Part shown: piece after piece, positions 1-64,000 of the stretch | How positions within the stretch are numbered: position 1 is the stretch's first letter | Layout of the letters: each line of letters begins with the position of its first letter | From: Malacoraja senta | Taxonomy: Eukaryota | Direction: 5' to 3' | NCBI GenBank assembly: GCA_038087875.1 | Contig: CM075987.1 | Span: 24,678,001 to 24,742,000 of the forward strand | DNA: 64,000 bases | Translations under genes and position numbers: made by a program | Notes under the pieces: model-generated | Told to the model about the DNA's origin: nothing | Database searches by the model: none | What the model saw: the letters and a program-made list of their open reading frames with translations, nothing else

Positions 1-114
1 GGCTATGACCTCTAGTCCTAGACTCTCCCACTAGTGGAAACATCCTCTCCACATCCACTCTATCCAGGCCTGTGACTTTGACGATCAGTTATTGGGATTT
101 TTTTCCACCTTCAG

Positions 115-420
115 TTTCGTTTAGTTTACAGATACAGCGCGGAAACAGGCCCATCGGCCCACAGAGTCCGCGCTGACCAGCGATCCCGCACATTAACACA
201 ATCCTAAACACACTAGGGACAATTCTACATTTATACCATGCCAATGAACCTACAAACCTGTACGTCCTTGGAGTGTGGGAGGAAACCGGAAAAACCCACG
301 CAGATCACGGGGAGAACGTACAAACTCTGTACAGACAGCACCCGTAGTCGGATGCAACCCGGGTCTCCGGCGCTTCAAGCGGTGTAAGGCAGCAACTCTA
401 CCGCTGCGCCACCATGCCGT
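115..420 (-). mobile_element. HE1-type tRNA-derived V-SINE
   Basis: tRNA head GGCATGGTGGCGCAGCGGTAGAG, central domain, HER1-like tail with (CTAAA)n. Confidence 0.9.
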
Positions 421-594
421 CCAAAACTCCACCTTCTGGCCTGCTCAACATTACAATGGTAGGTCTAGGGTCTCAACTGTCCAAGGGTCGAGGTGTTATT
501 CCACGTAGTTTCATAATGGCGTTCTGCAATATACTGGAGTATTTATGACACATTGCTGACATTTGAACTGTACATATGGTTAACATGGCCCGCT

Positions 595-902
595 GCACAG
601 CGGTGGCACAACGGTAGAGTTGCTGCCTTACAGCACCAGAGACCCGGGTTTGATCTCGTCTACGGGTACTGTCTGTACGGAGTTTGTACGTTCTCCCCGT
701 GACCGCGTGGGTTTACTCCGAGATCTTTGGTTTCCTCCCACACTCCGAAGACGTACAGGTTTGTAGGTTAATTGGCTTGGTGTAATTGTAAATTTTACCC
801 CTAGTGTGTGTAGAATAATGTTAGTGTGCAGGGATCGCTGGTCGGCGCGGACTCGGTGGGCTGAAGGGCCTGTTTCCCTGCTGAATCTCTAAACTAAACT
901 AA
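595..902 (+). mobile_element. HE1-type SINE
   Basis: Full-length consensus match with (CTAAA)n tail. Confidence 0.9.
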
Positions 903-1717
903 AGTGGAAAATAAGGTTGCACAACCAGAAATAATATCAGCTGTATGTCTCAAAAAGTGTTTTCATGATCCATGTACAAAATCTCATCAATTGCATAGCT
1001 TACTTAGCCCTGCCTGTTCTGAACCGTCAATGCAAAAATGACACCAAAGTACTGTGCAGTGGGATAAATGGGCCAGTTCAGTAAAAGCGTGCCTTTTATC
1101 TCGCTAAGAAAGGTTTAAGTATGATACGTATATCCTGACTGAAACCATTGGAGTGAAGGAAAGTGTGGGTGAGTGGCCAAATTCTATTAAAAAAAAGGCA
1201 TTCCCTATTATAAAGGGATTATACTCTAGAATAGAATAATTACCTTTAGTAAACTCACTCTACAATTTTGCAAAACACGGCTAATGATACTGAAAGCGAT
1301 TTTACTTTACAAAATCATCTACTTTTATCTTCATTGCCCAGGCAGTTAGTGGGCTTTCCTGAAGATTTTCCCCTGGCAATCTTTAGCTTTACGCACTCCC
1401 ACAGCTGGATTATCACTGTTTTCAATAGGTTTGAAACACTGAGGTTAACATGCATTTTAACAGAGCCATTAACGGAGCAAAAATCCAATCCCAAGGTATT
1501 TTGCAGGAGCAATAATATGTACGGAGTTGTCAGGACAGCTGATGTAAGGCTTGGCCAACGGTGTTTTGTTTTTAGTGGATGCTTTAGTTTAGTTTTAAAG
1601 ATACAGCATGAAAAGGGGTTCTTCGGCCCGTCGAGTCCATTCCGACCATCAATCACCCGTTCTATCTGAACCCCCACGTTCTCATCAGCTCTCTACACGC
1701 TGGGGGCAATGAAATTG

Positions 1718-2040
1718 GGCGGTCACGGTGGTGCAGCGGTAGAGTTGCTGCCTTACAGCGGCGGAGACCCGGGTTCGATCCCGGCTACGGGTGCTGTCTG
1801 TATGGAGTTTGTACGTTCTACTACCCGTGACCTCCGTGGGTTTTCTCTGGGATCATCAGTTTTCTCCCGCACTACACAAACGTAGTTTGTTGGTTAATTG
1901 GCTTGGTAAATGTTTTTTAAAAAATTGTCCTTAGTGGTTGTAGGATAGTGTTAATGTGCGGGGATCGCTGTTCGGTGCGGACTCAGTGGGCCGAAGGGCC
2001 TGTTTCCGTGCTGTATCTCTAAAACTAAAAACTAAAACAA
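1718..2040 (+). mobile_element. HE1-type SINE
   Basis: A/B boxes (GGTTCGATCCC) and tail GGGCCGAAGGGCCTGTTTCC. Confidence 0.9.
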
Positions 2041-2303
2041 AAAACTGAGGATGGAAAAATCCAGTCCACCTTCAAATTCCATGGTCACGACATTAACCTG
2101 TAAGATTAATGATTTTGTAAAGCAATACTATGTTTGGTCTGAAGAAGGGTCTCGACCGTAACGTCACCCATTCCTTCTCTCCAGAGATGCTGCCTGTCCC
2201 GCTGAGTTACTCCAGCATTTCGTGTCTTTCTTCGATTTAAACCAGTATCTGTAGCTCCTTCCTATAACACGATGTTTACATATTCTGCTGTGCTGTTGCA
2301 AGA

Positions 2304-2476
2304 TTTGCCTCCATCACAGTGAGGATGTGCTTGGTGAACTCACTGTGGTGGATGTTTAATTTGTGTTTATTGTATGTTTTGTTATTATTGGTTCTGTGTA
2401 TGACTGCAGGCAACATAATTTCGTTCAGACCGAAAGGTCTGAATGACAATAAAGGAATCTATCTATCTATCTATCT
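2304..2476 (+). mobile_element. 3' end of the same GC-rich retroposon family, nested in a Rex1-type tail
   Basis: CCATCACAGTGAG...CTCACTGTGGTGG hairpin; TTCAGACC-GAAA-GGTCTGAA-TGACAATAAA-(TCTA)n. Confidence 0.72.
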
Positions 2477-3468
2477 AGCAAGAATGTCATTGTTCTATCT
2501 GGGACATCTGACAATAAAACACTCTTTACTCTTGATTTGTGCTTAAAAACATAATGATGATTTCATTCTCAACACACGGTAGATTTGCTGACTTACAGCG
2601 CTTGCAGGGCCGGAGACCCAGGTTCGATCCCGACTACGGGTGCTGTCTGTACGGAGTTTGTACGTTCTTCCCGTGACCTGCGTGGGGTTTTCTCCGAGAT
2701 CTTCGGTTTCCTCCCACACTCCAAAGGCGTACAGGTTTGTGTATGTGTAAAATTGTCCCTAGTGTGTGCAGAGTAGTTTTAATGTGCGGGGATTGCTGGT
2801 CAGTGCGGACTCGGTGGGCCAAAATTCCGCACTGTATCACTGACACGAGACACTCATCACATCACAGACTCTACACATACAGCACCTGAGGTCAGGATTG
2901 TGATTGAATCGGGTGTGGAAAAGCATACAGGAAGTTGAGAAGGAAGACACAAAGTATTGTGGTATCTCAGCAGGTCATGTGGAGAAATAGGACGGGTCTA
3001 GCAGAAGCCAGGTCTGGGGCATTGTGAGGCAGCAGCACTGTCATCTGCAGCAATGTGCCGCCCCGCATGTTGAACAAGAGGTTGGAACATCGAGGCAGAG
3101 ACGTCTAAGGGAGGGAATTTCGAAGATGAGGGCTTAGGCTGCCAATGGCAGATCTTTGAAAACAAGAGGCGAAAAATGATAGCAGGTTAGTTTGATTTGG
3201 AGGTACAGCATGGAAACAGGCACTGCGGCCCACCGAGTCCGCGCCGACCCACGAACACCCCGTACACTAGCACCATCCTACACACTAAGAACAATTTACA
3301 ATCTTTACTGAAGCCAATTAACCTATAAACTCGTTCGTCTGTGGAGTGTTGGAAGAAACCGGACACAAAATGCTGGAGTAACTCATTGGGCCCATCCCTG
3401 ATCTCCCCACCATCAAAGGGATTTACAGGAGGCTGCCTCAAAAAGGCATCCAGCATCACCATTTATAC

Positions 3469-3640
<172 letters not shown>

Positions 3641-5328
3641 ATGTATATATGTGATTGATATATACAGTATATATACCAACCTCCTCATTTACACTAATCC
3701 TACACTTATCTGATACAACATTCTTCTCTCCATATTGTTATCAACCCCCCCCCCCCCCACTTCATTCTAACATTCACCTGAACACAAGGGGCAATTTACA
3801 GCACCCACTTAACCGACCAACACATATGCCTTTTGGACGTAGGGCGAAACCGGAGCCCTCAGGGGAAACCCATGCGGTCACAGGGAGAACGGGCAAACTC
3901 CACACAGACAGCGGCCGAGGTCAGGATCGACGGGGAGTCTCTGGCAGCATGTCTACCAGCTGCCCTACTGCGCCCCTCCATGGACTAACATTCCACTCGA
4001 CTAATGTAACTGGGTTGTTTCTGCATCTCAATAGACAATTACGGCATCTTACCCTGAACTGTAGAACAACCCTTGGCACAAGTTGCAAACAATACATTCA
4101 AAGCTCTTGCATTTGTCATTCAACACAGTTTAGACTGACCTTCAGCTGAACTTGTGAACAATTTTTAGAAATGATTAGAATTATTGTACCTAACCGAGCA
4201 ATTACTTGTAGCTCGAGCGCTGCCACATATCATTACGAAGTGGAAAAGGGCCAGAGGTGAGGGTCAGGAACACAAACTGCATCCCCACAGCATCCAGAAC
4301 GCGTGACACGTGTCCTCTGTGTATTGTTCCAGTGATATGATGGATGTGCTCTTATTTGGAGCGGGTTCACGCACTCGTATTGGTAATGCTGGGTGACAGC
4401 GCTACGCTGTGTAAAACAGATGATCACCTTCTGAGAGGACCACGAGAAATTGCAGAGTTGTGACCGCAAGACGTTCCTCAGGTCTCCGACCCGAAACGCC
4501 ACCGATTGCTTTTCTCCAGACATGCTGCCTGACCCGCTGAATTACTCCAGCTTTTTTTGTGTCTATCTTCGGTTTAAACGAACATCTGCAGTTCCTTCCT
4601 ACACGTCTTGGGTCAGGGCCTCCCTCAGACCCATCTCTTTCTTCAGTCTGAAGAAAGGTCCAGATCTGAACGTCACCTACACATGTTCTCCCGCCGAGTT
4701 ACTCCAGCACTTTGCACCTTTCCTTGGTCAACCAGCATCTGCAGTTCCTTGTTTCTACATAACAGACATTCCAAAGCCAATTTACAGAATATATCAGAAC
4801 ATGCCAAATTGGATGCAAGTCAGATAACAGCTCTTGTCAAGTCAAGGAATAAGTCTTTGGCATCCTGGTATCTTGGTATCTTGACAGTCCTGTGCTTTGC
4901 TAACCCAGCCCTGAGCTACTATTTACCCCATTGGAGACTCTCGGACTATCTTTAATTGGACTTTGCTGGAATATCTTGCACTAGATGTTATTCCTGTTAT
5001 CATGTATCTGTGCACTGTGGATGGCTTGACTGTAATCATAACTGCATAGCTCGCAACTAAAGAGGTTTTCACTGTACCTCGTTAATAAACTAAACTTATA
5101 CGTGACAATAAACTAAATCAGCCTACAAATCTGCACGTCTTTGGTGTGTGGGAGGAAACCGGGGCATCAGAAGAAAACCCACGCGGTCACGGGGAGAACG
5201 AACAGGCAGCACCCGTAGTCAGGATCGAACCCAGGTCTCTGCGCTGTGAGGCAGCAACTCTACCGCTGTGCCACCGCGCCGCCTGACTGCTGATCTCACC
5301 TCTAAGTTGCGAGTTTTACGTTGAGTAA

Positions 5329-6064
5329 AGCCCCTGTCCCATTTAGGAAACCTGAACGGAAACCTCTGGTGACCTTGCCCGCGACCCAAGGTTTCCATGA
5401 GGTCGCCGGAGGTTTCCGTCACTCGCCTGGAAAGCCTCGAGCTGGATCGACCGAAGCGTGAGCTGCATCTGCCGACCGCACACACACACACACACAAACA
5501 CATTGCGAAGGTGGGGGCCATGGAGAACGGAGGAGCGCTGTCTGCGCGATGAAGAGGAAGGTAAACGGCTGCCACAGAGCATGGTAAGTCCTTTAGAGAG
5601 CGCGGGGGGGGGGGGGGTGGGGGTGGAGAAGGGGAGAGAAGCAGAGAAAGGGGAGAGAAGGGAAGGCGAAGGGGAGAGAAGTGGGGGAGAAGGGGTGGAG
5701 ACAGTTTTAAGAAGTTTATTAAAGTTTAGTGGGCATTTTACCTACCGGTGGGTCTTCTAGGTCGTGAAACTCCAATGAGCCAATCAAAATGGCCGGTCAG
5801 CGAAGGAGATGGCCTTCGACTGCCTGCAAGTAAATAGCGACCCCACTCCACTGGCTTCCACCAAACGGCAACCTATTTTAGTTGAGGCCGGTTTTGATCA
5901 TGTTGAAACAATCGAAACAACCTAGAAGAAGCCTCGACCACGCGGAAACCACTTTCGACCATTAGGGAGAGTGACCAAAACCACCGGCGACCTCATGGAA
6001 ACCTTGGGTCGCGGGCAAGGTCACCAGAGGTTTCCGTTCAAGTTTCCTAAGTGGGACAGGGGCT
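5329..6064. mobile_element. PIF/Harbinger-type MITE with ~81-bp TIRs and TAA TSD
   Basis: TAA|AGCCCCTGTCCCA...TGGGACAGGGGCT|TAA; the TIRs differ at 2 positions over ~81 bp. Confidence 0.92.
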
Positions 6065-6693
6065 TAAGAATGGGACACAGAGTCAGTGTCATACGTACAG
6101 TGTTGAAAGAGGCCCCTTAGTCCAACATGTCCCATCTAAACTAATCCCATTTGCCCGCATTTGGCCTATATCCCTTTTAGACTTCCCAAGCCATGTACTA
6201 TCCAAGTGTTTTTTTGTAATGCTTCTGTTGTATCTGCCTCAAGTACCTCCTCTGGCAGCTTGTTCCATATACCCAGCACTCTCTGAGTGGAAAGGATGTC
6301 CCTCAGGTTCCCATTAAATCTTGGCCCTCGCACCTTAAACCTGTGTCCTCTGCTTTATGATTCCCGTACCCCTGGGTGAAAGACCCAATCTATCCCATTC
6401 ATCATTTTATAGCCTCATTGTCATGCCTCTCATGAAGCACTGCAGGGAAGGATATGCTTCTCGACCACAGACTCAGTCATGGCTATTTTAATGGTGAGTG
6501 CACCTGTTTATACCACCTCCCTATCGATTTTCCCCACACTGAGATAAGTCATTGCACCACCTTATCTTACAAGAGACAGGAAGGTTTGCCACTGTGTGTA
6601 GCCTTTAGACTCCAGACTTTAGAGCAACAGCGTGGAAACAGGCTCTTCGGTCCAATCATGGCTGAACTGCGATTTCCACTATCCCCCGAATAG

Positions 6694-7030
6694 TGAAAGG
6701 CCTGGATGGAGTGCATGTGGAGAGGATGTTTCCACCAGTGGGAGAGTCCAGGACCAGAGGTCAGAGCCTCAGAATTAAAGGATGTTCCTTTAAGAAAGTG
6801 ATGAGGAGGAATTTATTAAGTCAGAGGGTGGTGAATCTGTGGAGTTCATTGCCACATAAGGTTGTGCAGACCAAGTCAAGGGATATTTCTAAGGCAGAGA
6901 TAGATAGATTCTTGATTAGTACGGGTGTCAGGGGTTATGGGGAGAAGGCAGGAGAATGGGGTTCGGAGGATGAGATATGGTGAGTAGACTTGATGGGCCG
7001 AATAGCCTAGTTCTGCTCCTAACACTTATG
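6694..7030 (+). mobile_element. CR1/HER1 3' fragment
   Basis: KGLDGVHVERMFP..ESRTRGQSLRIKG..QRVVNLWSSLP..GYGEKAGEWG. Confidence 0.9.
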
Positions 7031-7767
7031 AACATTCAGAGTCCAGCATCAGAATTTGTCATTACTTTCACCTACATTGATTTATCGTCCTTGCAAATGC
7101 CAAGTCCAGAGCGATTAAACTTTTAAACCAGCCAGGCTTGCGTATCCAAGGTGGCGGAGATCCCAAACAAAAACCTTGTACACATTTTCAAGGATTTAGT
7201 TTTTGGAAAAATTAAATAGTAATGAAACAGACGGTATCAACAGTTCAAAGGGCACTTGTTGGTTTCAGCTATTAGCATCCTCGCCCAGCTGCCTGCATTA
7301 AATCGATTATTTAATTTGACTAAAATAAAATACGTTTCACTGCAACCTCGTGGCAATTGCTTGAAAAGACCGTCAGCTTTTATCAGATGGACAGAATCCA
7401 TCCCAGGTTATAAATTTTATTGATGAGAATTTATAGCTAATATCACACCGGGCAAGTCACCCAAATGCAAAGGGCTTCAGTGATACGGCAGAGGTATATT
7501 TCTAGTGTGAGATCGATAGCTGATTTATAGAAGTTGTCATGGATGGGACTTACAACATTTCTGTGCTGCCGGCTTGTATAGTGGCAAACAGACTCCGGAA
7601 AGTCACCTGAAAGTTATTCTGGCAAGCTGGGAAAGTGCCGTACTTTTTGGCTTGTTGCAAGTTTATGGTATTTTCTACAATACACTGAAAAAACGATTTT
7701 AAAACTGAGATGGTAAACACAAATAAAACTGCAGTTGCTGGAATCTGAAACAAAAACTGAAATACTG

Positions 7768-8098
7768 GGCGTTGCGGTGGCGCAGCGGTAGAGTTGCTGC
7801 CTTGCAGTGTGTACGGCGCCAGAGACCCGGGTGCGATCCCGACTACGGGTGCTGTCTGTACGGAGTTTGTACGTTCCTCCCCGTGACCTGCGTGGGTTTT
7901 CTCCGAGATCTTTGCTTTCCTCCCACACCCCAAAGGCGCACAGGTTTGTAGTTTAATTGACGGTGTGAATGTAAAATTGTCCCTGGTGTGTGAAGGGTAG
8001 GATTTTAATGTGCGGGGATCGCTGGTCAGTGCGGACTCGGTGGGCCTAAGGACCTGCTTCCGTGCTGTTACTCAAAACTAAAATAAAATAAAATAAAC
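7768..8098 (+). mobile_element. HE1-type SINE
   Basis: Full-length consensus match. Confidence 0.9.
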
Positions 8099-8169
8099 TG
8101 ATAGACCTCAGCCATAACTGAACCATCCTATCACCAACTAGAAAGTTGTCCTGACCTACCATCTACCTC

Positions 8170-8281
8170 TGAAGACCTACCATCCACCAGTCTGAAGAAG
8201 GGTTTCGGCCCGAAACGTTACCTATTTCCTTCGCTCCATAGATGCTGCTGCACCCGCTGAGTTTCTCCAGCATTTTTGTGT
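8170..8281 (+). mobile_element. Penelope-derived mini-element (subfamily B) with an intact hammerhead core motif and 16-bp TSD
   Basis: CTGAAGA-A-GGGTT-TC-GGCCC-GAAAC-GTT starting at 8192; TSD ACCTACCATCTACCTC at 8154-8169 and 8282-8297. Confidence 0.8.
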
Positions 8282-8691
8282 ACCTACCATCTACCTCACT
8301 GGATTCCCTCGGTCTATCTTTAACTGGACATTATCTTGCACTAATACCCTTTATCCTGTATCTGTACACTGTGGACGGCTTGATTGTAATCATGTAGTCT
8401 TTCCGCTGACTGGCTAGCATGCAACTAAAAAGCTTTTCACTGTTTTTCTCGGTACTCGTGGCAATAAACGAAACTAAACCAAATGTGTAGGAAGGAATTG
8501 CCGAAGCTGGTTTAAACCAAGATAGACACAAAAAGCTGGAGTAACTCAGCGGGTCGGACACAATCTCTGGAGTAAAGATAGAGGTGACGTTTCGGGTCGA
8601 GACCTTTCTTCAGACAACTAAAGCCATCTCTGTGGAAAAATAAACTAGCTAATGTTTCAGGTCCCCACTAGTTTCCATTTCCAAAGATGCT

Positions 8692-8891
8692 NNNNNNNNN
8701 NNNNNNNNNNNNNNNNNNNNNNNNNNNNNNNNNNNNNNNNNNNNNNNNNNNNNNNNNNNNNNNNNNNNNNNNNNNNNNNNNNNNNNNNNNNNNNNNNNNN
8801 NNNNNNNNNNNNNNNNNNNNNNNNNNNNNNNNNNNNNNNNNNNNNNNNNNNNNNNNNNNNNNNNNNNNNNNNNNNNNNNNNNNNNNNNNNN
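8692..8891. other. Assembly gap, 200 N (fixed-size scaffold spacer, true size unknown)
   Basis: Run of exactly 200 N. Confidence 0.99.
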
Positions 8892-9914
8892 TTTTTTTTA
8901 AACATTTAAAAATTTAAAATCACATTTTATTTTATTACATTTTATTATATTATGTTGAAAAAGGACGTAGCTTTGGAAAGGAGATGAGGCGGAATTTCTT
9001 TGGTCAGAGATCTTAGGGCTAACCAAGGGATATGGTGAAAAAGCAGGAACGGGGTACTGGTTCTGGATGATCAGCCATGATCATATTGAATGGCGGTGCT
9101 GGTTCGATGGGCTGAGTGGCCTACTCCAGCACCTACTGCATGTTATATGTTTCTTTGTTTCTCTTCAGGACAAGGCCAGTGAAGAACATGCCAAGGATTT
9201 AAAATAATCATCCACCTGACAGCGACTTCCAAGAGAAAAACATGTCAAATGGTTTGTGTTGGTCGACAAAAATGCAGTAGAAGGGTCTCGACCCGAAACG
9301 TCGCCTATTTCCTTCGCTCCATAGATGCTGCCTCCATAGATGCTGAGTTTCTCCAGCATTTTTGTCTACCTTCAATTTTTCCAACATCTGCAGTTCTTTC
9401 TTAAACAAGTGGTTTGTGTTGATCAGAAGGAAATGACTAATTATCAATTACTTGAGCATTTGAAGAACGTTTTTTCACAAAGCGATTTTCAAGCTTTGTC
9501 CCTCGGGAGAAGTTTCATCCGTTGGCCCTGGATAGTTGAAATGTGCAAGTAAATGTGTTTTTATTTGTTTGAGTGGTCAGAGAATGGTGTGCCAGAACGT
9601 CTAGCATCTCTTGCTGATGAGAAAAAGCTCCTCAGAGCTACACCATGTCAGGAAATGACACATGCAATTGTACAAAGTTGTGGAACTTGCTTTAACATAT
9701 TCAACATTTTTCCTTTCCTGCAAAGTTAACTGTTGAAAGGCTCAAGAGTGGAACAGTCACCTGCATTCAAAATGAAGAAGGCCATGCCAGAAAAGTGCAT
9801 TGTAGTACATACAAGCTCATACAAGGAGCAGGCCCTGCAAGCCTGCTGTGCCTATTGATAAGACGATGACTATAACCTCATCTTAGCATTCCTGCCTGTA
9901 CAGGTAGTTGTGCT

Positions 9915-10420
9915 ATAACCCTCCAGATTCAGGGACAGTTTCTTCCCAGCTGTTATCAGGCAATTGAATCATCCTACCACAACTGGAGAGCGGTACTGAA
10001 CTACGATCTGGGCAGTCATGGTGGCACAGCGGTAGAGTTGCTGCCTTACAGCAAAAATGCAGCGCCAGAGACCCTGGTTCGACCCCGACTACGGGTACTG
10101 TCTGTATGGAGTTTGTACGTTCTCCCCGTGATCTGCGTGGGTTTTCTCCGAGATCTTCGGTTTCCTCCCGCACTCCAAAGACGTCAGGTTTGTAGGTTAA
10201 TTGGCATGATTAATTGGCTTGATAAAAATGTGAAATTGTCCAAGTTGGCGATATGCAGAGTACTGCCCTGCTGACTACAAAATTCAGAAGGTTCAGAAGA
10301 AGGTACTATCTACCTCGTTGGTGACCCTCGGACTGTCCTTGATTGGAATGCGATGGTTTAACGTTGCACTAAACGTTATTCCCTTATCATGTGTCTATAC
10401 ACTGTCAATGGCTCGACTGC
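9915..10420 (+). mobile_element. Rex1/Babar-type LINE 3' end, interrupted by an HE1 SINE (~10010-10240)
   Basis: Encodes RFRDSFFPAVIRQLN, a typical Rex1 C-terminus. The same UTR occurs at ~4900-5120, 8100-8480, 32710-32900(-), 44050-44290(-) and 55960-56400. Confidence 0.7.
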
Positions 10421-11811
10421 CTGTTCTGTTTCCATGTAGCTCTCTCACAATATTAGACATCATTGTCTCTTCAACACAACTGCTACTTTAACCACAGAAT
10501 GCCTTTGAAATTGAACGCAATCACCTCTATTGCCACTTACGTAATCATACTCTATTATACAGCCTTCAGTAATTTTAGTGTCCAGTTACAATAAATAAAC
10601 ATTGCTACTAAAAAGACCTTCCTTTTTGAAAATCTTGTGGGAAGAATGACTTGTGCAGGAAGGAACTGCGGATGCTGGTTTTTTTTAACCGAAGATAGGC
10701 ACAAAATGCTGGAGCAACTTGGGTGTCATAGTGGCACAGCGGTAGAGTTGCTGCCTTACAGCTCCAGAAACCCACGCGGTCACAGGGAGAACGCACAAAA
10801 CTCCGTACAGACATGCGCCCGTAGTCAGGATCGTAGCTGGGTCTCTGGCGCTGGGAGGCAGCAGCTCTACCGCTGCACCACGTGCCGCCCTCCATGAGAG
10901 GTTATGAGAGGTCGGGGAACGAAGGTGATCAGGATTAAAAAAGTGACACAGAGAAGATCTTCTTTCATGCAACATGATCTGCCTGGTGCTTTGTCAGGCA
11001 AAGTTGGGAAAGTGGGAACAGTGCGGAAAGTGAAGTTCAGGCCACGTTCAATAGACAGTAGACAATAGGTGCAGGAGTAGGCCATTCGGCCCTTCGAGCC
11101 AGCACCGCCATTCAATGTGATCATGACTCACGAGATCAGATGTGTGATTAATTAAGCAAGCGGTTGGCAAGGAGGGAAGGGTGGACGGAGTGGGAGGAGT
11201 GCGGGGAGCGGCCAGCACTACACAGACGGCCGGATGAAAATCCACGCCGATGCATTAAATCCACCTCTTGTTGCGGGTGGCATCAAGCAACTGCGGACAA
11301 CAGCAGGACGGAAGTTCATCGCCAAGGATGGAGATTCAATAGTTGTTTTAAAAGGAAGGCCAGATAACTCTCTGAAAGTTTTAGGAACATGTAGGGTTGT
11401 GGGCAAAAGGGTAGGGGGGATGGAGGGAGATGAGACTGGCTGGACTGCTCCTTCAACTTTGTGGGACGAAGGGCCTGTTTCCCTGCTATATCACTAAACT
11501 AAACTAAACTAAAAAAGCTTGGATGGATTTTTAGTTTAGTTTAGTGTAGAGATACAGCGTGGGAAACATCCCTTCGGCCCATCGAGTCCGTGCCAACCAG
11601 CGATCATCCCGTGCATTAGCACTATCCCAGACACTTGGGACAATTTTACATTACCTAAGCCAATTAACCTACAAACCTGCATGTCTTTGGAAGGTGGGAG
11701 GAAGCCGGAGCACCTGAAGAAAACCCACATGGTCCCAGGGAGAACGTGCAGACAGCACCAGTAGTCAGGATCAAACCCAGGTCTCTGGCACTGTCTCGTA
11801 ACTCTACCGTA

Positions 11812-12740
11812 ATGTACGTGATCGGTGGGCGGCACGACTCTCGTTTGCAGCGGCCTCTGCAGTCCGTCTGTCTTTTTATTATTTTTGTCTCGTTTCTATG
11901 TAGTTTTTATTATTTTTTTTGTCGGGGTATGTGTGTGTGGGGGGGGGGGGGGTGGGGGGGGGGGTGGGGGGGGGGGGTGGGGGGGGGGAAACTTTGAAAT
12001 CTTTCCCCTGCACGGAGACCCGACCTTTTCTTTGTCGGGTCTCCGTTGTCGTTGGGGCTGGGCAACGTGGAGCGGCCTCCAGCAGGAACGACCTGGGGCT
12101 CCAGTTGCGGAGCTGCGGACTACTCACCGTCGCGGGGCTGGCCGAGTCCGGAGCGGGTGGAGCTGTGGTGGAAACAATCGCTGCTGCTACCCGACCCCCG
12201 GAGATTCGGAGGCTACAACCGCGGGTCTGGCGGACGGCAACACCGGAAGCCCGTGGGTCCCCTGGTGGGAGACCGCTTTTCGGGGCTTCCGCAGCGACGA
12301 CTTCTCCCGCCCGAGTTGCGGGGTTGAAGAGCACCTGGAGCGGGGCTTTACATCGTCGCCCCGCGCGGCTTGGAATGGCCGCCGGACTTTGCGAGCGCGC
12401 GCCGGGGGCTCTAACACCAAGACCCGGTGCGCGACCTTGCATTAACCGGCGTGGCTTTAATGGCCGCGGGATAATCACCATCGCCCGCCGGGGGCTTTGA
12501 CTTTGACTCTGACATCGGGGGGGGGGGGGGGGGGGGGAGTGCAGTGGAGAGATACGTTTTTTTGCCTTCCATCACAGCGCTGTGATGGATGTATGTGTAA
12601 ATTGTGTTGTGTCTCGGGTCTTCTTCGTTTTGTAACGTATGGCTGCAGAAACGACATTTCGTTTGGACCTCAACGGGGTCCAAATGACAAATTTGTCCAA
12701 AAGACAAATAAACAAATTGAAATTGGAATTTGATTGATTT
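11812..12740 (+). mobile_element. GC-rich non-coding retroposon with a Rex1-type 3' tail (unclassified)
   Basis: CpG-rich body, G-runs and hairpins; 3' end ATTTCG-hairpin-TGACAA..ATAAA plus a short tandem tail; interrupts an HE1 SINE head. Confidence 0.7.
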
Positions 12741-13907
12741 TACCACCCTGGGGGATAATGGTTCTGACCATCCCATAATCTATCGGCCCTCTCTGCTGTC
12801 TCTATTCTACTTTGCTCAAATCCTCTGATCTGTCTACTATTTTGGCAGACAAGGTGGGGAAGAAGGAACGGCAGAGAAACTGAAGTTCAGGCCTGGTTCA
12901 GATAGAGTCATGCAGCACGGAAACAGGCCCTTCGGCCCAGCTTGCCCATGCCGACCAACGTGCCCCATCTCACCTGGTCCCATTAGCCGCGGTGGATTGG
13001 TGCACAAGTACTTTCAGGTGCCCTCAGCGGTGCCAGTGGTGAGATGAAAAACACAAACTAAAGAACCAACGAAGACTTATAAATTACAAAAGATACCGTG
13101 CCAGTGGGAAAACTTAGAACCACACAATTTGTCGCCATCATCCTGGTGAATTAATTTCATTTTGGAATTAATAATGAGGTCAAAGGTATCTTGCCAATGT
13201 GTTCTGTACATGGAACAGTGGAGCACAGCAACTAGTCCTTCACCCCACGATGTCTGGGCCGAACATGATGCCAAGCCAGAATTGTGTCTATCAACACGTA
13301 ATACATAGCCCTCCATTCCCTGAATATCCATGTGCCTATCCCAAAGACTCTCAAATGTCACTGTCATTTCTGCTTCAACCACCAGCCTGGCACCACGATC
13401 CAGACACTCATGACCCTTTGAGTAAAAAAAAACTTGTCCCGCACATCTCCTTTGAACTTTGTCTTTCTCACCTCACAGCTCGAGGATTTGAGTTTTATAC
13501 CCGGGGGGGGAAAGGTTCTGCCAGTCCACCCTTTATGTGCATGCCTCTCATATTTGTGTCCACTTCTACCAGGTCACCCTGCTTCTTTTTCATTCAAGGG
13601 AAAACAACCCAAAGTCGGCCCGAGCTCCACCTGTAGAAAGACCCAGGCATCATTCTGGTAAACCTCCTCTGCACCCTTTCCAAAGCCTTAGAGCCTTCAT
13701 AGAATCATTGACAACAAGAGATACCCAATTCAATTTTCCACTGAGCGGCACGGTGGCGCAGCGGTAGAGTTGCTGCCCCACAGCGCCAGGGATTGGGTTC
13801 GATCCTGACTACGGGTGCTTGTCTGTACGGAGTTTGTACGTTCTTCCGTGACCTGCGTGGATTTAAACTTAATAATGGGCAAAAAAACAAGATCAAATAG
13901 AACAAGT

Positions 13908-14136
13908 GTTTAAGAAGGAACTGCAGATGCTGGAAAATCCCAGGTACACAAAAATGCTGGAGAAACTCAGCGGGTGCAGCAGCATCTATGGAGCGAAGGA
14001 AATAGGCAACGTTTCGGGCCGAAACCCTTGGGTTTCGGCCCGAAACGTTGCCTATTTCCTTAAGGGTTATTTCCTTAAGGGGTTGCCTATTCCCTTAAGG
14101 GTTTCGGGCCGAAACGTTGCCTATTTCCTTCGCACC
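13908..14136. mobile_element. Penelope-derived foldback mini-element (subfamily B) with 16-bp TSD and a scrambled centre
   Basis: TSD ATCAAATAGAACAAGT at 13892-13907 and 14137-14152; GGGTTTCGGCCCGAAACGTTGCC units in both orientations. Confidence 0.85.
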
Positions 14137-15204
14137 ATCAAATAGAACAAGTTGACCCACAACTTTAGGCTGTGCACGCCATACGCAAGAAGAAGTGGTA
14201 GTGAGAGGGTGGTGATTCTGTGGAACTCTCTGCCACAGAAGACTGTGGAGGGCAAGTCAGTGGTTACCGTTAAGGCAGAGATAGATAGATTCTTGATAAG
14301 TACGGGTGTCAGGGGTTATGGGGAGAAGGCAGGAGAATGGGGTTTGGAGGGGGGAGATAGATTAGCCATGATTGAATGTCGGGGTAGACTTGATGGGCTG
14401 AATGGCCTAATTCTACTCCTTTTCTTTATGACCTTATGAAACTAACATTCACTAAACATTTTTTTTTAAAGGATATCACCAGGTTTCTTCACATAGCGGC
14501 TGCCATTCTTTGTTCGACAATCCAAGGCCTGTTTTTTCTATCTCCTGTTACTGATGCATTTTGCCTCATAGATCAGATATTTCGGTTGAGAAAAATGTCA
14601 TGCCACGTGTTATTTAGTGTCAGTGATGAGGCAGAGGAGAGGGTTTTTTTTTTGTATTTCCGCTGAGCAAGCCCTGTGAGAGATGTTCTCAGTCACAACA
14701 TTCAGTAAATCTCCGTAATTATTTTTTAAGTTCGTGCTCCATGAAGGCAGGGAGGTTTGGCCCATCTATTGGAAGGCATTCCTGCAGAAGAACCAAGTCG
14801 ACTGGCAGCACTCACAGCCGAGTGATTCCCGTTTGCTGAGATAATGGAAAGACTGCACGAATCGCAGTACCGACCAACCATGAAGAAATACATCTTTAAA
14901 ATCTATCTATGGAAAATAATGGGGGAAAGAATTTAGATATGCATTTCAGAAGACAATACTCTGGGACTGTGTGATGATCATGGCATGGTGTCATTGTTTT
15001 GAACAGTTCATAAGAGTTTTTAAGACTTCCCAGAAATAAAGCTCTTTGCTATTGGAGTTTTATGGGAGCAAAGAAAGAAGGGAATTTCACTGTTACAATG
15101 GTTTTATTGTCCTCAAGAGTATCAGACCGCATTTTAAGGGCATCTAAACACTTCTTCTGAAGTGAGGCCCTGGCTGTTTTGCAGGAATGTGCAGAAAGGC
15201 ACTA

Positions 15205-15205
<1 letters not shown>

Positions 15206-15260
<55 letters not shown>
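15206..15260. repeat. (CA)n microsatellite
   Basis: Pure CA run. Confidence 0.99.
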
Positions 15261-15262
<2 letters not shown>

Positions 15263-15779
15263 ATACACAGAAAGAAATGAGGCCAACTACTATAACATGG
15301 TTTGACCAGGAGCAAAGGAAAATAACGGTTGATCTGTTCAATGGTAATGAGCGGAATCATGGATAGACCACAGCTTAAGGGAAGAAGGGTCTCAACCCAA
15401 AAGATCACCTATTCCTTCTATCCAGAGATGCTGCCTATCCCGCTGAGTAACTCTATCTTCGGTGTAAACCAGCATCTGCAGTTCCTTCGACACATTGCTT
15501 AAGTTCAGTTAAGTTCAGAGATACAGCGCGGAAACAAGGTCTTCGGCCCACCGAGTCCGTGGCGACAGGCAATCCCCGTACACTAGCACTATCCCACGCA
15601 CGAGGGGCAATTCACTATTTTTGTTTCTCAGTAAAATTGTTGATGAGCATTTAAAAAATACCCACGCAAAATACCTAGAGAACAGAGGAGTACTCCCAGT
15701 AACAAGGCCAGCGTTTATCCCCATTCTTGGTAAACTGATAAATTGCATGGGTTTTAATTGGAAATCATGGGTTACTGGG

Positions 15780-18315
15780 CTGCAAAGGCTACTGGGGAGA
15801 CTTTAAACTAGAATGGTTGGGGGGAGGACTCAAATAGAGAATGCTATTAGACAGTGTGTGAGGCAGGAGGCAGAGAAGGAAAACACTCAGACCCAACATG
15901 TAGGGGGAAAGAAGAAAACAATAATAAACAGAGAATAAGAGGTGGTGGGGTTCTTAAATGGGTGAGCAGAGAAACAGAGGGGTGTAAAATGCGGGCGGAA
16001 GCAATAGGTAGCAAGGTGAAAAGTAAAAGTGGCAGGCAGACAAATCCACGGCAAAAATCAAAAAGAGCCACTTTTCAACATAATTGTATAAGGGGTAAGA
16101 GCATTGTAAAAACAAGCCTGAAGGCTTTGTGTCTCAATGCAAGGAGCATTCGTAATAAGGTGGATGAGTTGAACGTGCAGATAGCAATTAATGATTATGA
16201 TATAGTTGGGATCACGGAGACATGGCTCCAGGGTGACCAAGGCTGGGAGCTGAACATCCAGGGATATTCAATATTCAGGAGGGATAGAGAGAAAGGAAAA
16301 GGAGGTGGGGTAGCGTTGCTGGTTAGAGAGGAGATTAACGCAGTGGAAAGGAAGGACATTAGCTTGGAGGATGTGGAATCGGTATGGGTAGAGCTGCGAA
16401 ACACTAAGGGGCAGAAACGCTGGTGGGTGTTGTGTACAGGCCACCTAGCAGTAGTAGTGAAGTTGGGGATGGCATCAAACAGGAAATTAGAAATGCGTGC
16501 AACAAAGGCAAAACAGTTATAATGGGTGACTTCAATCTACATATAGATTGGGTGAATCAAATTGGCAGGGGTGCTGAGGAAGAGGATTTCTTGGAATGTA
16601 TGAGGGATAGTTATCTAAACCAACATGTAGAGGAACCGACGAGAGAGCAGGCTATTCTAGACTGGGTATTGAGTAATGAGGAAGGGTTAGTTAGCAGACT
16701 TGTTGTGCGTGCCCCCTTGGGCAAGAGTGACCATAATATGGTTGAGTTCTTCATTAGGATGGAGAGTGACATTGTTAATTCAGAAACAACGGTTCTGAAC
16801 TTAAAGAAAGGTAACTTTGAGGGTATGAGACGTGAATTGGCCAAGATTGACTGGCAATTAGTTCTAAAAGGGTTGACGGTGGATATGCAATGGAAGGCAT
16901 TTAAAGACTGCGTGGATGAACTACAAAAATTGTTCATCCCAGTTTGGCAAAAGAATAAATCAGGGAAGGTAGTGCATCCGTGGATAACAAGGGAAATCAG
17001 GGATAGTATCAAAGCAAAAGATGATGCGTACAAATTAGCCAGAAAAAGCAGCATACCAGAGGACTGGGAGAAATTCAGAGACCTGCAGAGGATAGGGAGA
17101 ACCAGTGGATGTGTTGTATCTGGACTTTCAGAAGGCTTTCGACAAGGTACCACATAAGAGATTAGGATACAAACTTAAATCACACGGTATTGGGGGTTCA
17201 GTATTGATGTGGATAGAGAACTGGCTGGCAAACAGGAAGCAAAGAGTAGGAGTAAACGGGTCCTTTTCACAATGGCAGGCAGTGACTAGTGGGGTACCGC
17301 AAGGCTCAGTGCTGGGACCCCAGCTATTTACAATTTATATTAATGATCTGGACGAGGGAATTGAAAGCAACATCTCCAAGTTTGCGGATGACACTAAGCT
17401 GGGGGGCAGTGTTAGCTGTGAGGAGGATGCTAGGAGACTGCAAGGTGACTTGGATAGGCTGGGTGAGTGGGCAAATGTTTGGCAGATGCAGTATAATGTG
17501 GATAAATGTGAGGTTATCCACTTTGGTGGCAAAAACGGGAAGGCAGACTATTATCTAAATGGTGGCCGATTAGGAAATGGGGAGGTGCAGCGAGACCTGG
17601 GTGTCATGGTACACCAGTCATTGAAAGTAGGCATGCAGGTGCAGCAGGCAGTGAAGAAAGCGAATGGTATGTTGGCCTTCATAGCAAGAGGATTTGAGTA
17701 TAGGAGCAGGGAGGTTCTACTGCAGTTGTACAGGGTCTTGGTGAGACCACACCTGGAGTATTGCATACAGTTTTGGTCTCCAAATCTGAGGAAGGACATT
17801 ATAGCCATAGAGGGAGTGCAGAGAAGGTTCACCAGACTGATTCCTGGGATGTCAGGACTTTCATATGAAGAAAGACTGGATAGACTTGGCTTATACTCGC
17901 TAGAATTTAGGAGATTGAGAGGGGATCTTATACAAACGTACAAAATTCTTGTGGGGTTGGACAGGCTAGATGCAGGAAGATTGTTCCCGATGTTGGGGAA
18001 GTCCAGGACAAGGGGTCACAGCTTAAGGATAAGGGGGAAATCCTTTAAGACCGAGATGAGGAAAAACTTTTTCACACAGAGAGTGGTGAATCTCTGGAAC
18101 TCTCTGCCACAGAGGGTAGTTGAGGCCAGTTCATTGGCTATATTTAAGAGGGAGTTAGATGTGGCCCTTATGGCTAAAGGGATCAGGGGGTATGGAGAGA
18201 AGGCAGGTACGGGATACTGAGTTGGACGATCAGCCATGATCATATTGAATGGCGGTGCAGGCTCGAAGGGCCGAATGGCCTACTCCTGCACTTATTTTAT
18301 ATGTATCTATGTATC
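15780..18315 (+). mobile_element. CR1-clade LINE (HER1-like): 5'-truncated, frameshifted, internally deleted ORF2 (APE endonuclease + RT)
   Basis: APE motifs LCLNARSIRNK, GITETWL, MGDFN, LGKSDH. RT motifs YLDFQKAFDKVPH, GVPQGSVLGP, KFADDTKL. CR1 C-terminus RGHSL..FFTQRVVNLWNSLP, stop at 18220, then the 3' UTR and (TATC/TATG) tail. One-base frameshift near 16415-16420; deletion junction near 17090. Confidence 0.95.
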
Positions 18316-18790
18316 ATTTGTTCTCCCATTCATATTTGGGAATCACTGAGCCTTGAATCACTCAACTTGTCCAATGTTGTCTGGACTTAGGAAAATCTCT
18401 TTGACAAATTCATCATGATATCATTACACAGATAGTTCCTAAAGAACAAACTTAAGAATATTCCAACGGGCCTTGCAGTTGATAAGATGCTTTTGAAGTA
18501 CAGTTGCTTTTATAATATCAAATAACACAGCAGCCTTTTGCAAGCCAGAGCCTTAATAAATAACTGGAAAATCATTTATAATATACTGCTTGAGAGATTC
18601 ACTTTAATAAAATCAATTTTAATTATGACCGTTCTATTGTGTTTTTAAAAATAAATGGTTTAAGTAAATCAGTAATATCATAAATACTGTAATCATTGTG
18701 TGATATGACAGTGAATTCCTCCTACATCTTTGGAAGGAAACTGACTCTCCAGCCTGAGAATAAACAGATGAACAAAATATTATGAGCAAA

Positions 18791-19098
18791 GGGCAGCACA
18801 GTGGCGCAGCGGTAGAGTTGCTTCCTTGCAGTGCCAGGGACCCAGGTTCGATCCTGAATGACGGGTGCTGTCTGTACGGTGTTCGCACGTTCTCCCCGTG
18901 ACCTTGTGGGTTTTCGCCAGGTGCTCCGGTTTCCTCCCACATGCCAGACGTGCAGGTTTGCAGGTTAATTGGCTTCGGTTAAAAAAAAAGTCAACTGTCC
19001 CTGGTGCGTGCAGGATAGTGCTAGCGTGCGGGAATCACTTCGCCTCAATGGGCCGAAGGGCCTGTTTCCGCGCTGTATCTCCAAACTAAACCAAACTA
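18791..19098 (+). mobile_element. HE1-type SINE
   Basis: Full-length consensus match. Confidence 0.9.
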
Positions 19099-20233
19099 AA
19101 AAAAAATAATATTCACCTTCAAAACCTTTCAAAATCAACGGCAACTTCACACCACTTACACATCCCTGAGTGATTGCACATAGCTTATCATTGCGCTAAC
19201 CCAATCCACATTTATACTGCCCGAAAATTAAAGATTCATTGGAGATAACGTCAAATATAATGTGCTTGCTGTAAAGTAATCCGTGCCCAAACACTGGTCG
19301 GTCTTTCGAACACTGACATCTTCTGACACTGAAGGACTCCGACAGGGAATCACATGTGATTGTGTTGCCAAGGTGTTGGTTCCAATAGGTTTTGGATAAG
19401 ACTTGGCGGCGGCTGCAACCAGAGCAGCTATTTCTCCCGTCCCGCGGGTTTCGGTGGTAGATTTCTGGCTGGGATTCAAGAAGCTGGTGAAAAAGATACA
19501 AAGTTTGTTTCTTGATGTCCAGAGAGTGCTCTGCTGGCAAGGAGGACAACTCCTGGGATAGTCCGGGATCCAATTTCTGTGAAAGCAATATATTCTGGAG
19601 TTATTCCACCTGGAACACATCCAGATGTGTCAGGAAACCCAGCTGTCTGAAAGCAGAGACTGTTTGTATGGAGCCGCCCTCAGCCCCTTCCTGAAAGTGG
19701 ATTCTCACCAGCTAGTCATCTAACCATGGTTAGATAGATGTGCAATCCATTAAGCTGTTTACTGCAGTTACTGGATAGTGCAATGCGAAAATATATATAT
19801 ATATATATATTTTTGTATTTCTGGCAAGGAGCCTCTCTTGTTCATTTTTGCTGTCTAAGTGTTTCAGAGTGTTATGACCATCTCAAGTTTATTTTTCAGG
19901 TAAGGAAGGTGACCTGAAAATCCCTGCACAATCAAACGGCAAAATTATCTCAATTTTATTCTCGTCTCGGAGTTATCCTTGTCCCAGAAGAAAAATAAAA
20001 GGATTTTGCTCCTGAATAGTTCAAATGCTCAACTCCTGCCAGTAGGATGATAGGTAAAATATTGCCAGATGATTCAGAAATGAACTTCAATGTTTTTTTT
20101 ACTTCACAATTATTTTTTCTGCAAAGCTCTCTTCCCTCTGCTGTCCTGAAATACATGCTCAAAATCGTTGCTGTCTGAATTCCCGGGGGATGAAGATATT
20201 AGACCCTATGAAAGAGGTAAGTAAGCAAAAGAA

Positions 20234-20530
20234 TGGCAGCGTGGTGGCGCAGGAATAGAGTTGCTGCCTCACTGCGCCGGTGACCCAGGTTCGATCCTGA
20301 TTACGGGTGCCGTCTGTACGGAGTTTGTACGTTCCCCCCGTGAGTTTTCTCCAAGATCTTCGGTTTCCCCCCACACCCCAAAGACGTACAGGTTTGTAGG
20401 ATAATTGGCTTGGTATAAATGTAAATTGTCCCTAGTGTGTGTTAATGTGCGAGAATTGTTGGTTGGTGCAGACTCGGTGGGCTAAAGGGCTTGTTTCCAC
20501 ACTGTATATCTAAACTAAACTAAACTAAAC
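20234..20530 (+). mobile_element. HE1-type SINE
   Basis: Full-length consensus match. Confidence 0.9.
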
Positions 20531-21544
20531 AGTATGAAGGGTAGTTCCTTGACTGGGAGGAGTAGTATCAAAATGGGACCATCAGCAATTTAATTTTTTA
20601 CAATCAAAGCAGAGGGCAGAGACCATACAGTAGTGAACTGGATTATCTACCTTATCCATCTGCAGTAGAATTGTGTAGGATTGAACTGCAGATGCTGGTT
20701 TGCATTCAAGATAGACACAAAATGCTGGAGTTACTCAGCAGGTCGGGCAACATCTCTGGAGAAAAGTAATAGTGACGTTTCGAGTCGAAAGAAGTGTGTT
20801 TCAATCCGAAACTTCACCTTTTCATTTTCCCCAGAGATGCTGCCTGACCCGCTGAGTTACTCAGCATTTTGTGTCTTTCCGAGTAGAATTGTGTTGTTAT
20901 GACTCATCGCTAGAATAATATATACATTGGGACGTTGCACGTTGTGATTTTGCCCTCTGAGAGACCCAAGAATAGTCCTCCATCAAGTAATCATAGTTAT
21001 CCATGGCAAACATTCCTGAAACACGATATGACTAGACTGCGATATTCGATGGTAAGACTTAATCTGTTACAGTCTCCAAAGGAATTTGCACCAAGCCTTT
21101 ACAAAAGCAAAGGCTGAACCTTAAAGCTAAAAAATCAAGGTTAGACAAGCAGTAAATCACTCAGCACTTCCGTGGACACACGTGGCAATGGAACTATGTG
21201 AAATCTAACTCGGGCTCATAGCCAGACCCATTGGAAGACAGTAAAAAACTCGTCTGGGTAAAAAGTACCCTTTACAATAGAAGATAGGCGCAAAATGCTG
21301 GAGTAACTCAGCGGGTCGGGCAGCATCTCTAGAGAGAGGGAAGAGGTGATGTTTCGTGCCGAGACCCTTCTTCAGGCTGAGAGTCAGGGAAGAGGGGAGA
21401 GACACTTGGACAAATACATTGATAGGAAACGTTTAGGGGTCAAACGCAAGCATCTGGGGCGATCTTAGATGGGGCACCTTGGTCAGCATGTTCCACTTGG
21501 GCCGAAGGGTCTGTTTCCATGCTGTACGTCTCTACGACTATGAG

Positions 21545-21702
21545 TCTGTATTCATGTGTGTATATATTTATATAATGATATATGGACACACTGATCTGTT
21601 CTGTAGTCAATGCCTACTATATTCTGTTGTGCTGAAGCAAAGCAAGAATTTCATTGTCCTATCAGGGACACATGACAATAAACTCACTTGAACTTGAACT
21701 TG
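21545..21702 (+). mobile_element. Rex1-type 3' tail (second family)
   Basis: TATTCTGTTGTGCTG..GCAAG..AAGAATTTCATTGTCC..GGGACACATGACAATAAA-(CTTGAA)n; also at 26715-26870(-), 28958-29090(-) and 55760-55875. Confidence 0.65.
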
Positions 21703-23464
21703 AGTTTGCAGATGAGGATACTTAGATGGATTTGTGAGAAAACTTCTCATTTGGAGCTTAATTCCAACATCCCATGCCCTCAGCAGCAAGTCGCAACCAC
21801 AAGGAATTTGCTTCAAGAATGGGATTAAAACCCTAAACGGCACCTATTCATTCTCTCCCGAGATGCTGCTTGTCCCACTGAGTTACTCCAACATTTTGTG
21901 TCTATCTCCGGTGTAAACCGGCATCTGCAGCTCCTTCCCACACAGTTCGTATACTCTCGCAATAGTGGCAACTCTTAATGCCTGCTAGACAAACTCTCTA
22001 GCACTGAGAGTTTAACACAAACAGCATCTCGCAACTTGAATTTTCATTAAAGAATATTAAAACAGACAATAGGCACACAGTGCCGCAGTAACTCAGCGGG
22101 TCAGGCAGCATCTCTGGAGGAAAAGGATGGTTAGACGTTTCGGGTCAAGGCTGAAAGTAGAGGGGAGGGAACTGGAGGTAGGAAAATGCCAGGACAATGT
22201 CGGGCCGGCAACAGATGACCAAGGAAGGGTGGAGCCCATCATGGCCCATTGTTCAGCAAAAGCCTACAAAACTGGGATGGGTACAAAGTGGAGAGACACA
22301 CAGCATGTCGACAGTACAATGCAATAATCGTCTTTCGAGTCTGCACAACACAAGTCGATGGCTATAAGTGCGCATCAGGGCCTCAAAGGCCTCAGGTTCT
22401 GCAATAAACAGTTATCTCTGCTGTAAAATGTTGTGGGTACGAGCAATTACAATGTAGAAACAAAGAACTGCGGAGGCTGGTAAATACACAAAAAGACACA
22501 AAGTGCTGGAGTAACTCAGCAGGTCAGGCAAATCTCTGGAGAACGTGTACAGGTGACGTCTCCGGTCAAGACTCTTCTTCAGGCGGCAATTACAATGATC
22601 GGCAGAGACTATTTATTCACTGTTAATTACAAATTGTATCCAATTGCATATATCAATTCCTATTGTCTTAATATCCTAACCAGGTTATAAAATTAGATTA
22701 AACTCCTATTTTTTCCCCGATAGATTAGGCACCATACCAGCCATCGATCGCAAGCTTATGATCCTATCAACAACATGTCTTTTTGCTGAGATGAAGACTT
22801 TAGACGTTAGAGGTAGAGTGCGGAAACTGACCCTTCAACCCACGGAGTTGGTGCCGAGCAGTGATCACCCGTACACTAACACTACCCTACACACGATGGG
22901 TAATTTTACAATTTTACCAAAGCCTATTAACCTACAAACCTGTACATCTTTGGAGTGCAGGAGGAAACGGGAGCACCCGGAAAAACCCACGCAGGTCACA
23001 GGGAGAAGGTACAAACTCCGTACAGACACCACTGGTAGTCGGGATTGAACCCGGGTCTCTGGCGCTGTAAGGCAGCAACTCTACCGCTGAAGAAGGGTCT
23101 CGACCCGGAACGTCACTCATTCCTTCTCTCCAGAGATGCTGCCTGTCCCGCTGAGTTACTCCACCATTTTGTGTCCGTCAAAGCAAAACTAATAGTCATC
23201 ATTTCGGTGAGCAGCATCATGGGTGACATCTGGAAATGGTTCAGAAGAAACTTGACATACGACAATAGTCATAGAGTCAAAGATTGATACAGCGTGGAAC
23301 CAGGACTTTCGGCCCAACTTGCCCACATCGGCCAACATCTGCGGAAAATGTTCGGTTTCTCCAAGATCTTCGGTTTCCTCCCACACTCCTAAGACGTACA
23401 GGTTCGTAGGTTAATTGGCTTGGTAAATGTAAAACTTGTCCCAAGTGTGTGTAGGATAGTGTTA

Positions 23465-23843
23465 AGGGCCTGTCTCACTTTCCCGAGTATTCACGAATTC
23501 TGCTGAGTTATTCACGAATTCTCCCGAGTTTTCAAACTCGCAGAATGTTCGTAACAAGTCCGTAGTAGTCCGTGGATATATCGTAGCGGCTCGTTATGCC
23601 AGCCGTAGGTACTCGGGGCATCAGGTAAGTCGGGATGTTTTTTCAGCATGATGAAAAATGTCCACGAGTAAAAAAATAGCCCCGAGTACCTACGGCTGGC
23701 GTAACGAACCGCTATGATATATCCACGGACTCCTACGGCCTCCTACGGACTCGTTACGAACATTCTGCGAGTTTGAAAACTCGGGAGTATTCGTGAATAA
23801 CTCAGGAGAATCCGTGAATAACTCGGGAAAGTGGGGCAGCCCT
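23465..23843. mobile_element. PIF/Harbinger-type foldback MITE with TTA TSD, nested in an HE1 SINE
   Basis: GATAGTG-TTA|AGGGCCTGTCTCAC...GTGGGGCAGCCCT|TTA-ATGTGCGGG; ~150-bp inverted arms. Confidence 0.92.
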
Positions 23844-25189
23844 TTAATGTGCGGGGGATCGCTGGTCGGCGCGGACCGGCTGGCCGAAGGGCCTGTTCCA
23901 CCCTGTATCTCTAAACCAAACTAAAAATGTCCCAGCTACACTAGTCCCACCTAATTGGCCTGCCAATTTGGTTCATATCCTCCAACCCTGTCCTATCCAA
24001 GACGTTTTCTAATTTGCTCCAAGACCAAGTGATTTTGAGCCAGTCAGTAAAACTCGTAATAATATATTGTAAATAATGGTGGGCTCAATCTAATCTGGAA
24101 AACCAGAATTTTAAAAGATGAACAATTTCCACTTTGTAATTTAACGGTCACAGCAGCAATGATTAAGGAGAAAGATTTGATTTTTATGGCACTTTTCAAA
24201 TTTCCAACTTTAAAAATGTTCACTATTTTCATTGAAATGCGAGTTCAATGGGAAAATGAGAAAAACCTTGCATCTTTTTGACATTCCCGCATGGTGCCAT
24301 TGCACCAAAAAAAACAACAGCTCAAACATCCACAGGCTCTGTGACAGGGTGGTTAAAAAAAAAACCAGAACTAACTAAGTTCAGCTTTAACTACGGGCAA
24401 TTCATTTTACTGCGGTTCGAAATGGTTGAGATAGAATCAGATGAAGAATGTCACACAGAAACAAAAGGTGAAGAGATTTCCCGTCCGCAACCCAATTTTT
24501 AAAATGAGTTACATGTGTCTGGAGACTAAAAATTACCATTCAGCTTCCAGTCTGATCATCTACTTAGTTGAGCAAACAAAATTCTTAATTTCCGCCATAA
24601 TGTGAAATATGTTGCTCCTGAGAGCTGACTGAGGGATAAAATTGTAGTGCAGAAATCCACCCTTGACACCATGAGCCCATGTGGAAGACTAAAAATGTGT
24701 AGGAAGGAACTGCAGGTGCTGGTTTACACCAAAGATAGGCACAAAATGCTGGAGTAACTCAGCGGGACAGGCAGCATCTCCGGGGAGAAGGAATAGGTGA
24801 CAAGAAGGGACTCGACCCAAAATGTCACCTATTCCTTCTATCCTGAGATGCTGCCTGCCTCACTCATTTACTCCAGCATTTTAGAAAATAGGTGCAGGAG
24901 GAGGCCATTCGGCCCTTTGAGCCAGCACCGAAGGGCCAAATGTGTCTATTTATTGTGCAATACTACCTGCTGCTCATTGTATTCATCTCCCACATTCCTA
25001 TCCATTATTATTGTGAATTATCCAGCGATTTAAGAGGACTTCTGACAACCGATTTCCAACTATTCCATTTTCCTCTGGCAAAATTGGCAGACCCACCACA
25101 AACTTCTCATGGATTCCACAAATCCGCTGTCTCATTATATTAAAACACCAAGTGCTGGAGTAATTCAGCGTTTCAGGCAGTATCTTCTC

Positions 25190-25500
25190 TTTTTAGTTTA
25201 TTATACAGCGTGGAAACAGGGCCCTTCGGCCCACCGAGTCCGCGCCGACCAGCAATTCCCGTACACCAACACTATCCTACACACACTCGGGACAATTTAC
25301 AAATCTTTTTACCAAAGCCAATTAACCTAGAAACCTGTACATCTTTGGCGTGGGCGGAAACCGGAGCACCTGGAGAAAACCCACGTGGTCACGGGGGAGA
25401 ACGTACAAACTCCATACAGGCAGCACCCGTAGTCAGGATTCAAGCCGGGTACTTGGCGCTGTATGGCAGCAACTCTACCGCTGCACCACCTTGCCGACCC
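25190..25500 (-). mobile_element. HE1-type SINE
   Basis: Full-length consensus match on the minus strand. Confidence 0.9.
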
Positions 25501-25861
25501 CACCGATATAAATTTTTGGCTTGGAACTTAGCGGCTGTAGTTAGAACGATGAAGAGCTCTGAAATAACACTATATTTCAATGTAAATCTATTGTGTGTTT
25601 TATGACTTTTACTGTAGCTATTTCTAGTCTCCATACATTGCAGTTTTTTCTTTGCTTTTAAATGGAGCAAAATTATGGATGTGTCATATTTTCAGACGGG
25701 GAGATTTCCTCTGGAAACTACATGAACCAACGCCATAAATTTCCTTACATGATTTCACTGCACAGAAATAAAATGGTAAAATCCTCCCTAAATGCATCAC
25801 TTTGAATGACAAAAATCACCCATGCATCCAGTTTTACTCTTTGTTGTCCCACAGCATCCAT

Positions 25862-26570
25862 AACTTCATAAGTAATAGGAGCAGAATTAGGCCATTCGGC
25901 ACATCACGTCCACTCCGCCATTCAATCATGGCTGATCTATCTCTCCCTCCTAACCCCATACTCCTGCCTCCACCCCAAAATTCCCTGACACCCGTACTAA
26001 TGAAGAATGGATCTATCTCTGCCTAAAAAATATCATTCACTTGGCCTCCGCAGCCTTCTGTGACAATGAATTCCACAGATTCACCACCCTCTGATGACAG
26101 AAATTCCTCCGCATCTCCTTCCTAAAGGAACGTCCTTTAATTCTGAGGCTATGACCTCTGGTTCATAAGTGCTAGGAGCAGAATTAGGCCATTCGGCCCC
26201 TGAAGTCTACTCCACCATTCCATCATGGCTGATCTATCTTTCCTCTCAAACCCCAATTCTCCTGCCCTTCTCCCCATAACGCCCATACTAATCAAGAATC
26301 TATCTATCACTGCCTTAAAAATATCCATTGACGGACTCCAGAGCCTTCTGTAGCAATGAGATTCACAACCCTCTGACCAAAGAAATTCCTCCTCATTTCC
26401 TTTCTAAAGGAATGTCCTTTTAATCTGAGGATATGCCCACTGGTCCTTGACTCTCCCACAAGTGGAAACATCCTCTCCACATCCACTCTATCCAGGCCTT
26501 TCACTATTCGGGAAGTTTCAACGAGGTTCCCCCTCATCCTTCTAAACTCCAGCGAGTACAGGCCCATTTT
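25862..26570 (-). mobile_element. Two or more stacked CR1/HER1 3' fragments
   Basis: The 3' UTR (AGGAGCAGAATTAGGCCATTCGG) occurs twice, with ORF2 C-terminal motifs on the minus strand. Confidence 0.85.
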
Positions 26571-26887
26571 GGATAATGATTCAACGGAATCTAAAGGTTG
26601 AGGAAAGACAATCAGAACCTTTTTTTCCCCCCAGGGTGGAAATGTCAAAGACCAGATGGCAGAGCTTTAAGGTGAGAGGTTAAGGCATGAGGTGAGTTTT
26701 CTTCACACAGGGAGAGTCAAGAGACAAGAGAGTCCAGTGTTTTATTGTCATATGTCCCAGATAGAACAATGACATTCTTACTTGCAGCAGCACAACAGAA
26801 TATGTAAACATAGTACACTGTAAACAATATGATAAATGGGAGAGAAAAAAAAAAGTTCCGTGTGTGTGTGTTTTCAAGAGAGAGTTA

Positions 26888-27070
26888 AGGACCTGACCCA
26901 CTTACGCGACTTTTTCGCCGACTGCCGGCACCCGTCCGTCATAGGTCGCCGAAAATGTTCAACATGTTGAAAATTCAGCGTCGACCAGAAAGACGCTACG
27001 ACTCTTTGGGTGACTGAGGAGACTAATCACGACCATACAGGCAACACCCTGGCGACATGTTGCGGGGTGA
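26888..27070 (+). mobile_element. Partial Harbinger-type MITE (left end only) within a CR1 tail
   Basis: TTA|AGGACCTGACCCACTT start; internal TTCAACATGTTGAA palindrome shared with the other MITEs. Confidence 0.65.
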
Positions 27071-30000
27071 AGCCAGGTCAAGGGATATGGGGAGAAGGCA
27101 GGAACGGGGTACTGATTGTGGATGATCAGCCATGATCATAGTGAATGGCGGTGCTGCCTCGAAGGGCCGAATTGGCCTACTCCTGCACCTATTGTCTATT
27201 GTCTAAGACATTTTATACACTGTGCTGTAGAAATATCCATTTCACACTATTAACCCAGTTAAAATGCAAATGTGTTTATCTGGGCAGGAAGAATATGACC
27301 GTTCGAGGCCAAACAATTTGATTGTGTTCCATTGGAACTTTCTATTTTGGAGGTTGCAGCAAAAGAAATGTCATCTTGTTCCGTTCCAGTCTAATAATTA
27401 TCTAATTGCATATATGGCAACAATTAAATAAAAAAAACACTTTCTCTGATTCCTAACTGAATGAGTGAGCCTGGATATGGAAATTAAAGAATGAAACACC
27501 AATTATCCAGAATCATATCTGTTCGTCCGGATTGCTTTAAGCACTTCACTAAAGGTAGCAGCAGGCAACGTAAATGGAGAGAGAAACCCTGAATGGAATG
27601 AAGTAACAAAGATTCTTATCCTTTGCAGAGATTCCAAATCCGATTGTATTTAATGGGATGCTGCAAAAAATTTACTGCGTTTGAGTTCCACAAGCATTAT
27701 TGTAATCTTGCTGACTACAAATACAACTTTCGTCCTCCCCACTCACTTGGGTCAGCGAGGCCTCCAAATGACCTGATTGAGAGCCAAATAACATATATTT
27801 CTCACAATAAAAACAACCAATTTTAGGACTGAGATCATGTGACAATCTTTCCTCTCAGATGCTCTTTTGCCAACCAAGATATGGAAGGCAAAAAGGGCGA
27901 TGGCTATACTCATTCACCAAGAGGTTATTGGGTAGAGGTTGTTGGGCACATGCCAAGTGTCACCGATGGGTATAAACCATGAGGTTTTGAGATGTCGGGA
28001 GTGGGGGGGATAAGGATGAGGTGTGGATAGATGCGATTTGTTTATTTTTGGCAGTGTGATCAGCGTGGACTATGTGGGCCGAAGGTCCTGTTGTTATGCT
28101 GAACTGTTCTGTGTTCTATGGATCTTCCCGTACTGAGTCACAGAGCAAGTCAGACACATCAGTTTAATCAGGTCGGCACGGTGGCGCAGCGGTAGAGTTG
28201 CTGCCTTGCAGCGTCGGAGACACGGGTTCGATCCTGACTGCGGGTGCTTGCCTGTACGGAGTTTGTACCTTATCCCCGTCACCTGCGTGGGTTTCTTCCC
28301 GGGCGATAATAAAGACAATACAGAAACGTTGAACCATTCTTTCTCAAGTTAGGAGATCAAAACTGCAGATAATACTCCAGGAAGCATCTGACCAGAGTGC
28401 TAGAATAACGACAGTGTAAATGGACTCTGCCGGGAAGTAAGATTTAAGATGCAGTGACCAGGGAGAGGGTGCTTCAGGCACCGATATCAAATGATCTGAA
28501 ACACACTGACCAGAATATGTGGATATGTGATGAACTCAGAGCTGGAAGAGAAAGAGCAGAGGGAATAAATTTCAATTAGAGAACAGTAAATTTGAAACAG
28601 ATATTAGGAAAAATGAGTTTATTTAAAGGGAAGAATGTCTGTACTCTTTGCCAGGCAAGGGTAGCTCAGACATGTCATTAAGTGAATCCAAGATGCATGA
28701 TGGTTGCTTTACTGGGAAGGCTGAGCAGCCAGTGGGAGAGGTTTTATGAGCCAACATTTTTTTTTTTTTCCTTGACATTGATTTTCCTATGCTCTCATTG
28801 TAATAGAATCTATTAGCAATGCTAGCTCCTCAGAGGAACGCAGATGTGTTAAGGAATGTCATCAGCATGGCATAAACACTGCCATGCTGAATTCCCCAAT
28901 GGGCCAGCACTCCCGATTGCACCATCACTGGTGGCACAGCGGTGGAGGCAGGAGGCAAGAGCGTTTTTATTGTCATGTATCCCAGATAGAACAATGACAT
29001 TCTTACTTGCGGCAGCACAACAGAATATGTAAACATAGTACACTGGAAACAATATAATAAACGAGAGAGAAAAAAAAGTTCAGTGTGTGTATAAAAGGAC
29101 AAGCTAGATGCAGGAAAAATGTTCCCAATGTTGGGCGAGTCCAGAACCAGGGGCCACACAGTCTTAGAATAAAGGGGAGGTCATTTAAGACTGAGGTGAG
29201 AAAAAACGTTTTCACCCAGAGAGTTGTGGATTTATGGAATTGCCTGCCAAGAGAGAGTTAGATAGAGCTCTAGGGGCTGGTGGAGTCAAGGGATATGGGG
29301 AGAAGGCAGGCATGGGTTATTGATAGGGGACGATTAGCCATGATCACAATGAATGGCGGTGCTGGCTCGAAGGGTCGAATGGGCTCCTCCTGCACCTATT
29401 TTCTATGTTTCTATGTGTCTATGTATATATACACACACTCACAAATACAAACATATACAGATCACTGGACCAAGTGGGACCCGTTGGGCTCCGTCCCCCA
29501 ACGCGGGGGGAGTGGGGTGTGCGGGGGCAGGGGGGGTTTGAGGGGGGGGGGGCGATGAGATATATATACGTACACACAATAAACAAACAATAATAGTGCA
29601 ATAATAACAGTGAATGTCTATGTAGTTCAGAGCATATTTGAGGTTGTCGTGTTTAATAGCCGAATAGCTGCAGGGAAGAAGCTGCTGCCTTCTTCTTGAT
29701 CCTTTTGTTGCCAACACGAGTTGGTCCCTTACAGCTCCGGAGACCCGGGTTCGATGCCGACTACGGGTGCTGTCTGTATGGAGTTTGTACGTTCTCCCCG
29801 GGACCTGCGTGGTTTCTCTCCGGCTGCTCCGATTTCCACCCACGCTCCAAAGACAATCATGTTTGTAAATTAATTGGCTTTGGTGTAATTGTAAATTGTC
29901 CCTGGTGTGTGTAGGATAGTGGTAGCGCGCGGGGATCGCTGGTCAGTGGGCCGAAGGGCTTGTTTACGCGCTGTACCTCTAAACTAAAATTAACCAAGTC

Positions 30001-31022
30001 CGAAGAAGGGGCTCCACCCAATAAGACACCTATTCCTTTTCTCCAGAGACGCTGTGCGGCCCGCCGAGCTACTCCAGCTTTATGCGGCCCTCTCTCCATT
30101 GAAACCAGCATCTGCTAGCTCCTTCCTACACATTAAACTAAAGTAAACTCTGCTTCAAGCATCACGCTTCATCTGGAATCGTGCTAATAAAGAACGAAAC
30201 AATACAGCAACTGTTCTTCATCAACAGTTGGTGGCAACTTTGGTGTCACTCACTGTATGGGCTGTGGCCTTCTCTCTCCAGCCATAAATCGCCTACTAAT
30301 ATCAGATCCATGACAACAGGCAAAGAGTCTCCTGGCATTAGCCCAAGGTCACTGTCTGCAAAGCGAGTGCAGAACCCGTGAAATAAAACATCGATTTCAT
30401 ACCCTCGTAGCTTTGAGTGAAATATTATATTAGATATATTTTCCTCTGCTAGTAATTTTGTTTTTTCTCTCCCTCTCTCTCTCCCTGAAGTTTTTAATAT
30501 GGGATGACAGATTATTAAAGAAAGATGTCTTTCTGACAGAGGTCTGAATAGAAAAAAAAAACACAGCGTAACGACCTCTGCTTACAAGAAGCACTGTGAC
30601 GAGTGGTCTGGAATGCATTTAAACAAGGAATGCATTTAATGTACCTACGAAGATGGGTATCGAACGACATTAAACGGTGCTGAGACACCAGCGGTTTATT
30701 GCACAATTATCAATGGTGTCACTTTTAATTAAAATATATTTTTCTGTTTTAATGTGTCACCCAGTTAGTCTCACTAAAGGGACCACTATCTCTGTAATCA
30801 GATGCCCACAGAAGTGGAAGTCTGTGTGAGAGGGAAATGCCTGAGTTGATGCATTGAATCATGAGAGGAATAGATCGGGTAGGTGCACAGAATCTCTTGC
30901 CCAGAGCTAGGGAATCGAGGACCAGAGGACATAGGTTCAAGGTGAAGGGGGAAAGATTTAATAGGAATCTGAGAGGTCACTTTTTCAGAGGCTGGTGGGT
31001 GCCAGAGGAGATAGTTGAGGCA

Positions 31023-31400
31023 GGGCGCCGACAGATGGCGCAATGGGCTAAGTGTTCGGCTGGCAACCGGAAGGTAGCCGGTTCGAATCCCGCTTGGAGT
31101 GCATACTGTCGTTGTGTCCTTGGGCAAGACACTTCACCCACCTTTGCCTGCGTGTGAATGTGTGTGAATGTGTGTGAATGTGTGTGAATGTGTGTGAGTG
31201 ATTGGTGGTGGTCGGAGGGGCCGTAGGCGCAGATTAGCAGCCACGCTTCCGTCAGTCTGCCCCAGGGCAGCTGTGGCTACAGAAGTAGCTCACCACCACC
31301 GAGAGTGACTGAGGTGTGAATGAATAATGCGATGTAAAGTGCCTTGAGTATTAGAAAGGCGCTATATAAATCCCATCCATTATTATTATTATTATTATTA
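31023..31400 (+). mobile_element. tRNA-derived CORE-type SINE with an L2-type tail (AFC-like), nested in a HER1 tail
   Basis: A box TGGCGCAATGG (~31036); B box GGTTCGAATCCC (~31080); CORE-like GTGTCCTTGGGCAAGACACTTCACCC; tail TGTAAAGTGCCTTGAG...AAAGGCGCTATATAAAT(TTA)n. Confidence 0.88.
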
Positions 31401-32414
31401 TCCCAACGTTTAAGAAACAGTTAGACAGGTACATGGATAGGACAGGTTTGGAGGGATATGGACCAGGCGCAGGCAGGTAGCACTAGTGTAGCTGGGACAT
31501 GTTGGCCGGTGTGGGCAAGGGCCTGTACCACTCTATGATGTGGCTCATGTAAGATCATGGAACCGTTCACAATCCGCCCCTTGAGATAAGGGTGGCACAG
31601 TGGTGCAGCGGTAGAGTTGCTGCCTTGCAGCACCGGAGCCCCAGGTTCAATCCTGGCTATGGGAGCTGACCACGACATTTCACCCCTGGCTCAAGCGACA
31701 AGATAGAAAAAGTCAGGATGATGGAAGAGAAACATGCCTGCATCAACACTGGATATGAATGTGAAGTTGAGTAGAGCTTCCCTGATACGATAAGGCCATC
31801 CGGACCTTGGTCTTACGATAATGTCACATCTGCAGTGCACAAACTGCTTGCAAAAATGTAATAGGTTTTTATTCACAGCTGAAAATATATCAAGAGGGCT
31901 GGAATACAAAAACAGAGATGTCATGCTGAGACTCTATGAGGCCGCATTTGGAGTACTGTGAGCAAATTTGGGCCCCATATATCTGATGAAGGATGTGCTG
32001 GCTCTGAAGAGGGTCCAGAGGAGGTTGACAAGAATTATTCCAGGAATGAGTGGGTTAGCATCTGATGAGCGTTTGACAGCACTGGGCCTGTACTCACTGG
32101 AGTTTAGAAGGTTGAAGGGGGGGTAGCTCAGCAGGCCACACAGCTTGGTAAATGTAAAAATTATCCCTAGTGGGTGCAAGATAGTGTTAATGTGCGGGGA
32201 TCGCTGGTCGGCGCGGACCCAGTAGGCCGAAAGGCCTGTTCCCGCGCTGTATCTCTAAACTAATCTTCAGAGAACAGCAAATGGGGTGGCACGGTGGCAC
32301 AGCAATTAGCTAAGCACTCAATGGAATAATAAAAATATATACCCCTCTGTCGTAAAGCCAAATTCCAAGAGCAATAGGCATTACTACTCAATGAAGACTA
32401 CCTCAGCGAAATAA

Positions 32415-32700
32415 CTGGTGGCACAGCGGTAGAGTTGCTGTCTTACAGCGCCAGAGATATGGGTTTGATTCTGATTAAGGGTGCTGTCTGTACGGAGTTT
32501 GTACGTTCTCCCCGTGACTGCGAGATCTTTGGTTTCCTCCCACACTCCAAAGACGTACAGATTTGTAGGTTAATTAGCTCGGTATAAGTATAAATTGTCC
32601 CTGGTGTGTGTAGGATAGTGTTAATGTGCGGGGATCGCTGGTCGGTGCGGACTCAGTGGGCCGAAGGGCCTGTTTCCACGCTGTATCTCTAAAACTAAAG
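32415..32700 (+). mobile_element. HE1-type SINE
   Basis: Consensus match with a small internal deletion. Confidence 0.88.
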
Positions 32701-34032
32701 AGCCAACCACAGTGTACAGACACATGATCAAGGGAAGAACGTGAATTACGTTTAGTACAAGATAAAGTCCAGTAAATTCCGACCAAAGATAGTCCGAGGG
32801 TCTCCAATGGGGTAGATAGTAGTCCAGGATGGCTCTCTAGTTGTGGGTAGGGTGGTTCAGTTGCTTGATAACAACTGGGAAGAAACTGGCCCTGAATCTG
32901 CTTGAACTGCCAGCATTCAGAAACACCATTCAGACGATACTTGTGTTGGAAGGAACTGCAGATGCTGGTTTAAACCGAAGATAGACACAAAAAGCTGGAG
33001 TAACTCAGTGGGTCAGGCAGCATCTCTGGAGGAAAGGAATAGGAGACATTTCAGGTGGCGAACCTCCTTCAGATGATGTATTTACCTTTTTTTTCAAATA
33101 TGGCAGGACAAAAATCATATTTCCCTTATACTGGATTGAAGAAAGCCATTTGCCTCCTGTGCTCTTCTGGAAGATTTTATTGGTTTAGGGAGTTCATGAC
33201 AGCAACTTCACAAACCCACTCACCATTTCAATATACGTTTCAACTAATTTATGACAACTTTTTTCATTTGTGACATTTTTTTTTTCTCCGGGGAGTTGCA
33301 GATCGTAATAAAGAAAAGCTTTGCTGAATCAAAGCTGTACTTGGGAAATGGAACGTCTCAATGGAGACTGGTTAGACTTGCTCACCACTTGTAGTGCAAC
33401 TCCTGTTTTAATCTTAAAGCAAAGTTCATGTTCCTTGGGGTGCAGGAGGATGAGGGGTGATCTTATAGAGGTGTGCAAAATCGTGAGAAAAAATAGATCG
33501 GGTAGGCGCACAGTCTCTTGCCCAGAGTAGGGGAATCGAGGACCAGAGGGCATAGGTATAAGGCGAAGGGGAAACGATTTAATTGGAATCTGAGGGTAAC
33601 TTTTTCACACAAAGGGTGGTGAGTGTATGGAACAAGCTGCCAGATGAGGCTGAGACTATCCCAACATTTAAGAAATCGTTAGACAGGTACATGGATAGGA
33701 CGGGTTTGGAGAGATATGGACCAAACGCAGGCAGGTGGGACGAGTGTAGCTGGGACATGTTGGCCGGTATGGGCAAGTTGGGCTTGTTTCCACACTGTAT
33801 CACTCTGTGACTCTATGAGTCTTTATAGATTTTTGGAAACATTTTCATGCAGAAGGAGCCATGGTACTTATTTTCCTTCATTCAAATGCGAGTGGAGGTA
33901 AACACCAAGAGATTGTAATTGTCTTGCATCAGTTTGTTCTGTCACACGTTTGAGACAACATTAGTGATTCAAATGTGATTAGGTAATTCAGAAGTGTACA
34001 GTAATCCAGTACAAAGCTGAGTTCTATACATT

Positions 34033-34245
34033 GCGTAGGAAGGAACTGCAGATGCTGGTTTAAACCGAAGATAGACACAACAAGCTGGAGTGACTCAGCG
34101 GGACGGGCAGCATCTCTGGAGAGAATGAATGGGTGACGTTTCGGGTCGAGAATCTGAAGAAGGATCTAGACCCGAAATGTCACTCATTCCTTCTCTCCAG
34201 AGATTCTGCCTGTCCCCGAGTTACTCCAGCATTTTGTGTCTCTCT
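34033..34245. mobile_element. Penelope-derived foldback mini-element (subfamily A) with 15-bp TSD
   Basis: Inverted arms around CTGAAGAAGGATCTAGACCCGAAATGTC; TSD TGAGTTCTATACATT at 34018-34032 and 34246-34260. Confidence 0.85.
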
Positions 34246-34571
34246 TGAGTTCTATACATTCTTCCCCTTAATTAAACCCTTTAAAACATTTAACCTTGCT
34301 TCTATTATTTCCCATATTCTTTTGCACTATTCCATTTCCATAATTACATAACTGACAACTACGTTGCATAATTGTCGCATCACCTACTGGAAGAGAATTT
34401 AATTTGGAATTTAACTCTCTCTCTGCTGATTTGTGATTCCATGCCAACCCACACTCAACAATACCGGGAAAGAAGCAGTAAAATGACATGTATGCGAGAT
34501 GAAAAACAAACTTCAATCTAGTATTACTCTAATCTCCTTGCCTTTCCTGATTAACTTGGTTCCTTCTCTGA

Positions 34572-35040
34572 GTGTCACGGTGGCACAGCAGTAGAGTTGC
34601 TGCCTTACAGCGCCAGAGTGCCAGGTTCGATCCCGACTACGGGCGCTGTCTGTGCGCCGTTTGTACGTTCTGTCTCCCCGTGACCCCGCGTGGGTTTTCT
34701 CCGAGTGCTTCGGTTTCCTCCCACACTCCAAAGACGTGCAGGTTTGTAGGTTAATTGGATCCGGTAAAATTGTAAAATTGTCCATAGACTTTAGAGATAC
34801 AGCACAGAAATAGTCCCTTCGGCCCACCAAAGCCCGCGTCAACCAGTGGTCCCCGTGCACTGACACTATCCTACACTATTTACAATTTTTACCAATTGAC
34901 CTACAAACCTGTACGTCTTTGGAGTGTGGGAGGCAACCGGAGCTCCCGGGGAAAACCCACGCAGGTCACGGGGAGAGGGTACAAACTCCGTACGGACAGC
35001 ACCCTGACAAGGCAGCGACTCTGCCGCTGCGCCACCGTGC
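34572..35040. mobile_element. Two HE1 SINEs tail-to-tail (+ ~34572-34783, - ~34788-35040)
   Basis: Adjacent inverted consensus matches. Confidence 0.88.
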
Positions 35041-38000
35041 CTGCTATTGAACAGCAAGTTTAAGAAAAAGATATGTTATTGTTTTAAAAGATAATTCATA
35101 ATCATTTGCCCTTTAAAGCCAAGTGGCCTCTCTACTATTCCATTTTAAATGCAAAGAACAGATCTTGGTTCATAATTCTCACCAGAGACTACTCATAACT
35201 AATCAATTCTGCAGCTGAGGTACAGAGTGTTCAGCCTACACTCATTTACTTCCATTGCACCACATTTCTGAGTGTCAGGAAGGAAAAAAACCTTGTAAGA
35301 AAAAGACCAATCTTTTCTTTAATTACTTAAACTTAAGATGTGGCAGAAAGCAAAATGCTGACCCAAAGAAAAGAGAATCATCAGATCGCCAACAACAGCC
35401 AAGTTTTGCAAAATAAAACCACCAGAAAAAAGTTGAAAATTCCCCTGTTTGATATCAAATTATGTATCAGAGAATGACAAATTCTTTCAAAAGCCAAATC
35501 TATTGAAACCCAATCAATTCTGCGAGGATGTGATACTCGTCCGCTGTTGCACTGGCAACTATAGAGATGTAGAGGGTGATTTAGAGAATGTTTGTTCTGT
35601 ATCTGATTATGCTGGAATTACTGATTATAAATCTGCACAATATCCTTAAATTAGATTAGGTTAATGCATTCCAAGGTTTCACAAAATATTAGCCCCAGTA
35701 GTGTTTAACCTCTTGTGGTGACCTCACAGACAACTGTGGCTCACTTGGAATTATGGTTGTAAAATATATTCTGTCGTTCGTGATTTCCCAGTGAGAAGTC
35801 ACATGCTCAGGATGTGTGGGATTAGGAACTCTTGTGTTTTAATCCCATTCTGGAAGCAAATTTCCTTTGGTTGGGGCTTGCTGCTGAGGCCATACGATCT
35901 TGGAATTAATCTTCAAATGAGAATGTTTTTCTTTTCACAGATCCACCTTAGTATGCTAAGCTGCAAACTCTTACAGACTCACAGCATGGACACAGGCCCT
36001 TCGGCTCAACTGGGACATGCCGCCCAAGGTACCCCATCTAAGATCGCCTTGAAAAAATTGTCCCTGTAAACATTTCCTATCCGAGTACTAATCTGTGGCT
36101 CTCAGTCTGAAGAAGGGTCTCGACCCGAAACATCAGCGATTCCTTCTCTCCAGAGATGCTGCCTGAACCCCCTGAGTTACTCCAGCATTTTGTGTCTATC
36201 TTGGGTGTACACCTGCATTTGCAGTTCCTTCCTACACAAATGTATATTCAGTGCTGTTATAGTACCTACCTCAACTACCTCCTCTGTGAGTTGTGTAGGA
36301 AGGAACTGCAGATGCTGGTTTCAAACCGAAGATAGACACCGCTGTGTTACTCCAGCTTTTTGTGTCCTTCTTCGGTGTAAACCGGCACCTGCAGTTCCTT
36401 TCCACACATGAAGTCTTGCACTGTGGATCCACTTGCCCTGGGATCAGATTGCAATCGCCGTTTTGCAATCTATCTCAGGATCAGGGATACCAACGATATC
36501 CATATCCCCAAGTTGCATTTACCACAGCATAGGGACTCACCAGCAGAGGTCATTACATACCCACAAGGAACATCAACCATGTATGCAGACACAAAGAATT
36601 ACAGGTGCTGGTTTATACCAAAGGCAGACATTCCAAAGGCATCGAAACATAGAAACATAGAAACATAGAAACATGGAAACATAGAAAAATAGGTGCAGGA
36701 GTAGGCCATTCGCCCTTCGAGCCTGCAATATGATCATGGCTGATCATCTAAAATCAGTACCCCGTTCCTGCTTTTTCCCCATATCACATGATTCATTTAG
36801 CCGTAAGAGCTAAATCTAATTCTCTCTGGAAAACATCCAGTGAATTGGCCTCCACTGCCTTCTGTGGCAGAGATTTCCACGTATAGGTTAATTGGCTTGG
36901 TACATTTGGCCCTAGTGTGTGCAGGATAGTGTTAACGTGCGGGGATCGCTGGTCTGTGCGGGCTCGGTGGGCCGAAGGGCCTGTTTGCGTGCTGTATCTC
37001 TAACCTAAACCAAACTAAACTGTACAGACCACAAAGTGCTGGAGGAACTCAACGGGTCAGGCATCAACTCTGGGGAAAAAGGGTGGATCACCTTTCCATG
37101 TTCTCCAGAGATGCTGCCTGACCTGCTGTCTTACTCCAGCACTTTGTGTCTACTTTGGTACGAACATTGGCTTACGAACCATACAGAGCCAGCTCACGGT
37201 ACTCATTCAATTGTCATGCTGACATTAGTTTATTTAACTTTGCAAGGGAATGAAATAATGTATATTTTAATAACTGAAAGATATTTTTCCGAGTAAGATG
37301 AATAACGAAGAATAAGCGGAAACTCAAATTCTAGCAAAATCAAACCTTCTCACTTGGATCAGGACAAAAAAAATGACAAACTATAATGGGAGGAGGACTG
37401 CTTATTGGATATATTATCATATATGACATTGAAATAATTAAGGAAAGGCTTACTTATTCTCTCTTAGAGCAGAGTACCCTCTTAAATATTCTTTTCTTCG
37501 ATTCAAATGTTTTTATTAAGCTAAACTTTTGGCTCCAGGCAACGTTTGTAACTCAATAATTTTAGTTGTTGAGTCGGTTTGGAAGCTGCCCAGATCTTCT
37601 TGACCAGCGCACGTTGCTCCTTAGGTCTCGGTGACCAGCACACTGGACAGTACTCCCATGGGGTTTATGTTTCATTAAAACCCTTGCTTCTCAGTAGGTC
37701 TTGCTTTGGAAACGGTTCAACAGCAGGACATAATCCAGACCTTCTTAAAAGCCGAACACCGGGGCACCGGACAAAGGGAGAGGTGGAATTAGTTTCTGAC
37801 CCGCACTCTATGCGAGTCCGGTCAGTGTCTGAAGCTTGGTTAGCTTTGGACCCCTTCGCAGGACGATGGAGCTATTGATAGAAGGCTTGGGTCAGGAAGC
37901 CTCATCACTCCATCGCATTTCTTATTACAGTTTACTGTAAGTAAGGGCTGCACGATGAAGCTCACTTTCCAGTGAAACTTCTCCCAGCTCCCTGGTGGCT

Positions 38001-38809
38001 ATTTTTTTCGCCTGCGTTTTTGGACTCACATATGGTTTCCAGTCCAACCATTATTCAACAGAAAGCGAGCGTCAAAATAAAGGAAATTAGTTGTCAGGTT
38101 CAGTGCAGAAGTCCATAAATCATTTTTAAGTTACTGAATTGTGAAATTTTCTGTATTTATGGAGGCTGGTGGAGACATGAATGCAGTTTCCTGCAAATGC
38201 TTTTTTTTTTCCGAAAAGGAACCAGGGCCGAGCGAGAAAGGTTCACTTACCACCTTGTGCGTAAATCTGCCAAAACGCTTCGAGCTTAGCGAGGTGACAA
38301 ATTGCTGTCTGAGGACAGACTCTCTCACAGACAAAGGATTAGTTGAGTTGAAGGTTCACAGCACGCCAATTTTAATAAACGTGGACCAGAAGCCAATGAA
38401 AGGAAATCACTCATCTCATTAAGAAGTTGCTGAGGTGTCATTTCGGTGTTTTATGGACATATCAACAGGCATTCAGACAAGGAGCAACACTTTGGGTTGT
38501 GGAAGACCATGCCTAATGAGATGGTGCTGCAAGGAAAGTCCGCTTCAAGTCCGAGGTAGCATTTATGCATGTGCAACGCATAAATGTAAACAGCACACTT
38601 GGGGACACTAAGTCTTAACACACCAAGGCCCGGGAAAGGCTCCTGAGGATAGTTCATTTTACAAGACTGGGTGCATTTATCGCTTAATGCATCTTGTTCC
38701 TAGCCCCCAGAACAGTCATCGGCTTCATGCTCGTGATGGTGTTCAATCGAGGTAACATTTCTACGCTAATTTCTCAATTGCGGATGTGGAACATAGAGGC
38801 CCAGTGTGG

Positions 38810-39135
38810 GGGGATCTCTTGCCCAGAGGAGGGGAATCGAGGACCAGAGGACATAGGTTCAAGGTTCAAGGGGAAAAGATTTAAGAGGAATCTGAGGGGT
38901 AACTTTTTCACGCAAAGGGTGGTGGTTGTATGGAACGAGCTGCCAGAGGAGGTAGCCGAGGCTGGGACTATCCCATCGTTTAAGAAACAGTTAGACAGGT
39001 ACATGGATAGGGCAAGTCTGGAGGGATATGGACCAAGCGCAGGCAGGTGGGACTAGTGTAGTTGGCACATGTTGGCCAGCATGCACAAGTTGGGCCGAAG
39101 GGCCTGTTTCCACACTGTATCAGTCTATGACTGAT
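38810..39135 (+). mobile_element. HER1-type LINE 3' end whose tail is shared with HE1 SINEs
   Basis: FFTQRVVVVWNELPEEV; ends GTTGGGCCGAAGGGCCTGTTTCCACACTGTAT. Similar pieces at ~30860-31540, 33435-33815, 42790-43025(-) and 46160-46435(-). Confidence 0.85.
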
Positions 39136-39499
39136 TCTATAGAGGCGTTTTTCAATCAGCCTAAATGAAGGAAGTGTAGAATTTGCTAGGGTCAAGTACA
39201 ACAAACCAATGACTCACATAAAACCCATGGATCAACATTGGATGGTTCTTCTATGTATTCAGGCCAAATGTAATGGACACCATGAACAAAGGCAGAATCG
39301 GGAGTTAAACTGGCCCTACATAATATTTGACCAATACATTTGAGATATTGCCTCTTCTTGTATCATGATTACATTAGCTCCAGTTTCTGAAATACTTTGG
39401 GTGCGTAGAAATAACAGCTTATACAACAAGCAAAATTAAAGAAGGTTCGCGACCCAAAATGTCACCTATCCATGTTCTCCAAAGATGCTTGCCTAATTG

Positions 39500-39790
39500 T
39501 TTAGTTTAGTTTAGAGATACAGCGTGGAATCAGGCCCTTCAGCCCACACCGACCAGCGATCCCCGCACACTAACACTGTCCTGCAGTTGACACAGTTTAT
39601 CACGGACAGTTAACCTACAAACCTGTGCATTTTTTTGGAGTGTGGGAGGAAACCAGAGCACCGGGGAAAGACCCACACGGTCACGGGGAGAAAGTACAAA
39701 CTCCGTACAGACAGCACCCGCAGTCAGTATGGAACCTGGGCCACTGGCGCTGTAAGGCAGCAACTCTACTGCTGCGGCACTGTGTTGCCC
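39500..39790 (-). mobile_element. HE1-type SINE
   Basis: Consensus match on the minus strand. Confidence 0.88.
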
Positions 39791-40096
39791 CAGTGAGCCA
39801 ATAGGTTACTCCAGCACTTTGTGCCCTCATGTGTAAGCTGGCATCTGCCGTTTCTTGACTCCGTTAAGGAAAATTATTTCAAAGATCCATCACATTTATA
39901 CACGCACGGAGAGCAATGTAATTCAGAATCCACTGGTTGGTGAGATAATATAGGCACTTTGAGGATTGGGGACCATATTTCAACAAGACCCGTCTCACCG
40001 ATCTAGATACTTGGCTTTGAACGACAGAATGAGAAACAAATCAACCTTTTCCACAGATTTGAGATGAAATTAGAAGGATAAAAGTGGACAAAATGA

Positions 40097-40355
40097 GTAG
40101 GAAGGAACTGCAGATGCTGGTTTGCGCTGAAGAGAGACACAAAATGCTGGAGCAGCTCAGCGGGACAGGCAGCATCTCTGGAGAGAAGGAATGGGTGACG
40201 TTTCGGGTTGAGACCCTTCTTCAGACTTCAGAGTGAAGAAGGGTCTCGACCCGAAACGCCACCCATTCCTTCTCTCCAGAGATGCTGCCTATTCCTTCTC
40301 TCCAGAGATGCTGCCTGTCCCGCTGAGTTACTCCAGCATTTTGAGTCTATCTTCA
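40097..40355. mobile_element. Penelope-derived foldback mini-element (subfamily A) with back-to-back hammerhead-like cores
   Basis: Minus strand 40224-40195 reads CTGAAGA-A-GGGT-CTCA-ACCC-GAAAC-GTC; a degenerate plus-strand copy starts at ~40233. Confidence 0.8.
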
Positions 40356-41466
40356 GGATAAAGGAGACATTTCTGCAATTTCTACTGAAAAAGTCCATCA
40401 TATTATGACCGCAAGCTAAGGATTAAACCAAGACCACGCTCTCACAAATTGACCTTGGAAGTACTTCAATATTTTCTCTTTCAGATGATTTATTCACAGG
40501 CAATTTGGAAGATAAATGGTGATTGATTATTTGAGAATGCAAAGTTTATTTTCTATTAGTCAGCTTTCAGAACCCTGAATGTTTTCATTGATGCAACAGG
40601 GATAAAGTGCGATTGAGAATTTCGGCAAAAAGTGGCACATGTCATTTAAACATGAGCTTGCTCACGTTGGATCTAAGAATTACAAATCGCTTTCTTAAAA
40701 CAGTGTTTTTGGGGTTTAGAGATACAGTCCCTTTGGCCCATCAAGTCCATGCCATCCACTGATAACCCGCCCTATAACATATGACAGTAGTCCTATGTTT
40801 TCCCACTATCTCGTCCACTCCACACAGAGGCCAAGCAACCTATAAATTCTTTGGGGGTGTGGGAGGAAAGCAGAGGAAACCGGTGAAGGGTGGTGAATCT
40901 GAGGAATTCTTTGCCACAGAAGGCTATGGAGGCCAAGTCAGTGGATATTTTTTTTAAGGCAGAGATAGATAGATTCTTGATCAGTACAGGTGTCAGAAGT
41001 TATGGGGAGAAGGCAGGAGAATGGGGTTAAGGGGGAGAGAGATAGATCAGCCATGATTGATGGTGGAGTAGGCTTGATGGGCCGAATGGCTTAATTCTAC
41101 TCCTGTCACTTATGACCCAGGGAGAATTTGCAAACCCCACAAAGACAGCACCTGAGGTCAGGATTGAACCTAGATCTCTGGTGCTGTGAGGCAGCAGCTC
41201 TATCAACCGTGCCATTGTGTATGTGGGAAGATATTTATACGTCTATGTACATGTACACAAGTTATGAACACCTAGAGCACGGATAAAGTGTCAAAATAGT
41301 ATGATGCATTCCATCTAATGGGATTACATTCTCTGTGGTTAATTGGCATGGTCTCACGGAATGTTATGATGGGTTTGAATAGATGAATAGCTTTTTCGAT
41401 ATTAGTTTCAATAATGGAACGGTCTCTGACGTGTCGCTCTAGAATAAATGTTCAAGATACTAAGTC

Positions 41467-41772
41467 GGCGGCACGGTGGTGCAGCGGTAGAGTTGCTGCC
41501 TTACAGCACCAGAGACACAGGTTCGATCCTGACTGCGGGTGCTGACTGTATGGAGTTTGTACATTCTCCCCGTGACCACGTGGGTTTTGTCCGGGTGCTC
41601 TGGCTTCCACCCACATTCCAAAGACGCGCAGGTTTGTAGGTTAATTGGCTTCAGTAAAATTGTAAATTGTCCCTAGTGTGTGTGTAGGATAATGTTAGTG
41701 TGCGGGGATCGCTGGTCGGCATGGACTCGGTGGGCCGAAGGCCTTGCTTCTGCGCTGTATCTCTAAACTAAA
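41467..41772 (+). mobile_element. HE1-type SINE
   Basis: Full-length consensus match. Confidence 0.9.
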
Positions 41773-42212
41773 CGAAATAGCCAGACGCATAGAAAGTACA
41801 TTTTTAACAGCTTCGTAATAGCTAGTTGTAAAACTTTATTGACTGCCTTTGTTATTTGTCTTTTTATATTCTTTGACAAGTGGTCAAATTAATAAATGAA
41901 AGGAAATGTACGACAAGCAGTGGAATTTCATTTTACCACCAAGCAGATGTTTCAAAGTTGCGTGAATTAAACTAGACTCAGCAGATTATTTCCCTGCTTG
42001 GAAGATAATGCTTACTACAAGTTAAACCGCAACTTGAAAATTCTGTACAACTTTGGTCAGTGTAAGGAAAAAATATAGTTCATAAAAATTAAAATCTTTT
42101 GACCTTCTCTGTTGTTAATTGGCATGATCTCAATGAAGATAATAATAGGTTTGAGTAAGTAGATGACTAGCTTTTTCTGTACTAGTTTCAATAAATTCGA
42201 AATTTGTTTCAG

Positions 42213-42510
42213 GACGGCACGGTGGCGCAGCAGTAGAGTTGCTGTCTTACAGCGCTTGCAGCACCGGGACCCGGGTTCGATCCTGACTACGGGGTGCTGT
42301 CTGTACGGAGTTTGTACGTTCTCCCTGTGACCTGCGTGGGTTTTCTCCGAGATCTTCGGTTTCCTCCCGCACTCCAAAGACGTAGGGTTTGTAGGGAACT
42401 TGACTGAGCATAAATGCGAATTGTGCCGAGTGTGTGTTAATGTGCGGGGATCGCTGGTCGGCGCGGACTCAGTGGGCCGATGGGCCTGTTGCCGCGCTGT
42501 ATCTCTAAAC
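42213..42510 (+). mobile_element. HE1-type SINE
   Basis: Full-length consensus match. Confidence 0.9.
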
Positions 42511-43362
42511 GCTCTGATGTGTCACTCTAAAATATGTCTTTCAAGATACTAATGTTAATATAAACTACTAACTCGAACAAATGGCTCAACAGGAGAGAGC
42601 TATCAAGTTGTGAAACTGACAGGATTGATTTACAATGCATCATAAAAACAGCACAATGATGACAGGGAATACATTTGGTAAATGCTTTTCCAGAGAATAG
42701 ACTTACATTCTGATAGTTTCTGACTGTATTGCTTTGACTCTGTTAAAGTGGGTAGTAACACGGATAATAAATACTGAAAGTTTTAAGGCATAGTGTCATA
42801 GAGTCGTACAGTCTGACAGCATTGAAACCCAACTTGCCCCACACTGGCCAACATGTCCCATCTGCACCAGTCCCACCTACCTGCATTTGGCCCTTATCCC
42901 TCTAAACCTGTCCTATCCATGTACCTGTCTAAATGTTTCTTAAAGGTTGAGATAGCACCTGCCACAACTATCTCCATACACCCGCCATCCTTTGCAGGAA
43001 AAAGTTACCCCTCAGGTTCCTATTAAATTAAAACTATTTTGAGAGGAAATTTAGATTGCTTTTGGAAGCAGAAAGCGAGATGATTTGGCTTGTATCAATA
43101 ATTTCTACTGTACTAGATCTTACTCTGAAATGAACAGTACTTTCCCATTTTGAGGAAGTGAGCATGATGCCTTGTCTCAATTCTAAAATGGGCCTCTGGC
43201 AATGAATGTTCAGTGGGACCCCTAGTCAGGATCGAACCCGGGTCTCTGGTGCTGTGAGGCAGCAACTCTACCGCTGTGCCACTGTGCCTCCCCTAACCTT
43301 GCTCTGGGCACATATATGGTCTTGCGTAGGAAGGAACTGCAGATGCTGGTTTACACCGAAGA

Positions 43363-43748
43363 TTTTGATTTGATTTGATTTGATTTGATTCAATTTATTG
43401 TCATTGCACATTTCAGTGCAACAAAATGGTTTAGCCTTGCAGTCATAACATAGAATAAATAACAAAAACACACACTCAACACAGTTTAGCATCCACCACA
43501 GTGAGTCCACCAGGCACCTCCTCACTGTGATGGAAGGCAAAAAGTCCCAAAGTCCATGTCTCTTCCCTCCTTGCTCTCCCTCTGCGCTGAGGCGATCCAG
43601 GCCTCCGATGTTGTGACCCCGCCGGGTGATGGTAAGTAAGTCCCGCGGCTGAATCCGAACGGGCCGGTTCAAACTCCGCGGCCCGGGGCGGTCGAAGCTG
43701 CCGAAGCTGCCGCCCTCCAGTCCAGCGGACGCAGCTGTTGTTGCGGGA
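43363..43748 (-). mobile_element. 5'-truncated GC-rich retroposon (Rex1-type tail) nested in a Penelope mini-element
   Basis: GCCTTCCATCACAGTGAG hairpin; ends TTGCAC-TGAAAT-GTGCAA-TGACAATAAA-(AATCA)n. Confidence 0.75.
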
Positions 43749-44594
43749 ACACAAAATGCTGGAGTAACTCAGCGTTGCAGGCAGCATCTCTGGAGAAAGG
43801 GAATAGGTGACGTTTAGGGTCGAACGCTTTCTTCAGTGAAGTAGGGTCTCGACCCAAAATGTCACCTATTCCTTTTCTCCAGACATGCCACCTGACCCGC
43901 TGAGTTACACCAGCATTTGGTGTTATTTTTCATATCTGGTCCTGTCCTCTTGCAAGAAGATTTAAAATGAAAATATACAACAAATTAATTTCAAAAATGG
44001 CCACGTTGTGGTTGCAAAGTCTCACCAGTGATGTTCTCTGTGGAATCCCAGTTGAGTTTAGTTTATTGTCACGCGTACCGAGGTACAGTGAAACACTTTT
44101 GTTGCGTGCTAACCAGTCAGCGGAAAGACAATACATGATTACAATCGAGCCGTTCACACTGTGCAGATACATGATAAGGGAATAACGTTTAATGCAAGAT
44201 AAAGCTGGCAAAGACGGATCAAAGATAGTCCGAGGGTCACCAATGAGGTCGATAGTAGTTCAGGACTGCTCTCTAGTTGTGGTAGGATTATGGTAGAATG
44301 TAGTGATCATAGAGGTTTATGCAAATATCTCAAGTTTTGTTTTAAGCGTAGGATGAGGTATTCAGACACGTGGAACGAGTTTTGTTCTCTGTGTTGTGCA
44401 GATGAAACGCGATTACGAGAGTGGAATGTATTTGCGACCACATCCAGGTCCAAGCGATAGCTCTGGGAATTGGACTGGCCTCATTTGGTTGTAAGACATG
44501 CTTGCACTGATGATATGATCTCTTGCAGAGTGTTGCACGGGATATTATGTCATGTTGTCCTGGGCACTGAGACAACAGCACAGCTTTAATAGTC

Positions 44595-45385
44595 TTTGGA
44601 AGGGAACGGGCTAATTGCAGACTGTCAGCATGGCTTTGTGTGGGGCTGGTAGTGTCTTACAAACCTGATTTAATTAATTTTGAGAAGGTGGTAAAGGCGA
44701 TTGATGGGGGGGGGGGGTAGGCTGTGCATGTTGTCTACATCGACTTCAGTAAGGCAATTTACAAGGTTAAATGGTTAAAGGTTTAGAAGGATGAGAGGGA
44801 TTCTTATAGAAACATATAACATTCTTAAGGGATTGGACAGGCTAGATGCAGGAAAAATGTTGGGGGAGCCCAGAACCAGGGGCACCAGTTTAAGAATATG
44901 GGGTAGGCCATTTGGGACTGAGATGAGAAAAAACATTTTCAGCCAGAGAGTTGTGAATCTGTGGAATTCTCTGCCACAGAAGGCAGTGGAGGCCAATTCA
45001 TTGGATGTATGCAAGAGAGAGTTAGTTCCCTTGGGGCTAATGGAATCAAAGGATATGGGGAGAAAGCAGGAACGGGGTACTGATTCTGGATAATCAGCCG
45101 TGATCATATTGAACGGCGGTGCTGGCTCGAAGGGCCGAATGGCCTCTACTCCTGCACCTATTGTCTATGTTTCTACCCTTCTATGTCACTCAAGGTAGGC
45201 TGATCCAGAAGATTAAGGAACGGGGTACTTGGTGACCGGGTAGGCTGGATTCAGAACTAGCTTAACTTTGGATGACCTATAGAACAGGGTAGCAGGGTGG
45301 AAGGGTATTAGTTTGGCTGGATGTCTCTGACCAGTGGTGTTCCACAGGGATCTGTACTGGGACCTCTGTTGTTTGTGATGAATAT
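44595..45385 (+). mobile_element. Old degenerate CR1 RT remnant interrupted by a younger CR1 3' end (~44777-45177)
   Basis: Left part reads CQHGFV...CLTNLI...VVYIDFSKA; right part reads GRLIQKIK...TSGVPQGSVLGPLLFV; a younger tail with 3' UTR lies between them. Confidence 0.8.
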
Positions 45386-45671
45386 GCAGGGTATGGAGGG
45401 ATTACGGATCACATGCATGGGATTTTGGGATAGGCACATGGATATGCAAGGATAGGGATTGTGTACAGTCAGATAAGAGTATGTTGGCATCACAGATAGA
45501 CACAAATTGCTGGAGTAACTCAGCGGGTCAGAGTCTGAAGAAGGGTCCCAACACAAAATGTCATCGGTCCTGTTTCTCCGGAGATGGAGCCTGACCCGCT
45601 GAGTCCCTCCAACACTTTGTGTCTATCCTTCGGTATAAACCAACATCTGCAGTTCTTTGTTTCTGCACTAG

Positions 45672-45985
45672 GTTTTAGTTTTAGTTTTAGAGATACAGCA
45701 CGGAAACAGGCCCTTCGGCCCACCGAGACCTCGCCGAAGTGCAATCCCCACACACTAACACTATCCGACACGCACCAGGGACAATTTACAATTATACCAA
45801 GCCAATTAAGCTACAAACCTGCACGTCTTTGGAGTGTGGGAGGAAACCGGAGATCCCGGGGAAAACCCACACGGGTCACGGGGAGAACGCACAAACTCCG
45901 TACAAACAGCGCCCGTAGTCAGACTCGAACCAGGGTCTCTGGTGGTGTGCGGCAGAATCTCTACTGCTGCGCCACCGGTCCGCCC
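45672..45985 (-). mobile_element. HE1-type SINE
   Basis: Full-length consensus match on the minus strand. Confidence 0.9.
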
Positions 45986-46748
45986 ATGTTCAGCAGAGAT
46001 ATAATGGGCTGAAGGGCCTGTTCCTGTTCATACTCTATGGTCTTAACATCTAGTAGACTAAGTTTCTGAAACGTATCTTGGCCTCCGCTATGCAGAGCAA
46101 CCATGCACTGATTCCACATTCACATTTCTGTCTGACGATCACAACTTCAACCCAAACATAGTCAGAGTGATACAGCGTGGAAACAGGCCCTTCGGCCCAA
46201 CTTGCCCACACCGTCCAATATGTCCCATCGACACTAGTCCCACCTGCCTGCGTTTGCCACATATCCTTCCAAACCTGGCCTATCCATGTACCTGTCCAAC
46301 TGTTTCTGAAACATTGGGATAGTCCCTGCCTGAACTACCTCCCCTGGCAGCCCGTTCCATACACCCACCACCCTTTGTGTGAAAAAGTTCCCCGCTCAGA
46401 TTCCTATTAAATCTTTTCCCCTTCACCTTAAACACAAGTTCACAGGTTATAGGAGTAGAATCAGGCCATTCGGCCCATCGAGTCCACTCTTCCATTCATT
46501 CATGGCTGATCTCTGCCTCCTAATCCTATTTTGCTGCCTTCTCCCCATAACCCTTGATACCCGTTCTAGTCAAGAGTTTGTCTATCTTTGCTTTAAAAAT
46601 ATCCACTGACTTGGCTTCCACAGCTCTCTGTGGCAATGAGTTCCACAGATTAACTAACCTCTGACTAAAGAAGTTCCTCCTCACCTCCTTTTTAAAAGAG
46701 CGCCTTTTACTTCGGAGGCTGTGACCTGTGGTCCGAGACTCTTCCACT

Positions 46749-47593
46749 AATAATAATAATAATAATAATAAGTTTATTTATATAGCACATTTTCCAATTG
46801 ATTTAAATCAAAAGCCAAAGTGCTTTACAGTTACTAACCAAACAAATAATAAAAAGAGATAGAAAAAATGACAACACACTATAAGAGATTTTACACAAAC
46901 ACGAACATCCCCCCACAGTAGAATCTACACTCTCCACTGTGAGGGAAGGCACTAAAATGTCCAGTCCTCCTCCTCCTCCTAGTCCACCCGAGGTCGGGGC
47001 CAGTCTGAGGCCACTGCAGCCAGTCGCCGCAATGGCAGCCCGATGTTGTTTGCCCACCCGCATCGGGTGGAAAAGTCCTCAGCAGCTTGGAAATGTCTGG
47101 AGCGGCCGCTCCTTCCCCGGAGACTGCGACGCTCGCGGACTTCAGGCCGCGCCGGTTGGAGCTTCGACTCCGCGGTGTTCCTGATCCAGCGCCGCCCGCC
47201 CGTGGCGGGATGCCCTCAAACCGCAGACCGCAGACCATGGCTGCTCGATGTTGGTGGTCGGCGGTCACAGCACTCCGGAGCGGCGACCCGACAAGGCATC
47301 GCCCGCTCCCCGTTGGTGTCCCAGTGCTGTGCTGCCGAAGCTGTGGTCCCCGGCAGGAAACGCCGCTCCAGCCCGATGGAAGGCCGCATGGGGAGACCGG
47401 AGACGCGATTCGGAGGAAAACCGCATCTCCGACCAGGTAGGACTGGGGTTAAAACAGTTCCCCCCCCCACATAGAAAGAATAGACTCCAAATAATAAAAA
47501 AATAAAAAATATTCAAACAATAAAAGAGTTAGACGACGGACTGCAGGCAGGCTGCCATACAAACGGCGCCCACTCCTGCACATCCGCCATCTT
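46749..47593 (-). mobile_element. GC-rich non-coding retroposon with an L2-type 3' tail, related to 11812-12740
   Basis: 5' end AAGATGGCGG; shared head CTGCAGTCCGTC; 3' end TGTAAAGCACTTTG...AAATGTGCTATATAATAAAC(TTA)n; interrupts a CR1 tail. Confidence 0.75.
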
Positions 47594-48679
47594 TAAGAGG
47601 ATCACTGGTGTAAGACATGCCGTCGCTGTTCAGAATATTCATTGTCAAGGTTAAAAAATATATTAAATGAGATAATATCTCCACTAGTGGAAACATCCTA
47701 TGTTCTCTGAACCTTGATTCACTCTGGGCAAGAGACTCTGTGCGTCTACCCGATCTATTCCTCTCATAATTTTACACCTCTATAAAACCACCCATCATTC
47801 CCCTGCGCTCCAAGGAATAGAGTCCCAGACTGCTCAACCTCTCCCCACAGCTCAGACCTTGGAGTCCCGGCAACATTTTGAGGTCATATGACTTAATTTT
47901 AGGTACAGACCGTTACAGACACACTTTGATTTGATTACATGTATTTAAACCTTCAGTAAGCTATCAAAATATTAGTTCATAGTTATGTGGTTTTCAAAAG
48001 CATTATTTAGTCAATCAAACTTGAAAGTCCCTGATATTTTATGAAAATATTAGTTGTTCTTTTAATGCAAAGATGTTCTTTCCACTAATTTTTTTTTTTT
48101 TTAAGTAGTCTCCAATTCAAGGCACATGTCCCAGATTCAGTCTGCTCTGATTGACATTTTTCATTTGGGAACTTTAAAGAAGTTTTATTCACCAGATGAA
48201 AATAGTTTTTCTTTTAAATTTTATATATTGGCCCATGTTTAGCAGGTAAGAGGATCACTGGTGTAAGACATGCCGTCGCTGTTCAGAATATTCATTGTCA
48301 AGGTTAAAAAATATATTAAATGAGATAATATCTCCACCCAAAGTTCTATTTAAAACAAATGACTTCTCGACAGCGTTTCATATTTCTGATTATTCCGGGA
48401 CCAATTCAAAGAAAAGGAAATGTTTGACATTTCCAATTATCACTTCCAGAACGTGCGATGATGATGCCATTATTGCCTTTCCGGTAATAGTTCAGTTTAG
48501 TTTACTTGAGAGATACAGCGCTGAAACAGGCCCTTCAGCCCACCGAGTCCGTGCCGACCAGCGATCCCTGCACATTAACACTATCCTACTCACACTAGGG
48601 GCAATTTACAATTAAATCAAGCCAATTAACCCTTTGCGATATGTTTCCAGCATCACTCACAAACAAATGTAGCTCTATC

Positions 48680-49005
48680 AATAGACAATAGGTGCTGGAG
48701 TAGGCCATTCGGCCCTTCGAGCCAGCACCGCCATTCAATGTGATCATGGCTGATCATCCCCAATCAATACCCCGTTCCTGCCTTCTCCCCATATCCCCTG
48801 ACCCTGCTATCTTTAAGAGCCCTATCTAGCTCTCTCTTGAAAGTATCCAGAGAACCTGCCTCCACCACCCTCTGAGGCAGAGAATTCCACAGACTCACAA
48901 CTCTCTGTGAGAAAAAGTGTTTCCTCGTTTCGGTTCTAAATGGCTTACTCCTTATTCTTAAACTGTGGCCCCTGGTTCTGGACTCCCCCAACAACGGTAA
49001 CATGT
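48680..49005 (-). mobile_element. CR1 3' fragment
   Basis: ESRTRGHSLRIRSKPFRTETRKHFFSQRVVSLWNSLP plus 3' UTR. Confidence 0.9.
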
Positions 49006-49318
49006 TTCGGACTTTGGAGAGGGTGCAGAAGAGAAGGTTTACCAGCATGGGGCCTGGATTATGGGGTTTCAGCGACAGGAAGAGGTTGGATAGTCTTGGA
49101 TTGTTTCCTCCGGAACATCGGTGGTTGAGGGGAGACTTATTAGAAGTATGAGAGGCTTAGATAGGGTGGCCACAGAACCTTGGGAATCTCCGACACTAGA
49201 GGGCATAGCTACAAAGGGGGAAGTTTAATGTCGATGCGAGGGATGATCATTGGTCGGCGCGGACTCGGTGGGCCGTAGGGTCTGTTTCCGTGCTGTATCT
49301 CTAATGTATCAAGCCCAA

Positions 49319-49630
49319 GGGCAGCACGGTGGCGCAGCGGTAGAACTACTGCCTTCCAGAGCCAGAGACCCGGGTTCGATCCTGAATACGGGTGTTGTCG
49401 GTACGGAGTTTGTACATTCTCCCCGTGACCATGTGGGTTTCCTCCGGGTGCTCTGGTTTATTCCTACACTCCAAAGACGTACAGGTTTGAGGGTTACTTG
49501 GCTTCTGTAAAATGTCCCTGGTGTGTAGCATAGGGCTAATGTACGAGTGACCATTGGTCAGCCAGGACTCGATGGGCCGAAGGGCCTGCTTCTGCACTCT
49601 ATCTCGAAACTAACACTAAACTATAAACTA
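49319..49630 (+). mobile_element. HE1-type SINE
   Basis: Full-length consensus match. Confidence 0.9.
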
Positions 49631-50804
49631 AATGAACCAAGCGATATGCATTGCACAACAAACTACAGTTCCTAAGATGAAATCCTCCACACATATGATT
49701 TAACACTGTGATTTAGCTGTTATTTTTAAGTATTAAATATGTTTATGTTGCTTAGGGTATTTTCCTCCTAAATCCCAATGTGCCATCTGCAAATAATAAA
49801 AAGATATATATATATATATATATATTCTCCACACTTCTGTCTGTAGAAACACAACTCTGCCAAATTTAAGTTGATTGAAGAGATAAGAGGAAGTAGATCT
49901 GAAATGGAACCTGTGGCGTTCACTAGTGTTGTGGTTGAAATAATTTAAAAAAAATTCTCTTCTGCATAAGATAGGAGGAAAAAAATAAACAGAGGTGTTC
50001 AGAATAATGAGATTCTGATGTGGATCATCTGGATGAATACAGCCACACTGCATTGGACAGGTACATGGATAGGAAAGGTTGAGATGGATATGGGCCAAAT
50101 GCGCCAAGTGTAGACGGGACATGTTTTGGCCGGTGTGGGCAAGCTGGGCCGAAGGGCCTGTTCCCATGCTGTAACACTATGACTCTATGACCATGTAAAT
50201 TGCTAAAAACAATTAATTGAGTTCCTCAAGATTGTGCCTGGATGTCTGCACTTGCTTGAAATATTTTAATTGTTTCATTAGTAATTTGGAATGTCCCAAA
50301 GTACACCGAGGCACACAGGAAAAGACCATCAACATTTGAGCAGCATTTTTGAGACATTTAAGAAGGAAATGAATTATAATGAGCACATTGTTCCGGTATC
50401 TTCAAAGTAGGAATGGAGGTGATAGCAAATCCCGATTTGAGACAAAATAAGTCGACATGGGCAAGTTGGGCCGAGGGGCCGGTTTGCGTGCTGTGTGACT
50501 CTGGGACACTGTTGGTCCTGATGGACTGTCTAGACAACAGGCCATGTTGTTTGAGTAAAAGCTTGGCCACCTTAGACTTTTATCAGGAGGAATTCACTTT
50601 TATTAGGAGATTGTGAATCTTTGGAATTCTCTACCGGCAGAGCAATGGATATGGAGTCAATAAATATTCAAGGCTGATTTAGACTTTTTGGCCTACAAAG
50701 GCAATAAAGATCACACAGGAAAATGGTGTTGAATGGTAGAGATGTCTCAAGAGCCCACATTGTCTGTTCCTGCTCCTATTTCATGAATTATAAAACTGTT
50801 CACT

Positions 50805-51112
50805 TTAGTTTAGTTTAGAGATGCAGCGCGGAAACAGGCCCTTCGGCCCACCGTGTCGTCGACGACCAGGGATCCCCACACACTAACACTATCCTACACA
50901 CACTAGGGACAATCTTCAATTTTACCAAGCCAATTAGCCTACAAACATGCATGTCTTTGGACATACCTAGGAAACCAGAGCACCCGGAGGAAGCCAACGT
51001 GGTCACAGGGAGAACGTACAAACTCCGTACAGACAGCACCCGTAGACAGGATGGAACCCGGGTCTCTGGCACTGTAAGGCAGCAACTCTACCGCTGCGCC
51101 GTCGTGTCGCCC
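50805..51112 (-). mobile_element. HE1-type SINE
   Basis: Full-length consensus match on the minus strand. Confidence 0.9.
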
Positions 51113-51962
51113 TAAACTCTATATACTCATTAAATCAAAGATGCCAATCACAGATTTGATCTTGACTGCACTTTGCCTTTTTGTGTTCTTCATATATATA
51201 TTTTAAAACTTTTTATACATCATAACTTGACAAGGACAAACAGCATTTCAAGATATCACTAATTCATTTTAGGCAATTCTCTGATTTCATTTTAAGTTAT
51301 TGATCAATGTTTTTTCCACAGCTTAAAAAAAACTATATCTGGCAGTTTTGAATATCTAAAATGCTCTGCAGGCTCTATGGAGAATAGCCCTGAGATGGCC
51401 AGTTAAAGAGATGAGCCTGTCAACTGGAGACAGCCCAAACACATTCAGACATTGATCTGTAAGATTCCCAAACACTGCAAGGTCAAAAAGTAACACACCA
51501 TGACTCAACATAAAGTTCTCGCTGAATCACGTTGTTAAAAAAAATACTCAAATATAACACAACGGAATTATTTTCTGACTGGTTAAATGTCATTGTACAG
51601 GATGCCCTAATATTTTAATAACGTGTACATCATTTCTTTAATTAGAGTTTTAGGAGGAGTTCATAAGTGATAGGAGAAGAATTAGGCCATTCGCCCCATC
51701 AAGTCTACTCCGCCATTCAATCATGGCTGATCTGTCTTTACCTCTTAACCCCATTCTCCTGCCTTCTCCCCATAACCCCTGACACCCGTACTAATCAAGA
51801 ATCAAATTGTTAAGTTGATTAATATGTTGTTTTTTTAATACCTTGGTTCTTGGTTTCTTGGTCCTCCAAAATATTCCAAATGGAATTTAAACTGGAGGTG
51901 TACTTTTAAGTACATTATTACTCACAAATTTCGCCCTCTTTCAACTAAAGGTCTAACACTAG

Positions 51963-52445
51963 GGTGATCACGTTGGCGCAGCGGTAAAGTTGCTGCATTC
52001 CAGCGAATGAAGCGCCGGAGACCGGGTTCCATCCTGACTACGAGTACTGTCTGTACAGAGTTTGTACATTCTCCCCGTGACCTGCGTGGGTTTACTCAGA
52101 GATCTTCGGTTTCTTCCCACACTCCAAAGACGTACAGGTTTGCTGGCGAATTGGCTTGGTAAATGTAAAAATTGTCCCGTGTGTGTGTAGGATAGTGTTA
52201 ATGTGCGGGGATCGCTGGTTGGCGTGGACCCGGTGGGCCGAAGGGACTGTTTCTGTGCTGTATCTCTAAACTAAACTAAACTACAGGACTATTTAAAAGG
52301 CGCAGAGGTTTGCAGGTGAATTGGCTTGATGTAAAAGTTAAATTGTCCCTCGTGTGTTATTGGGTAGTGTTAGTGTGCGGGGATGAGTGGTCGGCGTGGA
52401 CCCGGTGGGCCGAAGGGCCTGTTTCCGCATTGTATCTCCAAACAA
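51963..52445 (+). mobile_element. HE1-type SINE followed by a second 3' half copy
   Basis: Full copy to ~52282, then the 3' half repeated. Confidence 0.88.
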
Positions 52446-53186
52446 AAGTAATAACATTGAAGAGTATTGAAGGATTTGAAAAAGCAGAGAGCCCAAGAGC
52501 ATAGATCACCACATGCCTCCATTCATGTTGTGTTTCATTATTTTTCCAACTAATTAAATTAACTCAGTTCAACATGTTAAATAATCTCAAGGAGAAAGTG
52601 ACATTATGGTTATTAATGGTTTTTGGGAAAGAGTAAAATTATTCCAGCCAAAACATTGACATAGAGTTATCGGTCAAGGCCGTGCAAAGTTAGATTTATT
52701 TTCATCATTTTAATTTTCAGCGCAATAAAATGTCAAACCAAATTAGTGAATAAACCATTCACTGTCAGTGTACTTAAAACACACACAAATTAGACAACAG
52801 AAACTCAATTATTTTGAATCAAGCCTCTTTTCCTATGTTTTCTGCTTTTTACCAACATTGCAATAGCAAACTGCAGGAGGAACTCAGCGGGTCAGACAGC
52901 TCATGCCACAACGGATCAATTGAGAAAGGGAGTATTTGTCACTCCTGATCGTGGCGTATAATCAAGAAGCAACAACATCAGATGCCTGAAGTTAACAGGA
53001 AAATCCAACAAAATCCAGTGCATGGGGTCACAAGTTCATAAGTGATAGGAGCAGAATTAAACCATTCGGCCCATCAAGTCTGCTCCGCCATTCAATCATT
53101 GCTGCTCTGTCTCTCCCACCTAACCCCATTCTCCTGCCTTCTCCCCATAACCCTGACACCCGTAACTAATCAATAATCTATCTAAA

Positions 53187-53515
53187 AGCCCTGCCCCACG
53201 GTATGAGTTCATTCCAAGAGCTCTCCCCGAGTTTGCCCTGATTCGAACTCGGAGATTTACGGTAATGGCCACTCGTCGGTACTCGGGGCTCTCGTGGACA
53301 TTTTTCAACATGTTGAAAAATCTTCACGAGTCTTCCCGTGCTTACCTGCCGTTAGCGAGTCTTCCCGAGTACCTGCCTTTAGCGTTACGAGCCGCTAAGA
53401 GCCGTCCCCGAGCTCCGATGTACCCGCTACGTTCATTCTCTGTGCTTACGAGTTTTGATTTTTTTTTAAACTCGGGAGAGCTCTTGGAATGAACTCGTAC
53501 CGTGAGGAAAGGGCT
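53187..53515. mobile_element. PIF/Harbinger-type MITE nested in a CR1 tail
   Basis: TIR AGCCCTGCCCCACGGTATGAGTTCATTCCAAGAGCTCTCCC and its inverse; same family as 62692-63005. Confidence 0.88.
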
Positions 53516-54712
53516 AATACTCTGCTGAAAAATATCCATTGACTTGGCCTCCACAGCCTTATGTGGCAATGAATTCCACAGATTCACCACCTTCTGTTAC
53601 TTTGTATTTCCTCGTGTCATTCCTGATAATATTTTTCCTGATAATATTTTTAGCATTCAAGGTATGAATGAGACGTGCACAATGCACTTCCATCGTAAAA
53701 AGGACATGGTCTTTGTGATCGAACTGAACATTTTACCTTTGTTTATAACTGCACGTAAATCACATTGAAATGTGTGAACTTTATCAGCACCTGTGGATTG
53801 AATTTCATCCTCAGGAATTTGTGTTTAAGGAACAAAAAAGGCAGCAACTACACATTGTATCCCAATTCCAAAATATAGTTCCATTGGAATGAAATGGAAC
53901 AAAATTTCAGAAGCAAATTTCATTTATATACACCACATTTAACACAAATGCCAAGGAACATATTTCTCAGTCTTTCAATTTGTTTATCTATAAATTACTT
54001 AGATGGAATTATCAAGATATAAAAAAAAATATTGACAGCCTCGTCCAAGTTAACAAGGGTGTATTTGCATTTCAATTCTCATCATTGATTGGTAAGGGTG
54101 TCAGGGGTTATGGGGGAGAAGGCAGGTGAATAGGGTTGAGAGGGAGAGATAGATCAGCCATGATTGAATGGCGGAGTAGACTCGATGGGCCGAATGGCCT
54201 TATTCTGTTCCTCAAACTTATGAACGTTGGCTTTGCAAAAGTGTACCAACCATCTTACCAATTTCTGGACATCAAACAACGTTAATTAAGTTTCAATTAC
54301 AAAATAAAGGGTTTTTTCTTTGATGTCGAGGATCACAAACGAACCAGTAATACTACAGAACTGGGAGCTAGGCATAAATATTATCATGTTAAATCAGGAC
54401 ATTGATTACAAACCCCAGACTAGTCTGATTTACTAAAGTACTTTCTTCTCTCTTCGATGGACATGAGAGTTAACTAAAACTTTAGCCCAGTATCAAGTTA
54501 ATGCTGTTATGTTTTTACTTTCCTTAACAAGAATCTTTTATTACGAATTCGCAGTTTGCAAAATATTGCATTAATCAAAACTGCTGTTCACACGGTTTGC
54601 AAGCATTGGTTACAACATTGTCAACCTTATCTACGATGCTCAATTTAATAATGTGACAGTACGTAAATAAGAAAATCCCAAAACTTAAAACCTACCAACT
54701 TTAATTGAAAAT

Positions 54713-54826
54713 GTGACATAGATGCACTTATGTGTACATAGATGCTGTGTGTGTGTGTGTGTGTGTGAGTGTGAGTGTGAGTGTGAGTGTGTGTGTGTGA
54801 CATAGATGCACTTATGTGTACATAGA

Positions 54827-54872
<46 letters not shown>

Positions 54873-54943
54873 GTGTGTGTGTGTGTAAGTGTGTGAGTGT
54901 GAGTGTGAGTGTGAGTGTGAGTGTGAGTGTGAGTGTGAGTGTG

Positions 54944-55029
<86 letters not shown>
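54713..55029. repeat. Compound (TG)n/(TGAGTG)n microsatellite with a duplicated GTGACATAGATGCACTTATGTGTACATAGATGC unit
   Basis: Unit at ~54713-54745 and ~54797-54829, each followed by TG/TGAGTG arrays. Confidence 0.97.
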
Positions 55030-55030
<1 letters not shown>

Positions 55031-55151
55031 TCGATGCAGCTCGCGATTTCATCGCTGACGGTCGATCCAGCTCGAGGTTTTTCAGGAGGGTGCCCTCGAG
55101 CTTCAAGGTCGAAGACAGTGTCTTAAAGGTCGCGTTAGTGGGACAGGCCCT
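55029..55151 (-). mobile_element. Partial Harbinger-type MITE end related to 5329-6064
   Basis: Ends GTGGGACAGGCCCT; shares CCTCGAGCTGGATCGACCG...GAGCTGCATC...ACACACAC with 5435-5495. Confidence 0.75.
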
Positions 55152-55346
55152 TGAGGTTTTGTGAATAAACGCTAACAAGAATTCTAGCTCGGTGATAGAT
55201 GTGGAGACTGCAGTAGCCTAGTTTGAGTAGTACGGGAGACACTTGTTGCACGACTTTGTCCCCCAATGGTTCTCCTATGGCTTATGAACTTACGAATAAA
55301 TTCTGTAGATGAAAGGGTGGGGTTGGTACTGGGTCGCTCCACTTAC

Positions 55347-55612
55347 CTCTCTGGTGATGTTGCTGTCGATCAAGTGATAGAGCGGGACAATATTGGTGAT
55401 CTCCAGCAGCACGGGAGTTGGACTGGCCTGGTCCTTGCCTTGCCGATGGCAGAGGTGGCATGTCGAAGGACACTGCCCTTTCTCCTCACACTCAATCTCC
55501 ACGCCGGTTATCGGTTGCTCATCGGACAGCATCTGGGCTCCCAGCAAACTCGACAGGTAGGAAATGAAGGGGACCGATTTGACGATCTTCTTGTTTCCCA
55601 GTTCCGTTGTTT
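55347..55612 (-). CDS. ASTN2: Internal coding exon (266 bp, phase 1 to phase 0) of astrotactin-2, C-terminal part of the MACPF region
   Basis: Translates to (E)TTELGNKKIVKSVPFISYLSSLLGAQMLSDEQPITGVEIECEEKGQCPSTCHLCHRQGKDQASPTPVLLEITNIVPLYHLIDSNITRE. This matches the recalled human ASTN2 segment TTELGSKKELKSMPFITYLSGLLTAQMLSDDQLISGVEIRCEEKGRCPSTCHLCRRPGKEQLSPTPVLLEINRVVPLYTLIQDNGTKE better than ASTN1. Acceptor is TTTGTTCTTTTTTTTTGTGAACTTTCAG (AG at 55614-55613); donor is GAG|GTAAGT (55346-55341). Confidence 0.95.
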
Positions 55613-56859
55613 CTGAAAGTTCACAAAAAAAAAGAACAAATGTCACAGCAAATGGATTGTTGAACATGGTGAGGAATTCAATGTATTGGGTGACTGAAAG
55701 GCACAATATGGAAACAGGCCCTTCAGTATCTTTCCAGCTGTCTGAAGAAGGGTCTTTTTTTTTTCTCTTCTCCATTATATACTGTGTTTACATATTCACA
55801 TATTCTGTTGTGCTGCAGCAAGTAAGAATTTCATTGTCCCATCCAGGACATATGACAATAAAACACTCTTGAGAGTCTTGACTTGGCCCGAAACGTCACC
55901 CATTCCTTCTCTCCAGAGATGCTGCCTGTCCCTCTGAGTTACTCCAGCATTTTGTATCTTTCCAGCTGCTATCAGGCAACTGAATGGTCCTCTCATCCTG
56001 GTCATAAGGAATAGGAGTGGAATTAGGCCATTCGGCCCATCTAGTCTACTCCGCCATTCAATCATGGCTGATCTATCTCTCCCTCCCAACCTCATTCTCC
56101 TGCCATCTCCCCATGACCTCTGACACCTGTAGTGATCAAGAAGATTAGTCCTATCTATATCACTGGAGATCTTTGAACCATCTTTAAGCAAACTATCGAC
56201 TTCAATGTTATATCTTGCACTAAATGTTGGACCCTTTATCCTTTATATAATAAAATATCATTAATTCATTCATTCATTATATGTGCACTGTGGACATTGC
56301 AATCGTGTGTTGTCTTTCCGCTGACTGGCTAGCACGCAAACAAAAGCTTTCCGCTGTACCTCAGTACACGTGACAATAATACACTAAAATAAACTAAACC
56401 AAAGGCCATGCCGACCGTCGATCACCTATTCTCACTGGTTTAAGTAATCCCACCTTCTCATCCACTTCCTCCACTCTAGAGGTCAATTAACCTTCAATCC
56501 CGCACATCTTTGGGATGTGGGAGTAAATCGGAGAATCCGGAGGAAGCCCAAGCAGCCAGAGGGAGAAAGTGTAAACTCCACACAGGCAGCACCCGATGTC
56601 AGGGTCAAACCTGGGTCTCTGACACTGTGAGGCAGCAGCTTGATTTGGTTTAGTTTAGTTTAGACTATCATGGATATCCAGATCATGGATATATTTCAGA
56701 TTTTACACTTCTGAACACGGAAAAAAAAACTACGGGGCATCCAACCGACTGCAGTAACGTGAATTATGACAAACTGCAAGGTTACGAGCACATTAAGTAA
56801 ACCAGTGGCAGTAAAAGTTACTCAGCCGAGAATGTGTGTATTGCGAGCAGTGCAGTAAA

Positions 56860-57017
56860 TAAGCAGACATGGTGACACAACTGGGGTGGGAGATTGCAAC
56901 CTTCACGTGGTCCACCCCGTCAACAAATGCAATCAACCTGGCACGCACAAACAGAAGATCAAACAGAACAAGCTGTCTTACAACTTTAGGCTGTGCACGC
57001 CATACGCAAGAAGAAGT
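56860..57017 (+). mobile_element. Unclassified retroposon 3' end with a (GAA)n tail; second copy at ~13875-14195, split by a Penelope mini-element
   Basis: Identical ACAACTTTAGGCTGTGCACGCCATACGCAAGAAGAAG in both places. Confidence 0.6.
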
Positions 57018-57074
57018 GACACGACTGGGAAATGGTGACGTACCAATTTACCAACAGAACTGATTTTACACGAA

Positions 57075-57295
57075 GTAGACAAAAAAGCTGGAGAAACTCA
57101 GCAGGTGAGGCAGCGTCTATGGAGCGAAGGAATGGGTGGCGTTTCGGGTCGAGACCCTTCTTCAGTCTGAAGATGGTCTCGACCCGAAACGTCACCTATT
57201 CCTTCGCTCCATAGATGCTGCCTCGCCCGTTGACTTTCTCCAGCATTTTTGTCTACCTTCGATTTTTCCAGCATCTGCAGTTCTTTCTTAAACTA
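57075..57295. mobile_element. Penelope-derived foldback mini-element
   Basis: Palindrome centred on CTTCAG-T-CTGAAG (57160-57172), with arms of roughly 85 bp. Confidence 0.8.
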
Positions 57296-57513
57296 CACAG
57301 GAGGATAGGACAGGTTTGGAAGGATATAGGCCAAAAGCGGACAAATGGGACTAGTGTAACTGGGACACGTTGGCCGGAGTGGGCAAGTTGGGCCACAGGG
57401 CATGTTTCCACACGGTATCACTCTATGACCATGAGTGGAATTTGCTGTGCAGATGCAGTGTGAATGGGGAGCTGGCTTTTAATATGTCGAGTACGAGTCA
57501 GTAAATGTTAGTT

Positions 57514-57820
57514 CGGCACGGTGGCACAGCGGTAATGTTGCTGCCTTACAGTGCTTGCAGCGTCGGAGACCCAGGTTCGATCCCGATTACGGGTGCTGTC
57601 TGCACGGAGTTTGTACATTCTCCCCTGCGTGTGTTTTCTCCGAGATCTTCGGTTCCCTCCCACACTCCAAAGAGGTACAGGTTTGTAGGTTAATGAATTG
57701 GCTTGGTAAATGTAAAAAATATCCCTAGTGCGTGTAGGATAGTGTTAATATGGGGGGGATCGCTGGTCGGCGCGGACTCGTGGACCGAAGGGCTTGTTTC
57801 CGCGCTGTATCTCCAAACTG
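57514..57820 (+). mobile_element. HE1-type SINE
   Basis: Full-length consensus match. Confidence 0.9.
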
Positions 57821-58483
57821 CATGGGTTTTCTGAAGAAGGGTCTCGACCCAATCCTTCTCTCCAGAGATGCTGCCTGTCCCGCTGAGTTATTCCAGAAAT
57901 TTGTGTCTACCTTGGGTTTTCTCGATGTGCTCCGGATTCCTCCCACACACCCACAAAGACATATAGGTTTGTAGGGTAAATGGCTTGGTATAAAAAATAA
58001 AATTATCCCTAGTGTGTGTGTAGGGTAGTGTTAACGTGCAGGGATCGTTGGCGGGCCCGATGTGCCGAAGGGCCTGTGTCCGCGCTGTGTCCCTAAGCTA
58101 AGGTGAGCTAAGTCATGTTACCCCCAGCTTTACAGGACTTTGGTGAGGTTGCATTTGGAGAATTGCGTGCAGGTCTGGCTGCCCCTTTATAGGAAGACCC
58201 ATAACAGTGCCTGTGGAGTGAGTGCAGTGAAGGCTTACCAGAATGCTGCCTGGATTAGAGGGCATTGGCTATAAGGAGAGGTTGGATTTTTTCCCCCCCA
58301 GAGCGTTAGAGGCAGAGGGGAGATCATAAGGTTTTTCCGGTCATAGGAGTAGAATTTGGCCATTCGGCCCATCGAGTCTACTCGCCCTTCAATCATGGCT
58401 GATATATCTCTCCCTCCTAACCCCATTCTCCTGCCTTCTCCCCATAACCTCGGACACCAGCACTAATCAAGAATCTATCTATC

Positions 58484-58636
58484 GCAGGTAGACAAAAGTC
58501 TGATCAGTCTGAAGAAGGGTTTCGGCTCGAAAATGCTGCCCATTTCCTTCGCTCCATAGATGCTGCTGCACCCGCTGAGTTTCTCCAGCACTTTTGTCTA
58601 CCTTCGATTTTCCAGCATCTGCAGTTCCTTCTTAAA
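58484..58636 (+). mobile_element. Penelope-derived mini-element (subfamily B) with 16-bp TSD, inserted in a CR1 tail
   Basis: TSD CAAGAATCTATCTATC at 58468-58483 and 58637-58652. Confidence 0.85.
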
Positions 58637-58794
58637 CAAGAATCTATCTATCTCTGCCTTGGAAATATAACGAGACCTGATAGAAGTTTATTATTATTAT
58701 TATGAGAGGCATAGGTCGGGTGGGTAGTCTGTACATTTTGCCGGGCTCCACTGTCTATGTATTTGGAGGTATGTAATATGATCCCGTCAACTCT

Positions 58795-59478
58795 GGTGCA
58801 GCAGGCAGTGAAGAAAGCGAATGGTATGTTGGCCTTCATAGCAAGAGGATTTGAGTATAGGAGCAGGGAGGTTCTACTGCAGTTGTACAGGGTCTTGGTG
58901 AGACCACACCTGGAGTATTGCGTACAGTTTTGGTCTCCAAATCTGAGGAAGGACATTATAGCCATAGAGGGAGTGCAGAGAAGGTTCACCAGACTGATTC
59001 CTGGGATGTCAGGACTTTCATATGAAGAAAGACTGGATAGACTTGGCTTATACTCGCTAGAATTTAGGAGATTGAGAGGGGATCTTATAGAAACGTACAA
59101 AATTCTTATGGGGTTGGACAGGCTAGATGCAGGAAGATTGTTCCCGATGTTGGGGAAGTCCAGGACAAGTGGTCACAGCTTAAGGATAAGGGGGAAATCC
59201 TTTAAGATCGAGATGAGGAAAAACTTTTTCACACAGAGAGTGGTGAATCTCTGGAACTCTCTGCCACAGAGGGTAGTTGAGGCCAGTTCATTGGCTATAT
59301 TTAAGAGGGAGTTAGATGTGGCCCTTGTGGCTAAGGGGATCAGGGGGTATGGAGAGAAGGCAGGTACGGGATACTGAGTTGGATGATCAGCCATGATCAT
59401 ATTGAATGGCGGTGCAGGCTCGAAGGGCCGAATGGCCTACTCCTGCACCTATTTTCTATGTATCTATGTATCTATGTA
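58795..59478 (+). mobile_element. CR1 LINE 3' fragment, near-identical to the 3' end of the 15780-18315 copy
   Basis: Same ORF2 C-terminus (VQQAVKKANGML...GEKAGTGY*) and 3' UTR with only a handful of substitutions; (TATCTATG) tail. Confidence 0.95.
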
Positions 59479-60741
59479 TATCCTAGATGCATCAATAAAT
59501 ACATTCTCCCAAAAATATCTACCACATTGTCTGCCGGCACGCAGACTTACATTGTTGACTTCTAAAACATCCTTCCCAAGAATACAGCAAATTAGGAGCA
59601 GGAATAAGCTGTTAAACCCCTCATTCTGCCTTGCCATTCATTATGACCATGGATGCTCGACTAGTTGTGTTTAGTTTGAGATACAGCGCGGAAACAGACC
59701 ACACAGGCCACACAGAAAACACTCAAGGTTTAATTCCACGGCACCTCTTTCACTTTTTAAAATATATAAATTCAGAAGTTCATGCATTCATAAGCGGTAG
59801 GAGCAGATTTAGGTAATTCGGCCAATCAAGTCTACTTGAGTTAGATAAAGCTCTAGGGGCTAGTGGAGTCAAGGGATATGGGGAGAAGGCAGGCACGGGT
59901 TATTGATAGGGGACGATCAGCCATGATCACAATGAATGGCGGTGCTGGCTCGAAGGGCCGAATGGCCTCTTCCTGCACCTATTTTCTATGTTTCTACTCC
60001 GCCATTCAATCATGGCTGATCTTTCTCTCCCTCCTAACCCCATTCTCCTGCCTTCTCCCCATAATACCCCTGACACCCGGACTAATCACGAATCTATCAA
60101 TCTCTGCCTTAAAAAAATATCCATTGAATTGGTATCCACGGCCTTCTGTGGCAATGAATTCCACAGATTCACCACCCTCTGACTAAAGAATATGAAACAA
60201 GTAATGTGTGAATAAATGGTAGACAAAAATGCTGGAGAAACTCAGCGGGTGCGGCAGCATCTATGGAGCGAAGGAAATAGGCAACGTTTTTCCATTTTTG
60301 TCTACCTTCGATTTTCCAGCATCTGCAGTTCCTTCTTGAACAGGTGTGAATAAATTGCAGGCAGCAAAACCAAAGCAAAATTCAAAGTGTGGGACTTGGT
60401 GGTTGAGGGGGTTGCTGATGTCGTTGGTGAATACTCTCTTTTTTCTGTTCCCCTTGAAGGATTTGGCCAAGATCACAGCCAGAGTTCCAAACGCTAAAAC
60501 AATGAGGAGTTCTGATCCTGGGCCAAGCAATCAATTACCACCAGCATGTTCATGCTCTTGTGCATTTGTAGATACCTGCAACTTAATATATGCAATGCTG
60601 TTCTGGTCTCCTCTCCTCCGACTCAAATTCCCGCAGCAGTGCCTGCAATCGAAGCAGGTTGGAGTGATACCATCACACCCAGAATGCTCATGGGGTCATG
60701 AGTGACAGGAGCAGAATTAGGCCATTTCTGCCCATCAAGTC

Positions 60742-61293
60742 CTTCTGCGGTTGTACAGGGCCCTAGTGAGACCACACCTGGAGTATTGTGTGCAGTTTTG
60801 CTATTGAGGGAGTGCAGCGTTGGTTTACAAGGTTAATTCCCGGGATGGCGGGACTGTCATATGCTGAGAGAATGGAGCTGCTGGGCTTGTACACTCTGGA
60901 GTTTAGAAGGATGAGAGGGCATCTCATTGAAACATATAAGATTGTTAAGGGTTTGGACACGCTAGAGGCTGGAAACATGTTCCCGATGTTGGGGGAGTCC
61001 AGGAACCAGGGGCCACAGTTGAAGAATAAGGGGTAAGCCATTTAGAACGGAGACGAGGAAACACTTTTCCTCAGAGAGTTGTGAGTCTGTGGAATTCTCT
61101 GCCTCAGAGGGCGGTGGAGGCCGGTTCTCTGGATACTTTCAAGTGAGAGCTAGATAGAGCTCTTAAAGATAGCGGTCAGGGAATATGGGGAGAAGGAAGG
61201 AACGGGGAACTGATTGGGGATGATCAGCCATGATCACATTGAATGGCTCGAAGGGCCGAATGGCCTACTACTGCACCTATTGTCTATTGTCTA
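60742..61293 (+). mobile_element. CR1 LINE 3' fragment (second subfamily) nested in a minus-strand CR1 tail
   Basis: RPHLEYCVQF...EGVQRWFTRLIPGM...LYTLEFRRMRG; (TATTGTC)n tail; host tail CCCATCAAGTC|...|AAGTCTACTCCGCC resumes afterwards. Confidence 0.9.
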
Positions 61294-61569
61294 AGTCTAC
61301 TCCGCCATTCAATTATGGCTGATCTATCTCTCCCTCCTAACCCCATTCTCCTGTCTTCTCCCCATAACCCCTGACACCCGTACTAATCAAGAATCTATCT
61401 ATCTCTGCCACAAAAATATCCACTGACTTGGCCTCCACAGCCTTCTGTGGCAAATAATTCCACAGATTCACCACCCTCTGACTAAAGAAATTTCTCCTCA
61501 TCTCCTTCCTAAAGGAACATTGTTTAATTCTGAGGCTGTGACCTCTGGTCCTAGACTCTCCCACTAGTG

Positions 61570-61757
61570 CAGGGGTGTCAAACTCATTTAAACTCATTTT
61601 TGGTTACGGGCAAAATGCGACTTCATGCGCGCCGTTGCACGCGCGAACGCAGCCTGATCCGGCACCGAGGACAGCTGCAGCCCGCTCTAGCATTGGGGAA
61701 ATCATCCCGCGGGCCGGATTGGACCCCTTCGCGAGCCGCATCCGGCCCACAGGCCTG
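61570..61757 (+). mobile_element. hAT (Charlie-like) non-autonomous element with 8-bp TSD, nested in a CR1 tail
   Basis: TSD CACTAGTG at 61562-61569 and 61758-61765; starts CAGGGGTGTCAAAC; GCGGGCCG/CGGCCC subterminal motifs; right TIR reduced to CCTG. Confidence 0.88.
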
Positions 61758-61819
61758 CACTAGTGGAAACATCCTCTCCACATCCACTCTATCCAAGCCC
61801 TGATTTAACCCTTGGATTG

Positions 61820-62360
61820 CGATGTTTCGGGTCGAGACCTTTCTTCACAATAAGTCAAAAGAAGCACAATTTATTCTCCTCCATTATCAGAGTGAGGCCA
61901 AACGCAAATTGGATGAACAGCACCTCATATTTCGCTTGGGCAGCTTACAACCCAGCAGTATGAACATTGACTTCTCTAACATCAAGTAACCCTTGCATCC
62001 TCTCTCTCTCTCTCTCCTTCCCTCCCCCACCCAAGTTGTTGTACAAGGTACAAATTCATCTTATTGAGTCTCATTGTCGGTAACTCGCTTTCACCTAACC
62101 CATAGCTAACAATGGCCTGTTTTCTTTATCATCATTACTTTTTTTGCATATCTTTCATTCATCTGTTCGATATCTTTCTATTTCACCATCTGTATCTCTC
62201 ATTTCCCTTTCCCCTGACTCTCAGTCTGAAGAAGGGTCTCGACCCGAGAAGTCACCTGTTCCTTTTCTCCAGAAATGCTGCCTGTCCCGCTGAATTACAC
62301 CAGCTTTTGGTGTCTTAGATCTTCGGTTTAAACCAGCATCTGCAGGTTCCTTCCTGCACA
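61820..62360 (+). mobile_element. Penelope-like element 3' remnant: GIY-YIG C-terminus, 3' UTR, and pLTR with a hammerhead-like motif
   Basis: 61876-61989 encodes LLHYQSEAKRKLDEQHLIFRLGSLQPSSMNIDFSNIK*, resembling the E..WIFRLGTL.P.G.N end of PLE GIY-YIG domains. It is followed by CTGAAGAAGGGTCTCGACCCGAGAAGTC at 62226 and the terminus ...GCATCTGCAGGTTCCTTCCTGCACA. A short inverted pLTR piece sits at 61822-61848. Confidence 0.85.
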
Positions 62361-62691
62361 AATATACTCTCTCTGCATTTTGTTTCGAGACAAAATGATT
62401 CCACTGAAGATTGGAACTGAAAATGGCTTATCAGAAATTACATTCAGTATTCAAATCTCTACAATTTTCCACAATGTAGGGCTGGGTTGGAAGATGTTTA
62501 CAACTTACGTAATATGTGTGAAACTTTCAGATGGGCTAACTTGCCACCAACTCAAGGAGGCAATCTCGACAGCTCGCTTATGCCTCCTGGTGGCCGACCA
62601 CTGTATGGAATTGGCACAAGACTGGAAACTTTGTTGCCCTTCCAGTCAAATAACCTTGCACCTAAAAGGTGTAACAAGCTTTAAACTTTCA

Positions 62692-63005
62692 AACCCCTGT
62701 CCCACGGTACGAGTTCATTCCAAGAGCTCTCCCGAGTTTGCCCTGATTCGAACTCGGAGATTTACGGTAATGGCCGCTCTCGTGGACATTTTTAAACATG
62801 TTGAAAAATCTTCACGAGTCTTTCCGTGCTTACCTGCCGTTAGTGAGTCTTCCCGAGTACCTGCCGTTAGCGTAAAGAGCCGCTAAGAGACGTCCCCGAG
62901 CTCCGACGTACCCGCTACGTTCATTCTCCGTGCTTACCACGAGTTTGATTTTTTTTTTTAACTGAGGAGAGCTCTTGGAATGAACTCGTAAAGTGGGACA
63001 GGGCT
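62692..63005. mobile_element. PIF/Harbinger-type MITE (same family as 53187-53515)
   Basis: CCCTGTCCCACGGTACGAGTTCATTCCAAGAGCTCTCC...GGAGAGCTCTTGGAATGAACTCGTAAAGTGGGACAGGG. Confidence 0.88.
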
Positions 63006-63247
63006 TTTACAAATTTGACAAAAGCAATAAGATTTCTTGCGATCTTAACCAAAGGTGGCACCAGGTGACACGGTGGCAGAGCTACTGCCTTACAGTGCCA
63101 GAGACCCGAGTTCGATCCTGACTCCGGGCCCTGCCTGTATGGAGTTTGTACGTTCTCCCCGTGACCTGCGTGGGTTTTCTCCGGGATCTCCGGTTTCCTC
63201 CCACACTCCAAAGACGTACAGGTAAGTAGGTTAATTGGCCTGGTTTA

Positions 63248-64000
63248 CAGTGGCTTGCAAAAGTATTCATACCCCTTGAACTTTTCCACATTTTGTCACG
63301 TTACAACCACAAACGTAAATGTATTTTATTGGGATTTTATGTGATAGACCAACACAAAGTGGCGCATAATTGTGAAGTGGAAGGAAAATGATTCATGGTT
63401 TTCAAAATTTTTTACAAATAAAAAACTGAAAAGTGTGGCGTGCAAAAGTATTTAGCCCCCTTTACTCTGATACCCCTAAATAAAATCCAGTGCAACCAAT
63501 TGCCTTCAGAAGTCACCTAATTAGTAAATAGAGTCCACTTGTGTGTAATCTAATCTCAGTATAAATACAGCTGTTCTGTAAAGTCCTCAGAGGTTTGCTA
63601 GAGAACATTAGTGAACAAACAGCATCATGAAGCCCAAGGAACACACCAGACAGGTCAGGGATAAAGTTGTGGAGAAGTTTAAAGCAGGGTTAGGTTATAA
63701 AATATATCCCAAGCTTTGAACATCTCACGGAGCACTGTTCAATCCATCATCCGAAAATGGAAAGAGTATGGCACAACTGCAAACCTACCAAGACATGGCC
63801 GTCCACCTAAACTGACAGGCCGGGCAAGGAGAGCATTGATCAGAGAAGCAGCCAAGAGGCCCATGGTAACTCTGGAGGAGCTGCAGAGATCCACAGCTCA
63901 AGTAGGAGAATCTGTCCACAGGATTACTATTAGTCGTGCACTCCACAAATCGGGCCTTTATGGAAGAGTGGCAAGAAGAAAGCCATTGTTGAAAAAAAGC
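63248..64000 (+). mobile_element. Tc1/mariner DNA transposon (IR/DR type), 5' part, inserted at TA in an HE1 SINE; runs off the window
   Basis: TA|CAGTGGCTTGCAAAAGTATTCATACCCC terminus; inner direct repeat GGCGTGCAAAAGTATTTAGCCCCC at ~63437-63460; transposase sequence follows. Confidence 0.95.
63627..64000 (+). pseudogene. Tc1 transposase N-terminus (paired-like HTH) with one frameshift near 63700
   Basis: MKPKEHTRQVRDKVVEKFKAGLGYK /fs/ SQALNISRSTVQSIIRKWKEYGTTANLPRHGRPPKLTGRARRALIREAAKRPMVTLEELQRSTAQVGESVHRITISRALHKSGLYGRVARRKPLLKK. Confidence 0.9.

What the first reader, a model, noticed from the sequence alone, without database searches (positions are those of the whole stretch)
11812..47593. 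Structured ~0.9-kb GC-rich non-coding retroposon with covarying hairpins and interchangeable LINE tails
SEEN: 11812-12740(+) and 47593-46749(-) have dissimilar GC-rich bodies but the same order of parts: head GTGGGCG..GCAGC..CTGCAGTCCGTC, T-rich tract, G-run+AAC, hairpin 1, CpG-rich body, hairpin 2, then a tail. Hairpin 1 is a 13-bp stem in both (ACGGAGACCCGAC/GTCGGGTCTCCGT at 12012-12046; CGGAGATGCGGTT/AATCGCGTCTCCG at 47431-47398). Hairpin 2 follows GCC(T)TCC and occurs at 12568-12589, 2311-2351, 43534-43492 and 46946-46909 with different loops and stem changes that keep pairing. Three copies end in a Rex1-like hairpin+TGACAA(T/A)..AAA, with three different stem sequences (TTCAGACC/GGTCTGAA, TTTGGACCTC/GGGGTCCAAA, TTGCAC/GTGCAA). 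The 47-kb copy instead ends in an L2-like tail with (TTA)n and starts AAGATGGCGG, a YY1-like motif. I see no tRNA A/B boxes and no credible ORF. INFERENCE: a superfamily of LINE-5'UTR-headed non-autonomous elements whose RNA structure is under selection and which has switched partner LINE.
Basis: partly seen in the sequence, partly recalled or inferred. Interest (0 to 1): 0.72.

Follow-up and report, generated by a model that had tools for sequence, protein, structure and literature searches.

The report
Structured non-coding LINE-dependent retroposon superfamily
An abundant group of about 0.9-kb non-coding jumping elements in a large vertebrate genome keeps the same RNA hairpins and promoter-like starts while exchanging the tail that lets it borrow the copying machinery of different LINE elements.

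Summary
Window 11821-12725(+) and 47593-46749(-) are full-length copies of two young families (A, B). 2300-2477(+) and 43748-43368(-) are 5'-truncated copies of two more (C, D). All four belong to one superfamily. Its hairpin-2 motif occurs 32,288 times in the 1.94-Gb genome, against 1 for a reversed control. I found at least 11 families.

Shared order of parts: promoter-like 5' end (YY1-like CAAGATGGCGG, or ETS-like CCGGAAGTGG), conserved CTGCAGTCCGTC, T-rich tract, G-run, hairpin 1, CpG-rich non-coding body, hairpin 2, LINE-type tail, AATAAA, microsatellite.

- Hairpins 1 and 2 keep pairing through compensatory changes.
- No ORF is conserved, and there is no tRNA, Rfam or Pfam match.
- T-runs near the 5' end argue against pol III.
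- Two tail types are exchanged within one body lineage (families B/Bo versus I).

Not settled: the autonomous partner LINEs, the names "Rex1" and "L2", whether the head is a LINE 5'UTR, and transcription (no RNA data).

Verdict: a LINE-dependent, probably pol II-driven, structured non-coding retroposon superfamily. It is a new variant of a known kind and may already sit unnamed in repeat libraries.

The parts
11821..12725 (+). Full-length copy of family A: unit 11821-12712 plus a terminal short repeat
   Evidence: Of 39 other long genomic matches, 33 start at query positions 9-20 (window 11820-11831). Most end at 12712, followed by (TTGTA)n or (TTGAA)n.
11821..11869 (+). Family A head: ATCGGTGGGCGG... 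with the conserved GCAGCGG..CTGCAGTCCGTC (core at 11857-11868)
   Evidence: The core pattern YCTGCAGTCCRTYKKY has 5,643 genomic hits against 12 for the control.
11872..11989 (+). T-rich tract with four runs of T>=5, then (TG)n and a long interrupted G-run
12012..12046 (+). Hairpin 1 of A: 13-bp stem, 9-nt loop
   Evidence: z -6.5; covariation.
12047..12540 (+). CpG-rich non-coding body (GC 0.67, CpG o/e 1.05), ending in a second G-run at 12516-12538
   Evidence: No Pfam match. Frames are not conserved between A and E.
12568..12589 (+). Hairpin 2 of A, a shortened form with a 9-bp stem
12640..12712 (+). T1 tail of A: GGCTGCAG.., stem-loop within 12656-12690, then ..GACAAATAAA
   Evidence: z -5.8.
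46749..47593 (-). Full-length copy of family B
   Evidence: Thirty-nine other matches are 96-99% identical, and 38 of them start at query positions 1-6.
47530..47593 (-). Family B head: AAGATGGCGG (YY1-like) at the 5' end, with the conserved CCTGCAGTCCGTC at 47547-47535
   Evidence: The base before AAGATGG is C in 67 of 100 listed genomic copies, giving CAAGATGGCGG. That is 11 of 12 positions of the YY1 consensus printed in PMC13017510.
47394..47434 (-).
   Evidence: (z -5.6).
46909..46946 (-). Hairpin 2 of B (CCCTCACAGTGG.. / ..CTACTGTGGGGG)
46749..46832 (-). T2 tail of B: CTGTAAAGCAC...GTGCTATATAAATAAAC stem-loop (46832-46772), then (TTA)n (46771-46749)
   Evidence: z -3.9. The same tail type occurs on the tRNA-derived SINE at window 31030-31400 and on family Bo.
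2300..2477 (+). 5'-truncated copy of family C: hairpin 2 at 2311-2351, T1 stem-loop within 2418-2449, (TCTA)n at 2457-2477. It is inserted in another retroposon's tail, with GCAAG repeated on both sides.
43368..43748 (-). 5'-truncated copy of family D (positions 478-858 of the roughly 860-bp unit): hairpin 2 at 43534-43492, T1 stem-loop within 43427-43398, (AAATC)n tail

Best explanation
These are copies of a superfamily of non-autonomous, non-coding non-LTR retroposons of about 0.85-0.9 kb.

Shown:
- There are many dispersed families with sharply defined but slightly ragged 5' ends.
- 5' truncation is frequent, and target-site duplications are absent or very short.
- The 3' end is a stem-loop followed by AATAAA and a family-specific microsatellite. 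This is the anatomy of 'stringent' LINE tails, which the LINE's ORF2 protein recognises.

Inferred mechanism:
1. The element is transcribed by RNA polymerase II. Initiation lies at or a few bases upstream of a motif that works from just downstream of a start site: YY1-like CAAGATGGCGG in family B, ETS-like CCGGAAGTGG in families C and D.
2. The promoter motif is therefore carried in the RNA and inherited by every full-length copy.
3. The RNA is probably cleaved and polyadenylated after AATAAA, within or behind the microsatellite.
4. The ORF2 protein of a co-resident LINE binds the 3' stem-loop and reverse-transcribes the RNA at a nick, often incompletely.
5. Hairpins 1 and 2 belong to the element itself, not to the borrowed tail, because they persist when the tail is exchanged. 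They are kept by selection on the RNA of the active (master) copies. Their role is unknown; RNP assembly, stability or export are candidates.
6. New lineages arise by exchange of the tail (T1 versus T2) and by remodelling of the first 20-30 bases.
For: Families and ends:
- Searches give the four families. One search gives the defined ends with unrelated flanks.
- Mean pairwise divergence among 19 copies of each family is 1.3% (B), 2.4% (D) and 3.4% (A).

Abundance and 5' truncation:
- The hairpin-2 motif has 32,288 hits against 1 for the control.
- The head core has 5,643 hits against 12.
- Exact YY1-type heads number 333 against 0.
- All shortened copies of family C end inside the unit. None continues into a different upstream sequence.
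- TSDs of 6 bp or more occur in 1-3 of 19 copies per family, against 0-2 in controls.

Non-coding:
- No Pfam match in 7 stop-free frames of the elements.
- Similarity between A and E jumps between frames, and E's longest frame is 115 aa.
- No Rfam family reaches threshold.

Not pol III:
- No tRNA-like head.
- Every family has several runs of T>=4 within the first ~110 nt. By recall, such runs terminate pol III.

Pol II-like features:
- The body has GC 0.66-0.72 and CpG o/e 0.81-1.05. AATAAA lies close before the terminal repeat in A, B, C and D.
- In human promoters YY1 acts just downstream of start sites and is strand-specific. YY1 and ETS motifs can themselves position initiation (passages read in PMC13017510, and bioRxiv 10.1101/2024.05.28.596138).

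Structure:
- Hairpin 2, 11 families: 95.8% of 144 cells paired; 4 pairs and 7 cells changed on both sides; 0 of 500 shuffles reach the covariation score; slid controls pair at 35-60%.
- Hairpin 1, 6 families: 78 of 81 cells paired; 8 columns with double changes; 0 of 2000 shuffles reach the paired count and 1 of 2000 the number of double-change columns.
- Own arms fold at -19.0 kcal/mol on average, swapped arms at -10.7.

Tail:
- It is a stem-loop of about 9-13 bp with family-specific distal stems.
- The same tail type sits on a LINE 3' end that follows an ORF2 C-terminus.
- Stringent LINE ORF2 binds its cognate 3' stem-loop (abstract of PMC4176376).

Tail exchange.
Against: - No transcript evidence. 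No RNA run is on record for this sequence, so the polymerase, the start site and polyadenylation are all inferred.
- The promoter-motif reading rests on human data and on short motif matches.
- Family A's 5' end (ATCGGTGGGCGG) carries neither motif cleanly.
- The partner LINEs were not found, so dependence on a particular LINE is inferred from tail anatomy alone.
- The hairpin-1 alignment was made by hand to fit the structure and holds only about four independent lineages.
- Hairpin 2's stem is a near-palindrome in DNA, so a DNA-level role cannot be excluded.
- A putative head hairpin got no support: consensus energy -4.07 kcal/mol and 1 compensated pair.
- The head-tail complementarity seen in C and D is only partly kept in A and E and is absent in B.
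Confidence: 0.6

Rival explanations
1. Internal-deletion derivatives of an autonomous LINE, in the manner of RIME from ingi. On this view the head, hairpin 1 and the GC-rich body are the LINE's own 5'UTR, and hairpin 2 plus the tail are its 3'UTR. The conserved structures are then LINE UTR structures, and the short elements are simply its deleted offspring. This concerns origin and is compatible with most of the mechanism above.
For:
- Per passages read in PMC13343379, Rex1 elements have no ORF1 and rays have the highest Rex1 coverage. A long GC-rich 5'UTR directly followed by ORF2 is therefore conceivable.
- Only about 17% as many head cores as hairpin-2 motifs exist, so long parents could hide among rare full-length copies.
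- A 5' YY1 site is known in human L1 (recall).
Against: - No copy in hand continues from the head or body into coding sequence. Every shortened copy of family C ends inside the 0.9-kb unit.
- The four LINE copies I fetched, chosen for long open frames (L081-L084), show no similarity to head or tail.
- The same head, body and hairpin 2 occur with two unrelated tails. That needs recombination in any case.
- Several body lineages have diverged to about 50% identity while all stay about 0.9 kb long.
Confidence: 0.3
2. An unusual pol III SINE whose promoter I failed to recognise, for example an upstream type-3 promoter or a degenerate internal one.
For: It shares with SINEs a LINE-type tail, the lack of coding capacity, and tail ('module') exchange, which is described for SINEs (passages read in PMC5499810).
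Against: - No tRNA-like head, and no 5S, 7SL or tRNA match in Rfam.
- The unit is 845-905 nt long.
- Every family has several T>=4 runs within the first ~110 nt. These would stop pol III long before the tail (recall).
- An upstream promoter would not be copied with the element.
Confidence: 0.03
3. The 'covarying hairpins' are not selected RNA structures. They would be palindromic DNA sites such as protein-binding sites, or by-products of template switching or gene conversion between arms. The compensatory pattern would then reflect shared ancestry among a few lineages.
For: - Hairpin 2 in family A is a perfect 20-base DNA palindrome.
- Only about 4 (hairpin 1) to 6 (hairpin 2) independent lineages underlie the counts.
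- The tool's own caveat applies: related sequences can beat all shuffles without any structure.
Against: - G-U (G-T) pairs are common in the stems and occur as intermediates. At pair 10-44 the types are UA 5, UG 4, CG 2; at pair 16-38 they are UA 7, UG 2, CG 1. That fits RNA pairing, not DNA palindromes.
- The loops differ freely in length (4-15 nt) and sequence while the stems persist.
- Three separate stems behave alike.
Confidence: 0.1

Closest known systems
SINE/LINE pairs with a shared 'stringent' 3' tail. Examples: CmiSINE and SacSINE1-CM with L2-2_CM in the elephant shark (passages read in PMC5499810); the zebrafish ZfL2 tails (abstract of PMC4176376); UnaSINE1/UnaL2 and HE1/HER1 (recalled).
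   Same: A non-coding passenger with a LINE-type 3' stem-loop plus a terminal short repeat. Tail ('module') exchange allows a change of partner. Families show frequent 5' truncation.
   Different: No pol III (tRNA, 5S or 7SL) head. The unit is three to four times longer than a typical SINE. T-runs near the 5' end are incompatible with pol III. The 5' ends look like pol II promoter motifs. Two internal hairpins are conserved across families.
Non-autonomous LINE derivatives that carry the parent's 5' promoter: RIME/ingi and NARTc/L1Tc of trypanosomes with the 'Pr77' 5' hallmark, and HAL1 in mammals (all recalled, not checked here).
   Same: A short non-coding element with a conserved 5' terminal module thought to drive its own pol II transcription, and a 3' end recognised by the LINE machinery.
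   Different: No parent LINE with this head has been found here. The 5' motif differs between families (YY1-like, ETS-like, neither). The tail has been exchanged between two tail types.
Human L1 5'UTR with its YY1 site near the 5' end (recalled). On the YY1 motif itself and its action just downstream of start sites, I read passages in PMC13017510 and bioRxiv 10.1101/2024.05.28.596138.
   Same: A sense-oriented (C)AAGATGGCGG at the extreme 5' end of a CpG-rich retroposon. This suits a promoter that travels with the transcript.
   Different: Here the motif is at positions 1-11 rather than about +13. The element encodes nothing. Function is untested.
Pol II-type non-coding retroposons: SVA in hominids and Sadhu (about 0.9 kb) in Arabidopsis (recalled).
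   Same: A kilobase-scale, non-coding element mobilised in trans by a LINE and not transcribed by pol III.
   Different: Those end in poly(A) and use a relaxed L1-type partner. These end in a specific stem-loop plus microsatellite, which marks a stringent partner, and they carry conserved hairpins.

Membership tests
SINE in the strict sense (pol III-transcribed) | Head derived from tRNA, 5S or 7SL RNA with an internal pol III promoter | tested here: not met
   ARAGORN finds one tRNA-like gene in the window (1725-1792), and none in the four copies. No Rfam match reaches threshold.
SINE in the strict sense (pol III-transcribed) | Transcript free of internal pol III terminators (T>=4), and length usually under about 600 nt | tested here: not met
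   Every family has several T>=4 runs (3 in Bo, 5 in the other five) in the first ~110 nt. The four full-length units (A-D) are 845-905 nt. The terminator rule is recalled.
Non-autonomous LINE-dependent retroposon (stringent-tail passenger) | No coding capacity of its own | tested here: met
   No Pfam match. Frames are not conserved between families A and E.
Non-autonomous LINE-dependent retroposon (stringent-tail passenger) | 3' stem-loop plus terminal short tandem repeat | tested here: met
   The repeats are (TTGTA)n or (TTGAA)n in A, (TCTA)n in C, (AAATC)n in D and (TTA)n in B.
Non-autonomous LINE-dependent retroposon (stringent-tail passenger) | Tail shared with an autonomous LINE of the same genome | tested here: inconclusive
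   The T1 tail architecture (TTTCRYT, stem-loop, TGACAATAAA, repeat) also ends a very abundant LINE 3' end that follows an ORF2 C-terminus. That end has 100,509 first-look candidates, with open frames up to 306 aa in the 150 scored. Its stem differs from those of A, C and D, and no intact partner was retrieved.
Non-autonomous LINE-dependent retroposon (stringent-tail passenger) | Dispersed copies with 5' truncation and short or absent target-site duplications | tested here: met
   No Repbase or Dfam library and no named Rex1 sequence is on hand. [quoted passage not shown] That fits but is not specific. An RT fragment with ..DYSPAFNTI.. lies beside one T1 tail in L033. By recall this motif variant is Rex1-like, but the fragment is not linked to the tail.
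   T2 is shared with a tRNA-derived SINE (window 31030-31400) and with family Bo. No LINE with this tail is among the sequences held.
Internal-deletion derivative of a LINE (5'UTR + 3'UTR) | An autonomous element with the same 5' head | not tested
The four LINE copies fetched show no similarity.
YY1-type TSS-proximal promoter (as in the L1 5'UTR) | Sense-oriented YY1 core at or just downstream of the RNA start | tested here: met
   Met at sequence level only. CAAGATGGCGG is at the 5' end of family B. C precedes AAGATGG in 14 of 18 sampled copies and in 67 of 100 listed genomic copies. This matches 11 of 12 positions of the consensus printed in PMC13017510. Binding and function are not testable here.

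The most novel reading that the evidence does not exclude
A vertebrate superfamily of self-promoting, structured non-coding RNAs that behave as pol II 'super-SINEs'. Each full-length copy carries its own start-site-proximal promoter module, and these modules are interchangeable (YY1-like, ETS-like, GC-box-like). Two conserved RNA hairpins act as the element's own functional core. The 3' tail is a plug-in that has been swapped between two LINE lineages. With more than 30,000 CpG-rich copies, the superfamily would also be a genome-wide source of new CpG-island-like promoters in cartilaginous fishes.
Probability: 0.3. Interest if true: 0.7.

Novelty: new variant of a known kind. Interest (0 to 1): 0.5.

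Why it matters
**A missing intermediate.** If the mechanism holds, these elements sit between SINEs (pol III head, LINE tail) and LINE 5'UTR-driven elements. They would be a non-coding passenger with a portable pol II promoter and its own conserved RNA structures.

**A natural experiment.** Three things could be read from the family tree:
- which RNA features a stringent LINE machinery needs (the tail);
- which features the passenger needs for itself (hairpins 1 and 2);
- how promoter modules are exchanged at a retroposon's 5' end.

**Practical relevance for annotation.**
- The hairpin-2 motif alone marks more than 32,000 copies. That is of the order of 1% of the genome if the copies average several hundred bases, which is my estimate and not a measurement.
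- The elements are CpG-rich and carry promoter motifs, so they can confound CpG-island, promoter and 'Rex1' coverage annotation in rays and sharks.

Tried and rejected
**Partner LINE**
- A Pfam RVT_1 search of the genome gave a top 150 that look like one two-ORF LINE type, judged from the one copy I fetched. That copy (L081: ORF1 341 aa, ORF2 1271 aa) shows no real similarity to heads or tails, only weak short matches in low-complexity runs.
- A Pfam Exo_endo_phos_2 search gave several groups. I fetched the 3' parts of three of them (L082-L084).
  - L082 ends in (GAA)n.
  - L083 was cut too far upstream.
  - L084 is broken.
  - None matches at E<=0.01.
- The LINE in the window (15851-18300) has a different tail.

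**Expression**
- No RNA holder is listed for family B.
- The four runs laid are Logan contigs of about 100 nt. They show no starts, ends or informative joints.
- The only use I make of them: a second, coded organism (B) holds near-identical pieces of the head and of the hairpin-2/tail region.

**Head hairpin**
- RNAalifold on six heads gave -4.07 kcal/mol with 1 compensated pair. Not supported.

**Head-tail panhandle**
- GCCTGCAGTC in the head is complementary to GACTGCAGGC in the tail of C and D, and the two pair in the whole-element folds.
- It is only partly kept in A and E and absent in B. It remains unresolved.

**Target-site duplications**
- None above control.

**Coding**
- No Pfam match, and frames are not conserved.

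**Known RNA families**
- None. The best sub-threshold match is SNORA27 at 27.8 bits against a gathering score of 64, on the opposite strand of the tail.

**Protein look-up**
- The LINE C-terminal peptide was searched against longer proteins. Two candidates came up and none scored.

**Earlier findings of this scan**
- Nothing by place, sequence or words.

**Papers**
- Full-text searches for the tail strings found only unrelated papers: one search returned 14 and one search returned 2.
- Topic searches listed no paper describing such elements.
- These searches do not cover Repbase or Dfam entries or subscription journals.
- I did not open any supplementary files.

**Linking hairpin 2 to the tail**
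I answered the question with a DNA search instead.

Full report
**What is there**

The window is part of contig C11 of a 1.94-Gb assembly. The surrounding repeats look like those of cartilaginous fishes, which is my recollection only.

- Family A (window 11821-12725, +) has 3544 first-look candidates in the genome. Forty were scored. The other long matches are 92-97% identical, and 33 of 39 begin at query positions 9-20.
- Family B (47593-46749, -) has 3815 candidates. Thirty-nine other scored matches are 96-99% identical, and 38 of them start at positions 1-6.
- Flanks on both sides are unrelated between copies, so the ends are true element ends.

The two short pieces are 5'-truncated copies of two further families.
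- Family D: the full unit is about 860 bp (for example L042:1024-1885), with 2981 candidates.
- Family C: the unit is about 900 bp (for example L075:789-1690), with 1488 candidates. It holds an internal repeat of about 40 bp that varies in number.

**One superfamily**

A and B share no BLAST-detectable similarity in their bodies. Pairwise identity in a global alignment is 47-61% between the A, B and C/D lineages and 71% between C and D. The order of parts is nevertheless the same:
1. a 5' terminal motif;
2. the conserved GCAGC..CTGCAGTCCGTC;
3. a T-rich tract;
4. a G-run;
5. hairpin 1;
6. a CpG-rich body;
7. GCCTTCC plus hairpin 2;
8. about 40 conserved bases;
9. a tail.

A profile of the hairpin-2-to-tail region found more members in the roughly 350 kb I held:
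- E, which is A-like (L058);
- Bo, an older B-like family (L040:199-1195);
- F, G, H, I and J.

Genome-wide counts:

| Pattern | Hits | Reversed control |
|---|---|---|
| Hairpin-2 5' arm GCCTTCCMYCACAGYG | 32,288 | 1 |
| Head core YCTGCAGTCCRTYKKY | 5,643 | 12 |
| Exact B-type head, with Y two bases upstream | 333 | 0 |

Among the first 100 hairpin-2 places listed, I counted by hand 55 CCATCACAGTG, 17 CCCTC, 11 CCCCC, 11 CCACC and 6 CCATCACAGCG variants.

Most copies are therefore 5'-truncated, as expected for LINE-mediated reverse transcription. All shortened copies of family C that I inspected end inside the unit. Target-site duplications of 6 bp or more are no commoner than in controls.

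**Non-coding, and not a pol III SINE**

- Seven stop-free frames of the elements have no Pfam match.
- Between A and its 77%-identical relative E, the protein-level similarity jumps between frames, and E's longest frame is 115 aa.
- No Rfam family matches, and ARAGORN finds no tRNA-like head.
- Every family has several runs of T>=4 within the first ~110 nt. By established knowledge (recalled) these terminate pol III.
- The body has GC 0.66-0.72 and CpG o/e 0.81-1.05. AATAAA lies shortly before the terminal repeat in A, B, C and D.

**The 5' ends**

- C and D start (T/A)CCGGAAGTGGCGGCGC.
- B starts AAGATGGCGG. The preceding base is C in 14 of 18 sampled copies and in 67 of 100 listed genomic copies (T 19, A 8, G 6; hand count). 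The usual end is therefore CAAGATGGCGG.
- A paper I read in passages prints CAAGATGGCGGC as the YY1 consensus. It reports that YY1 acts most strongly just downstream of start sites (PMC13017510).
- A preprint read in passages gives CCGGAAGTG as the ETS consensus. It places YY1 within about 30 bp downstream of initiation in a fixed orientation, and it finds that ETS and YY1 motif instances can themselves position initiation (10.1101/2024.05.28.596138).
- A retroposon can inherit only promoter elements that lie inside its RNA, so these motifs at positions 1-12 are what a self-propagating pol II unit would need.

This is inference. There is no RNA evidence, and family A's end (ATCGGTGGGCGG) fits neither motif well.

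**The hairpins**

All fold far better than shuffles, with z from -3.2 to -6.5.

Hairpin 2, 11 families, MAFFT alignment A1:
- 95.8% of 144 cells are standard pairs.
- Four pairs and 7 cells changed on both sides, for example A-U to C-G at pair 9-45.
- Pair 10-44 runs U-A (5), U-G (4) and C-G (2).
- 0 of 500 shuffles reach the covariation score.
- With partners slid by 1-3 columns, only 35-60% of cells pair.

Hairpin 1, 6 families, about 4 lineages, hand-made structural alignment:
- 78 of 81 cells pair.
- Eight columns show double changes.
- 0 of 2000 shuffles reach the paired count, and 1 of 2000 reaches the number of double-change columns.
- Hairpins built from a family's own arms average -19.0 kcal/mol, against -10.7 for arms swapped between families.

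Caveats: the lineages are few, one alignment was fitted to the structure, and shuffles ignore relatedness. A head hairpin is not supported.

**The tails**

Tail T1 (families A, C, D, F, G, H; I has a variant):
- Its sequence runs ..CTGCAG.., TTTCRYT, then a stem-loop of about 9-13 bp whose 3' arm runs into TGACAATAAA, then a family-specific microsatellite.
- The distal stems differ between families while pairing is kept. In the arm-swap test the C, A, H and D tails fold at -10 to -17.5 kcal/mol with their own arms, and most swaps give 0 to -6. Five of the 12 representatives in that script are not T1 tails.
- The same tail type ends other elements in the window (21600-21700, 55790-55880, 2478-2545).
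- It also ends a LINE 3' end that follows an ORF2 C-terminus (..IIKDESHPGHSLFSPLPSGKRYRSVKTHTSRFRDSFFPAVIRQLN). That end is seen at window 44291-44055 and in L033, L069 and L073.
- The peptide has 100,509 first-look candidates. Open frames are 64-306 aa in the 150 scored, so this lineage is old.

Tail T2 (families B, Bo):
- It is a different stem-loop, CTGTAAAG..stem..ATATAAATAAA, followed by (TTA)n.
- It is shared with a tRNA-derived SINE at window 31030-31400.

Tail exchange:
- Family I has the B/Bo type of body and hairpin 2 but a T1-like tail.
- All 39 other genomic matches cover body, hairpin 2 and tail at 92-95% identity, from 1394 candidates.
- The exchange is therefore a family-level event and lies downstream of hairpin 2.
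- Stringent LINE ORF2 proteins bind their cognate 3' stem-loop (abstract of PMC4176376). Tail exchange is an accepted way for SINEs to change partner (passages in PMC5499810).

**What I could not settle**

- The autonomous partners. [quoted passage not shown] PMC13343379 (passages) says rays have the highest Rex1 coverage and that Rex1 lacks an ORF1. Both are compatible and neither is decisive.
- Whether the head comes from a LINE 5'UTR.
- Transcription.
- Whether repeat libraries already list these families.

**Verdict**

The most likely reading is a LINE-dependent, probably pol II-driven, structured non-coding retroposon superfamily with exchangeable tails and 5' promoter modules. It is a new variant of a known kind, of moderate interest.

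Noticed in passing
window 31030-31400 (+): A tRNA-derived SINE whose tail (GTAAAGTGCC..GGCGCTATATAAAT..(ATT)n) is of the same type as the tail of family B. Two unrelated passengers therefore use tail type T2.
   Followed up: partly
window 2120-2299 + 2478-2545; 43760-43900 + 43300-43367; 21290-21700; 55790-55880: A very common SINE-like element (..CTCCAGAGATGCTGCC..GCTGAGTTACTCCAGCATTT.. core) ends in a T1-type tail (ATTTCATTGTCC..GGACATATGACAATAAA). Both truncated copies C and D in the window are inserted inside copies of it.
   Followed up: partly
window 44291-44055 (-); L033, L069, L073: A LINE 3' end with an ORF2 C-terminus and a T1-type tail is extremely abundant: 100,509 first-look candidates for a 57-aa peptide. 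Two copies (L069, L073) start at the same base about 460 nt from the end. This may mark a short non-autonomous form.
   Followed up: partly
L042:1059-1068 with 1813-1822; L075:824-833 with 1603-1612: The head sequence GCCTGCAGTC is exactly complementary to the tail sequence GACTGCAGGC in families C and D, and the two pair in whole-element MFE folds. In A the complement is 9 bp, with one C-G to U-A change and one G-U. In E it is 8 bp. In B it is absent. The core CTGCAG is a palindrome and also occurs in other T1 tails.
   Followed up: partly
L075:1100-1400 and other family C loci: Family C carries an internal tandem repeat of about 40 bp (GGAGCGGAGACTGCGGGACCCGGAGCTGGGGCAGCGGCCT-like) whose number differs between copies.
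   Followed up: no
window 11931-11989 and 12516-12538; the equivalent places in other families: Long G-runs, up to about 60 nt and interrupted by single T, follow the T-rich tract. A second G-run precedes hairpin 2 in family A. Their length varies between copies. They may form G-quadruplexes; this was not analysed.
   Followed up: no
window 15851-18300 (+): A degraded LINE with Exo_endo_phos, Exo_endo_phos_2 and RVT_1 matches. Its tail is different (..GGCCGAATGGCCTACTCCTGC..), so it is not the partner.
   Followed up: yes
genome-wide tables; L081, L082: Many LINE copies have long open frames. One is a two-ORF type with a 1271-aa ORF2 (L081). Another has a 1277-aa frame and ends in (GAA)n (L082). 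This suggests recent LINE activity of several kinds.
   Followed up: partly
loci pairs L004/L013, L032/L037, L048/L049, L065/L067: Within each pair the flanks around the element are identical. These are duplicated genomic segments or assembly duplicates, not independent insertions.
   Followed up: no
window 46898-47132 and 47512-47598 as laid: Contigs of a second, coded organism (B) hold near-identical pieces of family B's hairpin-2 region and head. In run X3, two loose ends lie at the element's 5' boundary, 47593. The family or a close relative therefore exists in another organism.
   Followed up: partly
hairpin 2 in all families, e.g. window 43525-43519 and 43504-43498: The stem contains CACAGTG and its complement CACTGTG, the same heptamer as the V(D)J recombination signal. 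No correctly placed nonamer was seen. It is probably a coincidence.
   Followed up: no
window (position not looked up): The window contains 200 N, which is an assembly gap.
   Followed up: no
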